Origin: Jejuia sp. UBA6058
GTDB lineage: Bacteria; Bacteroidota; Bacteroidia; Flavobacteriales; Flavobacteriaceae
Length of the DNA stretch: 64,000 bases
Assembly (NCBI GenBank): GCA_002428965.1
Contig: DIYI01000011.1
Coordinates: 11,848 to 75,847 of the forward strand
Direction: 5' to 3'
Part shown: positions 1-64,000 of the stretch, piece by piece
How the letters are laid out: each line of letters opens with the position of its first letter
Numbering within the stretch: position 1 is the stretch's first letter
The notes under the pieces: generated by a model
The model's input: only the letters and a program-made list of their open reading frames with translations
Database searches by the model: none
Told to the model about the DNA's origin: nothing
Translations under genes and position numbers: made by a program

Positions 1-1
1 T

Positions 2-2563
2 TTTACTTCTTTCCTTCAGGCTCAAACTTGGAGAGATCCGAATGCCAAAGTTGAAGACAGAGTAGAAGATTTATTGTCAAAAATGACTTTGGATGAAAAA
101 ATAAGCTACTGTGGTTCTGCTATAAAAGGAATTGAACGCTTAGGTATTCCAGATTTTATGTGGTATGGAGAAGCGCTTCATGGTTTAAAAGGCTGGAATT
201 GCACCCAATTTCCACAGAATAATGCCATGGGTTCTACTTGGAATCCAGATTTAATGTTTGATGTGGCAACGGCTATTTCTAATGAAGCCAGAGCATTGAA
301 AAATTCTGGACAAAAAGAAGTGATGATGTTTGCACCAACGGTTAATATGGCACGCGACCCACGTTGGGGAAGAAATGAAGAATGTTACAGTGAAGATCCG
401 CATTTAATGTCTGAAATGGCGCGTATGTACATTCGAGGGATGCAGGGTAACGATCCAAAATATGTTAAGACAGTTACAACAGTAAAACATTACATAGCAA
501 ATAATATTGATACTCGAAGAGAATACAGTCATTCTTTGGTAAGACGCAAAGATTTATACGAGTATTATTTTCCGGCTTATAAAACTTGTATTGTTGATGA
601 GGAGGCTACAGGTATAATGACGGCACTTAATGGTTTAAATGGAGTACCATGTTCTGCAAATGAATGGTTGGTGAACGGTGTTTTAAGGGATGAATGGGGT
701 TTTAAAGGCTATGTTATTGCAGATTGGGCCGCAATTCAAGGTGTTGAAAAACGTATGAGATTTGCACAAACACAAGAGGAAGCAGCGGCAATAGCGATAA
801 AATCAGGTGTTGATCAAGAATGCTTTCGGCATAAAACTAGAGAAGCGCCTTTTGTACAAGCTTTAAAACCTGCTATAGATCAAGGGTTACTTACTGAAGA
901 TGAACTGGATGTTTCGGTTAGAAGATTACTAAGGTTACGATTTATGACTGGTGATTTTGATGATCCTGCATTAATTCCTTATTCAAATATTCCAAGTAGT
1001 GTTTTAGAATGTGAGGCGCATAAACAATTGGCACTTAAAGCTGCAGAACAATCTATTGTTTTACTTAAAAATGAAAATAATATTCTGCCTCTAAAAAAGG
1101 ATGATAGTAAGTTGGCAGTAATCGGTCCTTTTGCAAACCGCTGTTGGTTAGGGATTTACTCAGGAAATCCAAAAAGTAAAGTATCTCCGCTAGAAGGCAT
1201 TAAAAATTATGCAAAAGGTAAAGTGAGTTTTGCTGAAGGGTGTTCGGTAACTGGTGATGCAGAAGATGAAGAAAAAATTAAAGAGGCTGTTGATTTAGCC
1301 AAAATATCAGATTACGTAGTAATGGTTGTTGGTAATGACGAATCTACAGCTACGGAGACCAAAGACCGTATGTCTTTAAGTTTGCCTGGGAAACAACACA
1401 AATTAATAAAAGCTGTACAGGCAGTGAACAAAAATGTAATTCTAGTTATTATTCCTAGTGGTTCTACATCTATTGGTTGGGAGCAGGAACATTTGCCTGG
1501 AATTATTTGTGCTTGGGCTAACGGACAGGAGCAAGGTGCAGCTCTAGCGAAAGTATTATATGGAGAAGTGAATCCTGGCGGAAAATTAAATACCACTTGG
1601 GTGAAGTCTGAAGAGGATTTACCGCATATGACGGACTATAACATTGCAACTTGGAAAGACAATTACGGACCTGAAGTGTCACGAACCTACATGTATTCTA
1701 AGGTAGAGCCATTGTATCCATTTGGCTTTGGATTAAGCTATACTAATTTTGAAATATCGGGCCTAAAGTTGAGCAAAAAGCGATTAAAAGAAATGAAAGA
1801 TGTGGTTGTTGAGGTCGAGGTTTCAAATACGGGAGCTATGGATGGCGATGAAATTGTACAAGTATATGTTCGCGATGTAGAATCTGATGAAATCGTTGCA
1901 ATGAAAGCGCTTAAAGGGTTTAAGCGTGTTAATGTTACAGCTGGAGATAGTAAAACAATCGCGATAAAATTACCTTACGAAGCTTTCTCGCATTACAATG
2001 TAAATACAAAACAATTTGAAGTTGCTGAAGGTGATTTTGAAATTATGGTTGGTCAGTCTAGTGATAAGATTGTAGCAACCAAAACCATAAATGTTGAAGG
2101 CGGTATAATTCCAAATATTAAGGTTGGTGAAAAGAGCGGTTATTTTGATGCAGATGATGCAAATCGCAAAAAATCTTGGGATTATTTATATGAAGATGGT
2201 GCTTTTGGTAAATCAAAAACAGATGATAAAGGTGACGATTCTGAAACATGGATAGAATATGAAATCACCTTTATAGATCCAGGAATTTATGTGAATACCT
2301 GGGATGCAGAATTAGTTTTTAAATCAACATCTAAAGAAGCGATTATTGAAGCCTCTATGCAGGGAATAAAAATCAATACTTACGATGTGGCTTGGAAAAA
2401 ATCACAAGCCATTAAAATTCCTATTCCACCAGAATATGGAAAACCAGTAAGACTGCGCATTAAAACACTAAATGGAGAAGTGGAGCATGAATCTATTAAG
2501 ATTATACCTCCTGGAGATGTAAAAGCTTTTGTGATTTCTAAGATTATTGAAGGGTCAGAATAA
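2..2563 (+). CDS. GH3 beta-glucosidase/beta-xylosidase (5' partial) with Fn3-like domain and extra C-terminal domain
   Basis: Frame is open to the window edge (FTSFLQAQTWRDPNAKVEDRVEDLLSKMTLDEK), so the true start is upstream of the tracked TTG at 74. GH3 motifs: ARDPRWGRNEECYSEDP, KHY, nucleophile region GYVIADW, PLYPFGFGLSYT, GDEIVQVYV. Confidence 0.92.
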   Translation, partial: FTSFLQAQTWRDPNAKVEDRVEDLLSKMTLDEKISYCGSAIKGIERLGIPDFMWYGEALHGLKGWNCTQFPQNNAMGSTWNPDLMFDVATAISNEARALKNSGQKEVMMFAPTVNMARDPRWGRNEECYSEDPHLMSEMARMYIRGMQGNDPKYVKTVTTVKHYIANNIDTRREYSHSLVRRKDLYEYYFPAYKTCIVDEEATGIMTALNGLNGVPCSANEWLVNGVLRDEWGFKGYVIADWAAIQGVEKRMRFAQTQEEAAAIAIKSGVDQECFRHKTREAPFVQALKPAIDQGLLTEDELDVSVRRLLRLRFMTGDFDDPALIPYSNIPSSVLECEAHKQLALKAAEQSIVLLKNENNILPLKKDDSKLAVIGPFANRCWLGIYSGNPKSKVSPLEGIKNYAKGKVSFAEGCSVTGDAEDEEKIKEAVDLAKISDYVVMVVGNDESTATETKDRMSLSLPGKQHKLIKAVQAVNKNVILVIIPSGSTSIGWEQEHLPGIICAWANGQEQGAALAKVLYGEVNPGGKLNTTWVKSEEDLPHMTDYNIATWKDNYGPEVSRTYMYSKVEPLYPFGFGLSYTNFEISGLKLSKKRLKEMKDVVVEVEVSNTGAMDGDEIVQVYVRDVESDEIVAMKALKGFKRVNVTAGDSKTIAIKLPYEAFSHYNVNTKQFEVAEGDFEIMVGQSSDKIVATKTINVEGGIIPNIKVGEKSGYFDADDANRKKSWDYLYEDGAFGKSKTDDKGDDSETWIEYEITFIDPGIYVNTWDAELVFKSTSKEAIIEASMQGIKINTYDVAWKKSQAIKIPIPPEYGKPVRLRIKTLNGEVEHESIKIIPPGDVKAFVISKIIEGSE

Positions 2564-2609
2564 TATAATCAACTTTCCATTAACTGAATGATTTTGAACT
2601 AGAATTTTA

Positions 2610-3179
2610 TTATAATTCTCCAGGATAGTCCTTCATTCTGAAAACCTCTTGTTCACTTTTAGATAAAATAAAGTAATCGTTTTCTCCATATTTATGATTT
2701 CCATAAATTATACTAAAGCTTGTGGCGGAAGATATATTTTTTAAGTTAGAGCCAAAATTTATATGTTTTTCCATTTTAAAACATTTTTCAATTTGATCTT
2801 CTAAATGTCTGTATTTGGATTCATTTTCTAAAAAGCTAACTTTTATTTTTTTATAAAGTTTGAAATAGTCGTTCACTCTAAATTTTAACCAACCTTCTAC
2901 TTTAGGAGAATATATATGGCTTGGTTTCTCAAGATATCTTAGATTGATATAAAAAATACTCCCAGGCTTAATTTTTTTAGTGTCAATCTTGAATATAACA
3001 AAAGATAATAAAGGTGGAGAATTGTATCTGCCTTTTTCGCCTAAACGTAATGTTTCCTTAAAACTAAAAATATGCTGTTTTGTTTGAGAATTGTATATAG
3101 ACGAAGAGAATGCCCAATTGGCAAAAGCAATTGAAGAAAGGATAAGTGTGTTTTTATGTAAAAAGTCTTTTCTTGTCAT
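2610..3179 (-). CDS. Hypothetical protein with Tat-like N-terminus
   Basis: ORF track 2610..3200. The ATG at 3179 gives MTRKDFLHKNTLILSSIAFANWAFSS (RK variant of the twin-arginine motif plus a hydrophobic stretch). No family recognised; very AT-rich. Confidence 0.55.
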   Translation of the reverse strand: MTRKDFLHKNTLILSSIAFANWAFSSSIYNSQTKQHIFSFKETLRLGEKGRYNSPPLLSFVIFKIDTKKIKPGSIFYINLRYLEKPSHIYSPKVEGWLKFRVNDYFKLYKKIKVSFLENESKYRHLEDQIEKCFKMEKHINFGSNLKNISSATSFSIIYGNHKYGENDYFILSKSEQEVFRMKDYPGEL

Positions 3180-3196
3180 TTCATAAAATACTTTAC

Positions 3197-4216
3197 TCAA
3201 TTTAATAAATAAGTAAAACTGTTCAATTTTTGATCAGAAACCCTAAAGCCAGCGATAAACCCACTGCTGTATTTTGCGGTGATTTGTCCGTTTGATTCGT
3301 GTTTCTGTTCAGGTTCACCTAATAAGGTGTTTATAGATGAAAGTGTATCTGTAAAAGAAATTCCTTTTACTAGGTTCCCACTATAAGATTCATAATACTC
3401 CATTTTATCAAAACAAGTTAAAAATTGTGCTTTTTTTGTTGAACCATTAACCATGTACATAAAACCATAACTTGGGTAATGAAAAACTTGTGAACTGGAT
3501 GAGGGATCTTTTTCAATTAATTGCGGATTTCCCAACTCATATTCTATATCCGTAATTCTTTTTCCAACTAGATTCTTTAACCTTTCAAAGGTGTAGAAAT
3601 TGTCGGTCATTATTTTTAAAATGTTCGTTTTTCTAAATATTTTAGGATAAATATCCAGTCGAACAAGTCTATTACCAAAGGATACACTGCCGTTACTGTA
3701 TATGAGCTTACGACAATGAAATTTCATCCCTATTTTTTCATATATCATGTCAACCCCTCCAGATTTAATGTTAATCTCCTTTTTATCTGGTTTCCCAAGT
3801 AACTCTTCAATAGATTCATCATCAGAAATAAAGAATACTAAATTTGAAAACAAGGAATCGTTTTTGTTATCGTTAACAGAAGCAGCGTTAGATATGCTCC
3901 AGTGAATAGCATTCTTGTTCTTGTCAAAGTAAATTTTTATGCCCTTTTCCCATTCATAGATATAAGCAATTTCGACTCCAAGAGATACTAATTCTTTATG
4001 TTTTTCTAACAAAAATTCTGTATTGCCTGATGTATTAAGAATCGTTTTCCAATCTCGCGCTTGTTTCGGTTCTCCAAGAGTTTGAATAATGGATTGTGCA
4101 TCGTTATCCTTAAAGCTAATGTATTGGAAAAAGTCTGATGGTTTTAATATGGATGATTGTGCAATACAGAATGAAGATAATGTAACCAGAATTACAAGGA
4201 AAGTCAGTTTTTTCAT
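3197..4216 (-). CDS. Secreted hypothetical protein with four LGxP repeats (BLIP/BamE-like repeat domain suspected)
   Basis: Signal peptide MKKLTFLVILVTLSSFCIAQ; recurring IIQTLGEP, EELLGKP, EYELGNP, NTLLGEP. Confidence 0.65.
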   Translation of the reverse strand: MKKLTFLVILVTLSSFCIAQSSILKPSDFFQYISFKDNDAQSIIQTLGEPKQARDWKTILNTSGNTEFLLEKHKELVSLGVEIAYIYEWEKGIKIYFDKNKNAIHWSISNAASVNDNKNDSLFSNLVFFISDDESIEELLGKPDKKEINIKSGGVDMIYEKIGMKFHCRKLIYSNGSVSFGNRLVRLDIYPKIFRKTNILKIMTDNFYTFERLKNLVGKRITDIEYELGNPQLIEKDPSSSSQVFHYPSYGFMYMVNGSTKKAQFLTCFDKMEYYESYSGNLVKGISFTDTLSSINTLLGEPEQKHESNGQITAKYSSGFIAGFRVSDQKLNSFTYLLN

Positions 4217-4450
4217 GGTTTTAGAGTTTAGATTGTATGGAGTTGATGTCTAATAAAATTTATTAAATATAAAAAATCCTTTTGAATATTTTTTGGAAAC
4301 TGGATCGTAAAGTGCTTTTATTTAATGATTTACGAATATATTATAGGTGTCTGGATTTGAATTTACGATGGTGAGTTTTAAATACAAATCATTAAATATA
4401 TTTATTGTTTATATAAAAAATATAAATAAAAATATATTAAAATTAGGTTG

Positions 4451-4458
4451 TATCTTTG
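4451..4458 (+). promoter_or_regulatory. Bacteroidota -7 promoter element TATCTTTG
   Basis: Exact TAnnTTTG match. No plus-strand CDS lies between it and the hairpin at 4560-4594. Confidence 0.5.
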
Positions 4459-4462
4459 GGTT

Positions 4463-4594
4463 AACCTAAGGGAATGAAGTTTATAATATGTAATTTTATT
4501 TCATGTAAGGTTTAGTTAATTTGAGTTTGGTTAATAGCGCGGTTTGGGTGAAACCGTGGAAAAAAATCCATGTAGTAGGAGCATGGATTTTTTT
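4463..4594 (+). ncRNA. Candidate ~130-nt small RNA
   Basis: Bounded by TATCTTTG upstream and a hairpin with U-run downstream. Internal hairpin GCGGTTT/AAACCGT at 4539-4557. U/G-rich core GGTTTAGTTAATTTGAGTTTGGTTAAT. Confidence 0.4.
4560..4594. terminator. Bidirectional intrinsic terminator
   Basis: AAAAAAATCCATG-tagtaggag-CATGGATTTTTTT, located at the 3' end of the minus-strand peroxidase gene. Confidence 0.8.
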
Positions 4595-5774
4595 ATGGGT
4601 TAATATCTCCTCCTACAGGTAATCCGCTTGGAACTTCTTCAGGAATGGATCTGTCAAAATCATCGTCGTTCAAAGTATTTAAAAAAGAAATAATTGGTTT
4701 CATTTCTTTTACACTAAGCTTCAGGTTTTGTGCCAATGAATCTATCTTAAGAATAGGTATGCTAGGATTCCTAGTTTTCTTAAAAGTTAAGTCTTCATAA
4801 AACTCCAAAACTTTTTCCAGTGTTGGTAATGTGCCGTTATGCATATAAGGCGCGGTAAATCGCAAATTTCTTAAAGTAGGTGTTCTAAAGCTAAATTGCT
4901 TATCAAACCCATCGTCAATAGAATCTAATTTCTCATTCTCAGGAACACTTAAAACATGCATCTCGTAATCCGAAAACATCGGTCCGTTATGGCAATTAAT
5001 ACAACCTACACTTTTAAAAAGATTGAATCCCTTTTTTTCTGCTAGAGAAATGGCTGAAGAATCTCCTCGCATATATTTATCAAAATTTGAGTTGTTCGAA
5101 ATCAAAGTGCGCTCAAAAGCAGCAAGAGATTTTCCAATATTTTCAACAGTAATTGATTCTTTTTCATCAAAAGCATCCTGAAATAAGCTTCTGTATTTTG
5201 GAATTGATTTGAGTCTATCAACAACTATTTCTAAAATTTTGACATCGCTGAAATTAGTACCACGCATTTCCTCTAATGCCTTTATGGGTTCGATGGCTTG
5301 AGTTTCTAAACTTCTTACTCGCGAGTCCCAAAACATTGGGGCTTCTTCTGGTTTGTACCCATTTGAGGTGATTAAACCATTAAAAGCTGAATTAAGTATG
5401 GTGTGGGCGTTACGTTTTACGAAAGGTATTTTATTCGGAGTATTAAACTTTCTTTTAGAGCCAAACCCTGTGCCATTAACACCAATGGAAATATCTCTAA
5501 ATTCGGCATAGCCATTTGTGGGGTGATGACAGGTTGCACATGCTACGTCTTTATCTCCTGATAGAATAGGATCAAAAAAAAGTAGTCTTCCTAGTTGAAT
5601 TTTATCAGGGTTTGGAAGATTATTATTGGGATGTTTGGCGGCTAAGGGAAGCGCATCTAATAGATGCTTTGTAGGTTGTTGACCTTCGAAAGACTTGTAG
5701 CTTGCACTTTTTTTACAAGAAGTAATTAACAGAAAAAAGACTCCAATAAGTTTAGTGATACTCTTAAAACACAT
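4593..5774 (-). CDS. Di-heme cytochrome c peroxidase (CcpA/MauG family), lipoprotein
   Basis: Heme motifs CATCH and CINCH; LGRLLFFDPILSG; FRTPTLRNLRFTAPYMHNG; lipobox-like ITSC. Confidence 0.92.
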   Translation of the reverse strand: MCFKSITKLIGVFFLLITSCKKSASYKSFEGQQPTKHLLDALPLAAKHPNNNLPNPDKIQLGRLLFFDPILSGDKDVACATCHHPTNGYAEFRDISIGVNGTGFGSKRKFNTPNKIPFVKRNAHTILNSAFNGLITSNGYKPEEAPMFWDSRVRSLETQAIEPIKALEEMRGTNFSDVKILEIVVDRLKSIPKYRSLFQDAFDEKESITVENIGKSLAAFERTLISNNSNFDKYMRGDSSAISLAEKKGFNLFKSVGCINCHNGPMFSDYEMHVLSVPENEKLDSIDDGFDKQFSFRTPTLRNLRFTAPYMHNGTLPTLEKVLEFYEDLTFKKTRNPSIPILKIDSLAQNLKLSVKEMKPIISFLNTLNDDDFDRSIPEEVPSGLPVGGDINP

Positions 5775-5815
5775 TAAAATTAACGCTTATTGGAGTCAAT
5801 ATTACTGAAAATAAG

Positions 5816-8032
5816 TTAGTTTTTATTTTTAAAATTATCAAACTCTGACGCAGATTCAGTTTTTGGGAATGCATTATTGGACATATCGGTATCCGCAAAC
5901 TCAAAATTAGGATCAAGATTTACAGTTTTTACTTCTTTATCCTTTATAAACGTATGCTTTACTTCGTATTCATTTCTTCGCCATATTTGGGCGGGAAGTT
6001 TGTCAATTTCTTTTGATCCATCAGTATATTCCCATTCTATTGTAACAGGCATTACCAAACCACCTTTATTTTTTATGGTAACTTCATATAAGTTTTTACC
6101 TGATACTTCTTTTCTTACGGCAGCTTCATCAAGTCGAGATAAAAATTGACCATAGGCATTATCTGGTGTTGCCGTCATATTAATTACTTCAGGTCCAGTA
6201 GAAAAGTCTTTGGGGGGTTCAGTGGCAGTATCGCCCTCTGCAACAACCTGAGTACTTTGTTTTTGGTCTTCAATATTTCGATCTTCTTCATGAACCTTAA
6301 ACCATTTTACATTTGATAATTCCATATCCACATTGTCGGTCGTGTAGAACCAGCCTCTAAAAAACCAATCTAAATCTGTGGCTGTTGCATCTTCTAAAGT
6401 TCTAAATAAATCAGAAGGATTAGGATGTTTGTATTTCCAACGATTAGCATACTCTTTAAAGGCGGCATCAAATAACTCTTTACCAACTATAGAATTACGA
6501 AGCATTTGCAGGCCAACGGTAGGTTTTAAATAGAAATTAGCCCCAAATTGATTTAATAATTCATTATCTGAAGTTGTCATTATTGGTCGTAGCACATTTT
6601 TATCACCACTCATAAATGGTGCAATGCTTATTGGTGTGGTGCTATTGAAGTCTGGATAACGTTCTGCAACAGTGCGCTGATGTAAAAATGTATTTAAACC
6701 TTCGTCCATCCACATCCACTTACGCTCATCTGAACTTACAATCATAGGGAACCAGTTGTGACCAACTTCATGTATAATGGTTCCAATCATACCTGCTTTA
6801 GCACCTTTACTTATTTTTCCATTTTTAGGTCTACCTCCATTAAAACTTATCATTGGAAATTCCATACCTATATTAGAGGTGTTTACTGAAATGCATACAG
6901 GATAAGGATAATCAAAAGTTGCTTCAGAGTACACTTCTAAAGCATGCATTATGGCCTTTGTAGACTCTTCTTGCCATACAGGAAGACCTTCTTTTGGGTA
7001 GAAAGACATTGCCATTACAGTATTTGTTGGTAGTTTTACGGCTTGCGCATCCCACATAAATTTTCTGGAAGAAGCAAAAGCAAAATCTCTTACATTTTTC
7101 GCGGAGAATTTCCATGTTTTTTGTTTAGAAGTTTTTTCTGCTTCGTTTTCCAAAGCTTCTTCTTTGGTAATTACCATTATTGGCTTGTCAAACGAGGATG
7201 CGGCTTCTTTTAAACGTTTTCTCTGTTTTTTATTGAGTACGTTTTCAGGGTTTTGAAGCGCCCCGGTAGAAGCTACTACATGATCTGCAGGAACAGTAAT
7301 CTCAACATCGTAATTGCCAAATTCCAGCGCAAATTCACCCAATTTTTGAAATTGTTGGTTTTGCCATCCTTCGGTATCATTATAAACCGCCATTCTAGGG
7401 AACCAATGAGCAATTAGATAGACTGTATTATCGTCTTCAGGGAAATATTCGTAGCCTTCACGTGATAATAAATACATGCTGCGATCTGTAATGTGATAAG
7501 ACCATCCTATAGAAAAAGTCATAGACGTGCCTGATTTCAGAGGCTCATCCAATAGTACTTTCATCATCGTATTATTTACTAGAGATTGTATGGCTTCGCC
7601 ATTAGCATCTTTTATATATTTTATGGTATAACCCGCCGGAAAGTCTATGGCACGTGTTAAAAATTGCATTTGTCTGGCGTTCATGCCGTCTCTTAAATTA
7701 TTGCCTATACTACCAAAATCTTCGTTTTCTTTTTTATTGACGTTCTGTTCTAATTGAATCCACAAATAGCTTAAATCATCTGGAGAATTGTTAAAATAAG
7801 TGATGGTTTCCTCCCCAGAAAGTACATTGTTTTTTTCATCAATTGTGGCCTTAATATTATAATCGGCACGCTGCTGCCAATAGTCTTTACCAGGAGCGCC
7901 ACTCGCTGTTCTATAGGTGTTTACAGGTTCCAATAAATTGTCAATGGGCTCAAATTTTCCTTTCCAAGGTTGTGTTTGTGCCTGAATTTGAATAAGAAAA
8001 AGTGTAAGACAAAAAGTAAAAATGTACTTCAT
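5816..8032 (-). CDS. M1 family metallo-aminopeptidase
   Basis: HEVGH followed by WMDEG (HEXXH-X18-E zinc motif); GMEFP exopeptidase motif; signal peptide; YWQQRADY N-terminal motif. Confidence 0.9.
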   Translation of the reverse strand: MKYIFTFCLTLFLIQIQAQTQPWKGKFEPIDNLLEPVNTYRTASGAPGKDYWQQRADYNIKATIDEKNNVLSGEETITYFNNSPDDLSYLWIQLEQNVNKKENEDFGSIGNNLRDGMNARQMQFLTRAIDFPAGYTIKYIKDANGEAIQSLVNNTMMKVLLDEPLKSGTSMTFSIGWSYHITDRSMYLLSREGYEYFPEDDNTVYLIAHWFPRMAVYNDTEGWQNQQFQKLGEFALEFGNYDVEITVPADHVVASTGALQNPENVLNKKQRKRLKEAASSFDKPIMVITKEEALENEAEKTSKQKTWKFSAKNVRDFAFASSRKFMWDAQAVKLPTNTVMAMSFYPKEGLPVWQEESTKAIMHALEVYSEATFDYPYPVCISVNTSNIGMEFPMISFNGGRPKNGKISKGAKAGMIGTIIHEVGHNWFPMIVSSDERKWMWMDEGLNTFLHQRTVAERYPDFNSTTPISIAPFMSGDKNVLRPIMTTSDNELLNQFGANFYLKPTVGLQMLRNSIVGKELFDAAFKEYANRWKYKHPNPSDLFRTLEDATATDLDWFFRGWFYTTDNVDMELSNVKWFKVHEEDRNIEDQKQSTQVVAEGDTATEPPKDFSTGPEVINMTATPDNAYGQFLSRLDEAAVRKEVSGKNLYEVTIKNKGGLVMPVTIEWEYTDGSKEIDKLPAQIWRRNEYEVKHTFIKDKEVKTVNLDPNFEFADTDMSNNAFPKTESASEFDNFKNKN

Positions 8033-8216
8033 ATTGTTTATAGATTGTTAGTTTTTCTAAAAAGTTTTACAATTTATAAATTACTTTGGTAAATATCTGT
8101 TAATTAAACAATTGTTTTCGTTTAGATTAAATTTATGTCAATTTTGAGCAATTCATAGGGGTTTAAGTTGTTTTGACTAGACAGCTTTTTTACCTTTACG
8201 GCCCAAATCAAATACT

Positions 8217-8744
8217 ATGGCAGAAGATAAAGACTTAACGTTCGACGTTTTAATAGAAATTCCTAAAGGCAGTAGAAATAAATACGAGTATGATTTTGTG
8301 TTAAACAAAATTAGATTTGATCGTATGCTATTTTCTTCAATGATGTATCCAGGTGACTATGGTTTTGTTCCAGAAACTTTAGCGTTAGATAAAGATCCAT
8401 TAGATGTGCTTGTATTAGGACATCAACCAACATTCCCAATGGTTGTTATGGAGGTAAGGCCAATTGGTGTTTTTCATATGACAGATGAAAAAGGACCAGA
8501 TGAAAAAATAATATGTGTGCCCGTTTCAGATCCTATATGGAGCAACAAATGGGATTTAGAAGATATTAATCCTCACAGAATGAAAGAAATAGAGCATTTC
8601 TTTAAAGTGTATAAAGACTTAGAAGAGAAAAAAGTTGATACCGGAGGCTGGGGCAATGCGGAACAAGCGCGAAACATATACCATGAAAGTGTAAAACGTT
8701 ATGATGAAAGTGAGCATAAGAAAAAGAGAACGTTCACTATCTAG
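8217..8744 (+). CDS. ppa: Soluble family I inorganic pyrophosphatase
   Basis: EIPKGSRNKYEYD, YPGDYGFVPETLALDKDPLDVLV, DEKGPDEKII. Confidence 0.95.
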   Translation: MAEDKDLTFDVLIEIPKGSRNKYEYDFVLNKIRFDRMLFSSMMYPGDYGFVPETLALDKDPLDVLVLGHQPTFPMVVMEVRPIGVFHMTDEKGPDEKIICVPVSDPIWSNKWDLEDINPHRMKEIEHFFKVYKDLEEKKVDTGGWGNAEQARNIYHESVKRYDESEHKKKRTFTI

Positions 8745-8771
8745 ATATAAACCCTCATTTTAAATACTTTG

Positions 8772-8800
8772 AAAATGCTCACATTAGTGAGCATTTTTTT
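8772..8800 (+). terminator. Intrinsic terminator after ppa
   Basis: AAAATGCTCAC-atta-GTGAGCATTTTTTT. Confidence 0.8.
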
Positions 8801-8963
8801 GTTTCTAAGTGTCGTTTAACTGATATTTATCATTGTTTTATGAATAATATAATTTAAGTGTATTTAAGATGTGAAATCTTTAGTTAAACAGTCCTTTTTT
8901 TATCACTTTTATTTTTCTATTTTTGCCCGTCTATTTTATTAACGTAACTAACTGATTTGAAAT

Positions 8964-11312
8964 ATGGAATTATTAATTAAAGGATTGCCCGCTTTTGGAG
9001 TGCTGGCTTTACTGTTTGTTTTAATTAAAAGTAAATGGGTAAGTAAACAAGACGAAGGAAGCGATAAAATGAAAAGGATTGCGAAAAACATTGCTGATGG
9101 CGCTATGTCCTTTCTAAAAGCTGAATATAAAATCTTAGCCATTTTTGTAGTGGCTGTTGCCATCCTACTATTCTTCAAAGGAAGTAACGAAGAAGGCTCT
9201 AACGGAATGGTAGCCGTATCTTTTGTTATTGGAGCTATTTGTTCCGCTTTGGCTGGTTTTATTGGAATGAAAGTAGCTACTAAAGCAAACGTAAGAACAA
9301 CCAGTGCAGCAAGAAAATCATTAGGAAAAGCCTTAGAAGTTGCCTTTGCAGGTGGTGCTGTAATGGGTCTTGGTGTTGTTGGTCTTGGAGTTTTAGGACT
9401 AAGTGGTCTTTTTATGGTGTATAGTGAAATGGGTTGGGGCTTAAACGAAGTACTAAATGTATTATCAGGTTTCTCTTTAGGAGCTTCATCTATTGCTTTA
9501 TTTGCTCGTGTGGGCGGCGGTATTTATACTAAGGCGGCTGATGTTGGTGCTGATTTGGTAGGTAAAGTTGAGGCTGGTATTCCTGAAGATCATCCTTTAA
9601 ACCCTGCTACTATTGCAGATAATGTGGGTGATAATGTAGGTGATGTTGCTGGTATGGGTGCGGATTTGTTCGAGTCTTATGTAGGTTCTATTATTGGTAC
9701 GATGGTTTTAGGAGCATTTATTATCACACCAGATTTTAATGGTCTTGGAGCTGTTTATTTGCCATTAGTATTGGCTGCCGTTGGAATTATTATGTCCATT
9801 ATAGGAACATTTTTTGTTCGTGTGAAAGATGGAGGAAATCCACAAACGGCCTTAAATGTAGGAGAATTTGGTTCTGCTGGATTAATGTTGGTAGCTTCGT
9901 ATTTTATTATTGGCGCATTTATTCCAGAAGGGACTGAAGGTTTAACCAATGGTTCTACTGGTGTATTTATTGCTGTAATTGCTGGTTTAGTTGCCGGTTT
10001 AGCAGTTGGTAAAGTAACTGAATATTATACAGGTACAGGTACAAAACCTGTGAATTCAATAGTAAAACAATCTGAAACAGGTAGTGCTACCAACATCATA
10101 GCCGGTTTAGGTGTAGGTATGATGTCTACAGCTATTCCAATTATTCTAATTGCTGCAGCTATATTGGTGTCTCATCATTTTGCTGGTTTATATGGTATTG
10201 CAATTGCTGCTGTTGGGATGTTGGCAAATACGGGTATTCAATTAGCAGTTGATGCTTATGGACCAATATCTGACAATGCGGGTGGTATTGCGGAAATGGC
10301 AGAATTAGATCCTGAAGTGCGTGAACGTACGGATAAATTAGATGCTGTTGGTAATACAACCGCTGCTATCGGTAAAGGTTTTGCTATTGCTTCTGCGGCC
10401 TTAACTGCGTTGGCGTTGTTTGCGGCATTTATGAAAACGGCTAATGTTACTGCAATTGATGTATCGCAACCGAATATTATGGCAGGCCTTCTTGTTGGTG
10501 GTATGTTGCCATTTGTGTTTTCTGCATTATCTATGAATGCTGTAGGACGAGCTGCAATGGCTATGATTGAAGAGGTGCGTCGCCAGTTCAGAGATATTCC
10601 AAAATTAAAAGCTGCTTTAGAAGTTATGCGTGCTGTGGATTCTGATATGTCTAAAGCAACAGAAGCGCAAAGAAAAATATTCGACGAAGCTGATGGTGTA
10701 GCGGAATATGATAAATGTGTGGCTATATCAACTACAGCTTCTATTAAAGAGATGGTGTTACCAGGTTTGTTAGCTATCATTGTTCCAGTAGCAATAGGTT
10801 TCTTAGGAGGAGCTGAAATGTTAGGAGGTTTACTAGCAGGTGTTACTACTTGTGGTGTTTTAATGGCTATTTTCCAATCAAACGCAGGAGGTGCATGGGA
10901 TAACGCAAAGAAAATGATTGAAGAGCAAGGAAGAAAAGGAACAGATGCGCATAAAGCTGCGGTAGTAGGTGATACAGTAGGAGATCCTTTTAAAGATACT
11001 TCGGGGCCTTCATTAAACATCTTATTGAAATTAATGAGCGTTGTTGCATTGGTGATTGCTCCTAGTATTGCCATGTCAGCAGATGCTGTAACCGCTTATG
11101 CCTCTGAAGATGTTAAAATAGAACAGGTTGAAATTAAAAAAGAAGTCAAGGTAAAATTAACTGAAGCTGAAGAAGCAGGTGTTGTTAAAGCCGTTGTTAC
11201 AACTATAACTACTGAAAATGGTGAAGCATCTACTACTTATGAAACTATAACAGGTACTGAAGAGGAAGTTGAAGCGAAATTAAATGAGCTTGAACAAAAA
11301 GATGCCTCTTAA
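8964..11312 (+). CDS. hppA: Membrane-bound K+-dependent (probably Na+-translocating) pyrophosphatase
   Basis: [58 protein letters not shown] (Ala = K+-dependent signature), [14 protein letters not shown]; many TM helices. Confidence 0.95.
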
Positions 11313-11356
11313 TTAAATAAAACCAACTATACTAAATAGACTATTTAATTAATTTG

Positions 11357-11388
11357 AAAAAGCCACGTTTTATGCGTGGCTTTTTTTT
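11357..11388. terminator. Bidirectional intrinsic terminator between hppA and dsbD
   Basis: AAAAAGCCACG-ttttatg-CGTGGCTTTTTTTT between convergent genes. Confidence 0.85.
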
Positions 11389-13402
11389 AATGCGATTTAA
11401 ACTCTTGAAATCCACACTCCAAAAAGTTGGTGTATTCAGATTCATCAGGTGTATAAGGAACTGGGGTGTTTAATATTTTCTTACCATCAGAACTTAACAA
11501 CACATAGTACGGCTGAGAATTGGACTGGAAAAACGCCGTTTGGAAATGTGCCCATTTATGACCGTAATTCTTCAAAGTCCTAGATCCTCCATCAATTCTC
11601 TTTACGTTAATTTGTTCTTTTTTAGGTAGCTCTTTTTTATCATCAACATAAAGAGAAATCAAAACATAGTCGTTTCTAAGATAGTCGTCAATTTTTTTAT
11701 CTGGCCATACATGCTCCTCCATTTTGCGGCAGTTTACACAGGCTAAACCTGTAAAATCCAACATCACAGGTTTGTTTACCTGTTTCGCAAAAGCTAACCC
11801 TTCTTTTAAATCTTTAAAGCAATCTAAATTGTTGGGGCAGTCATTTGGGAATATAAAACTATAGCCTACGGGAGGTGCTAAACCACTTAATACTGTAAGA
11901 GGTGTAAATGTGTTAGTCTCCTTATTTATTCTAAAACCTGAAGCTAAATAAATTGCAAAGGATGCAACTAAAATAGCGCCAGCAATTCTTGAAAACGAGA
12001 GCTTTTTGATAGGGCTATCATGAGGAAACTTAATTTTCCCAAACAGATAAAGTGCTAAACCTGCAAAAATAATAATCCAAATAATTAAAAAAGGTTCAAT
12101 TTTTAATAGGTTCCAATGTGCTACTAGATCTGCATTAGATAAAAATTTGAAAGCAAGTGCTAATTCTAAAAAACCTAAAATAACCTTTGTTGTATTTAAC
12201 CAACCACCAGATTTTGGAAGTGCGTTTAGCATGTTTGGAAACATTGCAAACAACGCGAACGGTAATCCTAAAGAAACACCAAAACCAGCCATACCTGCTG
12301 TAAGCTGCCACGCACCACCTTCGGCAGTTAATGAGCCAGCTAAAAGGGAACCTAAAATTGGTCCTGTGCAAGAAAAAGAAACAATGGCTAAAGTTAGAGC
12401 CATGAAGAATATACCAATTAAACCACCAGAGTTTTCTCCTTGTGTTGTCCTTGTTGTCCAGCTCGAAGGAAGTGTTAGTTCATAATAACCAAAGAATGAA
12501 AATGCAAAAAACACAAATATTAAAAAGAAGATCACGTTGAGCCAAACATTGGTAGAAATCTCATTTAGAATATCGGGATTCACCGAATCTAACAAATGAA
12601 AAGGAACACTTAAAAGAATATATACCGCAAAAATGAAAAAGCCATAAAGTATAGCTTTCGAGATACCAGAAGCTTTATTTTGATCTCCCTTTTTGGTAAA
12701 GAAGCTCACGGTTAAAGGAATCATTGGGAATACACAAGGTGTAAGTAGTGCTAGTAACCCTCCAATAAATCCTAGTCCAAAAATACTCCAAAGGGAACTG
12801 TTGGTTGATTTTATGTCTAGAATATTGCCTTTTTCATAAGCACAATTAGATGTTGGTTGCTCTATTTCTGAAGGTAACATACCATAAAGCAAGTTATTCG
12901 CTTTATCATCGTCAATTACTAAGGTGTTAGTGCTTTTTTTTTTAATTGAAGCGTTGTCTGTAAGATTAAAGACTAGCTCAAAATCTGTTGGAGGCGTACA
13001 CTTTTCGTCATCACATGCCATAAATAGCACCGATCCAGTTATGTGATCTATTTCGTTATTAAGCTTAACCGTCTGTTCAAATTTTGCTTCATTCTCAAAA
13101 TAGGTAATACGCATCTCGAAAACTGGATCATCCACTGTAATACCCTTTTCTTCAATGGTAGATCCCACAAGTTCAAAATCATCGTTACTGTTTGAATATG
13201 TAAATTCGGTTGGTATTGGGCCTCCATCAGGAATATTTTGTGCATATAAATGCGAACCAACATCAATAGTTGCTATAGAAATGAGTTTGTATTCGGTTTC
13301 CGAAATCTTTTCAACTTCAGTTGTCCATTTTACAGGATTGTACATTTGAGAGAATCCTAGAGCCGAAATAAAAAATAGAATTAAAAAAACTAGCTTTTTC
13401 AT
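11387..13402 (-). CDS. dsbD: Thiol:disulfide interchange protein DsbD
   Basis: N-domain CDDEKC; TM domain LLTPCVFPMIP and SFSCTGP; thioredoxin domain DFTGLACVNCRKME. Confidence 0.9.
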   Translation of the reverse strand: MKKLVFLILFFISALGFSQMYNPVKWTTEVEKISETEYKLISIATIDVGSHLYAQNIPDGGPIPTEFTYSNSNDDFELVGSTIEEKGITVDDPVFEMRITYFENEAKFEQTVKLNNEIDHITGSVLFMACDDEKCTPPTDFELVFNLTDNASIKKKSTNTLVIDDDKANNLLYGMLPSEIEQPTSNCAYEKGNILDIKSTNSSLWSIFGLGFIGGLLALLTPCVFPMIPLTVSFFTKKGDQNKASGISKAILYGFFIFAVYILLSVPFHLLDSVNPDILNEISTNVWLNVIFFLIFVFFAFSFFGYYELTLPSSWTTRTTQGENSGGLIGIFFMALTLAIVSFSCTGPILGSLLAGSLTAEGGAWQLTAGMAGFGVSLGLPFALFAMFPNMLNALPKSGGWLNTTKVILGFLELALAFKFLSNADLVAHWNLLKIEPFLIIWIIIFAGLALYLFGKIKFPHDSPIKKLSFSRIAGAILVASFAIYLASGFRINKETNTFTPLTVLSGLAPPVGYSFIFPNDCPNNLDCFKDLKEGLAFAKQVNKPVMLDFTGLACVNCRKMEEHVWPDKKIDDYLRNDYVLISLYVDDKKELPKKEQINVKRIDGGSRTLKNYGHKWAHFQTAFFQSNSQPYYVLLSSDGKKILNTPVPYTPDESEYTNFLECGFQEFKSH

Positions 13403-13540
13403 TTTAAAAACTTAAAAGTATAATGGTTGATTTAGGCGATTTACTACTTAAATCATTACAAAATAAGGTTATTAAAATAACTTGATATCTCTTAAAATAG
13501 ATTTTTAATAGATTTTTAACTAGAACGTTCTGTCGAATTA

Positions 13541-14155
13541 CTAAAAAAGCCCGTTTATCTCAGCATCAATGCTATTGATTACATGCCCCAAATCTTCAGG
13601 CTTATCCACAAAATTAAGGTTGTCAACATCCATAATTAATAGTTTGCCTTTGTTATAGCCATGAATCCAAGCTTCGTAACGCTCATTAAGTCTGCTTAAA
13701 TAATCAATACTTATCGAATTTTCATAATCACGACCACGTTTATGAATTTGTGATACAAGATTAGGTATAGAACTTCGTAAATAAATTAATAAGTCGGGAC
13801 CTTTTACTAAAGATTCCATAAGATCGAATAGCGATTTATAATTTTCAAAATCTCTATTCGTCATTAAACCCATAGCATGTAAGTTAGGCGCGAAAATATG
13901 CGCGTCTTCGTAGATGGTTCTGTCCTGAATGATATCCTTACCACTCTCACGAATCTGTAAAACCTGACGAAAACGACTGTTTAAGAAATAAACCTGTAAA
14001 TTGAAACTCCAACGCGCCATCTGGTTATAAAAATCATCCAGATAAGGATTGTCTACCACGTCTTCCAATTGTGCTTCCCATTTGTAATGTTTTGCGAGTA
14101 ATTTAGTCAGCGTTGTTTTTCCAGCGCCAATATTTCCAGCAACAGCAATATGCAT
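13541..14155 (-). CDS. Deoxynucleoside kinase
   Basis: P-loop AGNIGAGKTT, QDRTIYED, lid IHKRGRDYE. Confidence 0.92.
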   Translation of the reverse strand: MHIAVAGNIGAGKTTLTKLLAKHYKWEAQLEDVVDNPYLDDFYNQMARWSFNLQVYFLNSRFRQVLQIRESGKDIIQDRTIYEDAHIFAPNLHAMGLMTNRDFENYKSLFDLMESLVKGPDLLIYLRSSIPNLVSQIHKRGRDYENSISIDYLSRLNERYEAWIHGYNKGKLLIMDVDNLNFVDKPEDLGHVINSIDAEINGLF

Positions 14156-14157
14156 AG

Positions 14158-14940
14158 TTAATTTAGTTTTATTCGGAATTCTTGGAGAGTTTCAAAGTTG
14201 TAAATATACAAGGTTTCATTGGTTACAAAAAACTGAGGAATTAAAATGTTATTTGTTAGTAAAGGAATAGGTTGTTTCTCCTCTCTTCCTAGATAAAATA
14301 GGTTTTGCTCTTTGTTTAAGAAAACGGCTTCGTTATTTTCTTCTAAACTAGTGTAACCGTCATTTTTCATTTTTCTTACCAAACTTCCAAAATAATTGTA
14401 TATGAGTAACTCTTCTTCGGTTAATAAATAGGCATAATTATAATTGCTCTTCAAATCTAAAATTGGGCTATCAATTGGCTTTAGAGTTTGAGCTTTTGTT
14501 GTACGAGTTTTATAATCGAATACTTCTAGTAATTGCGTGTCTTGGTTAAAGAGCCAAATAGTGTTATCATAGCCTGTTGAAATATGTGAAACGTTTCTGT
14601 AGGTGTTAATACCGTTAAAATCAATCTTAAAAATTTCAGCTAATCGATTGTCTAAAATGATTGCTGAATTTAATTCTTGATAGAAGAGATTAATTTTTAG
14701 AGGGTTGAAGCTATTTACCGAAGTTAGTTTGCCTAATTGCAAATTGTTGTAACTAATGGCAGTGTCTTTATTTTTCTTATAGATAGTATTTTCTTTGGTA
14801 TAGAAAATAGTGCCAAAATTATCAATACCAACTAAATTATCAACGTTTAGACTTGTAGTCTTTACAGGAATAGTTTCAATAGATTTTTGAGCGACTACTG
14901 AAATTGTTACAAAAAAGATGATACTACTGATCCACTTCAT
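14158..14940 (-). CDS. Conserved hypothetical secreted protein (beta-strand rich, propeller-like)
   Basis: ORF track 14158..14958. The ATG at 14940 gives signal peptide MKWISSIIFFVTISVVAQ. Lies 2 nt upstream of the kinase gene. Confidence 0.7.
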   Translation of the reverse strand: MKWISSIIFFVTISVVAQKSIETIPVKTTSLNVDNLVGIDNFGTIFYTKENTIYKKNKDTAISYNNLQLGKLTSVNSFNPLKINLFYQELNSAIILDNRLAEIFKIDFNGINTYRNVSHISTGYDNTIWLFNQDTQLLEVFDYKTRTTKAQTLKPIDSPILDLKSNYNYAYLLTEEELLIYNYFGSLVRKMKNDGYTSLEENNEAVFLNKEQNLFYLGREEKQPIPLLTNNILIPQFFVTNETLYIYNFETLQEFRIKLN

Positions 14941-14972
14941 ACAGTTTGAAAAGTACAAAAATCAAACCATAT

Positions 14973-15656
14973 TTAACAAATTAACTTATAGCCAAAACCA
15001 CGTACATTAATAATTTCTATATCTGAATCTTTTTTGAGTTTTTTTCTTAGTTTGGTGATAAATACATCCATACTTCTTGCATTAAAAAAGTCATCATTAC
15101 CCCAGAGTTTATTTAGTATTAAGGAGCGGTCAAGCACTTGGTTTTTGTTTTTTATTAAATGAAATAATAAGTGTGCCTCACGGTGTGTAAGCTGTACTTT
15201 TTCTTCGGTTTTATATTGAAGTATTTGTTTTGGGAAGTTAAATGTAAAATCACCAAACTGTAGAATTTCAGATTGTTTTTGTTCTTTAGTTCGATTGAGA
15301 AGGTTATTGATACGAACGATTAATTCTTCCATACTAAAAGGTTTTTTTAAATAATCGTTACCTCCGATAGTAAAACCTTCTACCACATCTTGAGTTTGCG
15401 ATTTGGCAGTTAAAAAAATAATAGGAATAGTATCATCAATTTCACGAATTTCTTTAGCTAAAGTAAAGCCGTCTTTTTTGGGCATCATTACATCCAGAAC
15501 TAATATTTCAGGAGTTACTTCTTTATATTTTTTTAATGCCTTTTCTCCATCTTCACAAAGTATAACTTCAAAATTACGTGTTTCAAGACTTTCTTTTATT
15601 ATTTGGCCTAAAGCGGGTTCGTCCTCGGCCAATATTAGTTTAGTTTTATTGGCCAT
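14973..15656 (-). CDS. OmpR-family response regulator
   Basis: LAEDE, LDVMMP (phospho-Asp), FLTAK, DYLKKPF; winged helix RSMDVFITKLRKKL...NVRGFGY. Confidence 0.95.
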   Translation of the reverse strand: MANKTKLILAEDEPALGQIIKESLETRNFEVILCEDGEKALKKYKEVTPEILVLDVMMPKKDGFTLAKEIREIDDTIPIIFLTAKSQTQDVVEGFTIGGNDYLKKPFSMEELIVRINNLLNRTKEQKQSEILQFGDFTFNFPKQILQYKTEEKVQLTHREAHLLFHLIKNKNQVLDRSLILNKLWGNDDFFNARSMDVFITKLRKKLKKDSDIEIINVRGFGYKLIC

Positions 15657-17295
15657 CTGGAATGTTTATTTGAAATGTTGTTAGCTTATCTCTAAGGTCT
15701 AGAGCAATAGATCCTGCGTGTTTGTTGATTATAGTTTTGGTATAATACAACCCAATACCATAACCTTTTATATCATGTGTATTGCCTTTTGGTACACGAT
15801 AAAACTTCTCGAAAATACGATGTTTAATTTCGTTTTTTAATGTATTTCCCGTATCTGAAATTTTGATTTCAATACTACTTTTTTGTTTTTTTAGACTTAT
15901 GAAAATAGTGCTGCCACCATATTTTACAGCATTGTCTAAAATATTATTTAAAGCATTTTCAAAATGAAAAGGATCTGCATTTATGATTAAGGAATCCTTT
16001 TCAATTTCATTAATAAACGTTTTTTCTGGATACTGTGCTTTGTATCGGTTATTTAGTGTGTATAGTAAATTTGAAATGTCAACTTTTTCTTTATTGAATT
16101 TTAAAGACTCACTGTCTAAAGTAGCGGTTTCAAGGAGTTTTTCTACCATCAAATTTAATTTTGATAATTGATTGGATGACATGTCAACGTATCGCTTCGT
16201 TTTGGCTTTATCTTCAATTACATTAAAATTATTTATACTCTCCAAAGCTACACCAATAGTTGCGATTGGCGTTTTAAATTCATGAGTAATATTACTTATT
16301 AAATCGTTTTTTACCTCTGCTAGTTGTTTTTGATTTTTTATTATTTTCAGAAGAAAAAATAGGCAACTTATAACGGCAAGAATAAGTAAAAGCGATATTA
16401 AAATAGCACTAATACCTCTTTTAAGAGCAACCCAATTGGCATTGCTGAAATTTACCTTTAGTTCACTTCCTTTGGGCAGAAAGGTTGATTTTGATATAAC
16501 ACTCAGTTTTTTTTCAGTTTTTATACTATCAGCTATTGTTGCTTTTTTGTTTTCTTGTTTTAAGAAGAAACTTGGAAAGATCTCCTTAGGTTTGTTGTAG
16601 TTAATATGATAGGTTAAGTTTATTTTTTTAGTTTTTAAGTCACTCTGGAATAAGCTATCAACTTTTTTTACGTCCAAAGAATCCTTATTTAAAGACAGAA
16701 TAATTTTTGAAGTTAAAATCTCAAAGGGGTTATTACTTTTTGTGGAATCGAGATTCAACGAAGAAAACCTAAATGTTCTAGTAGTATCGCTAGATAAATT
16801 CGGAAAACTATTTTTAGTGGATTTAATAAGGACAGAATCGCCTTTTGCTTTCCTAAAAATAGAATCGTATTCTTTAAAACGTTTGTGTCTAGGATTAATA
16901 GAATCAGTCATCCAAATAGAGGTAAATCTATTTTTTTTTAATTGATCATGATCTACTTCTTGTATTACTGTAATACTTTGGATTTCATTTGCATTTATAC
17001 TATCTATGGTCGTGTAAGAGCTGTCGTTATTTTTCAACACTCTAAGCCTATCGTGAACAGTACTTTTTTTTGATCTGTTTTTATGACTGCTAAGTCTCAA
17101 ACCCATGGTGGTTTCTTGGGCCAAATTAGAATAGTAGTTGTCTACTGCTTTATCCAAACTAGTTTGAACATCTGTTATTAATTGCTGTTTGTTTAATTGG
17201 TAGTTTTTATAGTTCCAATACCCTTGTAACCCAATAGTAGCAATAATTACAGCTATAATCAGGTACAAAGTGTATTGATATTTCTTGTCGTTCAT
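15646..17295 (-). CDS. Sensor histidine kinase
   Basis: Two TM segments flanking a periplasmic region; H-box THEFKTPIAT; N-box NILDNAVKY; G-boxes ISDTG and GYGIGLY. Overlaps the regulator start by 11 nt. Confidence 0.95.
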   Translation of the reverse strand: MNDKKYQYTLYLIIAVIIATIGLQGYWNYKNYQLNKQQLITDVQTSLDKAVDNYYSNLAQETTMGLRLSSHKNRSKKSTVHDRLRVLKNNDSSYTTIDSINANEIQSITVIQEVDHDQLKKNRFTSIWMTDSINPRHKRFKEYDSIFRKAKGDSVLIKSTKNSFPNLSSDTTRTFRFSSLNLDSTKSNNPFEILTSKIILSLNKDSLDVKKVDSLFQSDLKTKKINLTYHINYNKPKEIFPSFFLKQENKKATIADSIKTEKKLSVISKSTFLPKGSELKVNFSNANWVALKRGISAILISLLLILAVISCLFFLLKIIKNQKQLAEVKNDLISNITHEFKTPIATIGVALESINNFNVIEDKAKTKRYVDMSSNQLSKLNLMVEKLLETATLDSESLKFNKEKVDISNLLYTLNNRYKAQYPEKTFINEIEKDSLIINADPFHFENALNNILDNAVKYGGSTIFISLKKQKSSIEIKISDTGNTLKNEIKHRIFEKFYRVPKGNTHDIKGYGIGLYYTKTIINKHAGSIALDLRDKLTTFQINIPDGQ

Positions 17296-17299
17296 ACGT

Positions 17300-17307
17300 C
17301 AAAAGTA
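17300..17307 (-). promoter_or_regulatory. -7 promoter element TACTTTTG, 4 nt before the kinase ATG
   Basis: Minus strand reads TACTTTTG-ACGT-ATG AAC GAC. Confidence 0.55.
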
Positions 17308-17332
17308 AATGTAAAAGCACTTAAAAACTAAT

Positions 17333-17362
17333 CGGTTAACACTAGTTAACACCGGTTAACTT
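17333..17362. promoter_or_regulatory. Triple 10-bp direct repeat (GTTAAC core), putative response-regulator operator
   Basis: CGGTTAACAC TAGTTAACAC CGGTTAACTT, with GTTAAC at 17335, 17345 and 17355, in the divergent promoter region. Confidence 0.6.
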
Positions 17363-17448
17363 TTAAATTGATATTGGGTTATGATATTTGCAACATATCA
17401 ATCAAAAAACAACTGCAGTTATGTTTTTAAAACAAATTATTAATTCTA

Positions 17449-18285
17449 ATGTATAGAAATATGAAACTTTTAATTAAAACCTTTTTGGTAATTCTTGTTC
17501 TTACAGGCAGTGCAATTCATGCTCAAAAATTTCAAGGAGTAGCTACTTATAAGTCTCATCGTAAGATGGACGTAAAAATGGGAGACCAGATGAATGCGGA
17601 GCAACAAAAAATGATTCAAGCTCAGCTTCAGAAGCAATTTCAAAAGGAGTATACACTTACCTTTAATGCTTATGAATCAATTTACAAGCAAGAAGAAAAG
17701 CTTGATGCACCTCAACCTGTAAGTTCTGGAATACAGATTAAGGTTGTTCAAGGCTCGGATATAATGTATAAGAATATTAAAGAGCATAGGTATAGCAATA
17801 AATCTGAGATTTATGGTAAGATTTTTTTAGTTAAAGATTCTTTGCGAACCAGAAAATGGGAAATGGTAGATGAAACTAAAAATATTGGTGAGTACACCTG
17901 TTACAAGGCTGTTATAAAAGGAGAATACACAACAAAAACGATTAATGATAAAGGAGAAATTGAAGAAGTAACGAAACCTAGAACCACCACCGTTTGGTAT
18001 ACACCACAAATACCTATTAGCAATGGGCCTGCTGATTATTTTGGGCTACCTGGGCTAATTCTAGAGGTAAATGATGGGCAGCAAACACTTATTTGTTCAA
18101 AAATAGTTCTAAATCCAAAAGAATCTATAGAAATTAACGAACCCAAAAAGGGGAAGGAAGTTACTCAAAAAGAGTTTGACACCATTCAACAAAAGAAAGC
18201 AGATGAGATGATGGAGCAATTTAGGTCTAGTAGCAGAGGAAGACATAATGATGGAAGTCGTGTAATGATACAAGTAGGTGGTTAA
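17449..18285 (+). CDS. GLPGLI family protein 1
   Basis: WYTPQIPISNGPADYFGLPGLILEV; ETKNIGEYTCYKA; signal peptide (start may be the ATG at 17461). Confidence 0.92.
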   Translation: MYRNMKLLIKTFLVILVLTGSAIHAQKFQGVATYKSHRKMDVKMGDQMNAEQQKMIQAQLQKQFQKEYTLTFNAYESIYKQEEKLDAPQPVSSGIQIKVVQGSDIMYKNIKEHRYSNKSEIYGKIFLVKDSLRTRKWEMVDETKNIGEYTCYKAVIKGEYTTKTINDKGEIEEVTKPRTTTVWYTPQIPISNGPADYFGLPGLILEVNDGQQTLICSKIVLNPKESIEINEPKKGKEVTQKEFDTIQQKKADEMMEQFRSSSRGRHNDGSRVMIQVGG

Positions 18286-18355
18286 TCTGAGCGCTAAAAA
18301 CCAAGATAAGTTGTTAGGGTTATGTTATAATCAAACAATATGTTTAATAATTATT

Positions 18356-18363
18356 TATATTTG
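18356..18363 (+). promoter_or_regulatory. -7 promoter element TATATTTG for GLPGLI gene 2
   Basis: Exact TAnnTTTG about 30 nt upstream of ATG 18393. Confidence 0.45.
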
Positions 18364-18392
18364 TTAAACAAAATAATTATAACTAACCGATT

Positions 18393-19226
18393 ATGAAGAC
18401 TCTTAATATCGCAACTCTTACATTTTGTTTAACTCTGTTTAATTTGTTTTCTCTAAAAGCTCAAGATTTTCAAGGAAAAGCAGAATATGTGTATAAAGCT
18501 CAAATGAATTTGGGGCGTTGGGGTGCAAAAATGAGTGAGGCTCAAAAGAATCAAATAGCTGCCCGATTAAAAAACAGGTTAGAAAAGAAGTATATTTTAG
18601 ATTTTAACATGGAAGCCTCTGTTTATAATGAATACGAAAAACTAGATGCTATGTCTGGGGCAACCGATTCTTGGGGTAAGAACTTTACTCCAGGAGAGCA
18701 GTATAAAAATGTTAAAACCAAAAGCTTTATCCAAGAACAAGAGTTTTACGGTAAAAAATTCTTGGTTAAAGATAGTTTACTAGATATCAGCTGGAATATA
18801 GGTTCTGAAACTAAGCAAATAGGCAATTATACATGTTTTAAGGCTACAGCAATGATTCCAAGTTCTAAAATGGCGTTTTGGGAATTTTCTTGGGGAAGAC
18901 TCAGGCAAGAAGAGGGTGATTCGGATTCAGACTCAACTGAAGAGCTAGAAGAAGCAATGACTGAAGTGGTAGCTTGGTATACAATGCAAATTCCTGTGAG
19001 TCAGGGTCCGTCGGAATTTTGGGGTTTACCTGGTTTAATTTTAGAGGTAAGTTCTGGTTCAACTACAATGTTGTGTTCAAAAATTACTTTGAACCCCGAA
19101 GAAAAGACCGATGTACAGGCTCCAAAGAGTGGGAATGAGGTTACCAAACAGGAGTATAAGGCTATAATTTTTACTAAAATGAAAGAGTTTAGAGATAACC
19201 GTGTTGGAAGAAGCTACAGTAGATAA
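18393..19226 (+). CDS. GLPGLI family protein 2
   Basis: WYTMQIPVSQGPSEFWGLPGLILEV; ETKQIGNYTCFKAT; signal peptide. Confidence 0.92.
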   Translation: MKTLNIATLTFCLTLFNLFSLKAQDFQGKAEYVYKAQMNLGRWGAKMSEAQKNQIAARLKNRLEKKYILDFNMEASVYNEYEKLDAMSGATDSWGKNFTPGEQYKNVKTKSFIQEQEFYGKKFLVKDSLLDISWNIGSETKQIGNYTCFKATAMIPSSKMAFWEFSWGRLRQEEGDSDSDSTEELEEAMTEVVAWYTMQIPVSQGPSEFWGLPGLILEVSSGSTTMLCSKITLNPEEKTDVQAPKSGNEVTKQEYKAIIFTKMKEFRDNRVGRSYSR

Positions 19227-19328
19227 TTATTTTAACATAATTTTAGTATAACGTGCTTAAACTATTCGCGGAATGTGATGTCTAAAACGTGTTCATTCAA
19301 TTTCAATTAAAAATTAAAAACACCAATA

Positions 19329-20180
19329 ATGATCACATTACAACCTAAACAGGCAATTTTATCTTTAGTATTTCTATTTTCTCTGGCCATTGGAGCGCAG
19401 GACTTTCAAGGGAAAGCATATTATGTTTCAAAAACTTCTGTAGACATGAGTAATTTTGGAAGACCTAATATGAGCGAGGACCAAAAAAAACGAATGCAAG
19501 AACGCTTAAAAAATATGTTTGAAAAAACATTTGTGTTAACGTTTAATAGGTCGGAATCTATTTATAAACTAGATGAAAAACTTGAGGCACCAAATCAAGG
19601 AGGTGGTTCAAGATTTGGAGCCATTATGTCTGGAGCTATGGATGGTATTAAGTATAAAAATGCAAAGTCTAAGCAGTTGTTAAGTGAGCACGAGCTTTTT
19701 GGAAAGCTCTTTTTGATAAAAGACAATTTGCCGGAACTAAACTGGGAAATGACTGGTGAAACAAAACAAATAGGCGGTTATACCTGTTTTAAAGCTACTG
19801 CAATTCAAACTTGGAAAGAATTTGATATGGCAAGTTTAAGGAGACCACGAAACGAAGATGAATCCACCTTGGAGGATGAAGCTGAAACAGAAGAGGAAGA
19901 GCCAATTAAAATTGAAGCGTGGTACACCATGCAAATTCCAGTTAATCAAGGTCCTGGAGATTATTGGGGCTTACCTGGTTTAATTTTAGAAGTAAGTGCA
20001 GGAAAAACCACAATTCTTTGCTCTAAACTTGTTTTGAATCCTGAAGATAAAGCAACTATTAAAGCCCCTAGTAAAGGAAAAGAGGTAACAAAAGAGGAGT
20101 ACGTAGATATTGCCACAAAAAAGTACCTAGAAATGCGTAAAAATTTTAGACGTCGCGGAGGTCAAAGAGGTACAAGATAA
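19329..20180 (+). CDS. GLPGLI family protein 3
   Basis: WYTMQIPVNQGPGDYWGLPGLILEV; ETKQIGGYTCFKAT; signal peptide. Confidence 0.92.
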   Translation: MITLQPKQAILSLVFLFSLAIGAQDFQGKAYYVSKTSVDMSNFGRPNMSEDQKKRMQERLKNMFEKTFVLTFNRSESIYKLDEKLEAPNQGGGSRFGAIMSGAMDGIKYKNAKSKQLLSEHELFGKLFLIKDNLPELNWEMTGETKQIGGYTCFKATAIQTWKEFDMASLRRPRNEDESTLEDEAETEEEEPIKIEAWYTMQIPVNQGPGDYWGLPGLILEVSAGKTTILCSKLVLNPEDKATIKAPSKGKEVTKEEYVDIATKKYLEMRKNFRRRGGQRGTR

Positions 20181-20297
20181 ATTTTAAAAATCCAATAAAG
20201 TATTATGAATTTTACAATTGACATCCCAGTATTCCTTCTGGGGTGATGAAGGGTACTATCCTTAGAAAATAAAATTCATATTCAAACATCAACCAAA

Positions 20298-23042
20298 ATG
20301 AAGTTAAAACTAACAGTAATATTAACCTTTTTAGTAACCTTAGGTTATTCACAAGTCAAGGTACAAGGTGTTGTAAAAGACAGTATTGGCGAACCTTTAG
20401 AGTTGGCAAATGTTGTAGCTATAAATCAAGAAACAAATAAGTTAGATTCTTATGGTATTACAAATGATAAAGGAAAGTTTGTGCTATCTCTTAACAAGAA
20501 CAGTAAGTATAAACTTCAAGTAAGTTATATAGGAATGAAAACCTATGAAGAAATTTTTGAAACTGCTGATAAAAGTATTGATAAGGATGTTGTAATGGAA
20601 GCTGATAATACTGCGCTTGATGCGGTAGAACTTACCTACGAAATGCCCGTAACTATTAGTGGTGATACTCTAATTTATAATGCAGATTCCTTTAAAAACG
20701 GGACAGAACGGAAGCTCGAAGATATTTTGGAAAAACTTCCTGGAGTTGAGGTAAATGATGAAGGGCAAATTGAAGTAGAAGGACAACGTGTATCAAAAGT
20801 AATGGTGGATGGTAAAGATTTTTTTGATGGCGATTCTAAGCTTGCTACAAAAAATATTCCTTCAAATGCGGTGGATAAGGTTCAAGTTTTGAAGAATTAT
20901 TCTGAGGTGGCACAGTTAAGTAGTGTAGGCAATAACCAAGATAATTATGCCATAAATATTAAGTTGAAAGAAGGAAAAAAGAACTTTTGGTTTGGTAATG
21001 TTACTGTTGGTGGCGGTACATCAACAGATGAAGGTTTGTATGTGATTCAACCAAAGTTATTTTACTATAGTCCTAAATATAGCATTAATCTTATAGGAGA
21101 TTTAAATAACACCGGAGAACCAGCACTAACTAGGCAGGATCTGAGAGGTTTTGGCGGAGGTTTTCGCCCTCCAAGTAGAGACAGCGGAACTAGCTTAAAT
21201 TTAGGAAATAATAGTTTAGGGTTTCTAGCTATTCAGAATAACCGTGCTCAAGATATTGAAAACAAACTGGCTTCAGGAAATTTTAGTTATTCGCCTAATA
21301 AAGCTTTAGATATCAGTGGTTTTGCCATATTTAATAGCAGTCGTATTGGTATTTTACAAAAATCTACTTTTGATTATATTGAAGTTCCAGACGACCCTAC
21401 AACTACAGGTATTGATGAGTCTTTGTCTATTCCTCAAGATGAAAACACAGAAGAGAATACAAGACAGCGCTCTGATATTGGTTTGATGAAGCTAAGTGCA
21501 TCCTATAAACCGAATGTAAATAATCAATTAGATTATGATGTACTAGGACGCGTGACCAAGGAATCTCAAAACAGCAATTTGTTTTCGTCGGTATTAGGTA
21601 ATACGGATCAGTTTGAGGATAATACGCCTTATAGTATCAATCAGAATTTAAACTATTATTATACCCTAAACGAGAATAATATTTTTGCCTTAGAGGTGCA
21701 GCATTTATTGCAAGACGAAGATCCATTTTATAATGCAATTTTAGAAGATAAGGATAGCTACGAAAGGACTGGAGAAGGTCTAGGTTTAGATCCTAATCAG
21801 ATAGTATACAATATTAATCATGACAGAAGAGTCAAGTCCAATCAACTAGATGCTAAGGTTGATTACTGGAATATTTTGAATGATAAAAGTAATATCAATT
21901 TCACTTTAGGCGCAATGGCAACGCGTCAAGACTACAATACAAGTTTATTTCAAATCTTAGATGATGATTCTGTATTTGACCCCACGCCAACCATTAATGA
22001 TGGTTTAGATACAAATGATGCACAATACAATTTTAGTGATTTCTATTTGGGTGTAGCCTACAGATTAAAATTAGGTAAGTTTACCATTACTCCAGGATTA
22101 TCTGCGCATACATATGGCTATGGTAATGATCAATTTGGAGATTCTTATCAAGATAACTTTAGTTTGCTGCTACCAAGCTTTGAAACCAGAATTCAATTTA
22201 AAAAGAGTGAAAGCTTAACATTACGCTATAATATGCGTAACCAGTTTACCGATGTTACACGTTTGGCAAGTGGTATTGTTCTAAATAGTTTTAATAATAT
22301 ACAATTTGGTAACCCAGAATTAGGTAATGCTGTAACCAATAATATAAGCTTATTTTATAGAAGTTTTAACTTGTTTAATTACACAAATGTTTTTGCTTCA
22401 ATTACGTATAGTAGTGCCGTGGATCAAATACGTTCTAGAGCAAATTTTGATAGCGTAGTTCGTACTAGCGAGTTTTTTAATTCTGGATTTACTGACGAAA
22501 GTGTTTCTGCATTCGGACGTTTTCAACGCACATTTGGTAAGTTGAGACTTAGTATTAATTCGCGTTGGAATTACTCTAAATTCAATCAATTTGTTCAAGG
22601 AGGTCGTTCCATCAACGAAAGTTTCCAACAAACCTATACGCCAGAGTTAAGAACTAACTTTAGAGAGGCACCAAATATTAGGTTGAGATACAGGTACTCT
22701 GTAAATAGAAATCAACAAGGAGGAGGTACTACTACGTTTAAAACCAATGCGCCTTCAGTAAGATTTGATGCTTATATTTTTAAGAAGTTTACGTTCTTAA
22801 CAGATTATAGTTATAATAGACAAAGTAGTACAAATGGTTCACCTCAAGAATTTGAAATTTGGAATGCCTCATTGTCATACAGAAAAGACAATGATGCTAA
22901 ATTTGAGTATACTTTAAAGGCAACAAACCTATTGAATACAACCTCGCAAATACAAAATGGAAATTCCAATATTTCAGTATTTGCTAGAGAGTATTTTATA
23001 CAACCTAGGTTTATTACTTTAAGGCTGAGGTATGAGATATAA
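20298..23042 (+). CDS. Outer-membrane beta-barrel / TonB-dependent-receptor-like protein with carboxypeptidase-regulatory-like N-domain
   Basis: GVVKDSIGEPLELANV N-domain; plug-like GDTLIYNADSF...LEKLPGVEV...VMVDGKDFF; amphipathic beta strands ending RFITLRLRYEI. Confidence 0.85.
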   Translation: MKLKLTVILTFLVTLGYSQVKVQGVVKDSIGEPLELANVVAINQETNKLDSYGITNDKGKFVLSLNKNSKYKLQVSYIGMKTYEEIFETADKSIDKDVVMEADNTALDAVELTYEMPVTISGDTLIYNADSFKNGTERKLEDILEKLPGVEVNDEGQIEVEGQRVSKVMVDGKDFFDGDSKLATKNIPSNAVDKVQVLKNYSEVAQLSSVGNNQDNYAINIKLKEGKKNFWFGNVTVGGGTSTDEGLYVIQPKLFYYSPKYSINLIGDLNNTGEPALTRQDLRGFGGGFRPPSRDSGTSLNLGNNSLGFLAIQNNRAQDIENKLASGNFSYSPNKALDISGFAIFNSSRIGILQKSTFDYIEVPDDPTTTGIDESLSIPQDENTEENTRQRSDIGLMKLSASYKPNVNNQLDYDVLGRVTKESQNSNLFSSVLGNTDQFEDNTPYSINQNLNYYYTLNENNIFALEVQHLLQDEDPFYNAILEDKDSYERTGEGLGLDPNQIVYNINHDRRVKSNQLDAKVDYWNILNDKSNINFTLGAMATRQDYNTSLFQILDDDSVFDPTPTINDGLDTNDAQYNFSDFYLGVAYRLKLGKFTITPGLSAHTYGYGNDQFGDSYQDNFSLLLPSFETRIQFKKSESLTLRYNMRNQFTDVTRLASGIVLNSFNNIQFGNPELGNAVTNNISLFYRSFNLFNYTNVFASITYSSAVDQIRSRANFDSVVRTSEFFNSGFTDESVSAFGRFQRTFGKLRLSINSRWNYSKFNQFVQGGRSINESFQQTYTPELRTNFREAPNIRLRYRYSVNRNQQGGGTTTFKTNAPSVRFDAYIFKKFTFLTDYSYNRQSSTNGSPQEFEIWNASLSYRKDNDAKFEYTLKATNLLNTTSQIQNGNSNISVFAREYFIQPRFITLRLRYEI

Positions 23043-23070
23043 TAGTACAAGGAGTCGAGTCGTTTTATAA

Positions 23071-23107
23071 AATAACAAAAGCCCACTTTAAGTGGGCTTT
23101 TGTTATT
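23071..23107. terminator. Bidirectional intrinsic terminator
   Basis: Perfect inverted repeat AATAACAAAAGCCCACT-tta-AGTGGGCTTTTGTTATT between convergent genes. Confidence 0.9.
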
Positions 23108-23130
23108 CATTGATTTATTTTGATTTCTAT

Positions 23131-24384
23131 TTATAAATTAAAAGAGGTTTTAACTGCATCCACATAATCCAACTTCTCCCAAGTAAATAATTCAACATCT
23201 AAAGTTGTACTATTACCATTTGCTTGAGTAAATGTTTTTGTAACAGTTCTGTTGGTACGTCCCATATGGCCGTAAGCAGCAGTTTCGCTGTACATTGGCG
23301 AACGTAGTTTTAAACGAGTTTCAATAGCGTAAGGACGCATATCAAAAATTTTAGAAACCTTTTCGGCAATTTCGCCATCGGTTAATTTTACGTTTGAAGT
23401 GCCATAAGTATCAATAAAAATACCCATTGGTTCTACAACACCAATTGCGTAACTTACCTGAACCAAAACTTCTGAGGCAACGCCAGCAGCTACTAAGTTT
23501 TTAGCAATATGGCGAGTAGCGTAAGCAGCACTTCTATCAACTTTACTTGGATCTTTGCCAGAAAACGCACCACCACCATGAGCACCTTTTCCGCCGTAAG
23601 TATCAACAATTATTTTTCTACCTGTTAAACCGGTATCTCCATGTGGACCACCAATTACGAACTTACCTGTTGGATTAATGTGGTATTTAATATCGTTATT
23701 AAATAGTTTTTGGATATGTGCTGGTAATTTGGCTACTACACGAGGTATCAATATTTCTACAATATCTTTTCTAATTTTTGCTAACATCGTATCGTCATCA
23801 GCAAATTCATCATGCTGAGTAGAAACCACTATAGCATCTATTCTTTGTGGCACATTATCATCGCTATATTCAATTGTAACTTGACTTTTAGAATCTGGTC
23901 TTAAATAGGTGATGTCTTTGTTTTCTCTTCTTAATGCTGCCAATTCTATTAAAAGACGATGCGATAAATCTAATGCCAAAGGCATATAGTTTTCGGTTTC
24001 GTTAGTGGCATAACCAAACATCATACCTTGGTCGCCAGCACCTTGTTCTTCTTTAGTTGCACGATCTACGCCTTGATTAATATCTGGAGATTGTGGGTGA
24101 ATGGCAGAAAATACACCACAAGAATTACCATCAAACATATACTCGCCTTTGGTGTATCCAATTTTATTAATGGTTTCTCTGGCTATTTTCTGAACATCCA
24201 AGTATGTTTTCGATTTTACTTCACCGGCAAGAACAACTTGTCCCGTAGTAACAAGAGTTTCACAAGCTACTTTAGAGTCTACATCAAACGCTAAAAAATT
24301 ATCAATAAGCGCATCACTAATTTGGTCTGCTACCTTATCCGGGTGTCCTTCAGAAACACTTTCTGAAGTAAATAAATATGGCAT
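23131..24384 (-). CDS. metK: S-adenosylmethionine synthetase
   Basis: [52 protein letters not shown]. Confidence 0.98.
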
Positions 24385-24433
24385 ATTATATTATTTATGA
24401 AGCAAGATTTGACGAGAAACGTCTCAGGAGTTT

Positions 24434-24508
24434 ACACTGCCTTTAGCATTTTTACTACATCTATAATTTGAAGATGTAAGAGGTTGCAATCAGTCAAATC
24501 TTTCCTCT
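24434..24508 (-). promoter_or_regulatory. SAM-II riboswitch (long-loop type) upstream of metK
   Basis: Minus strand: AGAGG-AAAGATTTGACTGATTGCA-ACCTCT (P1), inserted hairpin TACATCT/AGATGTA, then AAATGCTAAAGGCAGT (pseudoknot partner of GACTG and TTGCA). Promoter TACTTTTG at 24532-24525. Confidence 0.8.
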
Positions 24509-24620
24509 ATGATTTATTGATGTGCAAAAGTAAAAAAATTAAGAGAAATGAAAATATGAATTACTAAAAAATGCAAGTTAATGATTGTATGATGTTGCAG
24601 TACTTGCTTTGGCAGATAGG

Positions 24621-24707
24621 TGCGTTAGGGATTGTAGAGGAAATCCTTTTTGTGAGGTACGAGCAAAAAGATTGGAACGGAAAGCCCGACCCGACAGGGT
24701 AACGCCC
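24621..24707 (+). repeat. Flavobacterial intergenic multi-stem element (possible Flavo-1-like RNA motif), copy 1
   Basis: GCGTTA/TAACGC closing stem; GGATT/AATCC; CTTTTTG/CAAAAAG; CCC/GGG. GC-rich in an AT-rich gap. A second related copy lies at 54643-54788. Confidence 0.55.
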
Positions 24708-24951
24708 AAAATATTTTAAACTTTTTTTTTGTTTGAACGTCATAAAAAAATAGACTTAAAATATTGAAAAACAGGTAATTAAATAAGTTTTAAGTACAGT
24801 GAATTTAACCTGTAAAATGGCATGTAATCTTAGATAATCGCATAAACAAGTATTTTCGTTCTCTGAAATTAAGAAATGCTGTTAAATTTCTTAAAATCAT
24901 TGAGAGATTATCTAAAAAACTAAACAAGGCTTAAAAATATATTTGAAAATC

Positions 24952-26634
24952 ATGGGAGAACTTAATAAATATAGTAAAACAGTTACCCAAAACCCATCTC
25001 AACCAGCATCTCAGGCTATGTTATACGCTACTGGTTTTACTGATGAGGACATGAAGAAGGCGCAAATTGCCATTGGTAGTACAGGTTATGATGGAAACCC
25101 ATGTAACATGCATCTAAATGATATTGCTGCTGAAATTAAAAAACAGATTAATGCACTTGGTCAAAAAGGGTTAACCTTTGGAACCATTGGGGTTTCTGAT
25201 GGTATTTCTATGGGAACACCAGGAATGAAATATTCTTTGGCTTCCCGCGATATTATTGCAGATTCCATGGAAACTGTTGTGAATGGAATGGCTTATGATG
25301 GTTTGATTGGAGTAGTAGGTTGTGATAAAAATATGCCTGGAGCTATTATTGCAATGTTGAGATTAAACAGGCCTTCTATAATGGTGTATGGTGGAAGTGT
25401 GGCTTCTGGAAAATATAAAGGTCAAAAATTAAATATAGTTTCGGCATTTGAAGCTTTAGGTAAGAAGATTGCTGGTGAAATTGACGAAGCTGAATATAAA
25501 GAAATTATAAAAAGATCTATTCCTGGGGCTGGAGCTTGTGGTGGTATGTATACGGCAAACACCATGGCGTCATCTATAGAATGTATGGGTATGGCGTTAC
25601 CTTACAATTCTTCTATTCCAGCAGTAAATCCAAGTAAGTTAACCGAGGCTGAACGTACTGCACAGGCTATGAAAAATCTTTTGGAATTAGATTTAAAGCC
25701 AAAAGATATTGTAACTAAAAAGTCTATCGAAAATGCAATTACTTTGGTAAACGCTTTGGGAGGTTCAACCAATGCGGTACTGCATTATTTAGCAATTGCA
25801 TATGCTGCAGATATTGAGTTTACTCTGGAGGATTTTCAGCGCATTAGTGATAGAACGCCGCTAATTGGAGATTTAAAACCTTCTGGGAAATATTTAATGG
25901 AAGATGTTCATGGTATTGGAGGAACTCCGAAAATCATGAAATATTTGTTAGAACAAGGATTTTTGCATGGTGATTGTATGACGGTTACTGGTAAAACTTT
26001 AGCAGAAAATCTTACTGATGTTGAAGCTATGGAGTTTGAGGACCAAGATTTATTATATACTACTGATAAGGCTTTAAAATCTTCAGGAAATTTACAGATT
26101 CTTAAGGGTAATTTAGCTGAAGAAGGTGCAGTAGCCAAAATTTCTGGAAAAGAAGGATTAAAATTTGAAGGTAAGGCAGTGGTTTACGATAGTGAGCCAG
26201 AAGCTAATGAAGGAATTTCTAACGGTGAAGTTGAAAAAGGAAATGTAGTCGTCATTAGATACGTTGGTCCTAAGGGAGGTCCAGGTATGCCAGAAATGCT
26301 AAAACCAACTTCTATGATTATGGGTGCAGGTTTAGGGAAATCTGTTGCGTTAATTACTGATGGTCGTTTTTCTGGAGGTACTCACGGATTTGTGGTAGGC
26401 CACGTAACACCTGAGGCACAAGTTGGAGGAGCTATTGCTCTTGTTGAGACAGGAGATATTATTACGATTGATGCTGTTGATAATTCGATAACACTTAATA
26501 TTTCTGAAGAAGAAATGGCAAGTAGAAAAGCAAAATGGCAAGCACCACCATTAAAATTCAAGAAAGGTATATTATTTAAATATGCTAAGTCTGTTGCATC
26601 GGCCTCTGAAGGTTGTGTGACTGATAAATATTAA
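24952..26634 (+). CDS. ilvD: Dihydroxy-acid dehydratase
   Basis: [58 protein letters not shown] 24952 preferred over TTG 24943. Confidence 0.97.
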
Positions 26635-26642
26635 AATATTTT

Positions 26643-26692
26643 GTCATTCCTGGGCGGTCACTGAGCGGAGTCGAAGTGAAAGCGGGAATCTC
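26643..26692. repeat. Composite REP-like palindrome (one element nested in another)
   Basis: Outer GTCATTCCTG...GAAAGCGGGAATCTC interrupted by inner GTCACTGAGCGGAGTCGAAGTG (26657-26678). Confidence 0.6.
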
Positions 26693-26712
26693 ATCAAATT
26701 AAAGTTGAGGTT

Positions 26713-28446
26713 ATGAACACTGAAACAATAAAAAAAGAAGAAAATAAAACAGCAAAAACAGAACGTATTACGGGTTGCGAAGCTATAATTCGTTGTTTAA
26801 TTGCTGAGGGCGTTGATATACTTTATGGTTATCCTGGAGGAGCTATAATGCCAGTGTATGATGAATTGTACAAGTATCAAGATAGAATTCATCATGTATT
26901 AACACGTCACGAACAAGGTGCAGCACATGCAGCACAAGGATATGCGAGAATATCTGGAAAAGTTGGGGTTGCTATGGCTACGTCTGGTCCAGGAGCAACC
27001 AACTTAATAACTGGTATTGCCGATGCGCAGATCGATTCTACACCAATAGTTTGTATCACAGGTCAAGTGCCTTCACATTTATTAGGTACAGATGCGTTTC
27101 AAGAAACTGATATTGTTGGCATTTCTACACCTGTTACAAAATGGAATGCTCAGGTTACTAAAGCATCAGAAATTCCAGAGGTTATGGCCAAAGCATTTTA
27201 TATTGCAAAAAGTGGTAGGCCAGGGCCAGTACTTGTAGATATTACTAAGGATGCGCAGTTTGAGGAGTTCGATTTTAAATACGAAAAATGTACTGCGGTT
27301 AGAAGTTATAACCCAATTCCTAAAACAGATATTAATACGGTTAAAGCAGCGGCCGATTTAATTAATAATGCTGAAAAGCCAATGATTGTTTGGGGGCAAG
27401 GTGTTATTTTAGGTGAGGCGGAAGAGGAGTTAAAAGCTGTAGTTGAAAAATCTGGAGTACCAGCTGCTTGGACTATTTTAGGAGCTTCGGCTCTCCCAAC
27501 ATCTCACCCTTTAAATATAGGAATGGTAGGGATGCATGGTAATTATGCTCCTAATAAACTAACCAACGAATGTGATGTTTTAATTGCCATAGGAATGCGT
27601 TTTGATGATCGTGTTACAGGCGATTTGAATACTTACGCTAAACAGGCAAAAATCATTCATTTTGATATAGATCCTGCTGAAATTAATAAAAATGTAAAAG
27701 TGGATATTGCTGTTTTAGGAGATTCTAAGGAGAGTTTAGGACTGTTGCTTTCAGAATTGAATGCAAATTCTCATGAGTCATGGTTGCAGGAGTTCAAAGA
27801 TTTATATGCCATTGAATATGATGCAGTAATTAAAGATGATTTATTGCCGGAGAAAGAAGGACTTACAATGGGTGAAGTGCTTAAAGAAATCAACACCTAT
27901 AGTAATGGTGATGCAGCCATTGTTTCTGATGTTGGTCAGCATCAAATGATAGCATGTCGTTATGCTGAATTCAATAAAACCAAAAGTAACATTACCTCTG
28001 GGGGTTTAGGTACTATGGGATTTGCATTACCAGCGGCTATTGGAGCTAAAATGGCAGAACCACATCGTGAGGTTGTGGCAATAATTGGTGATGGTGGTTA
28101 CCAAATGAATATTCAAGAATTGGGTACAATTTTTCAGCAGAAAGTGGCGGTTAAGATTGTGGTATTGAATAATGAGTTTTTAGGTATGGTGCGCCAATGG
28201 CAACAGTTGTTTTTTGATAAGCGTTACGCCTCTACTGAAATGACAAATCCAGATTTTGTAACAATAGCGAAAGGCTATCACATTGAAGCAAAGCGTGTAA
28301 CTAAACGCGAAGAATTAGCGGATGCTGTCAAGGAAATGATTGAATCTAAATCGTCATATTTCTTAGAAGTCTGTGTGGAAAAAGAGGATAATGTATTCCC
28401 AATGATTCCTTCTGGAGCCTCGGTTTCAGATATCAGATTAAGCTAG
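26713..28446 (+). CDS. ilvB: Acetolactate synthase large subunit
   Basis: GYPGGAIMP, RHEQGA, TSGPGATN, GMRFDDRV, ThDP motif GDGGYQMN...NN, GMVRQWQ. Confidence 0.97.
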   Translation: MNTETIKKEENKTAKTERITGCEAIIRCLIAEGVDILYGYPGGAIMPVYDELYKYQDRIHHVLTRHEQGAAHAAQGYARISGKVGVAMATSGPGATNLITGIADAQIDSTPIVCITGQVPSHLLGTDAFQETDIVGISTPVTKWNAQVTKASEIPEVMAKAFYIAKSGRPGPVLVDITKDAQFEEFDFKYEKCTAVRSYNPIPKTDINTVKAAADLINNAEKPMIVWGQGVILGEAEEELKAVVEKSGVPAAWTILGASALPTSHPLNIGMVGMHGNYAPNKLTNECDVLIAIGMRFDDRVTGDLNTYAKQAKIIHFDIDPAEINKNVKVDIAVLGDSKESLGLLLSELNANSHESWLQEFKDLYAIEYDAVIKDDLLPEKEGLTMGEVLKEINTYSNGDAAIVSDVGQHQMIACRYAEFNKTKSNITSGGLGTMGFALPAAIGAKMAEPHREVVAIIGDGGYQMNIQELGTIFQQKVAVKIVVLNNEFLGMVRQWQQLFFDKRYASTEMTNPDFVTIAKGYHIEAKRVTKREELADAVKEMIESKSSYFLEVCVEKEDNVFPMIPSGASVSDIRLS

Positions 28447-28468
28447 TAGCACTTTAAAACCATTACTA

Positions 28469-29002
28469 ATGAGTCAAGAAATTAAGACATTCACCATATC
28501 TGTTTATACAGAAAATAATATCGGATTACTTAACCGTATTTCGGCTATTTTTCAGCGTAGACATATCAATATAGAGAGTTTAACTACGTCGCAATCTGAA
28601 ATCAAAGATGTAAATCGTTTTGTAATCGTAGTTAAAATTACCGAAGACCAAGCTATAAAAGTAGTGCGTCAAATTGAAAAGCAGGTTGAAGCTATTCGCG
28701 CTTATTATCATACTAATGAAGAAACTATCTTCACTGAAAATTGTATGTTCAAAATAAAGAGCGAATTACTTTTTGAAGAACCGCAAATTCAAAATATTAT
28801 AAAGGATAGCGATTCAAGAATCGTTACTGTAAATCGTGAGTTCTTTGTATTGGAAAGTACGGGTAGACGTCATGAAATTGAAGAACTGCGTGAAAAATTA
28901 GACAAGTTCGGTATCATGCAGTTCGTACGATCAGGACGCATTGCAGTAACCAAAGACGAAATGAAAGTTTCCGAAATACTAGAAGAATTTAAAAATCAAT
29001 AA
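28469..29002 (+). CDS. ilvN: Acetolactate synthase small (regulatory) subunit
   Basis: ACT domain ENNIGLLNRISAIFQRRHINIESL; C-terminal VRSGRIA. Confidence 0.95.
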   Translation: MSQEIKTFTISVYTENNIGLLNRISAIFQRRHINIESLTTSQSEIKDVNRFVIVVKITEDQAIKVVRQIEKQVEAIRAYYHTNEETIFTENCMFKIKSELLFEEPQIQNIIKDSDSRIVTVNREFFVLESTGRRHEIEELREKLDKFGIMQFVRSGRIAVTKDEMKVSEILEEFKNQ

Positions 29003-29068
29003 TAAACCAAAATTAAATAAGCATCTTGTGATTTAGGATGCAACATACTATTAAATCAAAAACAAAAA

Positions 29069-30544
29069 ATGGAAAATTATTTTAACACGCTTACATTAGC
29101 TGGTAAATTAGACCAATTGTCTAAATGTAGATTCATGGATGCTTCTGAGTTTGCAGATGGTGTTGATGCATTAAAAGGGAAGAAAGTAGTGATTGTAGGT
29201 TGTGGTGCCCAAGGGTTAAACCAAGGCTTGAATATGAGAGATTCTGGATTGGATATTTCTTATACTTTACGTGAAGCGGCGATAAAAGAAAAAAGAGCAT
29301 CTTATGTAAATGCAACTGAAAATGGATTTAATGTTGGAACATACGAAGAGTTAATCCCAACTGCAGATTTGGTATGTAACCTTACTCCAGATAAGCAGCA
29401 TACAAATGTGGTTAATGCTGTAATGCCTTTAATGAAAAAGGGTGCTACTTTGGCATATTCTCATGGATTCAACATTGTTGAAGAAGGAATGAAAATCCGC
29501 GAAGATTTAACAGTAATTATGTGTGCGCCTAAGTCTCCAGGTTCTGAAGTACGTGAAGAGTACAAGCGTGGTTTTGGTGTACCAACTTTAATCGCTGTTC
29601 ACCCTGAAAACGACCCTGAAGGAAAAGGTTTAGCGCAAGCAAAAGCATATGCAGTTGCAACAGGTGGAGATAGAGCAGGTGTATTAGAATCGTCTTTTGT
29701 GGCTGAGGTGAAATCAGATTTAATGGGAGAACAAACCATTCTTTGTGGATTATTGCAAACGGGTTCTATCCTTTGTTTTGATAAAATGGTAGAGAAAGGA
29801 ATTGATCCCGGATATGCTTCAAAATTAATTCAGTACGGTTGGGAAACTGTTACCGAAGGTTTAAAATATGGTGGTGTTACAAACATGATGGACAGATTGT
29901 CTAACCCAGCTAAAATTAAGGCTTTTGAATTATCAGAAGAACTAAAAGATATTATGCGTCCGTTATTCCAAAAGCATATGGATGATATTATGGAAGGAGT
30001 ATTCTCCAGTACCATGATGGCAGATTGGGCGAATAACGATGCGAACCTGTTAGGTTGGAGAGCGGCTACCGCTGAAACAGCTTTTGAAAAAACACCTGCA
30101 GGCGATGTTGAGATATCTGAGCAAGAGTACTATGATAACGGTGTGTTAATGGTAGCGTTCGTAAGAGCAGGTGTAGAGTTAGCATTTGAAGCTATGATAG
30201 AATCTGGAATTATTGACGAATCTGCGTACTACGAGTCATTACACGAAACTCCGCTTATTGCAAACACTATTGCCAGAAAGAAATTATATGAAATGAACCG
30301 TGTTATTTCTGATACGGCTGAGTATGGTTGTTATTTATTCGATCATGCATGTAAGCCTTTGTTAGAAGACTTTATGAAAGGAATTGATGTGGATGTTATT
30401 GGTAAGGCTTATGCTAAAGATAACGGTGAAGGTGTTGATAATGCAAAGTTAATTGAAGTTAATGCTGCACTAAGAGCACACCCAGTAGAAAAGATTGGGA
30501 CATTTTTGAGAACATCTATGACGGCTATGAAGCCAATAGTATAA
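29069..30544 (+). CDS. ilvC: Ketol-acid reductoisomerase (long, class II)
   Basis: [38 protein letters not shown]; 491 aa. Confidence 0.97.
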
Positions 30545-30578
30545 CAGTACTAAACTAAGCTAAACTTTGCTTAATGTT

Positions 30579-30612
30579 AAAGAGCCTTGCATTTTCTAAT
30601 GTAGGGCTTTTT
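30579..30612 (+). terminator. Intrinsic terminator after ilvC
   Basis: AGAGCCTTGCATT-ttct-AATGTAGGGCTTTTT, imperfect stem plus U-run. Confidence 0.65.
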
Positions 30613-30683
30613 ATTTCTCTATCCATTAAGCTGTCTTTTAGAAATTTAACCCGTAACTTGCATTAGTGTTTTAATGTGCAAAG

Positions 30684-31949
30684 ATGAATAAGGAGCAAAC
30701 CAAATATTTTCCTAACCTTGATGATGTCAAAAAAGCAGCTGATGTAATTAAAGATGTTGCTACTGTGACACCGTTAACAAAGAATTTAAGGTATTCTAAA
30801 TTATTTAATGCCAATATTCACTTCAAAAGGGAAGATCTGCAACAGGTACGTTCTTATAAAATTCGGGGGGCGTACAATAAAATAAGTTCGCTTTCGAAAG
30901 CTGAATCTGAAAAGGGGGTTGTTTGCGCAAGTGCCGGAAATCATGCACAAGGCTTTGCGTTATCCTGTAAGATATTGCAGATTATGGGAACTATTTTTAT
31001 GCCTACTCCAACGCCAAATCAAAAACTAGAGCAGGTTAGAATGTTTGGTGAAGATTTTATCGAAATAAGACTGGTTGGAGATACTTTTGACGATGCGTTT
31101 TATGCGGCTAAGGAAGAGTGCGATCGTTTGAATAAAATATTCATTCATCCGTTTAATGACGAAAAAATTATTGAAGGGCAAGCTACAGTAGGACTCGAAA
31201 TTCTAGAGCAAACAAAAGAGCCCATAGATTATTTGTTTATTCCTGTGGGCGGTGGTGGACTCTCAGCTGGGGTATCATCTGTGTTTAAATTACTTTCACC
31301 AAGTACAAAAATTATTGGTGTTGAGCCCGAAGGTGCGCCATCTATGACGGTTTCAATACAAAATAATAAAAATACTACTATTCCTCATATAGAAAAATTT
31401 GTTGATGGTGCTGCGGTAAAACGTGTAGGTGATTTAACGTTTCCTATTTGTAAACAGAATTTAGATAATATGATGACCGTTCCTGAGGGGAAAATTTGTC
31501 AGACTATTTTAGATCTATATAATCGTGACGCTATAGTTGTAGAACCTGCAGGAGCATTGAGTTTAGCGGCTTTAGATTTTTACGCAGAAGATATTAAGGG
31601 TAAAACCGTTGTATGCGTTGTAAGTGGTAGTAATAATGATATAACACGAACCGCCGAAATTAAAGAACGTGCACTACTGTACAAGAATTTAAAGCATTAC
31701 TTTATTGTGAAGTTTCCACAGAGAGCAGGAGCTTTAAAAGAATTTGTGGTTGATATTTTGGGGCCGAATGATGATATTACACATTTTGAATATACCAAAA
31801 AGACCAATAGAGAAAATGGAGCGGCAGTAGTGGGTATCGAGTTGAAATCTTCAAAAGATTTGGCTCCATTAATAGCCAAAATGAAGGCACGAAAATTTTA
31901 TGGAGAATACTTAAATGATTCGCCAGATTTATTTCAATTTTTGGTTTAA
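30684..31949 (+). CDS. ilvA: Threonine dehydratase (biosynthetic, short form)
   Basis: PLP motif KREDLQQVRSYKIRGAYN, SAGNHAQG, PVGGGGL; C-terminal ACT FPQRAGALKEF. Confidence 0.96.
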   Translation: MNKEQTKYFPNLDDVKKAADVIKDVATVTPLTKNLRYSKLFNANIHFKREDLQQVRSYKIRGAYNKISSLSKAESEKGVVCASAGNHAQGFALSCKILQIMGTIFMPTPTPNQKLEQVRMFGEDFIEIRLVGDTFDDAFYAAKEECDRLNKIFIHPFNDEKIIEGQATVGLEILEQTKEPIDYLFIPVGGGGLSAGVSSVFKLLSPSTKIIGVEPEGAPSMTVSIQNNKNTTIPHIEKFVDGAAVKRVGDLTFPICKQNLDNMMTVPEGKICQTILDLYNRDAIVVEPAGALSLAALDFYAEDIKGKTVVCVVSGSNNDITRTAEIKERALLYKNLKHYFIVKFPQRAGALKEFVVDILGPNDDITHFEYTKKTNRENGAAVVGIELKSSKDLAPLIAKMKARKFYGEYLNDSPDLFQFLV

Positions 31950-32138
31950 ACCTATAATTGGTTAGTCTGTATCCAAATCCAAACTTCCAGTACATATTGA
32001 AGAAATTACGCAAACGATTTAGTTAGTTTTTGCTCTGTTTTTGTCCTTAAAAATTTATTTTGTTAAGGTTTTGTCGACTTTTATAATGACGTTTAAGCCC
32101 ATTATTAAATATCTTAGCACTACTAAAAACTAAATAAA

Positions 32139-33731
32139 ATGAGTAAAACACTAGCAAAAATACCTGAACCGTATCAAATTGATACGCTTTTGCATCAAAC
32201 CACATATTTGGTTGATGGAGAATTGAAACAATGGAATGGGGATACTGCCGAAATTTATTCCACCATTTCGTCAACTACAGATTATAAACCCACCTTATTA
32301 GGAACCATTCCTCAATTAGGAGGAGATGAAGCGCTAGAAGCTTTGAATTCTGCCGTCTCCGCTTATGATAATGGAAAAGGACTCTGGCCTACAATGAAGG
32401 TAGAAGATCGTATTGCTTGTATGGAAACCTTCGTGGAACAAATGAAAACGAAGCGTGATGAGGTAGTTAAACTCTTAATGTGGGAGATTGGGAAGAATTT
32501 ATCAGATTCTGAAAAGGAATTTGATAGAACGGTTGAATACATATATGATACTATTGAAGCGTACAAACAAATTGACAGAGATTCGGCTAGATTCGAGAAA
32601 AATTCTGGGGTGTATGCCCATATTCGTCGGGGGCCTTTGGGAGTGGTACTATGTTTAGGGCCTTATAACTACCCCCTTAATGAAACCTTCTGTTTATTGA
32701 TTCCTGCCCTAATGATGGGTAATACAACCATATTTAAGCCTGCGAAATTAGGTGTACTTTTAATTTCTCCTTTATTAGAGGCGTTCCAAAATAGTTTTCC
32801 AAAAGGAGTCGTAAATATTGTATATGGACGCGGACGTGTTTTAGCAACACCTATGATGGAGTCTGGTAAAATTGATGTTTTGGCATTAATTGGCAATAGT
32901 AAATCCGCAAATGCATTGCAGGGTCAACACCCTAAAGGTAATAGGTTGCGTATGGTTTTAGGATTAGAGGCTAAGAACCCTGCTATTGTATTACCAGATG
33001 CAGATTTAGATTTGGCAGTTGATGAATGTATTGCAGGTACTTTATCGTTCAACGGACAGCGTTGTACTGCTTTAAAGGTGCTGTATGTGCATGAATCTAT
33101 TGTAGAAGAATTCAATAGAAGATTTGCCTACAAGGTAGATCAATTAAAATTCGGAAATCCATGGGATGATGGCGCAAAATTAACCCCGCTTCCTGAAGTT
33201 GATAAACCTTTCTATATTCAGGAATTGATAGATGACGCTAAAGAAAAAGGTGCAGTTATCTTGAATAAAAAAGGAGGTGAAACTTCGGAAAACTTCATCT
33301 TTCCTGCGGTATTATTTCCAGTAACCAAAGATATGAGAGTGTTTCAAGAGGAACAGTTTGGGCCCGTAATTCCGGTCGTACCGTTTTCTGATATTGAAGA
33401 GCCTTTGGATGATATGGCAGAATCAGATTATGGACAGCAAGTAAGCTTATTTGGCAAAAATGTAACAACACTTTCTCCGTTAATTGATACGTTGGTAAAT
33501 CTAGTGTGTCGCGTAAACCTAAATAGCTCTTGTCAACGTGGTCCAGACGTATATCCGTTTACAGGAAGAAAAGATTCCGCAGTAGCAACCTTAAGTGTTA
33601 CAGATGCATTACGTTCGTTCTCCATTAGGACTTTTGTGGCATCAAAAGACAATGAATATAACAATGCGATTTTAAATGAGTTATTAGATAAAAAGACTTC
33701 TAATTTTATTAGTACCGATTATATTTTGTAG
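32139..33731 (+). CDS. gapN: NADP-dependent non-phosphorylating glyceraldehyde-3-phosphate dehydrogenase (ALDH superfamily)
   Basis: [22 protein letters not shown], catalytic [26 protein letters not shown] assignment is secure; GapN specificity comes from family resemblance. Confidence 0.75.
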
Positions 33732-33738
33732 CTATTTT

Positions 33739-34485
33739 ATGAGAATTGCAGTATTACTTTGTTTTATTCTATTCATTTCGAAATCGTCATCGGAAAAGAT
33801 ATTCGAAGGAGAGTTGATTTATCGTCATAATATGAAAGTGGGTTCTATTGATTTTTCAAATTCAGAAAAATATTTTGACACATTAAAAATCATTTATGGA
33901 AATAAGAACTACATAAAAATTAAAAACTCAACGGAGTACGAAAAAGTAATCTTTATTGATTCTTTGAGAAAAGAATATGTCATTTATAAAGACAATTTAA
34001 GTAAATCAAAGAGTCTATCAATGAACGAGGATAACTTGAATTATGGTAAACTTTATAATAGAGAAAACTCCCATTTTGGAATAGTAATATCTTTAAATAG
34101 ATCAGATACGGTTATGAACTTTAGAAACAAGACTTATAACTTTAAGAAGCTTTTAGTTCAAAGAAAGTATGGTTATGAAACTTACGTGTTTTCTGATAGT
34201 GATAGTTTAAAACTTACTGACAATAGGAATATTTTAAGGAAAATGGGGGAACAAATTCATCCTAAGGAAATAGCATTTGAAATAGATAATTCTATACTTT
34301 ATTATTATAAGTTAAGAGCAAAAAATTCTGATGTGTCGAAAGAATTCAGGTTAGTCGATATAAAGAATGATGAACTTGACGATACGACCTTTAAAATTCC
34401 AGCGCATAAGGATGCTAAAGGTTTTAAAAAGGAAAATAGAAAGAATGGAAGGTTTAAATTTTATGAATTGGAAAATCAAAAGTAA
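33739..34485 (+). CDS. Hypothetical exported protein, DUF4412/GLPGLI-fold-like
   Basis: Signal-like N-terminus; FEGELIY start and LDDTTFKIP end resemble DUF4412-type proteins; strongly AT-rich. Confidence 0.5.
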   Translation: MRIAVLLCFILFISKSSSEKIFEGELIYRHNMKVGSIDFSNSEKYFDTLKIIYGNKNYIKIKNSTEYEKVIFIDSLRKEYVIYKDNLSKSKSLSMNEDNLNYGKLYNRENSHFGIVISLNRSDTVMNFRNKTYNFKKLLVQRKYGYETYVFSDSDSLKLTDNRNILRKMGEQIHPKEIAFEIDNSILYYYKLRAKNSDVSKEFRLVDIKNDELDDTTFKIPAHKDAKGFKKENRKNGRFKFYELENQK

Positions 34486-34568
34486 AAGACTGAAATGAGA
34501 ATTACTTTTTTCAAAAGTTCATTTCCTTTCAATGACTAAAATCATACATAAATCCCACAAGTAATAAT

Positions 34569-34576
34569 TATCTTTG
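34569..34576 (+). promoter_or_regulatory. -7 promoter element TATCTTTG for azurin
   Basis: Exact TAnnTTTG 33 nt upstream of ATG 34610. Confidence 0.55.
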
Positions 34577-34609
34577 TAATAATAGTAAAATCAATTAAAA
34601 GCATAACGC

Positions 34610-35128
34610 ATGAAAAGCATTAAATTTCTATTTACAGGGTTGTTGATGGCAACACTTTTATTCAATTGTGGAGGAGATAAAAAGAAAGAAGAACCAGAGG
34701 AAAAGATGACTTTAGGAGGTTCTAAAACAGAAGAAAAGAAAGTAGATTCTAATGTAGCAGAATTGGTTCTTGTTGGTGATGATATGATGAAATTCAACAC
34801 TAATGAACTTAAAGTAAAAGCAGGACAAAAAGTAAAATTAACTTTACGCCATAAAGGAAAAATGGATGTTAATGTGATGGGACATAACTTTGTGCTTTTA
34901 AATCAAGGTGTGGACCTAATGGCTTTTGGAACCAAAGCAGCAATAGCTAGAGACACTAAATATATCCCAGCTGACTCCAAGGCTGATATCATTGTGCATA
35001 CTGAACTTATTGGAGGCGGGCAAACCACATCAATCGAGTTTGATGCTCCTGCAGCTGGAACGTATGACTTCTTATGTAGCTTCCCAGGACATTATGCCCT
35101 AATGAAGGGTAAGTTTATTGTAGAATAA
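34610..35128 (+). CDS. azu: Azurin (lipoprotein blue-copper protein)
   Basis: Lipobox LFNC; type-1 Cu ligands MGHNFV and CSFPGHYALM; GDDMMKFNTNELKV. Confidence 0.93.
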   Translation: MKSIKFLFTGLLMATLLFNCGGDKKKEEPEEKMTLGGSKTEEKKVDSNVAELVLVGDDMMKFNTNELKVKAGQKVKLTLRHKGKMDVNVMGHNFVLLNQGVDLMAFGTKAAIARDTKYIPADSKADIIVHTELIGGGQTTSIEFDAPAAGTYDFLCSFPGHYALMKGKFIVE

Positions 35129-35146
35129 GCTGTTTTATAAAAAGTT

Positions 35147-35182
35147 AAAAGGGCAGAAAAATTTAGTTTTTCTGCCCTTTTT
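35147..35182. terminator. Bidirectional intrinsic terminator
   Basis: AAAAGGGCAGAAAAA-tttag-TTTTTCTGCCCTTTTT between convergent genes. Confidence 0.88.
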
Positions 35183-35204
35183 AGTTTGCTTAGTTTAGTA
35201 ATAA

Positions 35205-37163
35205 TTACTTCACAATAACTTTAGTCAACATCGTCAAATAATGGCCAGGGAACGTACAAACTATCCAATATTCTCCAGATTCGCTTGGAGATGTGAAATA
35301 GATAGTTTCGTTACTTTCAGGACCTACAGTGCCAGTATGCGCCAGAACCAAATCACTAAAGGGCACATAGTTTAAATCGGGGCCATCAAGACCTAATCCT
35401 AGAGCATCTTGTCCTACTTTTAGAGCTACTTCTTTTCCGGGTTGGCTAGTGAGAACAACGTTGTGAATCATGTCGTCATTGTTGTTCAACGTTAATTCAA
35501 TTTTGCTATTTCTATTAATTGTAATTTCTTGAAGATCGTATTTTAATCCAGGAACAGTTCCAATCACTACTTTTTCATCAGCTCCTGCTTCTCCCCACGC
35601 ACTTGGGATAACGTTTACGCGTTTTGGTTGTTCCACTTTTGATTCTGAGGAAGTCGTTGCCATTTGCATAGATTTAAGTTCACCATCAGGCACTTCATTC
35701 AAAGTATAGTACGCTTTTTTATGCAAGAGCTTTTCACCTGTAGTTGCTGTTAGAGACGGAAGTTCCAATTGATGGATATACCCCAATCGCATACCATGAA
35801 TAGTCAATTTTACGGTAAAGCCATCATCCGAAACTTCAGCTTTATGAATCATCGCATTTTGCTGATCAATAATAGGGCTACCATAGGTTTTATGGTATTT
35901 ATAGTTAAACGTTACCATCTTATAGTTTGAAATATCTTCGGCTTGGGCTTTGTTTATGGGTTTAGTGAATTCCAATTCAAAACCATCATCTTTGGCTTTC
36001 ATGGTTTTAATTTCAAAAGGTGTTTTTCCTGTCCAAACCAAACGTTGTAAACCAAATTCATCAGTACCTGTAGATGTCCAACCTCTGCTCGTCATACCAA
36101 CAAACATACTGTTGTCACTTCCCCAAATCATTCTTAATATTCCAGATGAAAACCCCTCAACAAATGGGAACGCGACACCTTGATATACGCCATTTACCTT
36201 TTCCATATAAACGCGCATAATTTTACTATGTCCTTGGTCGCCTATAAACTGTTGGCCTTCGAATGGGCCAAATTTACCTCCAGTAGTATCATATAAAATA
36301 TCAGACGTAGAAATACCTAAAATAGTATGAGGAAACCAAATAGCAGGAGCCTTTAATTCTTTTTCTTTTTTAGCATACTCGTATAATGTTAACCCTGAAT
36401 TATCTTCAATATCTTCGGGTTTTAAAGTAAGAGGAGACTTTGGATCATCACTCCATTTTAAACCTGATGGATGACCTGCAAAATCTCCAGGTTCTAAGTG
36501 GGTCATTCTACCCGAACCTACCCAATCGCCTTGATTTTCAGTATAGAAGTAATCTCCTTCATTGTTAATTCCAAATCCTGCAGGTGAGCGCAAACCTGTT
36601 GCAATCGGTGTCATTTCTCCTTCTGGAGTTATCTTTAACATCCATCCACGCCATCGCACAGGGCTCTGTCCACCATTTATCCACGCCAAGTTCAACGTTA
36701 CTATCATATCACCATTTGTAGTGAATTTTGGTCCATACGAGTAACCATGATAATTACCTGATAGAGGCCAAGAATAAATGGTGTTATAAACATCAGCTTC
36801 ATCATCATCATTTTTGTCCTCTAAACGCGTTAATTCTCCGCGTTGAGCTAGATAGAAACTCCCATCTCTATAAGCCAACCCAAGAGCCTCATGTAAGCCA
36901 TGAGCAAACAATTTGTAATTTGGAGTACTGCTATATGGATCGTCTATTAGCCAAACTTCCCCTCGACGTGTGGAAACGCCCAATTTATCATCCTCTGTTA
37001 AGGCTAAACCACCTACTTCTAAAGTAACATCATCTGGAATAGGAACATCTACTATTTTATAATATTCAGCTTCTTTTTCTTGAATAGTTTTAGATTGACC
37101 AAAAGCAATTTGACCAATACATAAGCATAAAATAACATACGAGATTTTTAATACGTTTTGCAT
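35205..37163 (-). CDS. Beta-propeller (sorbosone/glucose dehydrogenase-like) fused to a C-terminal auracyanin/azurin-type cupredoxin
   Basis: Signal peptide; propeller motifs AHGLHEALGL, ATGLRSPAGF, ENQGDW; Cu ligands MIHNVV and CTFPGHYLTM; no CxxCH motif. Confidence 0.8.
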   Translation of the reverse strand: MQNVLKISYVILCLCIGQIAFGQSKTIQEKEAEYYKIVDVPIPDDVTLEVGGLALTEDDKLGVSTRRGEVWLIDDPYSSTPNYKLFAHGLHEALGLAYRDGSFYLAQRGELTRLEDKNDDDEADVYNTIYSWPLSGNYHGYSYGPKFTTNGDMIVTLNLAWINGGQSPVRWRGWMLKITPEGEMTPIATGLRSPAGFGINNEGDYFYTENQGDWVGSGRMTHLEPGDFAGHPSGLKWSDDPKSPLTLKPEDIEDNSGLTLYEYAKKEKELKAPAIWFPHTILGISTSDILYDTTGGKFGPFEGQQFIGDQGHSKIMRVYMEKVNGVYQGVAFPFVEGFSSGILRMIWGSDNSMFVGMTSRGWTSTGTDEFGLQRLVWTGKTPFEIKTMKAKDDGFELEFTKPINKAQAEDISNYKMVTFNYKYHKTYGSPIIDQQNAMIHKAEVSDDGFTVKLTIHGMRLGYIHQLELPSLTATTGEKLLHKKAYYTLNEVPDGELKSMQMATTSSESKVEQPKRVNVIPSAWGEAGADEKVVIGTVPGLKYDLQEITINRNSKIELTLNNNDDMIHNVVLTSQPGKEVALKVGQDALGLGLDGPDLNYVPFSDLVLAHTGTVGPESNETIYFTSPSESGEYWIVCTFPGHYLTMLTKVIVK

Positions 37164-37179
37164 GATTAATTAGTTTTAG

Positions 37180-39123
37180 TTACCAGATAATACTATAGTT
37201 AATACTACTGTTTCCTTCGGGAATTTTAACCAATAATTCCATTTTGTCGTTAATATTTCTTATTTCAGGTTTTAAATTATTTCCTGAAAAATCGATATAA
37301 TAACTTTCGTTATTGATAACATATACATTATCTGGTAGAACTTTTATGCTGTCACCATCGGCAATTTTGTGCCATAAATTTCTTGCTTTAGAAATTGTAA
37401 CAGATTTTTTTAATTGGCGCGTACCCTCTGGAACCGAAAACTTATTGGTGATAACAGTGGGTCCGATTTTATATGAGAATGCCGGCATTCTAGAATTATC
37501 TAATTCATACCCCAATTGTTTGAAACCTTCATTTTCTGGGAGAGGTACGGGCCATGGGGTGTTCACTGTCTCTAAAGGAGCAAACTCTAAATCTCCGTGC
37601 ATTGAAATTGCTAAACCTATTGGTTCTCCAGATTGTTTAAAACCTCTTGATAGCCACATATGGGTTGTATTCAAAAAAGAGCCACTCCAAACTTTTAATA
37701 AAGACCCTGTTGCCAAATTATAAGAGTAATGCACGCCTTGAGGGGAGCCTACCGAAATACAATGTGTGTACTTTTCGTCTTTATGGTGCACAAAACTACG
37801 TTGCATTATTGGTTTGTCTTTAGGTTCTACAATAATACCTTTTAGGGGGTCAAAGTCTCCTACATTTTTTGAAACACCTTCAAATAATGAATAACGCTGC
37901 ATTTCTGGTCCTTCCACAAATAAATTGCACCCTCTGGACCAAGGCGCATGCTGGTTGTACACTACCGTAAAAGGAATATTCCCTTTTTCTAAGGTAATTT
38001 TGTTAAAACCAAATTGATCTCTACTATTATTAAAACGAAATACTTTTTTGTCATTTAAATAGAACTCTGCGATGCCTGTAGTTTGACTAGAAAAAAGATA
38101 GTCTCCAGATTTAGGAATGGATAGTATGCCTGAAAAGGCAACCATTTTTCTTTCTCTTTTGCTGGTTATATCATTTAAGGACAAAGTATTTACTTTTTCT
38201 TCCTTAACCTTGACAATTGTATCTAGGCTCCCTATTGTTTTGCCAGGACTTTCATATTCCGTTCTAACTAGATTGGTAACACCAATTTTTTTGTCGTCAT
38301 AAAGTTTGTATCTGATATTTTTAAATGCAACTGGTCCATGATCACCTTGAATCATTAAAGGTCCTGTAGCTCGTTCATCAGCATTGGTGCCTCCTCCACG
38401 AGTTGGGCCACTCAAATCCACATTTTCATGAATTAAAAACCCGTTTAACCAAACCTTTTCAAACCATGCATTTTTAATTTTTTTACCAGTATTATTGAAC
38501 TTTGGAGCATGAAAAATAACTTTTAAATGTTGCCATAGCCCAGGAGCCTTGGCAGCGTTAACTCTAGGGGAATAACCTTCATAACCCTCCTCTCCTTTTG
38601 GCGCTTCCTTATTCCAACGTTGATAAATACCACCCATATCTGCGTATTTGGGGTTTTCTACATTCCAGCTATCAAAGATTTGTACTTCGTAACGACTTTG
38701 GAAGTACAGACCAGAATTGGATCCTACAGGAATCATGACATCTAACTCCAATTCTATATCGCCATGTTCAAAAGGTGTAAATAAATTTTTATTCTTACCT
38801 TTTTCTTGATCGTTTTTATTTAAAAGAATACCCGTTCCTTCGGCGGCGGTAATTGTCTTTTTAGCATTTCTGTCTGTAATTACCTCACCAACAATTTTCC
38901 AGTTTGCTCCTGCTGGTTGAAAACTAGTTAGATTATTTAGCTCTATTTTTGTGAAAGGTAAATAATCTTTTGGGCTATTGGTGTTTTCTTTTTTTGTTGG
39001 AGCTTGAGTAAAAATTACCTCTTCCTCCTTTTTACATGATGAAAAAAAAGTAAAACAAATTGAGATAAATACAAAAAATAAATATCTCATCCTTTGTATT
39101 TTAATTAGGTTGTGCTTTTTCAT
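37180..39123 (-). CDS. Lipoprotein with DUF1080 (3-keto-disaccharide hydrolase) domain, PA14-like domain and C-terminal domain
   Basis: Lipobox FSSC; GSNSGLYFQSRYEVQIFDS, PGLWQHLKVIF, LMIQGDHGPVAFKNIRYK; PA14-like FSGILSIPKSGDYLF. Alternative start at 39090. Confidence 0.82.
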   Translation of the reverse strand: MKKHNLIKIQRMRYLFFVFISICFTFFSSCKKEEEVIFTQAPTKKENTNSPKDYLPFTKIELNNLTSFQPAGANWKIVGEVITDRNAKKTITAAEGTGILLNKNDQEKGKNKNLFTPFEHGDIELELDVMIPVGSNSGLYFQSRYEVQIFDSWNVENPKYADMGGIYQRWNKEAPKGEEGYEGYSPRVNAAKAPGLWQHLKVIFHAPKFNNTGKKIKNAWFEKVWLNGFLIHENVDLSGPTRGGGTNADERATGPLMIQGDHGPVAFKNIRYKLYDDKKIGVTNLVRTEYESPGKTIGSLDTIVKVKEEKVNTLSLNDITSKRERKMVAFSGILSIPKSGDYLFSSQTTGIAEFYLNDKKVFRFNNSRDQFGFNKITLEKGNIPFTVVYNQHAPWSRGCNLFVEGPEMQRYSLFEGVSKNVGDFDPLKGIIVEPKDKPIMQRSFVHHKDEKYTHCISVGSPQGVHYSYNLATGSLLKVWSGSFLNTTHMWLSRGFKQSGEPIGLAISMHGDLEFAPLETVNTPWPVPLPENEGFKQLGYELDNSRMPAFSYKIGPTVITNKFSVPEGTRQLKKSVTISKARNLWHKIADGDSIKVLPDNVYVINNESYYIDFSGNNLKPEIRNINDKMELLVKIPEGNSSINYSIIW

Positions 39124-39346
39124 GATCTTTTTTTAGTACTCTTTAGGCAAATATCCTCAAAAAACCTTCGTTATAAAGTATCTATCAATAAGGTGCAGAT
39201 TTACTTAAAGTATAGTGAAAAATTACTAATTCGAGTTGTTGGTGTTGTCTTAAAGCTCTGTAAAAATGTATAAATTTAAGGTAAGAGATGTGCATAATTA
39301 TTCACTGAAATATATTATACATGTTGCTCTTCTAAGATATTATAGA

Positions 39347-40714
39347 CTACTCTTCAAAAATATGTTTAAGAATAATTTGTTGTACTTCTGTTGCGTTAAT
39401 TACATTATTTTGATGATTTTTTGATTGCACTAAAATTGGGTAATAGTCTTCTTCGATATTCACTGTGCCATGCGATCCTTTAATTAGTGATGCATCTAAA
39501 GGAATTACATCCATCATGGTTCGAAAACCAAGTTTCTTTTTTATTAGCTTCATCATGATGCGAAGTTTTATCATCGTTTTCTTGGGGTCGGTAAACATTT
39601 CTACAGGATCGTAACCTGGTTTTTTGTGTATATCCACATTTCTAGCAAAATCTGGGGCCTTTTTATCGTCTAACCAATAATAATATGTAAACCAGAAATC
39701 TTTATCCGCAACTAGTACCAAATCTCCAGAGCGTTCATGATTTATATGATGTTTTTCTTGTTCTTTCTTATCAAGAGTTAGCTCTATTTCAGGAAATGAT
39801 TGCAAAAGTTTTTTAATTTCAGACACATCATTTTTATCATCAATATACACATGGGCAATTTGATGATCGGACATGGCAAATGCTTTACTTATACCTGTGT
39901 CTAGAAGTTCTAAACCATTTTCCTCCCTAATTTTAATGTAGTTATATTTTCGTAAAACTCTGTTAATATGGAAAGGTGCTTTTACGGGATTTATACCATA
40001 CTCTGATAGTAAAATAATCTTAACATTTTGAGATTCGTAAAATTCAATTAAGTCTTTACAAACAACATCTAACTCCTCAAGATTTTCTAATATAGTTTTT
40101 TCATCATTTGTTTTTTGAAGTACATAATCTAAATGGGGTAGATAAATGAGTTGTAAAGTTGGACTGTGCCAATTATGGACTAATTTTGAAGCATCTGCAA
40201 TCCATTTAGTGGATTTTATTGTTGTATTTGGTCCCCAAAAATTAAACAAAGGAAATGTACCTAATTTCTGTTGTAATCTATCTCTTAAGTCCTCTGGTTT
40301 CGAATAGCAGTCTGGTTTTTTTTGTCCGTCAGATCTATATTGAGGACGAGGTGTTACATTGAAATCTGAATTAGAGTACATATTATACCACCAAAACATA
40401 TTGGAACAGGTGAAATTAGGATTTTTTTCTTTGGCAATATCCCAAATTTTAGGACCCTCCACTAAATGATTAGATTGTCTCCAAAGCTTTACTTCACATT
40501 CATCTTTGAAGTACCAGCCGTTGGCAACAATACCATGTTCATTAGGCCATTTCCCAGTTAAATATGTTGTTTGAGCTGCACAAGTAACTGCGGGTAAAAC
40601 AGGTTTTATTTTGGAGAGTTTATGTTTTTTAATCCACTTAGTTAAAAATAAATTATCAAATTTCAGCAGATTGCTAGATAAACCTACGATATCAATTACT
40701 ACTGTTTGATGCAT
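39347..40714 (-). CDS. eboF: EboF, nucleotide pyrophosphatase/alkaline phosphatase family
   Basis: VVIDIVGL, nucleophile region PAVTCAAQTTYLTG, IYLPHLDY, LLSEYG, PGYDPVE, KGSHG. ATG at 40714 preferred (ORF track start 40741). Confidence 0.88.
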   Translation of the reverse strand: MHQTVVIDIVGLSSNLLKFDNLFLTKWIKKHKLSKIKPVLPAVTCAAQTTYLTGKWPNEHGIVANGWYFKDECEVKLWRQSNHLVEGPKIWDIAKEKNPNFTCSNMFWWYNMYSNSDFNVTPRPQYRSDGQKKPDCYSKPEDLRDRLQQKLGTFPLFNFWGPNTTIKSTKWIADASKLVHNWHSPTLQLIYLPHLDYVLQKTNDEKTILENLEELDVVCKDLIEFYESQNVKIILLSEYGINPVKAPFHINRVLRKYNYIKIREENGLELLDTGISKAFAMSDHQIAHVYIDDKNDVSEIKKLLQSFPEIELTLDKKEQEKHHINHERSGDLVLVADKDFWFTYYYWLDDKKAPDFARNVDIHKKPGYDPVEMFTDPKKTMIKLRIMMKLIKKKLGFRTMMDVIPLDASLIKGSHGTVNIEEDYYPILVQSKNHQNNVINATEVQQIILKHIFEE

Positions 40715-40721
40715 ACTAAAC

Positions 40722-41933
40722 TCAATTTGATAAGTGATCAATTACCCATGATAATTCTCTTGTGATGGAATTTGTAAGGTCTTTTTGTAAATGCTCTGGT
40801 AATACACTCCAAGTGTAGGTTTCAACTTCAAGATGTTTACTGTATTTTGTTTTTTTCCAAAGATCAAGTGCTTTTATTATATCATCCTGCGTTGACTCCA
40901 AAACCTGAAAATTATCTACAAAAATGGGCACATGAAAGTGTGTTCTAAGTTCTTTAAAATTATCATCACTCATCAGGTTAATACCTTCTTTTAAATCAGA
41001 AAAATGATCAAATCTATTATCTTTCAATTTTACAACGGACTGATGTAAGTAAGTGGGTTCGTCAAATTGACGTAAACAAGATTGTTGTTTTTCTATTGAA
41101 ACTATTTCAGAACGTTTGCATTTAATGGCAGCACTTATCTGAATTTTACCAATTTTTATTTCGGCATCTTTCATACTGGAAATTACAAATTCCGGACTTT
41201 CATAAACCAATGCAAAATGGCAAACATCATAACACAGTTGTATGTGGTTTAAGATATGTTCTTTTGCTTTAAAAGAAGAACATTTTAATTCATCTGAAAG
41301 TTTTGCTATTCCATTTGTAAAAAGATGTTTCTTGTAAAAATCAAGAACTTCTTGCGTATTTTCTAAAAGACCATCAGGTTCTGGTTCAATGTCTAAATGC
41401 AAAAGTTTTCCAGTCTTTATTTTGATTTCAACCAGTTGAAGGACAACATCTATTAAAGCATCGCAAGCCTTTTCGGTTGCTTTATTTTTTTCTTCCTCAC
41501 TTTCAAACCAATATTTATATGATAATGGAGAAGTGGAAACTCCCCCTTCCATTCCTTCGGGAAGTAAATGGGCTAAAATATACATTAAATCTTTCGTGTA
41601 ATCTAGTCGCTCTTGGGTTGTCCAGTCTGGTTTGTGTACTTGGTCTTTTACTACAGTATTATGAAAATCGCCATATGGGAATCCATTCATAGTAAATACA
41701 TAAAGATTATTGGTGTCTAACCAATTTTTGAATTCTGAAAGATTATTATCTGCTAATAAAGCTCTTGCGCTTTTTTGAGATAAACGTAAACCAATACCAA
41801 AGTCTTCAGTTGGTGATATTTTGGTCTTTATATTAAGACAGTAAGTTTTTAAACTTTCAAATATTTCTTCCCAAGTTTCTCCAGGATGAATGTTGGTACA
41901 GTAGGTAAGATGCGCTTCTTTGTTAACAAGCAT
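40722..41933 (-). CDS. eboE: EboE, xylose-isomerase-like TIM-barrel protein
   Basis: LTYCTNIHPGE, MNGFPYGDFH, EPEPDG, CYDVCH, RTHFHVP, HLEVETYTW. Confidence 0.92.
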   Translation of the reverse strand: MLVNKEAHLTYCTNIHPGETWEEIFESLKTYCLNIKTKISPTEDFGIGLRLSQKSARALLADNNLSEFKNWLDTNNLYVFTMNGFPYGDFHNTVVKDQVHKPDWTTQERLDYTKDLMYILAHLLPEGMEGGVSTSPLSYKYWFESEEEKNKATEKACDALIDVVLQLVEIKIKTGKLLHLDIEPEPDGLLENTQEVLDFYKKHLFTNGIAKLSDELKCSSFKAKEHILNHIQLCYDVCHFALVYESPEFVISSMKDAEIKIGKIQISAAIKCKRSEIVSIEKQQSCLRQFDEPTYLHQSVVKLKDNRFDHFSDLKEGINLMSDDNFKELRTHFHVPIFVDNFQVLESTQDDIIKALDLWKKTKYSKHLEVETYTWSVLPEHLQKDLTNSITRELSWVIDHLSN

Positions 41934-41938
41934 TACTT

Positions 41939-43090
41939 TCAGTTTAATATGTTACTGTATTTCTTGAGGTATTGAATAGATGCTAATACCGTAACTTCGT
42001 CCATTTCGTTAACTTCAAATCCTTTTCCAAGTTTTTTTAATAGCATTATAGTAAGTTTTCCGCCAAGGTGTTCTCTAAACTCATTTAATCCAACTACAAT
42101 ATCAGGATTTAATTTTTCATTAAAAACATCAAACCCTAGGTTTAAAAAGCAGTTTAAAATTCGTTTTAACTCTAATCTGGAGATATGCCCTGTTAGATAA
42201 GAATAACAACTATCTAAAGATATACCAATGGCAACAGCTTCGCCATGTCTTATGCTGTAATTTGATAGCTGTTCTAATTTGTGAGCTGCCCAATGTCCAA
42301 AATCTAAAGGTCTGGAAGAACCCTGTTCAAAAGCATCACCAGAGTTTTGAATGTGTTGCATGTGCATATCTGCACATTTATAAATAAGGGCATTCATACA
42401 ATCTTTGTCTCTGGCATTTAAAAGAGAAATATTGTTTTCTATCCATACAAAAAAGTCATAATCTTTTATAAGAGCTACTTTTATAGCTTCAGAAATACCT
42501 GAGCGCCAGTCACGATCATCAAGAGTTGTTAGAAATTCGTCGTCGTTAATTATGGCATATGGTGCTGAAAACGTACCTACAAAGTTTTTCTTGTTGAAGT
42601 AATTGATGCTGTTTTTCACGCCAACGCCCGAGTCGTTTTGAGATAGAACAGTGGTTGGGATTCTTATTAATCTAACCCCTCGATGAGCAATAGCAGCTGC
42701 ATATCCAACGGCATCAAGAACAGCGCCTCCACCAATTGCAATGATGTAAGAGTGCCTATCGATACCATAGGCATTGACAGCTTCTAAAATTAGTTTAATA
42801 ATAGATTCATGGTTTTTTGCAGGTTCTCCTCCCGGAATTTCAATAATATCTCTTGCCAACTCTAGTTGCGAATTATGAGCATTAAAATAGTTTTTAATTT
42901 CATGTTTTAAATTAGAATCAGCAGCTGTAACACCATTATCTATAACAACAATCGCTTTGGCAATAGAAGATTTTTTCTTTATCGTATCTAATAAAACAAA
43001 ATTATTCTGGTTGAATAAGTGACTGGTGAAAATTAAGTTGAAGTTAAGTGTAACTTGTATAGATTGCTTTATAATTTTTGATTGATGCAT
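41939..43090 (-). CDS. eboD: EboD, 3-dehydroquinate-synthase-like sugar phosphate cyclase
   Basis: GGGAVLD, IPTTVLSQNDSGVGVKN, EAIKVALIKD, DFGHWAAHKLE, HGEAVAIG. Confidence 0.92.
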   Translation of the reverse strand: MHQSKIIKQSIQVTLNFNLIFTSHLFNQNNFVLLDTIKKKSSIAKAIVVIDNGVTAADSNLKHEIKNYFNAHNSQLELARDIIEIPGGEPAKNHESIIKLILEAVNAYGIDRHSYIIAIGGGAVLDAVGYAAAIAHRGVRLIRIPTTVLSQNDSGVGVKNSINYFNKKNFVGTFSAPYAIINDDEFLTTLDDRDWRSGISEAIKVALIKDYDFFVWIENNISLLNARDKDCMNALIYKCADMHMQHIQNSGDAFEQGSSRPLDFGHWAAHKLEQLSNYSIRHGEAVAIGISLDSCYSYLTGHISRLELKRILNCFLNLGFDVFNEKLNPDIVVGLNEFREHLGGKLTIMLLKKLGKGFEVNEMDEVTVLASIQYLKKYSNILN

Positions 43091-43091
43091 T

Positions 43092-43982
43092 TTACGTTAC
43101 TGCGAATTTTTTCGATAAAAATACGGAAATAGGCAGAAGTAATAGTGTTGCCACTGCTAAAATTACTGAGTTAAAGCCAGCTACATACGTCGCATTTAAA
43201 GGAATTAATGAGAGTATTCCAATTTTTACAGCTTTCATAATAGTCTTAGGGTTATTATTTATTATGGCATTAAGTTTCGCATAGCTATTTACAGTATACC
43301 AAATAATTAAGAAGACTATAGCTCTTTTAATCGAAAAATAAAAATGCTGCGAAATAAGATAGAAACCCAGAATGATAGAGGCATCTAAAGTCATGGCCAT
43401 TGTAATTGCTAACTTGTTGTTTCCTTTTGTTTCCTTTTGAGCTGTTAGTGTAATTGCCGAAATAAATAGAATCGGCAATATACCAATTAGATAATATTTC
43501 GGTTCTAGGTTTGAAATAATACTCATACCCAAAATAAGATTTAGGCCTCTGCATAGTCCCATATTTATTGGACCTAAGAATGTATAATTTTTACTGAATT
43601 TATCATAAATCAATGCCGAAACAGCAATTGCCAAGGCAATAATTCCACTAAAGATTGAAACATAAAATGCAGTTGCAACTCCTATAAAAAGTAAGGCAGC
43701 TCCTAATTTGATTGCCGATGTTAAAGATAGTCTTCCACTTGGGATAACACGTTCGGGTCTGTTTATCTTATCTTGTTTCAGATCAAAAATGTCATTAAAA
43801 ACGATACCTCCTCCATAAAGTCCTGAAGTAGATATGCACAAAAGCGTAATATGGAAAACAGATCGTTTGGTAAACTGAAAGTCCATAAAAAAACCGCTTA
43901 TAGCAATTCCAGCGATAACATCAGCAATAGCCGTTATTATATTTGCTGGACGCATTATTTGTAAAACAGGACGTAAATTCAT
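43092..43982 (-). CDS. eboC: EboC, UbiA-family prenyltransferase
   Basis: MRPANIITAIAD, Asp-rich NDIFDLKQDKINRPERVIPSG, MGLCRGLN; multiple TM helices. Confidence 0.92.
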   Translation of the reverse strand: MNLRPVLQIMRPANIITAIADVIAGIAISGFFMDFQFTKRSVFHITLLCISTSGLYGGGIVFNDIFDLKQDKINRPERVIPSGRLSLTSAIKLGAALLFIGVATAFYVSIFSGIIALAIAVSALIYDKFSKNYTFLGPINMGLCRGLNLILGMSIISNLEPKYYLIGILPILFISAITLTAQKETKGNNKLAITMAMTLDASIILGFYLISQHFYFSIKRAIVFLIIWYTVNSYAKLNAIINNNPKTIMKAVKIGILSLIPLNATYVAGFNSVILAVATLLLLPISVFLSKKFAVT

Positions 43983-44048
43983 TTAAACCACTTATGCGAA
44001 GTTTTTTAGTTCTTTGTTGAGAAAAATATATACCATACACAAGGAATA

Positions 44049-44951
44049 TTAATTTCTCGCAGACTTATAATTTATAATTTTAGGTTCTTGACCTCTTAAT
44101 ACAGAATTACCATCAAGCAAATCTGACTGATTTATAGTATTTTCACCTAACCAATCAGATTCATTAAATTGTCCACTTTGTCCATATATGTCTAAAGCAT
44201 TCTGATAGCATAATTTATGAACATCTTCTTTAGAGATGCCCTGTTCAAGCATAAGATTGCCAGTTCTTGCAACAGATAGAGGGTCGCTAACACCCCAATC
44301 TGCAGAACTGTCAACAATAATTTTTGTTGAACCGTATTTTTTGGCAACTTCAACCATTCTTTGCTTTCCCATTTTGGTTTTTGGATAAATGGTAAAGCCA
44401 GCCCAAAAACCACGATCTAAAACCGCTTTTACAGTTTCTTCGTTATTATGATCTATCACAACAAGGTGCGGTGGTATTTCGTGTTCTTCTATAACATCCA
44501 TACTCCTTAAGGTACCCTGTTTTTTATCACGATGTGGCGTATGTATCATTACGGGAAGATCAAATTCTTTTGCCATTTCTAACTGAATTCTAAAATACTT
44601 ATCCTCCAAATCTGTTTGGTCGTCATATCCAATTTCACCTATGGCCACGACACCTTCTTTTGCAATAAATTGTGGAAGTATTTCAATTACCTCTTCAGCA
44701 ACAGCTTCGTTATTGGCTTCTTTAGAATTTAGGCCCATGGTGCAGTAATGTTTTATTCCGAATTGCGAAGCTCTAAAACGTTCCCAGCCTACCAATGTGC
44801 TAAAATAATCTTTAAAAGAGCCCACATTGGTTCTGGGCTGTCCTAGCCAAAAAGCAGGTTCAATAACTGCAACGATTCCTGCATCTCGCATATTTTCATA
44901 ATCATCGGTGGTTCTTGAAACCATATGGATATGTGGGTCTATATACATCAT
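44049..44951 (-). CDS. eboB: EboB, TatD-family metallohydrolase
   Basis: DPHIHMVSRTTDDY, EPAFWLGQPR, GEIGYD, IHTPHRDK, DSSADWGVSDP. Confidence 0.92.
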   Translation of the reverse strand: MMYIDPHIHMVSRTTDDYENMRDAGIVAVIEPAFWLGQPRTNVGSFKDYFSTLVGWERFRASQFGIKHYCTMGLNSKEANNEAVAEEVIEILPQFIAKEGVVAIGEIGYDDQTDLEDKYFRIQLEMAKEFDLPVMIHTPHRDKKQGTLRSMDVIEEHEIPPHLVVIDHNNEETVKAVLDRGFWAGFTIYPKTKMGKQRMVEVAKKYGSTKIIVDSSADWGVSDPLSVARTGNLMLEQGISKEDVHKLCYQNALDIYGQSGQFNESDWLGENTINQSDLLDGNSVLRGQEPKIINYKSARN

Positions 44952-44957
44952 TAGTCT

Positions 44958-45761
44958 TTAATTTATTTTCCCAATTGCATCCCAATCTTCAGGAGAAATG
45001 GTAATGTTTTGGTCTAATAGTTTTTCAATTATCTCTTTTTCATTGCCTTCCAGTCCTCTTTTGGCAATAAGAGCTTTTATATCATCTCTTAAAAATCCAT
45101 CAATCATACGCCAAATTTCTAAGGAAACTTCTCTTCCCGCTACCCAACGTTCTTTTATGTAATCTTGAAGCATGTTTGCCAAATTCTCATTTTTGCCTTT
45201 ATCGATATCTTGAATTGGGTATAGCTTTCTTTCCATAAACAAAGATTTCAAGATAAGTTGGTTCCAAGAATTTTCATTTAAATAAGCCTGCGCAAAAGGA
45301 TTGCCTTGAGCCAAGGAGTCAAAAACATTAACCATATTCGTTCTTATGCCTTCTGTGAATTGATGGGAGAACTCCGAAGCATTTGAAAGTAGAAATAAGC
45401 CTTTATATAAACTAATCTGTTCTTTCATTTCTGCAATTTTAAAAAAATCTAGTAGTACTTTTTTGTTAATAGTCTTATCCAAGACAATCATTAAGCAAAC
45501 TCTGGAAAGATCTAGTTTTGTCCAAGGAGACTTTTTAAAACCGGGGTAAATATTCTTTAATTCCTCCACTTCACTAATTTTCCATTCACAAAACCCTTTA
45601 CTTATAAACCTTGAAGCAAGACTGAAAAAAACACCAAATTTTTTAGCATTTTCTGTTTTGGAAACAATATTGATTTTTGAATTCAACCAATCTAACTCTT
45701 TAGGATTAAGTTTGGAAGTTGTTATTTCTATGAACTTATTTCGATCTTGTTTGGAGGTCAT
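44958..45761 (-). CDS. eboA: EboA domain protein
   Basis: EGIRTNM...NPF, WNQLILKSLF, ERWVAGREV; located 6 nt upstream of eboB. Confidence 0.88.
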   Translation of the reverse strand: MTSKQDRNKFIEITTSKLNPKELDWLNSKINIVSKTENAKKFGVFFSLASRFISKGFCEWKISEVEELKNIYPGFKKSPWTKLDLSRVCLMIVLDKTINKKVLLDFFKIAEMKEQISLYKGLFLLSNASEFSHQFTEGIRTNMVNVFDSLAQGNPFAQAYLNENSWNQLILKSLFMERKLYPIQDIDKGKNENLANMLQDYIKERWVAGREVSLEIWRMIDGFLRDDIKALIAKRGLEGNEKEIIEKLLDQNITISPEDWDAIGKIN

Positions 45762-45787
45762 GTTAAGAAAGATGAAAAGTTTAGAAC

Positions 45788-46159
45788 TTACGCTTTTTTA
45801 GATGATTTAAGTTGAAAAAGTACACCAAAAGCAGCAATAAGCAATCCTAAGAACTCCCTAGATCCCTCAAGGTAAGGTTTGTCGTAAACCATTTCTCCAA
45901 ATATTTCCTCTTTGTGGTCTGTCTTTAAATAGTCAAGAAATAACGAAAAATGATACAGCGCAAATGCCACGAGTAAAGCAATAATTATCAATAAGATGCT
46001 CTTTGGTATCGTTCTGTAATTTGAATATAAACATATCCCTGCGACAATAAGATAAAGCGGGAACCAAATATATGGGTCTGGATCATTGAGCTGAACAATG
46101 CCAAATATTAAGAATAATAAGAAGAGAATTATATTTATTGCCTTTTTAGATATTTTCAT
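45788..46159 (-). CDS. TMEM220-family small membrane protein
   Basis: VQLNDPDPYIWFPLY, REFLGLLI; four hydrophobic segments. Confidence 0.8.
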   Translation of the reverse strand: MKISKKAINIILFLLFLIFGIVQLNDPDPYIWFPLYLIVAGICLYSNYRTIPKSILLIIIALLVAFALYHFSLFLDYLKTDHKEEIFGEMVYDKPYLEGSREFLGLLIAAFGVLFQLKSSKKA

Positions 46160-46279
46160 TTCAAGACTTTATTAAGAAAGATTAAGGGCATGCCTTAATA
46201 CTTAATGTAAAAATAATGAAAATTTGAGGATTATAAGCTTGGGTAAAGATATTTTGATGTCAAGAATTTAAAGACATTA

Positions 46280-47053
46280 TTAATTTAATTCCAAAAGCTC
46301 AATATTCTTAAACTCTACAGGATGACTTTCACTTTGCAATGAAATGTAACCACTTTTAAGAGGTTTTCCTTCCATGGATTTCCAATAATCTTCGTTGTAG
46401 TCAATATTTCCGCCTCCATATTGGGGTTTGTGATAGCGCATCACCTCTACACCATTAATAAAGTGCTTAATAATGGAATCGTTTCTCACCTCAATTTCAA
46501 TATGAACCCATTCTTCGCCATGATAGGTTTCGGAGCTGGATTTTATGCAATGTTCGGTTCTAAGTGAATCTATAACAACATTGGTTCCTGGAGTACATAA
46601 ATTAGCAGTTTCTCGTTCGTCAATACCATTACCTCCTAATAATTGCACTTCAATGGAAACAGGAAAGTTTTGATCTAAACCAATTTTCATTGGATCTTCA
46701 CAATGAATCATGATCCCACTGTTTCTATTAGCCCAATTTGCGCCATCGGAAAGTTGCTCTCCCGTAAACCTGTAATCCATTCTAAATTTATAGTTTGAGA
46801 AAGGGTTTTTGTAATAGATGTGACCAAATGTGTTATGAAATGAATCTTGGTACTTTTCGTAATTCACTTTCAAAACCCCATCTTCTGCAATAAAAGTATT
46901 ATTATAATTTTCTCCCGCAGGATAACCTTTAATTTTTACAATCCAGTCATCAAGATCCTTTCCGTTGAATAACTTTATCCATTTTTCTTTTTTGTCAGAA
47001 CAACCGGAACAAGTAATGATTAACAAGAGAACTACTAATAATTTTTGTTTCAT
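46280..47053 (-). CDS. DUF1080 (3-keto-disaccharide hydrolase family) lipoprotein
   Basis: LFNGKDLDDW, RNSGIM, SIEVQL, ANLCTPGT, GYISLQSESHPVEFKNIEL; lipobox-like CSGC. Confidence 0.9.
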   Translation of the reverse strand: MKQKLLVVLLLIITCSGCSDKKEKWIKLFNGKDLDDWIVKIKGYPAGENYNNTFIAEDGVLKVNYEKYQDSFHNTFGHIYYKNPFSNYKFRMDYRFTGEQLSDGANWANRNSGIMIHCEDPMKIGLDQNFPVSIEVQLLGGNGIDERETANLCTPGTNVVIDSLRTEHCIKSSSETYHGEEWVHIEIEVRNDSIIKHFINGVEVMRYHKPQYGGGNIDYNEDYWKSMEGKPLKSGYISLQSESHPVEFKNIELLELN

Positions 47054-47064
47054 TTCTTATATTT

Positions 47065-47661
47065 TTAAAGAGACCAAGCTTTTCCTTTTGTGGTTTCATC
47101 AACATCCACACAGCCTTTATGGTAGCCAGGTACGGGAACATATGGTAATATATCCTCACCAATTATTTTACTGTTTTTATATGCCCAAACGCTCATGCCT
47201 CTTAAGCCAGTTAGGGCGCTAAATACTAATTCCTGAGCTTCATTATAGTTTTTACGATCTTCTGGCTTTGATTTAAGATATGTGCTTAATAGTGCATCGT
47301 AGTTTTCTTTATTCAAATCTGATATTTGAAATTCTTTAGGTTTATCTACCCTTAATTCTTTGATGGTGGCTTCTAGTTCGGTTTTATAAGTTTCTTGTGC
47401 CTCCACATCAAACGTCTTGAATGCAAAAAGATCAATAAATTGAGGAACATTAACTTCAAGGGCACCGGGAGAAGTTTTAGTTTTTGGAAGTATTAAGTCT
47501 ACTAGATTTTTAATTACAATACCTTCATCCATGGATAAAAATTGTGGCACCCATTTTTCAGCTTCTGTAGTGCATCCTTGTAAAATACTTAACGCGCTTG
47601 GAGCTATGGCTGCATACCCAATAGATATTCCAATTTGTTTTAGTGCATCTCTTCTTTTCAT
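47065..47661 (-). CDS. Gluconate-2-dehydrogenase subunit-3 family, Tat-exported partner of the GMC enzyme
   Basis: MKRRDALK twin-Arg motif, LQGC, LILPKTKTSPGALEVNVPQFID, PVPGYHKGC...KAWSL. 4-nt overlap with the GMC stop. Confidence 0.88.
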   Translation of the reverse strand: MKRRDALKQIGISIGYAAIAPSALSILQGCTTEAEKWVPQFLSMDEGIVIKNLVDLILPKTKTSPGALEVNVPQFIDLFAFKTFDVEAQETYKTELEATIKELRVDKPKEFQISDLNKENYDALLSTYLKSKPEDRKNYNEAQELVFSALTGLRGMSVWAYKNSKIIGEDILPYVPVPGYHKGCVDVDETTKGKAWSL

Positions 47662-49352
47662 GGATGTTCTGCTTTAAATTTTTTAACAGCATGATTCGCA
47701 GCTCTTGCAGTAAGCGCCATATAAGTAAGTGATGGGTTTTGGCAAGCTGAAGATGTCATACAAGCCCCATCGGTAACATACACATTAGGTACAGCATGAA
47801 TTTGATTGTATTTATTAAGTACTGATGTTTTTGGGTCTCTACCCATACGGGCAGTACCCATTTCATGAATACCAATTCCAGGGGCACGTACTTGATTTCT
47901 AGTTTGGATATCCTTAAAACCAGCTTTTTCTAACATGGCGACCGCCTGAGCAACCATGTCATCTCTCATTGCATATTCATTGGCTTTCCATTCTGCATCA
48001 AAGGTAATAGTTGGTAAACCCCATTGGTCTAATTTATCATAATCTAGAGTCATTTTGTTATCATGATATGGTAAACACTCACCAAATCCACCAATGCCAA
48101 AACGCCAATCGCCCGGTTCCAACATTTTTTCTTTGAATTCTGCACCATAAGCTAGTTCTTCAGTGGATGTTACATAATCACTTCTACTTGCACGTCCTTG
48201 GTAGCCATATCCTCTTAAGAAGTTTTTGTTTTCACTGGCTTTATCGCCTAAATTTACAAATCTTGGAATGTAGACCCCATTTGGTCGTCTGCCGTAATAA
48301 TATTTGTCTTTAAAACCATCATATCTGCCAGAGGCTCCAGCACCTAAGTGATGGTCCATAATATTATGTCCTAGTTCACCAGAATCATTACCTAACCCGT
48401 TAGGAAATCTATCAGATTTTGATTGCATTAATATAGATGCAGAAGCAATTGCAGAAGCACAACAGAAAATGATATTCGCTTTAAATTCAAGCTTTTCCCT
48501 GGTTTCGGCATCAATTATTTTTACACCTGTTGCTCGTTTTTTATCAGCGTCATAAACAATTTCATAAGCAATAGAATTGGGACGTAACGTCATATTTCCT
48601 GTGCGTTCTGCAGCCGGAAGTGTAGAGGCGTTACTGCTAAAATAACCACCATAGGGGCAACCTCTAATACATCTATTCCTAAATTGGCATTTACTTCTGC
48701 CTTCCCTAGGTTCTGCTTTGGTAGAGTGTGCAACACGCCCAATAGTCAATACACGTCCAAAGTCTTTCTGCATACTTTCTTGCATGTGTTGTTCAACACA
48801 ATTAAGTTCCATAGGTGGATCAAATTCGCCATCGGGTAGTTGAGGTAAACCAAGAGCTTTACCACTTACACCTATGTACTTTTCTACGTGACTGTACCAA
48901 GGGGCAATATCTTTATATCTAATAGGCCAATCAACACCATGTCCATCCCGTTTATTTGCCGTAAAATCCAAATCACTCAACCTGTAGGATTGTCTGCCCC
49001 ATGTAATAGAACGCCCGCCTACATGATACCCACGCATCCAGTCAAAACGCTTTTTTTCATTGTACGGGTGTTCTAAATCGTTTACAAACCAATGTTTACT
49101 CTCGTTTTTTACAGTATACTTTGTTCTGCTTTGTTTTGGGTATTTTTTTTTCTCTTCTGCGGAAATATTACCTTTTAGGTCCTGATCCCAGGGGTTTAAG
49201 TTTGCAGTATGGTAGTCCTCTATGTGCCTTACCATGCGTCCACGTTCCAATACTAGAGTTTTAAGGCCGCCTTTGCATAGTTCTTTTGCCGCCCATCCTC
49301 CCGTAATTCCTGTACCAATAACAATTGCGTCATACATGTTTTTCATATTCAT
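47658..49352 (-). CDS. GMC-family FAD oxidoreductase, probable glycoside 3-dehydrogenase large subunit
   Basis: GTGITGGWAAKEL, VGGRSITWGRQSY, Cys cluster CQFRNRCIRGC, HEMGTARMG, NPSLTYMALTARA; no signal peptide of its own. Confidence 0.88.
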   Translation of the reverse strand: MNMKNMYDAIVIGTGITGGWAAKELCKGGLKTLVLERGRMVRHIEDYHTANLNPWDQDLKGNISAEEKKKYPKQSRTKYTVKNESKHWFVNDLEHPYNEKKRFDWMRGYHVGGRSITWGRQSYRLSDLDFTANKRDGHGVDWPIRYKDIAPWYSHVEKYIGVSGKALGLPQLPDGEFDPPMELNCVEQHMQESMQKDFGRVLTIGRVAHSTKAEPREGRSKCQFRNRCIRGCPYGGYFSSNASTLPAAERTGNMTLRPNSIAYEIVYDADKKRATGVKIIDAETREKLEFKANIIFCCASAIASASILMQSKSDRFPNGLGNDSGELGHNIMDHHLGAGASGRYDGFKDKYYYGRRPNGVYIPRFVNLGDKASENKNFLRGYGYQGRASRSDYVTSTEELAYGAEFKEKMLEPGDWRFGIGGFGECLPYHDNKMTLDYDKLDQWGLPTITFDAEWKANEYAMRDDMVAQAVAMLEKAGFKDIQTRNQVRAPGIGIHEMGTARMGRDPKTSVLNKYNQIHAVPNVYVTDGACMTSSACQNPSLTYMALTARAANHAVKKFKAEHP

Positions 49353-49360
49353 TTTTTAAT

Positions 49361-49975
49361 TTATAAAGGCAAAGCTTTTCCTTTTGTGGTTTCTTTCAAA
49401 GATACAGCCATTATAATCTCTTTGGACAGGATCATAGGCTAAAACCTCTTCTCCTGTTTTTTTAAGATGTGTAAATCCCAATATAGTATAATAAAGGACT
49501 GCCGGAAGAAATTTATATATATGGTAAATATCAGTTTCTTTTTCTGAAACGCTTTTAATGTTTAGTTTTTGTTGATTTATTACTTTTTTATGCTTTTTCG
49601 AAAGATCGAAATCAAAACTGAAAATTAAGTAAAAGTTTTCTTTGTTAATATTAGAAATGGGTTTGTCTTTGCTTTGTATGGTCTTTTTTATGAATGGCTT
49701 AGGGCCTTTTTTAAAAATAGTTTTGTTTAATTCTGTTTCTATATCATTATGCACCATATCAATAAATTGTGAAATGTTTACATTTAGAACTTTATATAAG
49801 TCATACTTAGGTAAAATGATACTCGCTATGGGGATCACAATGTACCTTTCTTCTTTTGAAAGAAATAAAAAAGTACAAGTTTCTATATTATTTGAACAAG
49901 ACGATAACATACTTAAGTATTGTTTGAGTAGTCACCGTAGAGCCAATGCTCATAGTTAGATTTATTGGCTTGGAA
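49361..49975 (-). pseudogene. Frameshifted relic of a second subunit-3 (Tat partner) gene
   Basis: Middle frame FLSKEERYIV..IILPK..LNVNISQFID and GEEVLAYDPV..YNGCI aligns with the 47065..47661 product. N-terminus (NLTMSIG...TIL) and C-terminus (ETTKGKALPL*) are in other frames. No twin-Arg start. Confidence 0.8.
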
Positions 49976-50098
49976 TTAAAGTAAGAATTTGACAAAGATT
50001 TGTATGAATTTTTCTTAAAAGGGTAGAAATTACTAAATATTTTTATAATAAATGGGAAATTAACTATTTTGCATAGGTAACTTGTTTAAATTTTTTCA

Positions 50099-51142
50099 GT
50101 GAAAGTAAGCATACAACAAATTGAACCATATGAAGCTGACGGAGTGACGTATCACGCAGATACATGTTTGCCTTTAATTGATGCATTTCAACGTAAGAAA
50201 TTAAAATTTAAAGCTTTAGCGAGACATACATATCCTGGGGATAGGTTGGATGAAAATACGCTTGGTTTAAATAGTATTGGGTATTGGGATGCTAATGAAC
50301 CTCAAGATTGGGGTTTGGATTGGCATAGAAATGAAGGTATAGAGTTTCATTTTTTGGAGTCTGGTATCATGCCCTATTCACAGGAAAATAAGGAGGTGAT
50401 TTTAACTCCGAATCACTTAACAATAACAAGACCATGGGAAGCACATAAAGTGGGTAATCCTCATATTGGTATGGGTAAGTTTTATTGGGTGATTATTGAT
50501 TTGGGAGTGCGTAGACCCCATCAAGATTGGGTTTGGCCTGATTGGATTACACTTACCAAGGACGATCTCGCCCAATTAACCACGATGCTTAGGCATAATG
50601 AAAAGTCTATATTAAAGACAGATCAACGTGTTAGAGATTGTTTTAAGCGTATTAATATGGCAGTGAACACTGATAAAAATGGCAGCAATGCGTCGCGAAT
50701 TCGATTGCTTATAAATTACCTTTTGATACTAATTTTAGATTTGTTAAAGACTGAAAATATCGTTTTAAATGAGGCGCTAACAGATAGCTCTAGAAGTGTG
50801 CAATACTTTTTAAAAGAGTTGGAAAAAAAGTTACCCGAAAACTGGACTATTGAAGATATGGCGCAATCTGCAGGTGTTGGTTTAACGCGTTTTACGCACC
50901 ATTGTAAACAATTGACTAATCTGACACCCATGCGCTATCTTAATATTAGGCGCTTAGAAATGGCTAAAAATATCCTTAAAGATCGACCTGAATTAACAGT
51001 GAGCGAGGTGGCTTACACCTGTGGATTCACTACGAGTCAATATTTTTCTACAGTGTTTAAAAAGCATGAAAAGTGTTCTCCGAATGAATATAGAGCTAGA
51101 TTCCAAATTAAAGAGAATATTAGCGCATATCCTGAAGTATAG
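50099..51142 (+). CDS. AraC-family transcriptional regulator
   Basis: Cupin-like WHRNEGIEFHFLESG; HTH TIEDMAQSAGVG...VSEVAYTCGFTTSQYFSTVFKK. Divergent from the GMC operon; GTG start. Confidence 0.92.
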   Translation: MKVSIQQIEPYEADGVTYHADTCLPLIDAFQRKKLKFKALARHTYPGDRLDENTLGLNSIGYWDANEPQDWGLDWHRNEGIEFHFLESGIMPYSQENKEVILTPNHLTITRPWEAHKVGNPHIGMGKFYWVIIDLGVRRPHQDWVWPDWITLTKDDLAQLTTMLRHNEKSILKTDQRVRDCFKRINMAVNTDKNGSNASRIRLLINYLLILILDLLKTENIVLNEALTDSSRSVQYFLKELEKKLPENWTIEDMAQSAGVGLTRFTHHCKQLTNLTPMRYLNIRRLEMAKNILKDRPELTVSEVAYTCGFTTSQYFSTVFKKHEKCSPNEYRARFQIKENISAYPEV

Positions 51143-51242
51143 GTGTTTAAAATTTTTCACTGAATAAAAACAAACAGGTGTTGTGCTTTAATTGTATAAT
51201 TTCACCTTTACTACATATAAAACAAACTAACTAATACAAAAC

Positions 51243-52226
51243 ATGAAGCGCAGGGACTTTATTGTTAAAACTTCAAAGACAAGTATAGCGCTTTCCGCTT
51301 TGGGAATGTATGCTTGTAAAAATTCAAAGGAAAATAAAATTAGCGCAACTGATGCGGCCGATGTCGAGGAAACTTCTAAAGAACTGTTTTTCAAAATCTC
51401 TTTGGCACAATGGTCTTTGCACAGAGCTTTATTTGATGGAAGTTTGGATAATTTAGACTTTGCCGCTAAATCGAGAAGTTTAGGTTGTGAAGGAGTAGAG
51501 TATGTCAATGGGTTTTTTAAGGACAAGGCAAAAGACATGGTCTATCTTAAAGAAATGAAATTTAGAGCTAATGCTGAAGGACAACAAAACGTACTAATAA
51601 TGATAGATGGTGAAGGTGGTCTTGCTGATGCAGATACTTCCAAAAGACTTGAAGCTATAGAAAATCATTATAAATGGGTGGAAGCAGCACACTTTTTAGG
51701 ATGTCATGCTATTAGAGTGAATTTAGCAGGAGCTAATGATTACGAAGAAGGCATAAAAGCAGGTGTAGATTCATTGGTTAAACTATCTGAATTTGCTAAA
51801 GGCTCTAATATTAATGTTTTAGTTGAAAACCACGGTGGATTTTCTTCAAATGGGGAATGGATGCATCAGGTGTTTTCGCAAATAAAGAATGAAAATTGTG
51901 GTACACTTCCAGATTTTGGAAACTTTTGTATCACCAAAGGAGAGAAGGATGAAAAGGGGATAAGACCCTGCTTGGAAGGATACGATCGTTATAAAGGCAT
52001 GCAAGAATTGTTGCCTTTTGCCAAGGCTGTAAGTGCAAAATCTTATGATTTTGATGCGAATGGAAATGAAACTACTATTGATTATAAACGCGTAATGCAA
52101 ATGGTCAAGGATACTGGATATAATGGTTTTGTAGGCGTGGAATATGAGGGTAGGATATTGCCTGAAGAAGAAGGTATAAAAGCGACTCGTAATTTATTGC
52201 TTAAAGTGAGACAAGAACTTTCGTAA
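51243..52226 (+). CDS. Sugar phosphate isomerase/epimerase (xylose-isomerase-like TIM barrel), Tat lipoprotein
   Basis: MKRRDFIV...MYAC; ISLAQWSLHR, VENHGG, TLPDFGNF, VGVEYEG. Confidence 0.88.
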   Translation: MKRRDFIVKTSKTSIALSALGMYACKNSKENKISATDAADVEETSKELFFKISLAQWSLHRALFDGSLDNLDFAAKSRSLGCEGVEYVNGFFKDKAKDMVYLKEMKFRANAEGQQNVLIMIDGEGGLADADTSKRLEAIENHYKWVEAAHFLGCHAIRVNLAGANDYEEGIKAGVDSLVKLSEFAKGSNINVLVENHGGFSSNGEWMHQVFSQIKNENCGTLPDFGNFCITKGEKDEKGIRPCLEGYDRYKGMQELLPFAKAVSAKSYDFDANGNETTIDYKRVMQMVKDTGYNGFVGVEYEGRILPEEEGIKATRNLLLKVRQELS

Positions 52227-52248
52227 AATACTAACCAAACTAAATTAT

Positions 52249-53457
52249 ATGGAGAATATTAATAAGAATAGGCTGTTTTTGGCATCCTGTATTTCTTTGA
52301 TTGTAACGGCAATGACTTTTGCTATACGTGCTGGGATTTTGGGGCAACTTGGATCAGATTTTCAATTAACAGATGAAGAATTGGGTTATGTAAATGGGAT
52401 GGCATTTTTAGGGTTTCCGATAGCTACAATCTTTGGAGGCCTTGTTTATAATTCACTCGGAGCACGAAAACTAATGGCAATTGCATTTGTGTCACATCTA
52501 TTAGGATTGTTATTAACCATTTTTGCTGGAGGGTTTTGGACCTTACTGATTTCTACCTTTTTCATCGGATTTGCAAATGGATCTGTTGAAGCCGCATGTA
52601 ATCCACTTATCGCTGATATGTATACAGATAATCGTACCACCATGTTGAACAAATTTCATGTTTGGTTTCCCGGTGGAATTGTAATTGGAGCCTTGGCTTC
52701 TAAATTTATGACTGATTTAGATTTGAGTTGGCAACTACAAATAGGAATTATGCTGATTCCAACTTTATTGTATGGATTTTTATTCTTCGGACAAAAATTC
52801 CCAAAGAGCGAAAATATTGTTTCGGATACCAAGACAAACGCTAAAAGTTTATTAACACCGCTGTTCATTTTTATGGCAATTTGTATGACGCTTACGGCAA
52901 CAACTGAATTAGGCACACAACAATGGGTGGAAAAAATTCTTGGTAATTCAGGTGCGAGTCCAATGTTAATATTAGCGATGGTAACAGGTTTGATGGCTAT
53001 AGGGCGTTACTTTGCAGGCCCAATAATACATAAGCTGAATCCTCCAGGAGTATTGTTTGCTTCGGCAATTATTTCGGCAATTGCTATTTATTTGATGAGT
53101 TCAGCTACTGGGGGAATGGTCTACGTAGCGGCTATTTTATTTGCTGTTGGTGTATGTTATTTCTGGCCAACCATGATTGGTTTTGTTAGTGAATACTTGC
53201 CAAATACAGGAGCTTTAGGGATGTCCTTAATTGGTGGAGTTGGTATGTTTGCTACGAGTATTTGGCAACCTGTTATTGGCTCTTGGTTAGATGGTGCAAA
53301 AGCTACCGCGCTAGAATCTGGAGCATCTGTGGAGCAGGCAGAATTAATTGCAGGACAAGCTACCTTAAGTAATATTGCAATTTTCCCAATGGTACTTGTG
53401 GTACTATTTGGAATTCTTTATACACAACGCAAAAAATTAGAAGCAAATAGAGTATAA
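52249..53457 (+). CDS. MFS transporter
   Basis: About 12 hydrophobic segments; GSVEAACNPLI, FHVWFPGGIVIG, FWPTM. Confidence 0.9.
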   Translation: MENINKNRLFLASCISLIVTAMTFAIRAGILGQLGSDFQLTDEELGYVNGMAFLGFPIATIFGGLVYNSLGARKLMAIAFVSHLLGLLLTIFAGGFWTLLISTFFIGFANGSVEAACNPLIADMYTDNRTTMLNKFHVWFPGGIVIGALASKFMTDLDLSWQLQIGIMLIPTLLYGFLFFGQKFPKSENIVSDTKTNAKSLLTPLFIFMAICMTLTATTELGTQQWVEKILGNSGASPMLILAMVTGLMAIGRYFAGPIIHKLNPPGVLFASAIISAIAIYLMSSATGGMVYVAAILFAVGVCYFWPTMIGFVSEYLPNTGALGMSLIGGVGMFATSIWQPVIGSWLDGAKATALESGASVEQAELIAGQATLSNIAIFPMVLVVLFGILYTQRKKLEANRV

Positions 53458-53462
53458 AATTT

Positions 53463-54611
53463 ATGAGTAGAAAATTAAGAATGGGAATGGTTGGCGGTGG
53501 TGCTGGCTCATTTATTGGAGATGTGCATCGAAAAGCAGCGGCCATTGATGGTATGATAGATTTAGTATGTGGTGCATTTAGCAGTACTGCAGAAAAATCT
53601 ATTGCATCAGGTATTGCTTTAAATTTAGATGAAAGCAGATGCTATGGTACTTTTGAGGAAATGGTTGAAAAAGAAAAGCAACTGCCAGAAGATATAAGAA
53701 TGGATTTTGTGGCTATAGTTACGCCAAATCATATGCATTTTCCACCTGCTAAAATGGCTTTAGAAAATGGATTTCATGTGGTTTGTGATAAACCGGTGAC
53801 GTTAACTTTGGAGGAGGCTGAAGCCTTACAAGATGTAGTTGCCAAAAGCGGAAAACTATTTGCACTTACACATAATTACACAGGTAATTCTTTGGTAAAG
53901 CAGGCGAAAGCAATGGTGTCTAAAGGAGAACTTGGGAAAATTCGAAAAATACAAGCCCAATATTTGCAAGGGTGGCTATCTACATCTTTAGAGAAAACCG
54001 ATCAAAAGCAAGCAGCGTGGAGAGTAGATCCGAAACGTTCAGGAATTGGAGGTGCTTTGGGCGATATTGGTACACATGCTGAAAATTTGATTGAATATAT
54101 TACGGGTTTAAAAATTGAAGAAATTGCTGCAGATTTAGGAAGATTTGGAGAAGGACGTATTTTGGATGATGATGGCAATATGTTAATTCGTATGGATAAT
54201 GGGGCAAAAGGGACAATCTCTATTTCACAAATAGCTTTAGGTGAAGAAAATAATTTAGGAATTAGAGTGTATGGTGAAAAAGGTAGTTTGGAGTGGTATC
54301 AAGAAAATCCAAACGAATTGATTACTCGTTGGTTAGAAGAACCCAAAAAAGTGTACACGCCAAATAGTAATGGTCTGCATAAGGAAGCTTTGGAAGTTTC
54401 GAGAATTCCTGCAGGACATCCTGAGGGATATTTAGAGGCTTTTGCTACTATTTATAAAAACTTTGCGCTACATCTTACAGCTGTGAATGAAGGAAAAATT
54501 ATTGAAAAACCAGATTACCCAACAGTGGAAGATGGTGTAAGAGGTATGAAGTTTATCTATGCAGCGGTGGAAAGTGATAAAAACAACGCTGCTTGGACAA
54601 AAATGGATTAA
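53463..54611 (+). CDS. Gfo/Idh/MocA-family NAD-dependent oxidoreductase
   Basis: GMVGGGAGSFIG, IVTPNHMH, CDKP, GDIGTHA, GHPEGYLEAFA. Confidence 0.92.
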   Translation: MSRKLRMGMVGGGAGSFIGDVHRKAAAIDGMIDLVCGAFSSTAEKSIASGIALNLDESRCYGTFEEMVEKEKQLPEDIRMDFVAIVTPNHMHFPPAKMALENGFHVVCDKPVTLTLEEAEALQDVVAKSGKLFALTHNYTGNSLVKQAKAMVSKGELGKIRKIQAQYLQGWLSTSLEKTDQKQAAWRVDPKRSGIGGALGDIGTHAENLIEYITGLKIEEIAADLGRFGEGRILDDDGNMLIRMDNGAKGTISISQIALGEENNLGIRVYGEKGSLEWYQENPNELITRWLEEPKKVYTPNSNGLHKEALEVSRIPAGHPEGYLEAFATIYKNFALHLTAVNEGKIIEKPDYPTVEDGVRGMKFIYAAVESDKNNAAWTKMD

Positions 54612-54642
54612 TTATTAACACTGAAATTGGTGGATATGCTCT

Positions 54643-54788
54643 TGTTAGGGACTGCAACGGTATCCTTTTTTAAGTGTCAGTTCGAGTAAATTTGTGAAGT
54701 ATGAACTAATCGTATCGAGAACAAACTTAAAAAAGACATAGCGGAAAGCTCGACCACTCGCCTGAGGCTTTCGAAGGATGTGCTAACA
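54643..54788 (+). repeat. Copy 2 of the intergenic multi-stem element, with a different palindromic repeat inserted
   Basis: GTTAGGGA..ATCCTTTTT and AAAAAGA..CGGAAAGC.CGACC are shared with 24621-24707. Closing stem TGTTAG/CTAACA. Insert TGTCAGTTCGAG...GTATCGAGAACA at about 54675-54722. Confidence 0.55.
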
Positions 54789-54808
54789 CCAAAAAATAAA
54801 ATATAAAT

Positions 54809-55861
54809 ATGAAAACAATAAAAGGACCAGCAGTGTTTTTGGCTCAATTTGCGGGAAGTGAAGCGCCATTTAACACTTTGGACGGCATGTGCAAATGGGC
54901 AGCCGATTTGGGGTATAAAGGTATTCAGATTCCAACTTGGGAGTCTAGCTTAATGGATATTGAGAAGGCTGCCGACAGTCAGACCTATTGCGACGAATTG
55001 AAGGGAAAGGTAAACTCATACGGATTGGAAATCACTGAATTGTCAACTCATTTACAAGGGCAGTTGGTGGCCGTAAATCCTGCGTACGACACCATGTTTG
55101 ATGGTTTTGCGCCAGAAGAAGTAAGAGGCAATCCCAAAGCAAGAACGGAATGGGCTATTGATTTTGTGAAAAAATGTGGAACAGCGAGTAGACGTTTAGG
55201 ATTGAAATCTCATGCGTCGTTTTCTGGAGCTTTAATGTGGCATACGGTGTATCCTTGGCCTCAGCGCCCCAATGGTTTAGTAGAAATGGGCTTTAAGGAG
55301 TTGGCAAACCGTTGGTTGCCAATTTTGAATCATTTTGATGAGGAAGGTGTAGATGTGTGTTATGAAATTCATCCCGGTGAGGATTTGCATGATGGGATTT
55401 CTTATGAGCGTTTTTTAGAGGCTACGAGCAATCATTCGCGCGCTAATTTGTTATACGACCCGAGTCATTTTGTATTGCAACAGTTGGATTATTTGGACTT
55501 TATAGATATTTATCACGAACGAATTAGGGCTTTTCATGTGAAGGATGCTGAGTTTAATTCAACGGGTAGACAAGGTGTTTATGGTGGTTATGCCGATTGG
55601 AAAGACAGAGCTGGACGTTTTAGAAGTTTAGGTGATGGACAAGTTGATTTTAGTGCGATATTTTCTAAATTGACTAAATACGGATTGGATTTATGGGCTG
55701 TAATGGAATGGGAATGTTGTATTAAATCTTCTGAACAAGGGGCTAGAGAAGGTGCGCCATTTATTCAAAAACACATAATTGAGGCTGCAACTCGTAGTTT
55801 TGACGATTTTGCTGGAGGTGATATTGACGAAGATTATTTAAAAAGTATTTTAGGAGTATAA
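54809..55861 (+). CDS. Sugar phosphate isomerase/epimerase (AP-endonuclease-2/TIM barrel), probable ketoglycoside lyase/hydratase
   Basis: KGPAVFLAQF, LSTHLQGQL, YEIHPGEDLHDG, YDPSHF, FHVKDAEF, RFRSLGDGQVDF, VMEWEC. Confidence 0.88.
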   Translation: MKTIKGPAVFLAQFAGSEAPFNTLDGMCKWAADLGYKGIQIPTWESSLMDIEKAADSQTYCDELKGKVNSYGLEITELSTHLQGQLVAVNPAYDTMFDGFAPEEVRGNPKARTEWAIDFVKKCGTASRRLGLKSHASFSGALMWHTVYPWPQRPNGLVEMGFKELANRWLPILNHFDEEGVDVCYEIHPGEDLHDGISYERFLEATSNHSRANLLYDPSHFVLQQLDYLDFIDIYHERIRAFHVKDAEFNSTGRQGVYGGYADWKDRAGRFRSLGDGQVDFSAIFSKLTKYGLDLWAVMEWECCIKSSEQGAREGAPFIQKHIIEAATRSFDDFAGGDIDEDYLKSILGV

Positions 55862-55862
55862 G

Positions 55863-56597
55863 ATGAAGCAATTATTCTGTTTTTGTCTCTTTTTTCTTTT
55901 TAGCATTATGTCTTTTGCTCAAGAAAAAATTGATCCTAAACTTACAGAGGTTTGGGCACCAAAAGTTAAAAAAGTGATTCCAGGTTATAACAATTCGCCA
56001 CCAAGTGATGCGATTGTGTTGTTTGATGGCTCTGGTTTTGATGGTTGGACAGGAAAAGGTGATACAGTTGGTTGGGTTTTGAATGAAGATGGTTCTATGA
56101 CAGTAAAACCAAAAACAGGAGCTATTAAAACGAAACAAACTTTTGGTAGTGTACAGCTGCACTTAGAATGGAAATCTCCACTTGATACTATTGGTAAAAA
56201 AAGTCAAAAACGAGGTAATAGTGGTGTGTTTCTTCAAGACAGATATGAGGTTCAAGTACTTGATAATAACAACAATGAAACGTATTCTAATGGTCAGGTG
56301 GGGTCTGTTTATAAACAGTCTATTCCACTGGCTATGGCTTCAGTTCCAACAGGGGAATGGAACACGTATGATATTATTTTTCATCAGCCAGAATTTGATG
56401 AAAATGGAAAAGTAGTTAAAAAAGCTACTATTACTGTGTTACACAATGGTGTATTGATACAAGATCATTTTGTAATTCAAGGCCCTACAGTTTACAGAGG
56501 TGAACCAAGTTATAAAGCTCATGGTAAAGCTTCTATTCGTTTACAAGACCATGGTGATTTGGTAAGTTATCGCAATATTTGGATTCGAGAAATTTGA
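55863..56597 (+). CDS. DUF1080 (3-keto-disaccharide hydrolase family) protein
   Basis: PPSDAIVLFDG, QLHLEW, GNSGVFLQDRYEVQVLD, GEWNTYDIIF, LQDHGDLVSYRNIWIRE; signal peptide. Confidence 0.92.
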   Translation: MKQLFCFCLFFLFSIMSFAQEKIDPKLTEVWAPKVKKVIPGYNNSPPSDAIVLFDGSGFDGWTGKGDTVGWVLNEDGSMTVKPKTGAIKTKQTFGSVQLHLEWKSPLDTIGKKSQKRGNSGVFLQDRYEVQVLDNNNNETYSNGQVGSVYKQSIPLAMASVPTGEWNTYDIIFHQPEFDENGKVVKKATITVLHNGVLIQDHFVIQGPTVYRGEPSYKAHGKASIRLQDHGDLVSYRNIWIREI

Positions 56598-57382
56598 TAG
56601 TGGTGATATTAAGAATTTCATTCGCTTCTGTAATTTCCGAATTTAATAATGTCAAAAAAGTATTAGTCTTTGGTTTAATCTGTTCTTTCTGTTATTTAAG
56701 CTTTGCTCAGAAAGGAATAGATCCAAAACTCACAGAAGTTTGGGAGCCAAAAGTTCCGAGAGTTATTCCATACAAGAATGCTATCCCCAGTGATGCTATA
56801 ATGTTATTTGATGGTAAGAATTTTGATAATTGGACAGGTGTAAACGGAGAATTGCTCTGGACTTTAAATGACGACGGTTCTATGACAGTAAAACCTAAAA
56901 CGGGCTCCATAAAAACCAAGAAAAGTTTTGGTAGCATTCAATTACATGTAGAATGGAAATCTCCTATTGATACCATTGGTAGAACTGGTCAACAACGTGG
57001 GAATAGTGGGGTGTTCTTGCAGGAGTTGTATAAAATTCAGATTTTGGATAACAATAACAACGAAACCTATTCAAACGGTCAAGTAGGTTCTGTTTATAAG
57101 CAATCTATTCCTTTGGCAATGGCATCATTTCCCACGGGTGAATGGAATACTTACGATATAATTTATTGTCAACCAGAGTTTGATAAAAAAGGTAATGTTG
57201 TAAAAAAAGCCATAATCACCTTACTGCATAATGGTATTTTGGTATTAGATCATTTTGAAATTCAAGGAACTACCGTTTGGAGAGGTCAGCCTTCATATCA
57301 AATTCATGGTAAGGCTCCAATTATGTTACAGGATCATGGGTGCGAGGTGAGTTACCGAAATATTTGGGTTAGAGAGATTTAA
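56579..57382 (+). CDS. DUF1080 protein, tandem paralog with irregular 5' end
   Basis: Near-copy of the upstream gene (IDPKLTEVW, GNSGVFLQ, LQDHG..VSYRNIW). The best-context ATG at 56649 is out of frame, just before A-AAA-AAG. In-frame GTGs at 56600/56603 are alternative starts. Confidence 0.75.
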   Translation: MDSRNLIVVILRISFASVISEFNNVKKVLVFGLICSFCYLSFAQKGIDPKLTEVWEPKVPRVIPYKNAIPSDAIMLFDGKNFDNWTGVNGELLWTLNDDGSMTVKPKTGSIKTKKSFGSIQLHVEWKSPIDTIGRTGQQRGNSGVFLQELYKIQILDNNNNETYSNGQVGSVYKQSIPLAMASFPTGEWNTYDIIYCQPEFDKKGNVVKKAIITLLHNGILVLDHFEIQGTTVWRGQPSYQIHGKAPIMLQDHGCEVSYRNIWVREI

Positions 57383-57449
57383 ATTTATTACACAGCGCTA
57401 ATGACATAAATATATTTAATTTTAATGTTGTGTAATTCATAATAAGTTG

Positions 57450-57457
57450 TAATTTTG
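57450..57457 (+). promoter_or_regulatory. -7 promoter element TAATTTTG for the arg/pro operon
   Basis: Exact TAnnTTTG about 325 nt upstream of the first ATG (57784). Confidence 0.55.
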
Positions 57458-57470
57458 CCGCTCATATTAA

Positions 57471-57625
57471 CGAAAGGGGCTCACGCCGACGATTTAGAGT
57501 TAATAGTTAAGATGGTTATTCAGTGAAAACAGGAAACAACATATCTTTTACCTCTTATGTTTCAGTAAAGCATGCTGAAGCAGTTGTTGTGCGTTTTCCT
57601 CAAACTCGCCCCTAGTGGGGTGTAT
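57471..57625 (+). ncRNA. Candidate structured cis-regulatory leader of the arg operon
   Basis: Nested pairings GGGGC/GCCCC, GAGTT/AACTC and AGGAAA/TTTCCT; internal hairpins; competing hairpin CGCCCC-tagt-GGGGTG. Confidence 0.5.
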
Positions 57626-57783
57626 CAGTGTAAGAAAGTAATTCACTTTCAAATTTTCGTTATTTTTTTGATTTTAAGTTGTGTTAGAGAAGTGATCTAG
57701 CACTAGGAATAGTTTCAACTCATAAACTGGGTTTTAAATTGTGTATTTGAATAAAACTATGTTTTGTAAAAACATATATAAAC

Positions 57784-58371
57784 ATGGAGGCAATATTGAG
57801 AACAGATAGAAATACAGCGTTAGAGGAAGCAATAGCGTTTTGCGAAGAAAAAGGGCTTGAGGTTGTTTTTGCTCATGAGATTTCCAAAACGAATTTGCAG
57901 ATTATTTCAGAACGAACTAAACACCTGCCTGCAATGTATCATGCGAGTGTGGGTATGTTGTTAGACCGTTTAAAAAACGGTTGTTTTCTATTGAAAAAAG
58001 ATGGTGAAATTTTTGGGCATATTTTTGCACATAGACACACTATCGATAAATATTCCGTTTACGAACGTTCATCATTATGGATTCATAAATCCTACAGAAA
58101 TCACAATTTAGGGCTGCTTTTAATGGATTTTTTAACCAAAAAGTTCTCAAAAGAATTTCTTATTTCAATAGCACAAGATAAAACAGTTCATAACAACAAT
58201 GAGTTGTTAGGTATGAAATTTATAACCTTAAAAGATTTATCTCCCGTTTTGATTGAAACGCTTGAGAAATTAGGAAAATTGAGAGATGAATACAAATATA
58301 AATACTACGTTAACCCTTATTTCGAATCAAAAATTAATCAATTTAACAAGATTCTTAAGAACAATATTTAA
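57784..58371 (+). CDS. GNAT-family acetyltransferase, candidate short N-acetylglutamate synthase
   Basis: Acetyl-CoA motif-A-like SSLWIHKSYRNHNLG; first gene of the arg operon, 10 nt upstream of argG. ArgA role is inferred from context only. Confidence 0.65.
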   Translation: MEAILRTDRNTALEEAIAFCEEKGLEVVFAHEISKTNLQIISERTKHLPAMYHASVGMLLDRLKNGCFLLKKDGEIFGHIFAHRHTIDKYSVYERSSLWIHKSYRNHNLGLLLMDFLTKKFSKEFLISIAQDKTVHNNNELLGMKFITLKDLSPVLIETLEKLGKLRDEYKYKYYVNPYFESKINQFNKILKNNI

Positions 58372-58381
58372 TTAGAATATA

Positions 58382-59557
58382 ATGAAAAAATTAGTAATAG
58401 CATACAGTGGCGGATTAGATACATCATATTGTGCGGTAAGTTTATCAAAAGACTATGAAGTACATGCAGTAAGTGTAAATACTGGTGGTTTTACGCAGGG
58501 TGAGATTGCGCATATTGAAAGTAACGCTTATAAAATGGGAGTTACTACCTATAAAAATATTGATGCTGTAGCTACCTTCTATCAAAAAGTAGTAAAGTAT
58601 TTAATCTTTGGAAATGTGTTGAAAAACAATACGTATCCATTATCTGTTAGTGCGGAACGTATTGTACAAGCTATTGAAATTATTGAATATGCGAAGAGCA
58701 TTGATGCTGAATATATAGCACATGGAAGTACTGGAGCAGGTAACGACCAAGTACGTTTTGATATGATTTTTCAAACTTTGGCCCCAGGGATAAAAATCAT
58801 CACCCCTATTAGAGACCAAAAATTATCTAGAGCTGAAGAAATTGAATATTTGAAAGCTAATGGTATTGATATGTCTTGGGAAAAAGCACAATACTCTGTG
58901 AATAAAGGACTTTGGGGAACCAGTGTTGGAGGTGCAGAAACCTTAACTTCAGAAAAGCCATTGCCAAGTGAGGCTTATCCATCGCAGTTGGAAAAAGACG
59001 GTGAAGAAAAAGTGACTTTAACCTTTGATAAAGGTGAGTTTGTAGCCCTAAATGGCGAAGCTAATGCTCCTGAAGTGAATATTGAAAAACTAAATAATTT
59101 AGCCTCTGCTTTTGCTATTGGAAGAGATATTCACGTAGGAGATACTATAGTTGGTATTAAAGGTAGAGTTGGTTTCGAAGCAGCTGCGGCTTTAATTACA
59201 GTTAAAGCACATCACCTGCTAGAAAAGCACACATTAACTAAATGGCAATTACAACACAAGGAATATTTATCTAGTTTTTACGGTATGCATTTACACGAAG
59301 GACAATATCTAGATCCTGTAATGCGGGATATTGAATCCTTTTTAAGTAGCAGTCAGGAGAAAGTTTCTGGTGATGTTACTGTAACCTTGAAGCCATACCA
59401 CTTCTCATTAGATGGTATTATATCTGAACACGATTTAATGAGTGCTAAATTTGGTAGTTATGGAGAAGAAAATAGAGCTTGGACAGCTGATGACGCTAAA
59501 GGATTCATTAAAATCATTGGTAATCAAAATAAGATTTATCAACAAGTAAACTCTTAA
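58382..59557 (+). CDS. argG: Argininosuccinate synthase
   Basis: AYSGGLDTS, AHGSTGAGNDQVRF, GIKGRVGFEA. Confidence 0.97.
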   Translation: MKKLVIAYSGGLDTSYCAVSLSKDYEVHAVSVNTGGFTQGEIAHIESNAYKMGVTTYKNIDAVATFYQKVVKYLIFGNVLKNNTYPLSVSAERIVQAIEIIEYAKSIDAEYIAHGSTGAGNDQVRFDMIFQTLAPGIKIITPIRDQKLSRAEEIEYLKANGIDMSWEKAQYSVNKGLWGTSVGGAETLTSEKPLPSEAYPSQLEKDGEEKVTLTFDKGEFVALNGEANAPEVNIEKLNNLASAFAIGRDIHVGDTIVGIKGRVGFEAAAALITVKAHHLLEKHTLTKWQLQHKEYLSSFYGMHLHEGQYLDPVMRDIESFLSSSQEKVSGDVTVTLKPYHFSLDGIISEHDLMSAKFGSYGEENRAWTADDAKGFIKIIGNQNKIYQQVNS

Positions 59558-59560
59558 GGC

Positions 59561-60538
59561 ATGATTAAATTAGGTATCATAGGAGGTGCTGGTTATACGG
59601 CTGGTGAATTAATTAGATTGTTGATTAATCACCCAGAAACGGAGATTGATTTTGTGTATAGTACATCTAATGCTGGGAATCAAATTTCTAAAGTGCACCA
59701 AGATTTGGTGGGGTCTTTAGATAAATCGTTTACCGATACGGTAAACCCTAATGTAGATGTATTGTTTTTATGCTTAGGACATGGAAATTCAGTGAAGTTT
59801 TTATCTGCTAATTCGTTTTCAGAGCAGACTAAAATCATCGATTTAGGAAACGATTTCAGATTAGAAGCAGACAAAGTATTTGATGGAAAAACCTTTGTTT
59901 ACGGCTTACCAGAATTACAAAAGGAAGATATCAAGAAAGCAGATTATATTGCTAATCCAGGATGTTTCGCCACTGCCATCCAGTTGGGATTGTTGCCTTT
60001 AGCTAATGCAGGGTTATTGGATTATGATGTTCATATCAATGCCGTAACTGGAGCAACTGGTGCAGGAACGTCGTTGTCGGCAACTACGCATTTTACATGG
60101 AGAGACAATAACTTTTCGTATTATAAACCGTTTACGCATCAGCATTTAGGGGAGATAAACCAATCTGTAACCCAATTGCAAAATGATTTTTCTTCAGATA
60201 TTTTGTTTATGCCAAATCGAGGGAATTTCTCAAGAGGAATTTTTGCAACTATTTATACTGACTTTAGTGGTTCTGTAGAAGATGCGGCAAGAATATATAA
60301 TGAGTATTATAAGGATGCTAAATTCACTTTTGTTTCTGAGAATCAACTGCACCTAAAACAAGTAGTTAACACCAACAAATGTTTAATTCATTTGCATAAA
60401 CATAATGGTAAATTATTAATAACAAGTATCATTGATAATTTATTGAAAGGAGCCTCTGGTCAAGCCATTCAGAATATGAATTTAATGTTTGGTTTAGAAG
60501 AAACCACGGGTTTAGGTCTAAAAGCAACATATTTCTAA
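59561..60538 (+). CDS. argC: N-acetyl-gamma-glutamyl-phosphate reductase
   Basis: GGAGYTAGELIRLL, IANPGCFATA, DNLLKGASGQA. Confidence 0.97.
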   Translation: MIKLGIIGGAGYTAGELIRLLINHPETEIDFVYSTSNAGNQISKVHQDLVGSLDKSFTDTVNPNVDVLFLCLGHGNSVKFLSANSFSEQTKIIDLGNDFRLEADKVFDGKTFVYGLPELQKEDIKKADYIANPGCFATAIQLGLLPLANAGLLDYDVHINAVTGATGAGTSLSATTHFTWRDNNFSYYKPFTHQHLGEINQSVTQLQNDFSSDILFMPNRGNFSRGIFATIYTDFSGSVEDAARIYNEYYKDAKFTFVSENQLHLKQVVNTNKCLIHLHKHNGKLLITSIIDNLLKGASGQAIQNMNLMFGLEETTGLGLKATYF

Positions 60539-60565
60539 AAACTAATTACTAAAGACTCTATCAAA

Positions 60566-61360
60566 ATGAAAATAGCAATTATAGGAACAGGAAATTTAGG
60601 AAGCTCAATTGCAAAGGGACTTGTGAAAAACAAGTCGTTTAGCTCATTGTATTTAAGTGATAAAAATACGAGTGCGGTGAATGAATTTGTAGACGAGGAT
60701 TATGTGAAAATCACCAATAGCAATGCTACTGCAGTAGAAAACAGCGATGTCGTAATTTTTGCATTGCAACCAAGGCATATTGAAGGCGTTTTAAAAGAAG
60801 TAGAACCTTTGATTACGGATGAGCATGTAGTGATGAGTGTTGCTGCAGGATTTTCAATAGCTAGAATTGAAGCAATTTTAGGGGACGATAAACACATTAT
60901 TCGCGTGATGCCAAATACGGCTATTTCTATTGGTAAATCAATGACCTGCTTGTCTGCCAATGATGTAGGACAATTAAAAATTGAGTTGGCAAAAACGATT
61001 TTCAACCAGCTGGGAACCACTATGGTCATTCCTGAAGAACAAATACAAGCAGCAACTGTGATTTGTGCCAGTGGTATTGCCTTTTGGATGCGCTTAGTAC
61101 GTGCTACAACACAAGGCGCTATTCAGTTAGGCTTTGAAGCTGAGGAGGCCCATGAATTAGCATTACAAACTTGTTACGGTGCAGCTAGTTTATTGAAAGA
61201 ATCTGGTAGACACCCAGAAGCCGAAATTGATAGAGTAACCACACCAAGCGGTTGTACTATTGAAGGATTGAATGAAATGGAGCACCAAGGATTGAGTTCT
61301 GCCTTAATTAGAGGTATTAGTGCTTCGTTTGAAAAAATTAATCAAATTAAAAAGAGTTAA
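60566..61360 (+). CDS. proC: Pyrroline-5-carboxylate reductase
   Basis: IGTGNLG, RVMPNT, VTTPSGCTIEGL. Confidence 0.95.
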   Translation: MKIAIIGTGNLGSSIAKGLVKNKSFSSLYLSDKNTSAVNEFVDEDYVKITNSNATAVENSDVVIFALQPRHIEGVLKEVEPLITDEHVVMSVAAGFSIARIEAILGDDKHIIRVMPNTAISIGKSMTCLSANDVGQLKIELAKTIFNQLGTTMVIPEEQIQAATVICASGIAFWMRLVRATTQGAIQLGFEAEEAHELALQTCYGAASLLKESGRHPEAEIDRVTTPSGCTIEGLNEMEHQGLSSALIRGISASFEKINQIKKS

Positions 61361-61455
61361 TTATTAATAGTAAATAGTAGTTAGTTTTTAGTCGCTAGAA
61401 TCAGTAATCAAGAAAAGACTAACAACTATATACTAATATCTAAAAACTAAAAAAG

Positions 61456-62601
61456 ATGCCATTATTTGACGTTTATCCATTATATAATGTAACACCAGTT
61501 TCCGGAAAAGGGATTAATGTGTATGATGACCAAGGGGTTGAGTATTTAGATCTTTACGGGGGGCATGCCGTTATTTCTATTGGGCATGCGCACCCAAATT
61601 ATGTAGAGGCAGTTACAAATCAGGTTGAAACTTTAGGTTTTTATTCTAATGCTATTCAGAATCCAATGCAGAAAGAATTGGCCGTTAAACTAGAAGAGCT
61701 TTCAGGTTGTAAAGATTATCAATTGTTTTTAGTGAATTCAGGAGCTGAAGCCAATGAAAATGCTTTAAAATTAGCATCCTTTAAAACAGGAAAAGCACGT
61801 GTTGTAGCTTTTAAAAATGGATTCCACGGGCGTACTTCTGCGGCTGTGGCAGCTACAGATAATCCTAATGTCGTTGCACCAATAAATGCCCAACAAGAAG
61901 TAACCTTTTTGGAATTAAATGATATAGAGGGTGTAAAACGAGAGCTCGAAAAAGGAGATGTTTGTGCTGTAATAGTGGAGTTTATTCAAGGTGTTGGAGG
62001 TTTAGATCAAGGTTCTGCTGAGTTTTTTGAAGCGGTTGATGAGTTATGTAAAGCGAATAATACAATGTTTATTGCCGATGAGGTGCAATCTGGTTATGGA
62101 CGTTCCGGTAAGTTCTTTGCATTTCAGCATTATAATGTTGAACCAGATATCATTTCCTTGGCTAAGGGTATGGGTAATGGATTTCCGATTGGGGGCATCT
62201 TGATTCACCCAGATATTGAAGCTAAATACGGAATGTTAGGAACAACCTTTGGTGGCAATCATTTGGCATGTGCAGCAGGTTTGTCGGTTTTAAATACCAT
62301 TGAGTCTGAAAACTTGTTAGACAATGTGAATGACATGGGGGCTTACTTTGTGGAAAAAGCAAAGTCTATTCCTCAGATAAAGAACATTAAAGGTAGAGGT
62401 TTAATGTTAGGACTGGAATTTGATTTTGAAGTAGGTGAACTAAGAAAAGAATTAATCTATAACCATAAGATTTTTACTGGTGGTGCAGCTAACAAGAAAT
62501 TATTGAGGATATTGCCTCCATTAAATATTGAAAAAGTACATTTCGATAAATTCTTTGAAGCTTTAGAAGTGGCTTTAAAAGAACTAGAAGTCAAAGTATG
62601 A
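61456..62601 (+). CDS. argD: Acetylornithine aminotransferase
   Basis: NSGAEANENA, FHGRT, EFIQGVGG, DEVQSGYGRSG, PLP Lys in LAKGMGNG. Confidence 0.93.
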   Translation: MPLFDVYPLYNVTPVSGKGINVYDDQGVEYLDLYGGHAVISIGHAHPNYVEAVTNQVETLGFYSNAIQNPMQKELAVKLEELSGCKDYQLFLVNSGAEANENALKLASFKTGKARVVAFKNGFHGRTSAAVAATDNPNVVAPINAQQEVTFLELNDIEGVKRELEKGDVCAVIVEFIQGVGGLDQGSAEFFEAVDELCKANNTMFIADEVQSGYGRSGKFFAFQHYNVEPDIISLAKGMGNGFPIGGILIHPDIEAKYGMLGTTFGGNHLACAAGLSVLNTIESENLLDNVNDMGAYFVEKAKSIPQIKNIKGRGLMLGLEFDFEVGELRKELIYNHKIFTGGAANKKLLRILPPLNIEKVHFDKFFEALEVALKELEVKV

Positions 62602-62611
62602 ATTTATCTAA

Positions 62612-63112
62612 ATGGCAAGAACGGGTAGACCAATAAAAGTTGAATCAGAACTTGAATATATAGATAGTTACGTAGAAAAAAACGATTATAAAAGTATCGA
62701 TATGTTAATCAAGACATATGGAATTGACTGTTATGATTCGTACAAAAGAACTTTTCTAATATTGGCTACGTCGAAAGGAAATCTAGCTATATTGAACAAG
62801 CTAATAGAAAAAGGAGCTGATTTGAATTTTCAGGACAAAAATGGGTATTCAGCATTACATTTTGTAGCTCAAAATAAAGAAAAAGAGATTGCAGAAGTTT
62901 TATTGGAAAAAGGAGCAAATCCGAACTTAAGAGACTTGTACGGCAACCCACCAATTTGGACAGCAATCATGAACGCCAAAGGAGATTTTTCGATTGTAAA
63001 ATTATTGTTAGAAAATAAGGCAGATGTTGAAATGAAAAATAATTATGGGAAATCACCAAAAGAAATGTGGAATGCAATGATTGGTAACGAAATAGATTCA
63101 CTATTAAACTAA
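62612..63112 (+). CDS. Ankyrin repeat protein
   Basis: Repeats GADLNFQDKNGYSALH, GANPNLRDLYGNPPIW, KADVEMKNNYGKSP. Confidence 0.88.
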   Translation: MARTGRPIKVESELEYIDSYVEKNDYKSIDMLIKTYGIDCYDSYKRTFLILATSKGNLAILNKLIEKGADLNFQDKNGYSALHFVAQNKEKEIAEVLLEKGANPNLRDLYGNPPIWTAIMNAKGDFSIVKLLLENKADVEMKNNYGKSPKEMWNAMIGNEIDSLLN

Positions 63113-63143
63113 TAACTGGTAACAGACAACTAGTAACTAAATT

Positions 63144-64000
63144 ATGAACACATTATTATCCATAGAAACAAGGAATGCCGTTTTATTGAGAATGGCAGAC
63201 TTGTTAGAGCAGGAAAGAGTAAACATAATTGCCATAAATAAGACCGATTTAGAGGCTTACGAAGGTGATGATATCTCTATGTTTGATCGTTTAAAAGTAG
63301 ACGATTCTAAAGTTGATGAAATGATCAGGGCTGCCAAACACCTAGCATCTCAGGAAGACCCAGTAGGTGTGGAGCGTTTCAGCTTTAAACATGAGAATGG
63401 CATGCAGGTTTATAATAAAACGGCCTCATTTGGTACGGTATTGATTATTTATGAATCCAGACCAGATGTTACTGTTGAAGCTGCCGGAATTGCTTTTAAA
63501 TCTGGAAATAAGATTTTATTAAAAGGAGGAAAAGAATCCTTGCGTTCTAATTTGAAAATAGTAGAGTTATGGCATCAAGCTTTAACGGAGCAAGGTGCTT
63601 CCACAGACTGGGTGGAGTATTTACAATTTAATAGAACTGAGACACAAGCCTTTTTAGAAAAACCAACACAGCGTGTAGATTTAATTGTGCCTCGTGGTGG
63701 TGAACGCTTAATTGCCTTTGTAAAACAACATGCGGCATGTCCTGTGATTGTCAGTGGTCGGGGGAATAACTTTGTTTATGTGCATAAGGAAGCTGATTTT
63801 GAAACGGCTTTTGATGTGATTCTGAATGGTAAGTCTAAAATATCAGCATGTAATGCCGTAGACAAAGTATTGATAGATGAAAATCTTCCAAATAAAGCGG
63901 AATTCGTTAAAGACCTGATATCAAAACTACAAGAATCTAAAATTCAGGTTTTAGGCGATGATAGTATTTCAAAAGGATTTGACCTTGAAGGTATAAACTC
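63144..64000 (+). CDS. proA: Gamma-glutamyl phosphate reductase (3' partial)
   Basis: Not in the ORF track because it has no stop in the window. ATG 63144 gives MNTLLSIETRN...; motifs IIYESRPDVT, KSGNKILLKGGKE, DLIVPRGG, SACNA. Confidence 0.95.
   Translation, partial: MNTLLSIETRNAVLLRMADLLEQERVNIIAINKTDLEAYEGDDISMFDRLKVDDSKVDEMIRAAKHLASQEDPVGVERFSFKHENGMQVYNKTASFGTVLIIYESRPDVTVEAAGIAFKSGNKILLKGGKESLRSNLKIVELWHQALTEQGASTDWVEYLQFNRTETQAFLEKPTQRVDLIVPRGGERLIAFVKQHAACPVIVSGRGNNFVYVHKEADFETAFDVILNGKSKISACNAVDKVLIDENLPNKAEFVKDLISKLQESKIQVLGDDSISKGFDLEGIN

What the first reader, a model, noticed from the sequence alone, without database searches (positions are those of the whole stretch)
35205..57382. 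Candidate new system: ebo cluster embedded in a 3-ketoglycoside oxidation locus with blue-copper acceptors
Seen: 13 intact genes plus one relic on the minus strand (relic, GMC, Tat partner, DUF1080, TMEM220, eboA-F, DUF1080-PA14, propeller-cupredoxin), mostly with gaps of 26 nt or less (exceptions 66, 120 and ~220 nt). They face an AraC gene and a TIM-MFS-Gfo-TIM-DUF1080-DUF1080 run. No cytochrome c subunit is encoded in the block. Established: GMC plus subunit-3, Gfo/Idh/MocA, TIM-barrel and DUF1080 proteins make up oxidation/elimination routes of glycoside cleavage (e.g. Bacteroides thetaiotaomicron BT2156-2159); eboA-F encode a sugar-phosphate cyclase and prenyltransferase whose product is poorly defined. 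Inference: periplasmic keto-sugar chemistry supplies or is protected by an ebo-made prenylated cyclitol, with cupredoxins replacing cytochrome c as acceptors.
Basis: partly seen in the sequence, partly recalled or inferred. Interest (0 to 1): 0.75.

Follow-up and report, generated by a model that had tools for sequence, protein, structure and literature searches.

The report
Ebo operon nested in sugar-oxidation regulon
A coral-associated flavobacterium carries the ebo genes, which make a prenylated signalling compound of the thallusin type, wedged between recognisable sugar-oxidising genes and copper electron carriers; these are separate modules rather than one new machine, but ebo clusters do sit beside this kind of periplasmic dehydrogenase far more often than chance.

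Summary
The gene map is right: 12 intact minus-strand genes plus one true relic, facing an AraC gene and a TIM-MFS-Gfo-TIM-DUF1080-DUF1080 run, with no haem-c motif anywhere.

The block is a mosaic of three units.
- **Non-hydrolytic 3-keto-glycoside pathway.** TIM2 scores 574 bits against the solved 2-hydroxy-3-keto-glucal hydratase 8RO4. The same divergent locus occurs without ebo in Aureibaculum, Gelidibacter and Flavivirga.
- **TMEM220-eboABCDEF.** A 2026 preprint assigns ebo to thallusin biosynthesis.
- **Conserved gene pair.** A DUF1080-PA14 lipoprotein sits next to a PQQ-dehydrogenase-like propeller fused to a type-1 copper domain. This pair is widespread without ebo; Polaribacter has the same backbone minus ebo and GMC.

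Two results keep some interest:
- A 33-bp palindromic operator precedes AraC, TIM1, the pair and a small cupredoxin. In some genera it also precedes ebo.
- GSDH-type propellers with ThuA and cytochrome c are the commonest immediate ebo neighbours across three Bacteroidota orders: 12/112 versus 0/225 distant genes.

Verdict: known modules, probably co-regulated, with no shared chemistry shown.

The parts
34511..34553 (.). Palindromic operator-like site upstream of the small cupredoxin gene
   Evidence: A PWM built only from other genomes scores 20.7 bits here. Shuffled windows give a mean of 0.6 hits at or above 12 bits. The same position is occupied in L081, L001 and L091.
34610..35128 (+). 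Small lipoprotein cupredoxin (azurin-like), likely soluble or anchored electron carrier
   Evidence: Pfam Copper-bind 67 bits. Lipobox LLFNC and His/Cys/His/Met ligand pattern. Conserved next to the propeller pair in Polaribacter, Tamlana and MHTCC 0001.
35147..35181 (.). Strong bidirectional intrinsic terminator between the convergent cupredoxin and propeller genes
   Evidence: Stem of 15-16 bp with T runs on both strands; inverted repeat I7.
35205..37163 (-). Secreted PQQ-dehydrogenase-like six-bladed propeller, then a beta domain, then a C-terminal type-1 copper (auracyanin-like) domain
   Evidence: Copper-bind and DUF7133 hits. AlphaFold model with pLDDT 82.5. Foldseek top matches are PQQ sugar dehydrogenases 2ism/3a9g/3das (TM-score on target 0.70-0.74) and auracyanin 6kol. 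H567, C636, H641 and M645 are invariant in 30 homologues.
37180..39123 (-). Lipoprotein with a DUF1080 (3-keto-glycoside lyase/hydratase family) domain plus a PA14-like region; always paired with the propeller gene
   Evidence: 3keto-disac_hyd 97.7 bits, PA14 21.8 bits. Lipobox FFSSC. Found directly upstream of the propeller gene in every anchored locus whose upstream DNA is present.
39284..39326 (.). Palindromic operator-like site 21 nt after the eboF stop, upstream of the DUF1080-PA14 / propeller pair
   Evidence: 27.8 bits with a PWM that excludes window sites. The same site and position occur in Seonamhaeicola L084. The equivalent position in Tamlana L001 and Allomuricauda L002 precedes a ThuA-GSDH-cytochrome c gene.
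39347..40741 (-). eboF (alkaline phosphatase / phosphodiesterase family); true start probably 40714
   Evidence: Pfam Phosphodiest 188.8 bits; 53-76% identity to EboF in 76 of 80 loci.
40722..41933 (-). eboE (TIM-barrel 'metabolite traffic protein')
   Evidence: NF035939 495.5 bits, cutoff 250.
41939..43090 (-). [quoted passage not shown]
   Evidence: DHQ_synthase plus DHQS_C; NF004852 541.7 bits. [quoted passage not shown]
43092..43982 (-). eboC (UbiA-type prenyltransferase)
   Evidence: NF035940 323 bits, cutoff 250. Homologues farnesylate hydroxyquinaldic acids (PMC9235831; preprint 10.64898/2026.05.21.724671).
44049..44951 (-). eboB (TatD-like metal hydrolase)
   Evidence: Pfam TatD_DNase 67 bits; 63-81% identity across loci.
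44958..45761 (-). eboA
   Evidence: NF035938 EboA_domain 128.5 bits, cutoff 50. The NF035937 family model scores 172.9 bits, below its cutoff of 320.
45788..46159 (-). TMEM220-family small membrane protein; behaves as a seventh ebo gene
   Evidence: Pfam TMEM220 72.5 bits. It abuts eboA or eboF on the same strand, at most 120 nt away, in 18 loci by HMM, plus L082 and L084 by annotation. It sits at either end of the operon in different lineages.
46280..47053 (-). DUF1080 lipoprotein of the GMC module
   Evidence: 3keto-disac_hyd 131 bits. Follows GMC and the small subunit in ebo-free loci L094-L096.
47065..47661 (-). Tat-signal lipoprotein small subunit (Gluconate_2-dh3), the export partner of the GMC enzyme
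   Evidence: Pfam 68 bits. N-terminus MKRRDALKQIG...LQGC.
47658..49352 (-). GMC flavoprotein dehydrogenase without its own signal peptide; putative glycoside 3-dehydrogenase
   Evidence: GMC_oxred_N and GMC_oxred_C. Closest solved structures are the fructose dehydrogenase and FAD-glucose dehydrogenase large subunits, 115-124 bits. Cys-rich C222-x5-C228-x3-C232 stretch. 74-75% identical to the GMC of ebo-free loci.
49356..49910 (-). Relic small subunit: a paralogue lacking the Tat signal, left over from a lost tandem GMC
   Evidence: Aligns to the intact subunit from residue 26 onward, E = 1e-12. 46% identical to the partner of the 574-aa GMC paralogue in L081; the tandem pair is intact or frameshifted in Flavivirga L096. 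A 34-nt 3' DNA repeat is 88% identical.
50078..50120 (.). Palindromic operator-like site overlapping the AraC start, in the divergent control region
   Evidence: 34.1 bits with a PWM that excludes window sites. Conserved in L081, L082, L096 and L002.
50099..51142 (+). AraC-family regulator (cupin + HTH)
   Evidence: HTH_18 and Cupin_2. 86% identical in Polaribacter and 73-74% in Flagellimonas/Allomuricauda, where it is divergent from TMEM220-ebo.
51139..51181 (.). Palindromic operator-like site upstream of the TIM1 operon
   Evidence: 33.1 bits. The same position is occupied in L081, L091 and L096.
51243..52226 (+). Periplasmic (Tat-lipoprotein) xylose-isomerase-like TIM barrel; candidate 3-keto-glycoside lyase
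   Evidence: AP_endonuc_2 81.6 bits. MKRRDFIV... signal. Weak matches to C-glycoside deglycosidases 7bvs/7dnm.
52249..53457 (+). MFS transporter
   Evidence: MFS_1 96.6 bits.
53463..54611 (+). Cytoplasmic Gfo/Idh/MocA oxidoreductase; candidate 3-keto-sugar reductase
   Evidence: Pfam. 395 bits to 3v5n. No signal peptide. 80% identical in Polaribacter.
54809..55861 (+). Cytoplasmic TIM barrel, close homologue of 2-hydroxy-3-keto-glucal hydratase
   Evidence: 573.7 bits, full length, to PDB 8ro4_A.
55863..56597 (+). Secreted DUF1080 protein
   Evidence: 3keto-disac_hyd 141.9 bits; 210 bits to 4qhz.
56579..57382 (+). Secreted DUF1080 protein (start codon uncertain)
   Evidence: 3keto-disac_hyd 130 bits. 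The N-terminus as called is implausible.

Best explanation
The block is a mosaic of three separately evolving units that lie in one regulatory neighbourhood. It is not one new biochemical system.

**Unit 1: non-hydrolytic 3-keto-glycoside pathway.** It comprises AraC, GMC + Tat small subunit + DUF1080, and the TIM1-MFS-Gfo-TIM2-DUF1080-DUF1080 run.
- A periplasmic flavoprotein oxidises C3 of a glycoside.
- DUF1080 and TIM-barrel lyases/hydratases cleave the product.
- The MFS transporter imports the product.
- The cytoplasmic hydratase (TIM2) and reductase (Gfo) return it to sugar.

**Unit 2: TMEM220-eboABCDEF.** It makes a farnesylated, cyclitol-derived quinoline meroterpenoid of the saccharoquinoline/thallusin type.

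**Unit 3: DUF1080-PA14 lipoprotein plus propeller-cupredoxin.** The propeller resembles PQQ sugar dehydrogenases and is fused to a type-1 copper domain. A separate lipoprotein cupredoxin lies nearby. I infer a periplasmic sugar dehydrogenase that hands electrons to blue copper and on to the respiratory chain.

**How the units relate.**
- Units 1 and 3 and the small cupredoxin share a conserved 33-bp palindromic operator. I infer it belongs to the AraC-family regulator, so they form one regulon.
- Ebo was inserted into this regulon in a small clade of Flavobacteriaceae.
- The ebo link is most likely regulatory: co-expression when the inducing glycoside is present.
- Ebo is not a catalytic participant in keto-sugar chemistry.

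**Shown:** gene identities, fold, copper ligands, synteny statistics, operator conservation.
**Inferred:** substrates, electron path, regulator-operator pairing, co-expression.
For: **Gene identities.** TIM2 matches the 8RO4 hydratase at 574 bits. The Agrobacterium GlycDH/TAT/OGE/HYD/Gfo pathway is described in PMC10628242. DUF1080 proteins act as lyase/hydratase in preprint 10.1101/2024.03.25.586180. Signal peptides place GMC, its partner, TIM1 and the DUF1080s in the periplasm, and Gfo and TIM2 in the cytoplasm.

**Unit 1 exists without ebo.** The same divergent gene order is found in Aureibaculum, Gelidibacter and Flavivirga, and the window GMC is 74-75% identical to theirs.

**Unit 3 exists without ebo.**
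- The pair is conserved at 68-88% identity across many genera.
- It is always paired, and 0 of 8 anchored loci carry ebo.
- Polaribacter reichenbachii has Gfo (80% identical to the window's), MFS and AraC (86%) on one strand, transcribed divergently from TBDR, the DUF1080-PA14 gene (63%) and the propeller gene (82%). Next to those, on the opposite strand, come the small cupredoxin and ilv genes. This is the window's backbone minus ebo and GMC.

**Ebo exists without the other units.** Among 80 ebo loci, GMC is nearby in 1, subunit-3 in 0 and TIM in 0.

**The window arrangement is clade-limited.** It recurs only in MHTCC 0001, Flaviramulus, Seonamhaeicola and partly Tamlana, with variable inserts.

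**Operator.** A PWM built from other genomes finds four strong window sites: AraC start, upstream of TIM1, upstream of the pair, and upstream of the small cupredoxin. It finds none before TMEM220. Shuffles give a mean of 0.6 hits.

**Ebo function.** From.

**Propeller.** Fold and copper site.
Against: - All 13 minus-strand genes are co-directional, and no strong terminator lies in the 120-nt and 223-nt gaps. One long transcript is therefore not excluded.
- The GMC-ebo-pair order has been kept across four or five genera.
- In Seonamhaeicola and Allomuricauda the operator lies directly upstream of TMEM220-ebo.
- GSDH-type propeller genes are strongly enriched right next to ebo in three orders. 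This hints at more than co-regulation.
- No expression data exist. The only run holding this DNA is a coral metagenome.
- The regulator-operator assignment is by position only. A palindrome is not the commonest AraC site type.
Confidence: 0.6

Rival explanations
1. One reading: one integrated system. Periplasmic keto-sugar chemistry (GMC/DUF1080) supplies, or is protected by, the ebo-made prenylated cyclitol. Cupredoxins replace cytochrome c as the acceptor of the GMC enzyme.
For: - Same-strand, tightly spaced genes.
- Arrangement kept in MHTCC 0001, Flaviramulus and Seonamhaeicola.
- No CxxCH protein anywhere in the block.
- The GMC keeps the Cys-rich stretch that in relatives holds the 3Fe-4S cluster feeding an external acceptor.
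Against: - GMC and its partner are absent from 79-80 of 80 ebo loci.
- The GMC next to ebo in MHTCC 0001 and Flaviramulus is a different paralogue (574-aa type, 66-69% identical) from the window's (563-aa type). So even within the clade the 'same' neighbour is not orthologous.
- The GMC locus is complete and conserved without ebo.
- The known GlycDH + TAT enzyme also lacks a cytochrome subunit (PMC10628242).
- The cupredoxin is fused to another dehydrogenase.
- Thallusin-producing Maribacter has ebo with none of these neighbours (L057).
Confidence: 0.1
2. Neutral juxtaposition: ebo landed in a gene-dense sugar-utilisation region by chance and has been kept by inertia in a young clade. It has neither regulatory nor biochemical connection to its neighbours.
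For: - Linkage to GMC is clade-limited.
- There is no operator in the DUF1080-TMEM220 gap of the window or of MHTCC 0001.
- A weak hairpin followed by a T-rich tail lies in that gap (z = -1.8).
- Algibacter has TMEM220-ebo in an unrelated context.
Against: - Immediate ebo neighbours are enriched for GSDH propeller, ThuA and cytochrome c in six genera of three orders, in at least five different gene orders.
- The ThuA-GSDH-cytochrome c gene sits between eboA and eboB in Arenibacter palladensis.
- The operator is directly upstream of TMEM220-ebo in Seonamhaeicola and Allomuricauda.
- The AraC orthologue is divergent from ebo in Flagellimonas/Allomuricauda.
Confidence: 0.18
3. Direct biochemical tie between ebo and periplasmic six-bladed propeller oxidoreductases. 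Either the propeller-haem/copper proteins oxidise an exported ebo intermediate (for example the unexplained saccharoquinoline-to-thallusin step), or the prenylated hydroxyquinoline-carboxylate serves them as a PQQ-like cofactor or membrane redox mediator.
For: - GSDH-type propellers make up 12 of 112 immediate ebo neighbours against 0 of 225 distant ones, p = 1.2e-6.
- Three different architectures recur: ThuA-GSDH-PKD-CytC-CBM6, CytC-PA14-DUF7133, and DUF7133-CytC or -cupredoxin.
- In Nostocales the same position holds NHL/SGL six-bladed propellers of the scytonemin cluster. Klicki et al. tie ebo there to periplasmic steps (PMC6282210).
- The preprint states that the oxidative conversion has no assigned enzyme.
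Against: - Most ebo loci (about 39 of 50 in Bacteroidota) have no such neighbour within one gene.
- The window-type pair is highly conserved in loci without nearby ebo.
- The comparative genomics of the preprint found no further gene shared by all producers.
- PQQ-binding residues were not examined here.
- The gene counts are not phylogenetically independent.
Confidence: 0.12

Closest known systems
ebo (eustigmatophyte-bacterial operon) cluster eboABCDEF, e.g. Maribacter sp. MS6 and Nostoc punctiforme (Yurchenko 2016, PMC5133447; Klicki 2018, PMC6282210; Kallscheuer et al. 2026 preprint 10.64898/2026.05.21.724671)
   Same: All six genes are present, in the Bacteroidota order A-F, intact and co-directional. 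The EboC and EboE equivalog models are passed. Nearest EboE relatives are 72-73% identical.
   Different: A TMEM220 gene is fused to the operon; this is not mentioned in the ebo papers read here. The cluster lies inside an AraC sugar-oxidation regulon, flanked by GMC and propeller-cupredoxin modules, which the thallusin preprint does not report. The product in this organism is untested.
Agrobacterium tumefaciens / Rhizobium sp. GIN611 3-keto-glucoside route: GlycDH (GMC) + TAT-signal protein, O-glycoside beta-eliminase AtOGE, hydratase AtHYD (PDB 8RO4), Gfo reductase (PMC10628242)
   Same: GMC dehydrogenase exported by a Tat-signal partner and without a cytochrome subunit. A very close AtHYD homologue (574 bits). 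A Gfo/Idh/MocA oxidoreductase. TIM-barrel lyase candidates.
   Different: There are extra DUF1080 proteins (four single-domain copies plus one fused to PA14) and an MFS transporter. The genes are split into two divergent operons around an AraC gene. No clear AtOGE orthologue was identified. Substrate unknown.
Bacteroides thetaiotaomicron BT2156-2160 / Alistipes AL1-5 broad-specificity glycoside cleavage cluster (preprint 10.1101/2024.03.25.586180; PMC8121099)
   Same: The logic of oxidation at C3, then elimination and hydration by a TIM-barrel enzyme and a DUF1080 enzyme, then reduction, with periplasmic location of the lyases.
   Different: The oxidant there is a Tat-exported Gfo/Idh/MocA enzyme, not a GMC flavoprotein. 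The window Gfo scores only 35.5 bits (cutoff 750) and 24.8 bits (cutoff 650) on the BT_2158 and BT_2159 family models, so it is not a member.
Heterotrimeric FAD dehydrogenase-cytochrome c complexes (Gluconobacter fructose dehydrogenase 7w2j; Burkholderia FAD-glucose dehydrogenase 6a2u)
   Same: Closest solved large subunits, 115-124 bits over the full length. Tat 'hitch-hiker' small subunit. Cys-rich stretch at the position of the 3Fe-4S ligands.
   Different: No multihaem cytochrome c subunit gene is present. The acceptor is unknown.
Soluble PQQ-dependent sugar dehydrogenases (sGDH/Asd family: 2ism, 3a9g, 3das, 1c9u) and auracyanin/azurin cupredoxins (6kol, 2aan)
   Same: The predicted fold of residues ~35-380 matches these propellers (TM-score on target 0.70-0.74). 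The C-terminal domain matches auracyanin (TM-score 0.87) with a complete His/Cys/His/Met site.
   Different: The two are fused in one secreted 652-aa protein with an extra beta domain. Sequence identity to PQQ enzymes is 12-16%, and only a sub-threshold DUF7133 Pfam hit is found. The cofactor is unknown. Paralogues carry cytochrome c instead of copper.

Membership tests
ebo cluster (eboABCDEF) | EboE TIM-barrel protein passing the equivalog model | tested here: met
   NF035939 495.5 bits, cutoff 250.
ebo cluster (eboABCDEF) | EboC UbiA-like prenyltransferase passing the equivalog model | tested here: met
   NF035940 323 bits, cutoff 250.
ebo cluster (eboABCDEF) | EboA protein | tested here: met
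   EboA_domain NF035938 128.5 bits, cutoff 50. The stricter EboA_family model scores 172.9 bits, below its cutoff of 320.
ebo cluster (eboABCDEF) | DHQS-like cyclase (EboD), TatD-like hydrolase (EboB) and phosphodiesterase (EboF) adjacent and co-directional | tested here: met
   Pfam hits. Gaps are 7 nt or less apart from one of 66 nt. The same order is found in 60 or more loci.
ebo cluster (eboABCDEF) | Production of saccharoquinoline/thallusin or another prenylated cyclitol-derived metabolite | not testable with these tools
   Needs LC-MS on a culture. The source is a coral metagenome.
GMC-type glycoside 3-dehydrogenase (GlycDH + TAT partner) | GMC flavoprotein without a signal peptide, next to a twin-arginine small subunit | tested here: met
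   GMC_oxred_N and GMC_oxred_C plus Gluconate_2-dh3. MKRRDALKQIG signal on the partner only.
GMC-type glycoside 3-dehydrogenase (GlycDH + TAT partner) | C3 regiospecific oxidation of glycosides | not testable with these tools
   Inferred only from the neighbouring DUF1080 and hydratase genes.
Non-hydrolytic 3-keto-glucoside pathway (Agrobacterium type) | 2-hydroxy-3-keto-glucal hydratase (AtHYD) homologue | tested here: met
   573.7 bits, residues 1-349 against 1-348 of 8ro4_A.
Non-hydrolytic 3-keto-glucoside pathway (Agrobacterium type) | O-glycoside beta-eliminase (AtOGE) homologue | tested here: inconclusive
   TIM1 is a periplasmic AP_endonuc_2 barrel. Its best match is the uncharacterised 4ovx. 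Matches to C-glycoside deglycosidases are weak (about 32 bits or less), and 8BVK is not in the list.
BT2156-2159 type cluster | BT_2158 / BT_2159 family Gfo dehydrogenases | tested here: not met
   35.5 bits against cutoff 750 and 24.8 bits against cutoff 650.
FAD dehydrogenase-cytochrome c complexes (FDH / FAD-GDH) | Multihaem cytochrome c subunit | tested here: not met
   No CxxCH motif in any of the 22 proteins of the region.
FAD dehydrogenase-cytochrome c complexes (FDH / FAD-GDH) | Cys cluster for 3Fe-4S in the large subunit | tested here: inconclusive
   C222-x5-C228-x3-C232 is present. Correspondence to the ligands of 6a2u/7w2j was judged from memory of those structures, not from an alignment.
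Type-1 (blue) copper proteins | His, Cys, His, Met ligand set in a cupredoxin fold | tested here: met
   H567, C636, H641 and M645 are invariant in 30 homologues. Auracyanin fold match. The small cupredoxin has the same pattern.
PQQ-dependent soluble sugar dehydrogenases (GSDH) | Six-bladed propeller fold of the sGDH/Asd type | tested here: met
   Foldseek E = 2.7e-12 to 1e-9, TM-score on target 0.70-0.74, on a model with pLDDT 82.5.
PQQ-dependent soluble sugar dehydrogenases (GSDH) | Sequence membership (Pfam GSDH) and PQQ/Ca-binding residues | tested here: not met
   No GSDH hit. Only DUF7133 at 23.1 bits, below its cutoff of 27. Cofactor residues were not examined.

The most novel reading that the evidence does not exclude
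Ebo clusters are functionally tied to periplasmic six-bladed propeller oxidoreductases that carry haem-c or blue-copper domains. Two versions are possible. In one, these enzymes carry out the missing oxidative maturation of the exported ebo meroterpenoid (saccharoquinoline to thallusin, by analogy with ScyD/E/F in scytonemin synthesis). In the other, the prenylated hydroxyquinoline-carboxylate acts as a PQQ-like cofactor or membrane redox mediator for them. The window's propeller-cupredoxin pair would then be a copper-using version of a recurrent ebo accessory module.
Probability: 0.15. Interest if true: 0.8.

Novelty: new variant of a known kind. Interest (0 to 1): 0.45.

Why it matters
The native role of the widely distributed ebo cluster is still debated: scytonemin precursor export, nematode repellence, and now thallusin. 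The oxidative last step to thallusin has no assigned enzyme.

- **Separating the modules.** The GMC/3-keto-glycoside genes are an independent, known pathway. This removes a tempting but wrong coupling.
- **TMEM220 as a seventh ebo gene.** It abuts the operon consistently, at either end.
- **A shared operator.** It ties the sugar-oxidation genes, the cupredoxins and, in some genera, ebo to one AraC-type regulator.
- **Enrichment of propeller dehydrogenases.** GSDH/ThuA/cytochrome-c genes are strongly enriched immediately next to ebo.

The last three give concrete candidates and conditions for experiments on how and when marine Flavobacteriaceae make this cross-kingdom signal. One example is induction by an algal or coral glycoside.

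Tried and rejected
- **Sigma-70 promoter scan.** It found fewer sites than in shuffles (56 against 69.8), so it is uninformative.
- **Strict Bacteroidetes promoter consensus** (TTTG-N17-23-TAnnTTTG). It gave 4 hits against 6.2 expected, none in the gaps.
- **Metagenome scan anchored on the propeller gene.** It returned only 6 loci, so I used genome look-ups instead.
- **TonB-receptor control family for neighbour enrichment.** My single-seed HMM missed obvious SusC-like genes. I replaced it with a near-versus-far Pfam census.
- **Expression data.** The only run holding this DNA is a coral metagenome with no RNA.
- **Structured RNA in the gaps.** Rfam found nothing in the block. The 197-nt Gfo-TIM2 gap and the 223-nt eboF gap fold no better than shuffles. 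The 120-nt gap has only a weak hairpin.
- **The 248-aa ORF at 33739-34485 as ThuA.** ThuA lies beside the propeller gene in relatives, but this ORF has no Pfam hit.
- **Hidden small gene in the 223-nt gap.** Only chance ORFs of 36-53 aa were found.
- **BT2156-2159 as the closest known system.** I rejected it in favour of the Agrobacterium GlycDH/HYD route.

Full report
**1. Observation**

ORF listing and Pfam/NCBIfam scans confirm the gene map.
- On the minus strand, from 35205 to 49910, lie these genes in order: a 652-aa propeller + Copper-bind protein; a 647-aa DUF1080 + PA14 protein; eboF, E, D, C, B, A; TMEM220; DUF1080; a Gluconate_2-dh3 small subunit; GMC; and a 184-aa weak small-subunit ORF.
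- NCBIfam support: EboE 495 bits, cutoff 250. EboC 323 bits, cutoff 250.
- On the plus strand lie AraC, TIM, MFS, Gfo, TIM, DUF1080 and DUF1080.
- No protein in the region has a CxxCH motif.
- GATATTTG is at 39155-39148.
- The count is 12 intact genes plus one relic.
- The organism is an unnamed Flavobacteriaceae. The nearest EboE is 72-73% identical. The only public run holding this DNA is a coral metagenome.

**2. What is known about ebo now**

- A 2022 paper shows EboC homologues of marine Flavobacteria farnesylating hydroxyquinoline-carboxylates (PMC9235831).
- A May 2026 preprint links ebo genes to the algal morphogen thallusin through comparative genomics, isotope labelling and deletions. 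The oxidative saccharoquinoline-to-thallusin step remains unassigned (10.64898/2026.05.21.724671).
- That preprint mentions none of GMC, DUF1080, cupredoxin, PQQ, cytochrome or ThuA.

**3. The flanks are a known pathway**

- TIM2 (54809-55861) matches the solved 2-hydroxy-3-keto-glucal hydratase 8RO4 over its full length at 574 bits.
- Gfo matches 3v5n at 395 bits.
- The GMC is closest to the large subunits of fructose dehydrogenase and FAD-glucose dehydrogenase. It has a C-x5-C-x3-C stretch.
- Its partner carries the twin-arginine lipoprotein signal, and the GMC itself has no signal.
- TIM1 is a Tat-lipoprotein and the DUF1080s are secreted. Gfo and TIM2 are cytoplasmic.
- This matches the Agrobacterium/Rhizobium GlycDH + TAT, eliminase, hydratase, Gfo route (PMC10628242). 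It also matches the lyase/hydratase role shown for DUF1080 proteins (preprint 10.1101/2024.03.25.586180).
- The BT_2158 and BT_2159 family models are far below cutoff. The Bacteroides cluster is therefore an analogue, not the family.

**4. Synteny test from the ebo side**

An EboE alignment retrieved 80 loci with ±10 kb of flank from species-representative genomes. They comprise 19 Flavobacteriales, 20 Cytophagales, 13 Chitinophagales, 22 cyanobacteria and 6 others.

Searching them with the 20 window proteins gave these counts:

| Window gene | Loci with a homologue (of 80) |
|---|---|
| eboA-F | 63-80 |
| TMEM220 | 11-14 |
| GMC | 1 (9 kb away) |
| small subunit | 0 |
| TIM1 / TIM2 | 0 |
| AraC | 2 |
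| propeller | 5 |
| DUF1080-PA14 | 4 |

**5. Close relatives**

Look-ups of the nearest EboE proteins and of Tamlana show the following.
- MHTCC 0001 has the window's layout.
- Flaviramulus has AraC facing GMC, small subunit, DUF1080, Tat-Gfo, TMEM220 and ebo, but lacks the pair.
- Seonamhaeicola and Tamlana have small subunit/DUF1080, FGE-sulfatase, Gfo, TIM, Tat-Gfo, TMEM220 and ebo. The pair is downstream in Seonamhaeicola and inverted in Tamlana.
- Algibacter has TMEM220-ebo in an unrelated context.
- The GMC next to ebo in MHTCC 0001 and Flaviramulus is the 574-aa paralogue (66-69% identical). The window's is the 563-aa type, 74-75% identical to ebo-free loci.
- Flavivirga keeps both GMC genes in tandem.
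- The window 'relic' is 46% identical to the partner of the 574-aa type and lacks the signal peptide. It is therefore a genuine remnant of differential loss.

**6. Reciprocal tests**

- GMC-anchored loci in Aureibaculum, Gelidibacter and Flavivirga show the same divergent arrangement without ebo. One arm is TIM-MFS-Gfo-TIM-DUF1080(-DUF1080); the other is GMC, small subunit, DUF1080.
- The propeller protein is very conserved, at 68-88% identity across Polaribacter, Zobellia, Maribacter, Cellulophaga and others.
- In 8 anchored loci it is always preceded by the DUF1080-PA14 gene wherever upstream DNA exists, and ebo is never nearby.
- In Polaribacter reichenbachii, Gfo (80% identical to the window's), MFS and AraC (86%) lie on one strand. 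They are transcribed divergently from TBDR, DUF1080-PA14 (63%) and the propeller gene (82%).
- Beyond the propeller gene, on the opposite strand, come the small cupredoxin, threonine dehydratase and the ilv genes. This is the window's backbone with a TonB receptor where the window has GMC and ebo.

**7. The pair**

- The AlphaFold model (pLDDT 82.5) matches PQQ-dependent soluble sugar dehydrogenases (TM-score on target 0.70-0.74). Its last domain matches auracyanin.
- The copper ligands H567, C636, H641 and M645 are invariant.
- Paralogues next to ebo in Tamlana and Autumnicola end in a cytochrome c domain instead.
- 'Copper replaces haem c' therefore holds within this protein family, but not demonstrably for the GMC enzyme.
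- A separate lipoprotein cupredoxin lies at 34610-35128.

**8. Regulation**

- A repeat search flagged TTCAGTGAA-containing matches in three gaps.
- The core occurs six times in the window, four of them intergenic around the block.
- Relatives carry it at equivalent places, as part of a palindrome TGTTTA-N6-TTCAGTGAA-N6-TAAACA.
- A matrix built only from other genomes finds five places in the 64-kb window scoring at least 12 bits. Shuffled windows give a mean of 0.6.

| Window site | Position relative to genes | Score (bits) |
|---|---|---|
| 50078-50120 | AraC start, divergent region | 34 |
| 51139-51181 | before TIM1 | 33 |
| 39284-39326 | 21 nt after the eboF stop, before the pair | 28 |
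| 34511-34553 | before the small cupredoxin | 21 |
| 19285-19327 | weak site, before an unrelated gene | 17 |

- The DUF1080-TMEM220 gap scores -0.2.
- Elsewhere the site precedes TBDR and the pair in Polaribacter, and the small cupredoxin in three genomes.
- It precedes the ThuA-GSDH-cytochrome c gene just after eboF in Tamlana and Allomuricauda.
- It precedes TMEM220-ebo itself in Seonamhaeicola and Allomuricauda.
- I infer one AraC-type regulon covering the keto-glycoside genes, the pair and the cupredoxin. Ebo lies inside it, and in the window ebo is controlled directly only if transcription reads through.
- No strong terminator lies within the block. The only strong one is at 35147-35181.

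**9. What does recur next to ebo**

- TMEM220 abuts eboA or eboF on the same strand in 18 loci by HMM, plus two by annotation. It sits at opposite ends of the operon in different lineages.
- A ~1,100-aa ThuA-GSDH-PKD-cytochrome c-CBM6 protein lies beside ebo in Tamlana, Flagellimonas, Allomuricauda, Arenibacter and Chitinophaga. In A. palladensis it lies between eboA and eboB.
- In Dyadobacter a 400-aa GSDH protein follows eboF.
- I took a Pfam census of 112 immediate neighbours from 50 Bacteroidota loci. It ranks GSDH (10), Cytochrom_C (10), ThuA (8), PKD (8) and Gfo (6) first.
- Among 148 genes at rank 4 or beyond, none of these families is in the top 25.
- With my own HMMs, GSDH-type propellers are 12 of 112 near genes and 0 of 225 far genes, Fisher p = 1.2e-6.
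- DUF1080 is not enriched at rank 1, and GMC not at all.
- The counts are not phylogenetically independent. They do span six genera, three orders and at least five gene orders.
- In Nostocales the corresponding neighbours are NHL/SGL six-bladed propellers of the scytonemin cluster.

**10. Conclusion**

- The finding is a correct description of a real, tidy locus.
- It is not a new system. It is a known 3-keto-glycoside pathway, a known ebo operon (with TMEM220), and a widespread uncharacterised propeller-cupredoxin pair, brought together in a few related genera.
- The best-supported link among them is shared regulation.
- A biochemical link between ebo and propeller-type periplasmic oxidoreductases remains possible. 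It is the part worth testing.

**Limits**

- The 80 loci are the best-scoring of more than 595 hits, so they are biased towards Bacteroidota and Nostocales.
- Backgrounds come from far flanks, not whole genomes.
- No expression or biochemical data were available.

Noticed in passing
window 45788-46159; loci L001-L003, L011, L018, L021, L025, L029, L031, L032, L049, L056, L057, L074, L078, L079, L081-L084: A TMEM220-family small membrane protein directly abuts the ebo operon on the same strand. It lies before eboA in the window's clade and some Chitinophagales/Sphingobacteriales, and after eboF in Maribacter, Arenibacter and Croceitalea. It behaves as an unreported seventh ebo gene.
   Followed up: partly
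window 50078-50120, 51139-51181, 39284-39326, 34511-34553 (weak: 19285-19327); L081, L082, L084, L001, L002, L091, L096: A conserved ~33-bp palindrome, TGTTTA-N6-TTCAGTGAA-N6-TAAACA, marks promoters of the AraC gene, the TIM1 operon, the DUF1080-PA14/propeller pair and the small cupredoxin. In other genera it also marks ThuA-GSDH-CytC, a TonB receptor and TMEM220-ebo.
   Followed up: yes
L011 3401-6751; L029 3404-6754; L074 3387-6737; L001 12711-15710; L002 12609-16079; L003 12742-16092; L039, L052, L070 ~1000-4400: A ~1,100-aa lipoprotein with ThuA + GSDH propeller + PKD + cytochrome c + CBM6 lies next to ebo in five Flavobacteriaceae genera and in Chitinophaga. In Arenibacter palladensis it lies between eboA and eboB.
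   Followed up: partly
window 49356-49910 and 47064-47097 / 49360-49393: The relic small subunit and the intact one share an 88%-identical 34-nt stretch at their 3' ends. Relatives show differential loss of a tandem GMC574/GMC563 pair: the window kept the 563 type, MHTCC 0001 and Flaviramulus kept the 574 type, and Flavivirga has both.
   Followed up: yes
window 33739-34485: A 248-aa secreted, Lys/Asn-rich ORF has no Pfam hit. It lies near where relatives have a ThuA gene beside the propeller gene, though theirs is on the opposite strand.
   Followed up: no
window 24433-24513 (-) and 24614-24695 (+): A SAM-II riboswitch (53 bits) lies upstream of metK (23131-24384). A Flavo-1 sRNA (52.7 bits) lies in the divergent gap before the ilv operon.
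   Followed up: no
window 62612-63112: A 166-aa ankyrin-repeat protein follows an arginine-biosynthesis run (57784-62601). This is notable in a genome recovered from a coral metagenome.
   Followed up: no
window 17449-20180: Three tandem paralogous ~280-aa Porph_ging-family genes are followed by a 914-aa CarboxypepD_reg protein. The weak operator-like hit at 19285-19327 lies before the third paralogue.
   Followed up: no
window 40714-40741 and 56579-56660: The TTG starts given by the ORF finder for eboF and for the last DUF1080 gene are probably too far upstream. Homologues align from residue 10 of eboF, and the DUF1080 N-terminus only looks like a signal peptide from about residue 25.
   Followed up: partly
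L044 787-4883; L051 626-3215: In Nostocales ebo loci, the co-directional upstream genes are NHL/SGL six-bladed propellers with PEP-CTERM (scytonemin ScyD/E/F-like). This parallels the propeller neighbours of ebo in Bacteroidota.
   Followed up: partly

Follow-up and report, generated by a model that had tools for sequence, protein, structure and literature searches.

A conserved leader upstream of the flavobacterial arg/pro operon as a candidate leader-peptide attenuator for arginine

The arg/pro operon in the window (the whole 64,000-nucleotide stretch of Jejuia sp. UBA6058 DNA analyzed here) begins with a gene for a GNAT protein, which is followed by argG, argC, proC, argD, an ankyrin-repeat gene, and a proA-like gene. 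The original prediction had placed a promoter at 57450 and about 320 nt of leader before the first coding sequence, and both are borne out: the promoter lies ~320 nt from the GNAT start at 57784, and its −7 box, with a TTG 19 nt upstream, is conserved in all relatives (Table 1). We take the box, TAATTTTG, to be an instance of the Bacteroidota consensus TAnnTTTG. The promoter block TTGTGTAATTCATAATAAGTTGTAATTTTG is kept in main-type relatives, and transcription is predicted to start near A57464; a sigma-70 scan at the leader gave no more matches than were obtained in shuffles. A search for ArgR (PF02863) identified none in 41 Flavobacteriales genomes, whereas the Bacteroides control was positive.

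Table 1 Features of the arg/pro operon promoter, leader and first gene in the window.
Feature	Position	Strand	Description
arg/pro operon promoter and 5′ leader	57426-57783	+	
Bacteroidota-type promoter	57426..57457	+	−33 TTG 57428-30; 19-nt spacer; −7 box TAATTTTG 57450-57
5′ stem-loop SL0	57465..57505	+	stem UAUUAAC 57465-71 / GUUAAUA 57499-505
Small hairpin P0 inside SL0	57478-80/57485-87	+	GGC/GCC; 4-nt loop 57481-84 hypervariable
Putative fossil Arg-codon run of first mini-ORF	57484..57498	+	CGC CGA CGA TTT AGA
Helix P2	57512-17/57538-44 (span 57512..57544)	+	encloses GNRA-capped hairpin
GNRA hairpin	57519-34	+	UUC.GU GAAA AC.GGA; GUG start codon in stem
Leader ORF (ORF2 homologue)	57523..57615	+	GTG start, 30 sense codons, TAG stop; MKTGNNISFTSYVSVKHAEAVVVRFPQTRP, (M)KTGNNISFTSYVSVKHAEAVVVRFPQTRP
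Arg codons of leader ORF	57592-94 (R24), 57607-09 (R29)	+	CGT (R24), CGC (R29)
Hairpin P3, inside ORF	57558-65/57575-82	+	8 bp; UGUUUCAG/CUGAAGCA
Hairpin H1	57609-12/57617-20	+	CCCC/GGGG; stop codon in loop
T hairpin	57634..57650	+	GAAAGU-AAUUC-ACUUUC; loop variable
P1 3′ strand	57655-62	+	UUUCGUUA; pairs with UAACGAAA 57468-75
U7 tract	57663-69	+	directly after P1 3′ strand
Variable spacer	57670..57783	+	local hairpins GUGUUAGA/UCUAGCAC (57681-57703) and UAUGUUU/AAACAUA (57758-57776)
GNAT gene	57784..58371	+	195 aa; first gene of operon

The promoter and ~205 nt of RNA (57464-57669) are almost invariant among 42 species from at least 10 genera, so that the leader is kept in other Flavobacteriaceae; conservation of sequence ends at the U-run (57663-69). 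The 20-mer CGCCGACGATTTAGAGTTAA is present in the genomes of 43 species, and in 42 of these, all arg leaders, it precedes GNAT-argG by 250-320 nt in the same orientation, with a variable gene as upstream neighbor. The 43rd match, in a member of the Cyanobacteriota (L051), falls inside a coding region and was dismissed as a chance match. Within the window's own genome the element is single-copy. In more distant genera (Algibacter, Polaribacter) the GNAT next to the leader is only 45-54% identical and the leader is still conserved; the leader-plus-first-gene module differs between species of one genus. A weak covariance-model match in another genome (L080) has no argG nearby and is probably false. 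As had been noted from the letters, no known riboswitch or T-box was recognized: the leader matched no family in Rfam 15 at the gathering score, and a permissive search of 57350-57850 (E ≤ 10) returned only noise, including the lysine riboswitch at 13.4 bits (threshold 30), a snoRNA, and a miRNA, with no T-box among the hits. To judge from these comparisons, the element is a real, conserved cis-regulatory leader specific to the arg/pro operon. The proposal of an undescribed cis-regulatory RNA for arginine control therefore stands in that the RNA is conserved, operon-specific, and absent from Rfam; its other part, a sensor made of RNA only and lacking a leader peptide, is not supported.

Most genera carry a different, "typical" form of this leader, in which two ORFs ending in Arg runs lie upstream of the GNAT-argG operon. 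(Owing to the different GNAT type, a GNAT search across the family had matches in only 5 of 151 genomes, and argG was then used as the anchor.) Unit 1 of the typical leader consists of a mini-ORF that ends in an Arg run, with a long-range stem that closes it and then a U-run; one relative (L113) has a fully compensated version of this arrangement around ORF1. Unit 2 has an NUG start, ~30 codons, and the end RRxFPRRP*, with the last Arg/Pro codons serving as the 5′ arm of a small hairpin. Two such units in series, as found in most genera, probably represent the ancestral layout. Variant leaders are intermediate, having a window-type 5′ core and encoding MKT.N...IPARRFRRPL(R/G)V*. The leader of the window shares with the typical form its position upstream of GNAT-argG on the same strand, its single copy, an ORF2 with NUG start, ~30 codons, a ...R-P-stop end and a fused G-C hairpin, and a stem, SL0, that is homologous to the one closing unit 1. 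It differs in that ORF1 lacks a start codon and is noncoding, no U-run follows unit 1 any longer, ORF2 has only 2 Arg codons where typical leaders have 4-5, and the linked GNAT is a different protein, only ~23% identical. In addition, the second hairpin with its UGNGU loop, whose near-invariant apex GGUGNGUCC is present in typical and variant leaders, is replaced in the window by the T hairpin, P1, and U7. In the literature searched we found no published leader peptide of a bacterial arg operon, and the typical two-ORF family is apparently unpublished.

The minimum free energy (MFE) fold of the whole leader is better than that of its shuffles (z = −2.57; 0/100 shuffles as good), in keeping with the structured leader that had been predicted. 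Our final structure model is 96.7% paired, compared with ~45% in slid controls, and contains 9 pairs that are changed on both sides, compared with 4.5 ± 1.2 in shuffles (0/500 as high). A de novo scan for covarying column pairs was dominated by G-U noise, with only P3 and the apex of the T hairpin standing out. P3, the inner part of which is the TTCAG/CTGAA hairpin of the original prediction, is 94.8% paired over 74 sequences, with compensatory changes at 7 of its 8 pairs; in a set of 28 sequences it is 96% paired, with both-side changes at 6 pairs. The T hairpin is 99.3% paired, its apical pair being U-A (42 sequences), C-G (23), G-C (3), or U-G (5), and the test of the final model agreed. 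The local GCCCC/GGGG hairpin, likewise anticipated, corresponds to H1, for which compensatory C-G to U-A changes were found. The 5′ arm of H1 is formed by the last base of the final Arg codon and the Pro codon, and its equivalents are also fused to the last Arg/Pro codons, as CGCCCG-UAA-GGG in typical leaders and CCCC-UUGA-GGG in the variant. The hairpins of the 5′ half were compared in the same way: the GNRA hairpin is 99.3-99.5% paired, with a GAAA or GGAA loop and only one-sided, pairing-compatible changes (U-G to U-A, U-A to U-G), and P2 is 94% paired, again with one-sided changes only. No compensatory change was found for either in the alignment, and the UGGU at 57513-16 in the window is not conserved among relatives.

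The nested long-range fold at the center of the original prediction fared differently. All of the sequence strings that it named are present in the window; the fold built from them is 84.2% paired compared with 84.0% in shuffles, and has 2 both-side-changed pairs compared with 1.5. (Helix 6 was one column out of register in this shuffle test and is to be disregarded; its TTCAG/CTGAA belongs to P3.) GAGTT/AACTC has 14-23 non-pairs among 74 sequences at two positions with no compensation, and AACATA/TATGTT is specific to the window lineage, with one pair broken in 61 of the 74. GGGGC and GCCCC, on the other hand, can always pair (as G-C or G-U) and the 5′ side never varies; the suggested switching of GCCCC between GGGGC and GGGGT may occur. 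A further helix proposed by RNAfold ("helix A", CGCCGACGAUU with codons 20-24) was rejected, as it is 82.8% paired, with 15-51 non-pairs at several positions and no compensation.

Contrary to the earlier reading, which recognized no Arg leader peptide and listed the mini-ORFs MVIQ* and MFQ*, the leader contains a conserved 30-codon GTG ORF, and the ATG of each mini-ORF is lost in most relatives. The ORF ends RFPQTRP* in the window, and a GTG-started open frame ending R(F/I)PxxRP* is found in nearly all of 59 loci. At the R24 column the codon is CGT in 26 sequences and CGC in 2, with 2 non-synonymous exceptions. P26 reads CCT (28), CCA (1), or CCG (1), R29 reads CGC (23) or CGT (7), and the stop is TAA (19) or TAG (11), so that all changes at these three columns are synonymous; the codons between R24, P26, R29, and the stop vary freely. 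Over the whole ORF, changes at the first, second, and third codon positions number 119, 101, and 66. Since variation is lowest at third positions, the ORF is constrained as RNA, not as protein, in its N-terminal and middle parts. The homologous start column of typical leaders is GTG (11), TTG (4), or ATG (1) in 16 of 17 leaders, in which it opens a 29-31-codon ORF with a variable interior and the end ...RP*; a metagenome relative (L140) has an in-frame ATG four codons upstream of the GTG. The two Arg codons of the window, separated and both conserved, compare with 4-5, partly in tandem, in relatives, and a pair of non-adjacent Arg codons is far below what classical attenuators or typical relatives possess. 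Both are decoded by tRNA-Arg(ACG) in the window genome (34% GC), where CGC is a minor codon that accounts for 9.5% of Arg codons. We presume that the ORF is translated.

What a ribosome on this ORF would respond to can be read in two ways. TnaC with tryptophan, SpeFL with ornithine, and the fungal arginine attenuator peptide (AAP) with arginine are precedents for nascent-peptide arrest, termination at Pro-stop is slow, and RP-stop is also how TnaC ends. By analogy, R(F/I)PxxRP-stop on a ~30-residue chain could, at high levels of free arginine, arrest the ribosome on or close to the stop codon, where it would determine how the RNA folds or stand in the way of Rho. The C-terminal motif is indeed conserved as amino acids, its changes being almost all synonymous; RRP-stop is the end of nearly every typical leader, and 29-31 codons are about the length of the exit tunnel. 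However, in the variant type and a few main-type sequences the frame continues past the lost stop (RRPLRV*, RPLGLFN*) with the hairpin retained, and the inner residues of the peptide are not conserved. For biosynthetic genes, moreover, stalling in response to high arginine would have to reduce expression, which needs other RNA logic of which none is evident, and the Arg-codon runs in both ORFs of relatives are better suited to tRNA sensing. We therefore consider arrest by arginine very unlikely.

The counterpart of the first ORF of typical leaders is found in SL0. The SL0 stem is invariant in 74 main-type sequences and reads UAG-U-UAAC/GUUA-CUA in the variant type, with one pair changed from U-A to G-C. 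The loop of P0 is occupied by at least 12 different tetranucleotides, and its flanks never vary. As long as no more than the first ~120 nt are present, SL0 is the local MFE structure; its homologue in typical leaders is the long-range stem around ORF1. The run of Arg codons within it, which lies inside the 20-mer of the 42 arg leaders, matches the ...RNRRRRF* end of typical ORF1. In the window this frame has no start codon; several main-type species have an in-frame TAA (GGC TAA CGC), and in others the first CGC is GGC or TGC. The codon evidence indicates that the first mini-ORF is no longer coding in the window and survives as invariant RNA within the 5′ stem-loop. That either the fossil ORF1 or the frame at the very 5′ end (AUA UUA ACG...) is translated was rejected in view of the missing start codon and the in-frame stops in some species, as was a K-turn or T-box-like reading of SL0, whose motifs, inspected by eye, do not fit.

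The 5′ strand of SL0 overlaps that of the long-range helix P1, which encloses the surviving ORF and is followed directly by U7, a candidate attenuation (termination) point. P1 has a probability of at least 0.95 in all folds and is 94% pairable, with an A-C mismatch in 18 of 74 sequences and no compensatory change among the 74. Of 69 sequences, 35 have a 9-nt tail with at least 6 U, the number being only 4 in most Polaribacter (UUAUUAAAA), and two close relatives (G003/G009) read UGUAUUG there; a simple consensus terminator scan did not flag the U7 site. In the spacer that follows, both hairpins are part of the MFE fold, and the second ends 7 nt before the GNAT ATG; a pre-ATG hairpin with different stem sequences recurs in a subset of relatives. 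With its own promoter, closed terminal helix, and U-run, the element has the look of an sRNA gene, and it might not sense arginine at all: it could be a stand-alone sRNA or a 5′ stabilizing or processing structure with a constitutive stop at U7, the operon having a separate promoter in the spacer or a hypothetical DNA-binding repressor that uses the TATTAAC...GTTAATA inverted repeat. That conservation stops at the U-run, that the repeat lies just downstream of the promoter, and that the spacer has an imperfect TAnnnTTTG (TATGTTTTG, 57758-57766) would suit such a reading. It is nonetheless highly improbable, in our view, given the strict position and orientation upstream of GNAT-argG at 42 of 42 loci irrespective of the upstream gene, and given the homology of the element to leaders with Arg-run ORFs. 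Furthermore, short-spacer relatives have, by eye, no recognizable −7 box between the U-run and the ATG, and the interior of the inverted repeat is as invariant as its arms, of which one stem pair changes compensatorily.

When a ribosome footprint was imposed at R24, R29, or the stop by constrained folding, P1 and the T hairpin remained at 0.92 or above, and the P1 state was 7-13 kcal/mol more stable than the competing SL0 state. No covarying alternative (antiterminator) helix was found in the alignment, and constrained folding of the leader gave no antiterminator/terminator pair that overlaps the Arg codons. Because P1 and T are insensitive to the footprint and P1 is more stable than SL0, any switch of the kind proposed below would have to rest on kinetics or steric hindrance. 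The lack of a predicted effect of ribosome position on P1 or T also suits a sensor made of RNA only, in which SL0 with its fossil run, P2, and the GNRA hairpin, together the invariant 5′ half, would act as an aptamer-like domain and control P1/U7 in response to arginine, a pathway intermediate, tRNA-Arg, or a protein, the ORF being a dispensable leftover. Some 90 nt (57464-57556) hardly vary between genera, third positions of codons 1-11 included; hypervariability is confined to one hairpin loop, another hairpin has a GNRA loop, and the fossil Arg run is retained though untranslated. On the other hand, the invariant helices show no covariation and therefore do not demonstrate an aptamer fold, and there is neither an Rfam match nor a T-box signature. 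The C-terminal codons and stop carry a coding signature, the homologous ORF of relatives has an NUG-restricted start and a fixed length, and the whole family is built on Arg-codon ORFs. Such a sensor is thus distinctly unlikely.

We favor, as the probable explanation, that the leader of the window is a derived member of a flavobacterial family of arginine leader-peptide attenuators that are read by the ribosome. Across the family, ribosomes on short ORFs with CGN Arg codons would report the supply of charged tRNA-Arg. In the layout of the window, ORF1 is no longer coding, with its Arg run and closing stem kept as SL0, and ORF2 is retained; a new closing helix, P1, would form between 57468-75 and 57655-62, stacked beside the T hairpin and followed by U7. 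With ample Arg-tRNA, the ribosome would complete the 30 codons and depart, allowing the leader to fold compactly (P2, P3, H1, T), after which P1 would close as RNA polymerase makes the U-tract and transcription would stop before GNAT. With scarce Arg-tRNA, the ribosome would stall on the CGN codons, which lie within the P1 loop, and would prevent H1 and the inner fold from closing. P1 would then close too late, because its 5′ strand is held in SL0 or because the bulk of the ribosome hinders it, and the polymerase would read through into GNAT-argG-argC-proC-argD and beyond. The long-range helix around the surviving ORF appears in this model to have taken over as the stop signal. Two further readings, together unlikely, are a hybrid sensor, whose invariant 5′ half (the stem-loop with the fossil run and the GNRA hairpin with the GUG start) would have become a dedicated RNA receptor for arginine, tRNA-Arg, or a protein, and, alternatively, arginine-dependent arrest by the R(F/I)PxxRP-stop peptide. 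If true, the hybrid or arrest reading would give the first natural bacterial device to sense arginine itself and not tRNA charging, and would show a leader ORF caught in the act of turning into structured RNA.

In the literature searched, we found no description of how arginine synthesis is controlled in the ArgR-less Flavobacteriales, which are abundant in the sea. The leader described here and its wider family offer a concrete candidate answer, namely that the ribosome reads the arginine supply on a tiny ORF, and they add an evolutionary twist in that one of two ancestral sensor ORFs appears to be dead as a gene and invariant as RNA. If confirmed, leader-peptide attenuation would be extended to arginine, and these leaders would merit an Rfam family.

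Classical leader-peptide attenuators include trpL, hisL, leuL, thrL, pheL, and ilvL, and a Bacteroid-trp leader is present in Rfam. Leaders of ilvE and hisG are reported from the Flavobacterium psychrophilum transcriptome (PMC9723704). The leader of the window has in common with classical attenuators a short leader ORF, cognate codons beside hairpins, a U-rich tract before the first gene, and the absence of a classical protein repressor. It differs from them in its cognate amino acid, arginine, in its two separated Arg codons and GUG start, and in that no antiterminator/terminator pair overlapping the codons was found by folding; the candidate terminator stem, a long-range helix, spans the whole ORF, and a second, apparently fossil Arg run is kept as RNA. 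With TnaC, SpeFL, and the fungal arginine attenuator peptide it shares an ORF of 24-34 codons upstream of amino-acid metabolism genes and, with TnaC, a conserved C-terminal motif ending R-P-stop, but its stop position is not universal, its interior is unconserved, and there is no sequence similarity to any of the three. Like the lysine, glycine, and glutamine riboswitches and the T-box, it is a long, structured, conserved 5′ leader that ends in a hairpin and U-tract; in contrast to these, it matches no Rfam model, any aptamer fold lacks covariation support, and a conserved ORF lies inside it.

The gap in front of the arg/pro operon, in a Flavobacteriaceae genome of 34% GC whose close relatives carry the genus names Hyunsoonleella or Jejuia, has no Rfam match at gathering score or at E ≤ 10, in keeping with the original prediction of an RNA outside the known families. 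The promoter proposed at 57450 was likewise recovered: TAATTTTG (57450-57), with TTG 19 nt upstream, matches the Bacteroidota -7 box. The leader is more stably folded than shuffled sequence (z = -2.57), and BLAST against relatives delimits a conserved block with sharp boundaries, at about 57407 and about 57680, that is 78-95% identical in eight same-genus genomes; the final ~100 nt before the ATG are kept only in two relatives (G006 and G004), whose matches reach the start codon. An invariant 20-mer, CGCCGACGATTTAGAGTTAA, was identified in 43 species genomes (the genera being Algibacter, Tamlana, Neotamlana, Polaribacter, Hyunsoonleella, Flavivirga, Postechiella, Mariniflexile, Seonamhaeicola, and Jejuia), and 42 of these have it in the orientation of GNAT-argG and 250-320 nt ahead of those genes, with a differing gene further upstream. 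The 43rd match is a chance occurrence inside a cyanobacterial coding region. With a covariance model, the window's genome gave a single copy, and strong matches came from 12 of 401 family genomes. A lack of conservation in other Flavobacteriaceae was looked for; the linkage and the conservation across genera instead show that the element is conserved and tied to the arg operon.

Features of the leader and operon (window numbering)
Feature	Position	Description
Intergenic gap	57383-57783	400 nt, between 3-keto-disaccharide hydrolase gene and arg/pro operon
SL0 stem	57465-71/57499-505	UAUUAAC/GUUAAUA; corresponds to unit-1 closing stem of typical leaders
P1 strands	57468-75/57655-62	UAACGAAA, complementary to UUUCGUUA; U7 follows the latter
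Leader ORF	57523-57615	GTG to TAG; ends CGT TTT CCT CAA ACT CGC CCC TAG; peptide (M)KTGNNISFTSYVSVKHAEAVVVRFPQTRP-stop; frame homologous to variant ATG ORF
P3	57558-65/57575-82	
H1	57609-20	CCCC/GGGG, stop codon in loop
T hairpin	57634-50	Covarying; in place of typical second hairpin
Operon	from 57784	GNAT (195 aa, start 57784), argG, argC, proC, argD, ankyrin-repeat gene, proA-like gene

Directly upstream of the leader are tandem paralogous 3-keto-disaccharide hydrolase genes (PF06439; 55863-56597 and 56579-57382, + strand) that are 73% identical, and the ankyrin-repeat gene between argD and the proA-like gene (62612-63112, + strand) encodes 166 aa. Elsewhere in the window, a SAM-II riboswitch (53.2 bits; 24433-24513, - strand) and a Flavo-1 RNA (52.7 bits; 24614-24695, + strand) lie ~100 nt apart on opposite strands. 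The hairpin UAUGUUU-UGUAA-AAACAUA (57758-57776) ends 7 nt ahead of the GNAT start codon and may limit translation initiation; in a subset of relatives the position is occupied by a hairpin with other stem sequences, such as UAUGCCU/AGGUAUA and UGUGUCUUU/AAAGACAUA. These bacteria start translation without a Shine-Dalgarno sequence.

argG was found in 83 of the 121 Flavobacteriaceae genomes sampled, and most of the 30 argG loci that were compared share a layout upstream of GNAT, here called typical, with two ORFs that contain Arg runs. The first ORF starts a few nucleotides past the -7 box, reads MKNLKNKIRCTTPGLPVRNRRRRF to its stop codon, and is enclosed by a long-range stem, AUACGUU/AACGUAA, that a U-run follows; in one relative (L113) this stem is fully compensated (AUAUAGAGU/ACUCUAUAU). 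Its ATG in the typical leaders L087-L113 is merely ~5 nt past the -7 box, and the ORF is therefore probably translated leaderless or nearly so. The second ORF starts at one aligned column with GTG (11), TTG (4), or ATG (1), and in 16 of 17 leaders comprises 29-31 codons with a variable interior and an RRxFPRRP-stop end; the NUG-only start and fixed length are strong evidence that it is translated. A small hairpin (CGCCCG-UAA-GGG) takes its 5' arm from the last Arg and Pro codons of this ORF; after it come a U-rich stretch and then the second hairpin, which has GGUGNGUCC at its apex.

By sequence comparison, the window's leader ORF is a homologue of this second ORF. The original prediction recognised no Arg-rich leader peptide, having overlooked the GTG ORF ending RFPQTRP-stop, and its two mini-ORFs (MVIQ-stop and MFQ-stop) are not conserved in relatives. 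A GTG-started 30-codon frame with an R(F/I)PxxRP-stop end occurs in nearly all of 59 loci. Intermediate, variant leaders, found as weak covariance-model matches ~1 kb upstream of argG in other genera, contain the 5' core TTAACGAAAGGGGC-NNNN-GCCGACGATTTAGAGTTA and then an ATG ORF, MKT.N...IPARRFRRPL(R/G)V-stop. Two divergent metagenome contigs share the 5' core: in L140 an ATG lies in frame, four codons 5' of the GTG (METSVKTGNN...RFPKFRP-stop), and L117, which may be a decayed copy, has an ORF without any Arg codon and no P1 3' strand. This homology to Arg-ORF leaders, together with the strict linkage to the operon, makes a stand-alone sRNA or a DNA operator unlikely.

The pattern of change at the C-terminus of the leader ORF is, as aligned, a coding one: R24 is CGT in 26 sequences and CGC in 2, with two non-synonymous exceptions, P26 is CCT (28), CCA (1), or CCG (1), R29 is CGC (23) or CGT (7), the stop is TAA (19) or TAG (11), and the two codons separating P26 from R29 vary freely. 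Both Arg codons are decoded by tRNA-Arg(ACG); CGC and CCC are minor codons in the window's genome. A ~30-residue chain with a conserved R-P-stop end would also suit an arginine-dependent arrest peptide, an alternative that we retain in weakened form, since variant leaders and a few main-type (window-like) sequences lose the stop, extending the ORF, but retain the hairpin. Over the whole ORF the third codon position is the least variable (119/101/66), and codons 1-11 contain zero synonymous changes, which indicates that the first part is constrained as RNA. With ~90 nt near-invariant, silent codon positions included, an RNA-only or hybrid sensor is likewise a live alternative.

The nested long-range fold originally proposed did not withstand comparison among 28 diverse sequences: it was 84.2% paired, shuffles were 84.0% paired, and compensatory changes were not in excess. 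The pairings GAGTT/AACTC and AACATA/TATGTT failed outright, AGGAAA/TTTCCT was ambiguous (91% paired, one compensatory case), and GGGGC/GCCCC was pairable in every case with an invariant 5' side. Two proposed local hairpins held up: TTCAG/CTGAA is the core of P3, with compensatory changes at 6-7 of 8 pairs, and GCCCC/GGGG, our H1, covaries. A revised model (P1, P0, P2, GNRA hairpin, P3, H1, and T) was 96.7% paired versus ~45% in slid controls, with both-sided changes at nine pairs versus 4.5 ± 1.2 in shuffles (0 of 500 as high). Covariation is confined to P3, H1, and T, the other helices being invariant or changed on one side only. The SL0 stem has one compensatory change, seen in the variant type, and GGC-NNNN-GCC within SL0 has a loop of at least 12 different sequences in fixed surroundings.

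ArgR (PF02863) was found in 0 of 41 Flavobacteriales genomes, with a positive Bacteroides control, so a different regulator is expected. The reading that we adopt as somewhat the more probable is ribosome-mediated attenuation, the output step of which we infer. When Arg-tRNA is scarce, a ribosome stalled at the CGN codons, within the P1-closed loop, would hold H1 and the inner fold open, P1 would not close before polymerase exits the U-tract, and the operon would be transcribed; when Arg-tRNA is plentiful, the ribosome would depart, the leader would fold, and P1 would close beside T, giving termination at ~57669. Several results count against this output step. Equilibrium folding formed both P1 and T whichever ribosome scenario was imposed; SL0, which competes with P1 for one 5' strand and forms first during transcription, gives a state that the P1 state exceeds in stability by 7-13 kcal/mol; P1 does not covary, and 18 of 74 sequences carry an A-C mismatch in it; about half of the homologues have a strong U-tail, and in Polaribacter it is weak; and a consensus terminator scan made no call at the U-tract.

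Compared with typical leaders, the window's invariant 5' domain is a remnant of the first ORF: CGC CGA CGA TTT AGA (57484-98) corresponds to its Arg run, but the remnant has no start codon, and main-type relatives have an in-frame TAA in several species and GGC or TGC as the first Arg codon in others. The U-run that stands behind the SL0-equivalent stem of typical leaders has been lost, and the second hairpin is replaced by T, the P1 3' strand, and U7. The main-type leader is always paired with the window's 195-aa GNAT (57784-58371), whereas typical and variant leaders precede another, ~205-aa GNAT that has a Cys-rich tail and shares only ~23% identity with it. A genome of the window's own GTDB genus (G014, locus L087), with an argG 92% identical, has a typical leader and the other GNAT; leader and first gene thus seem to have been exchanged together as one module. 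We found no Rfam family and no describing paper for an arginine version of leader-peptide attenuation in bacteria. Such attenuation itself is known, with examples in Flavobacterium at the ilv, his, and trp operons (supplement to PMC9723704), and what the window contributes is a derived architecture.
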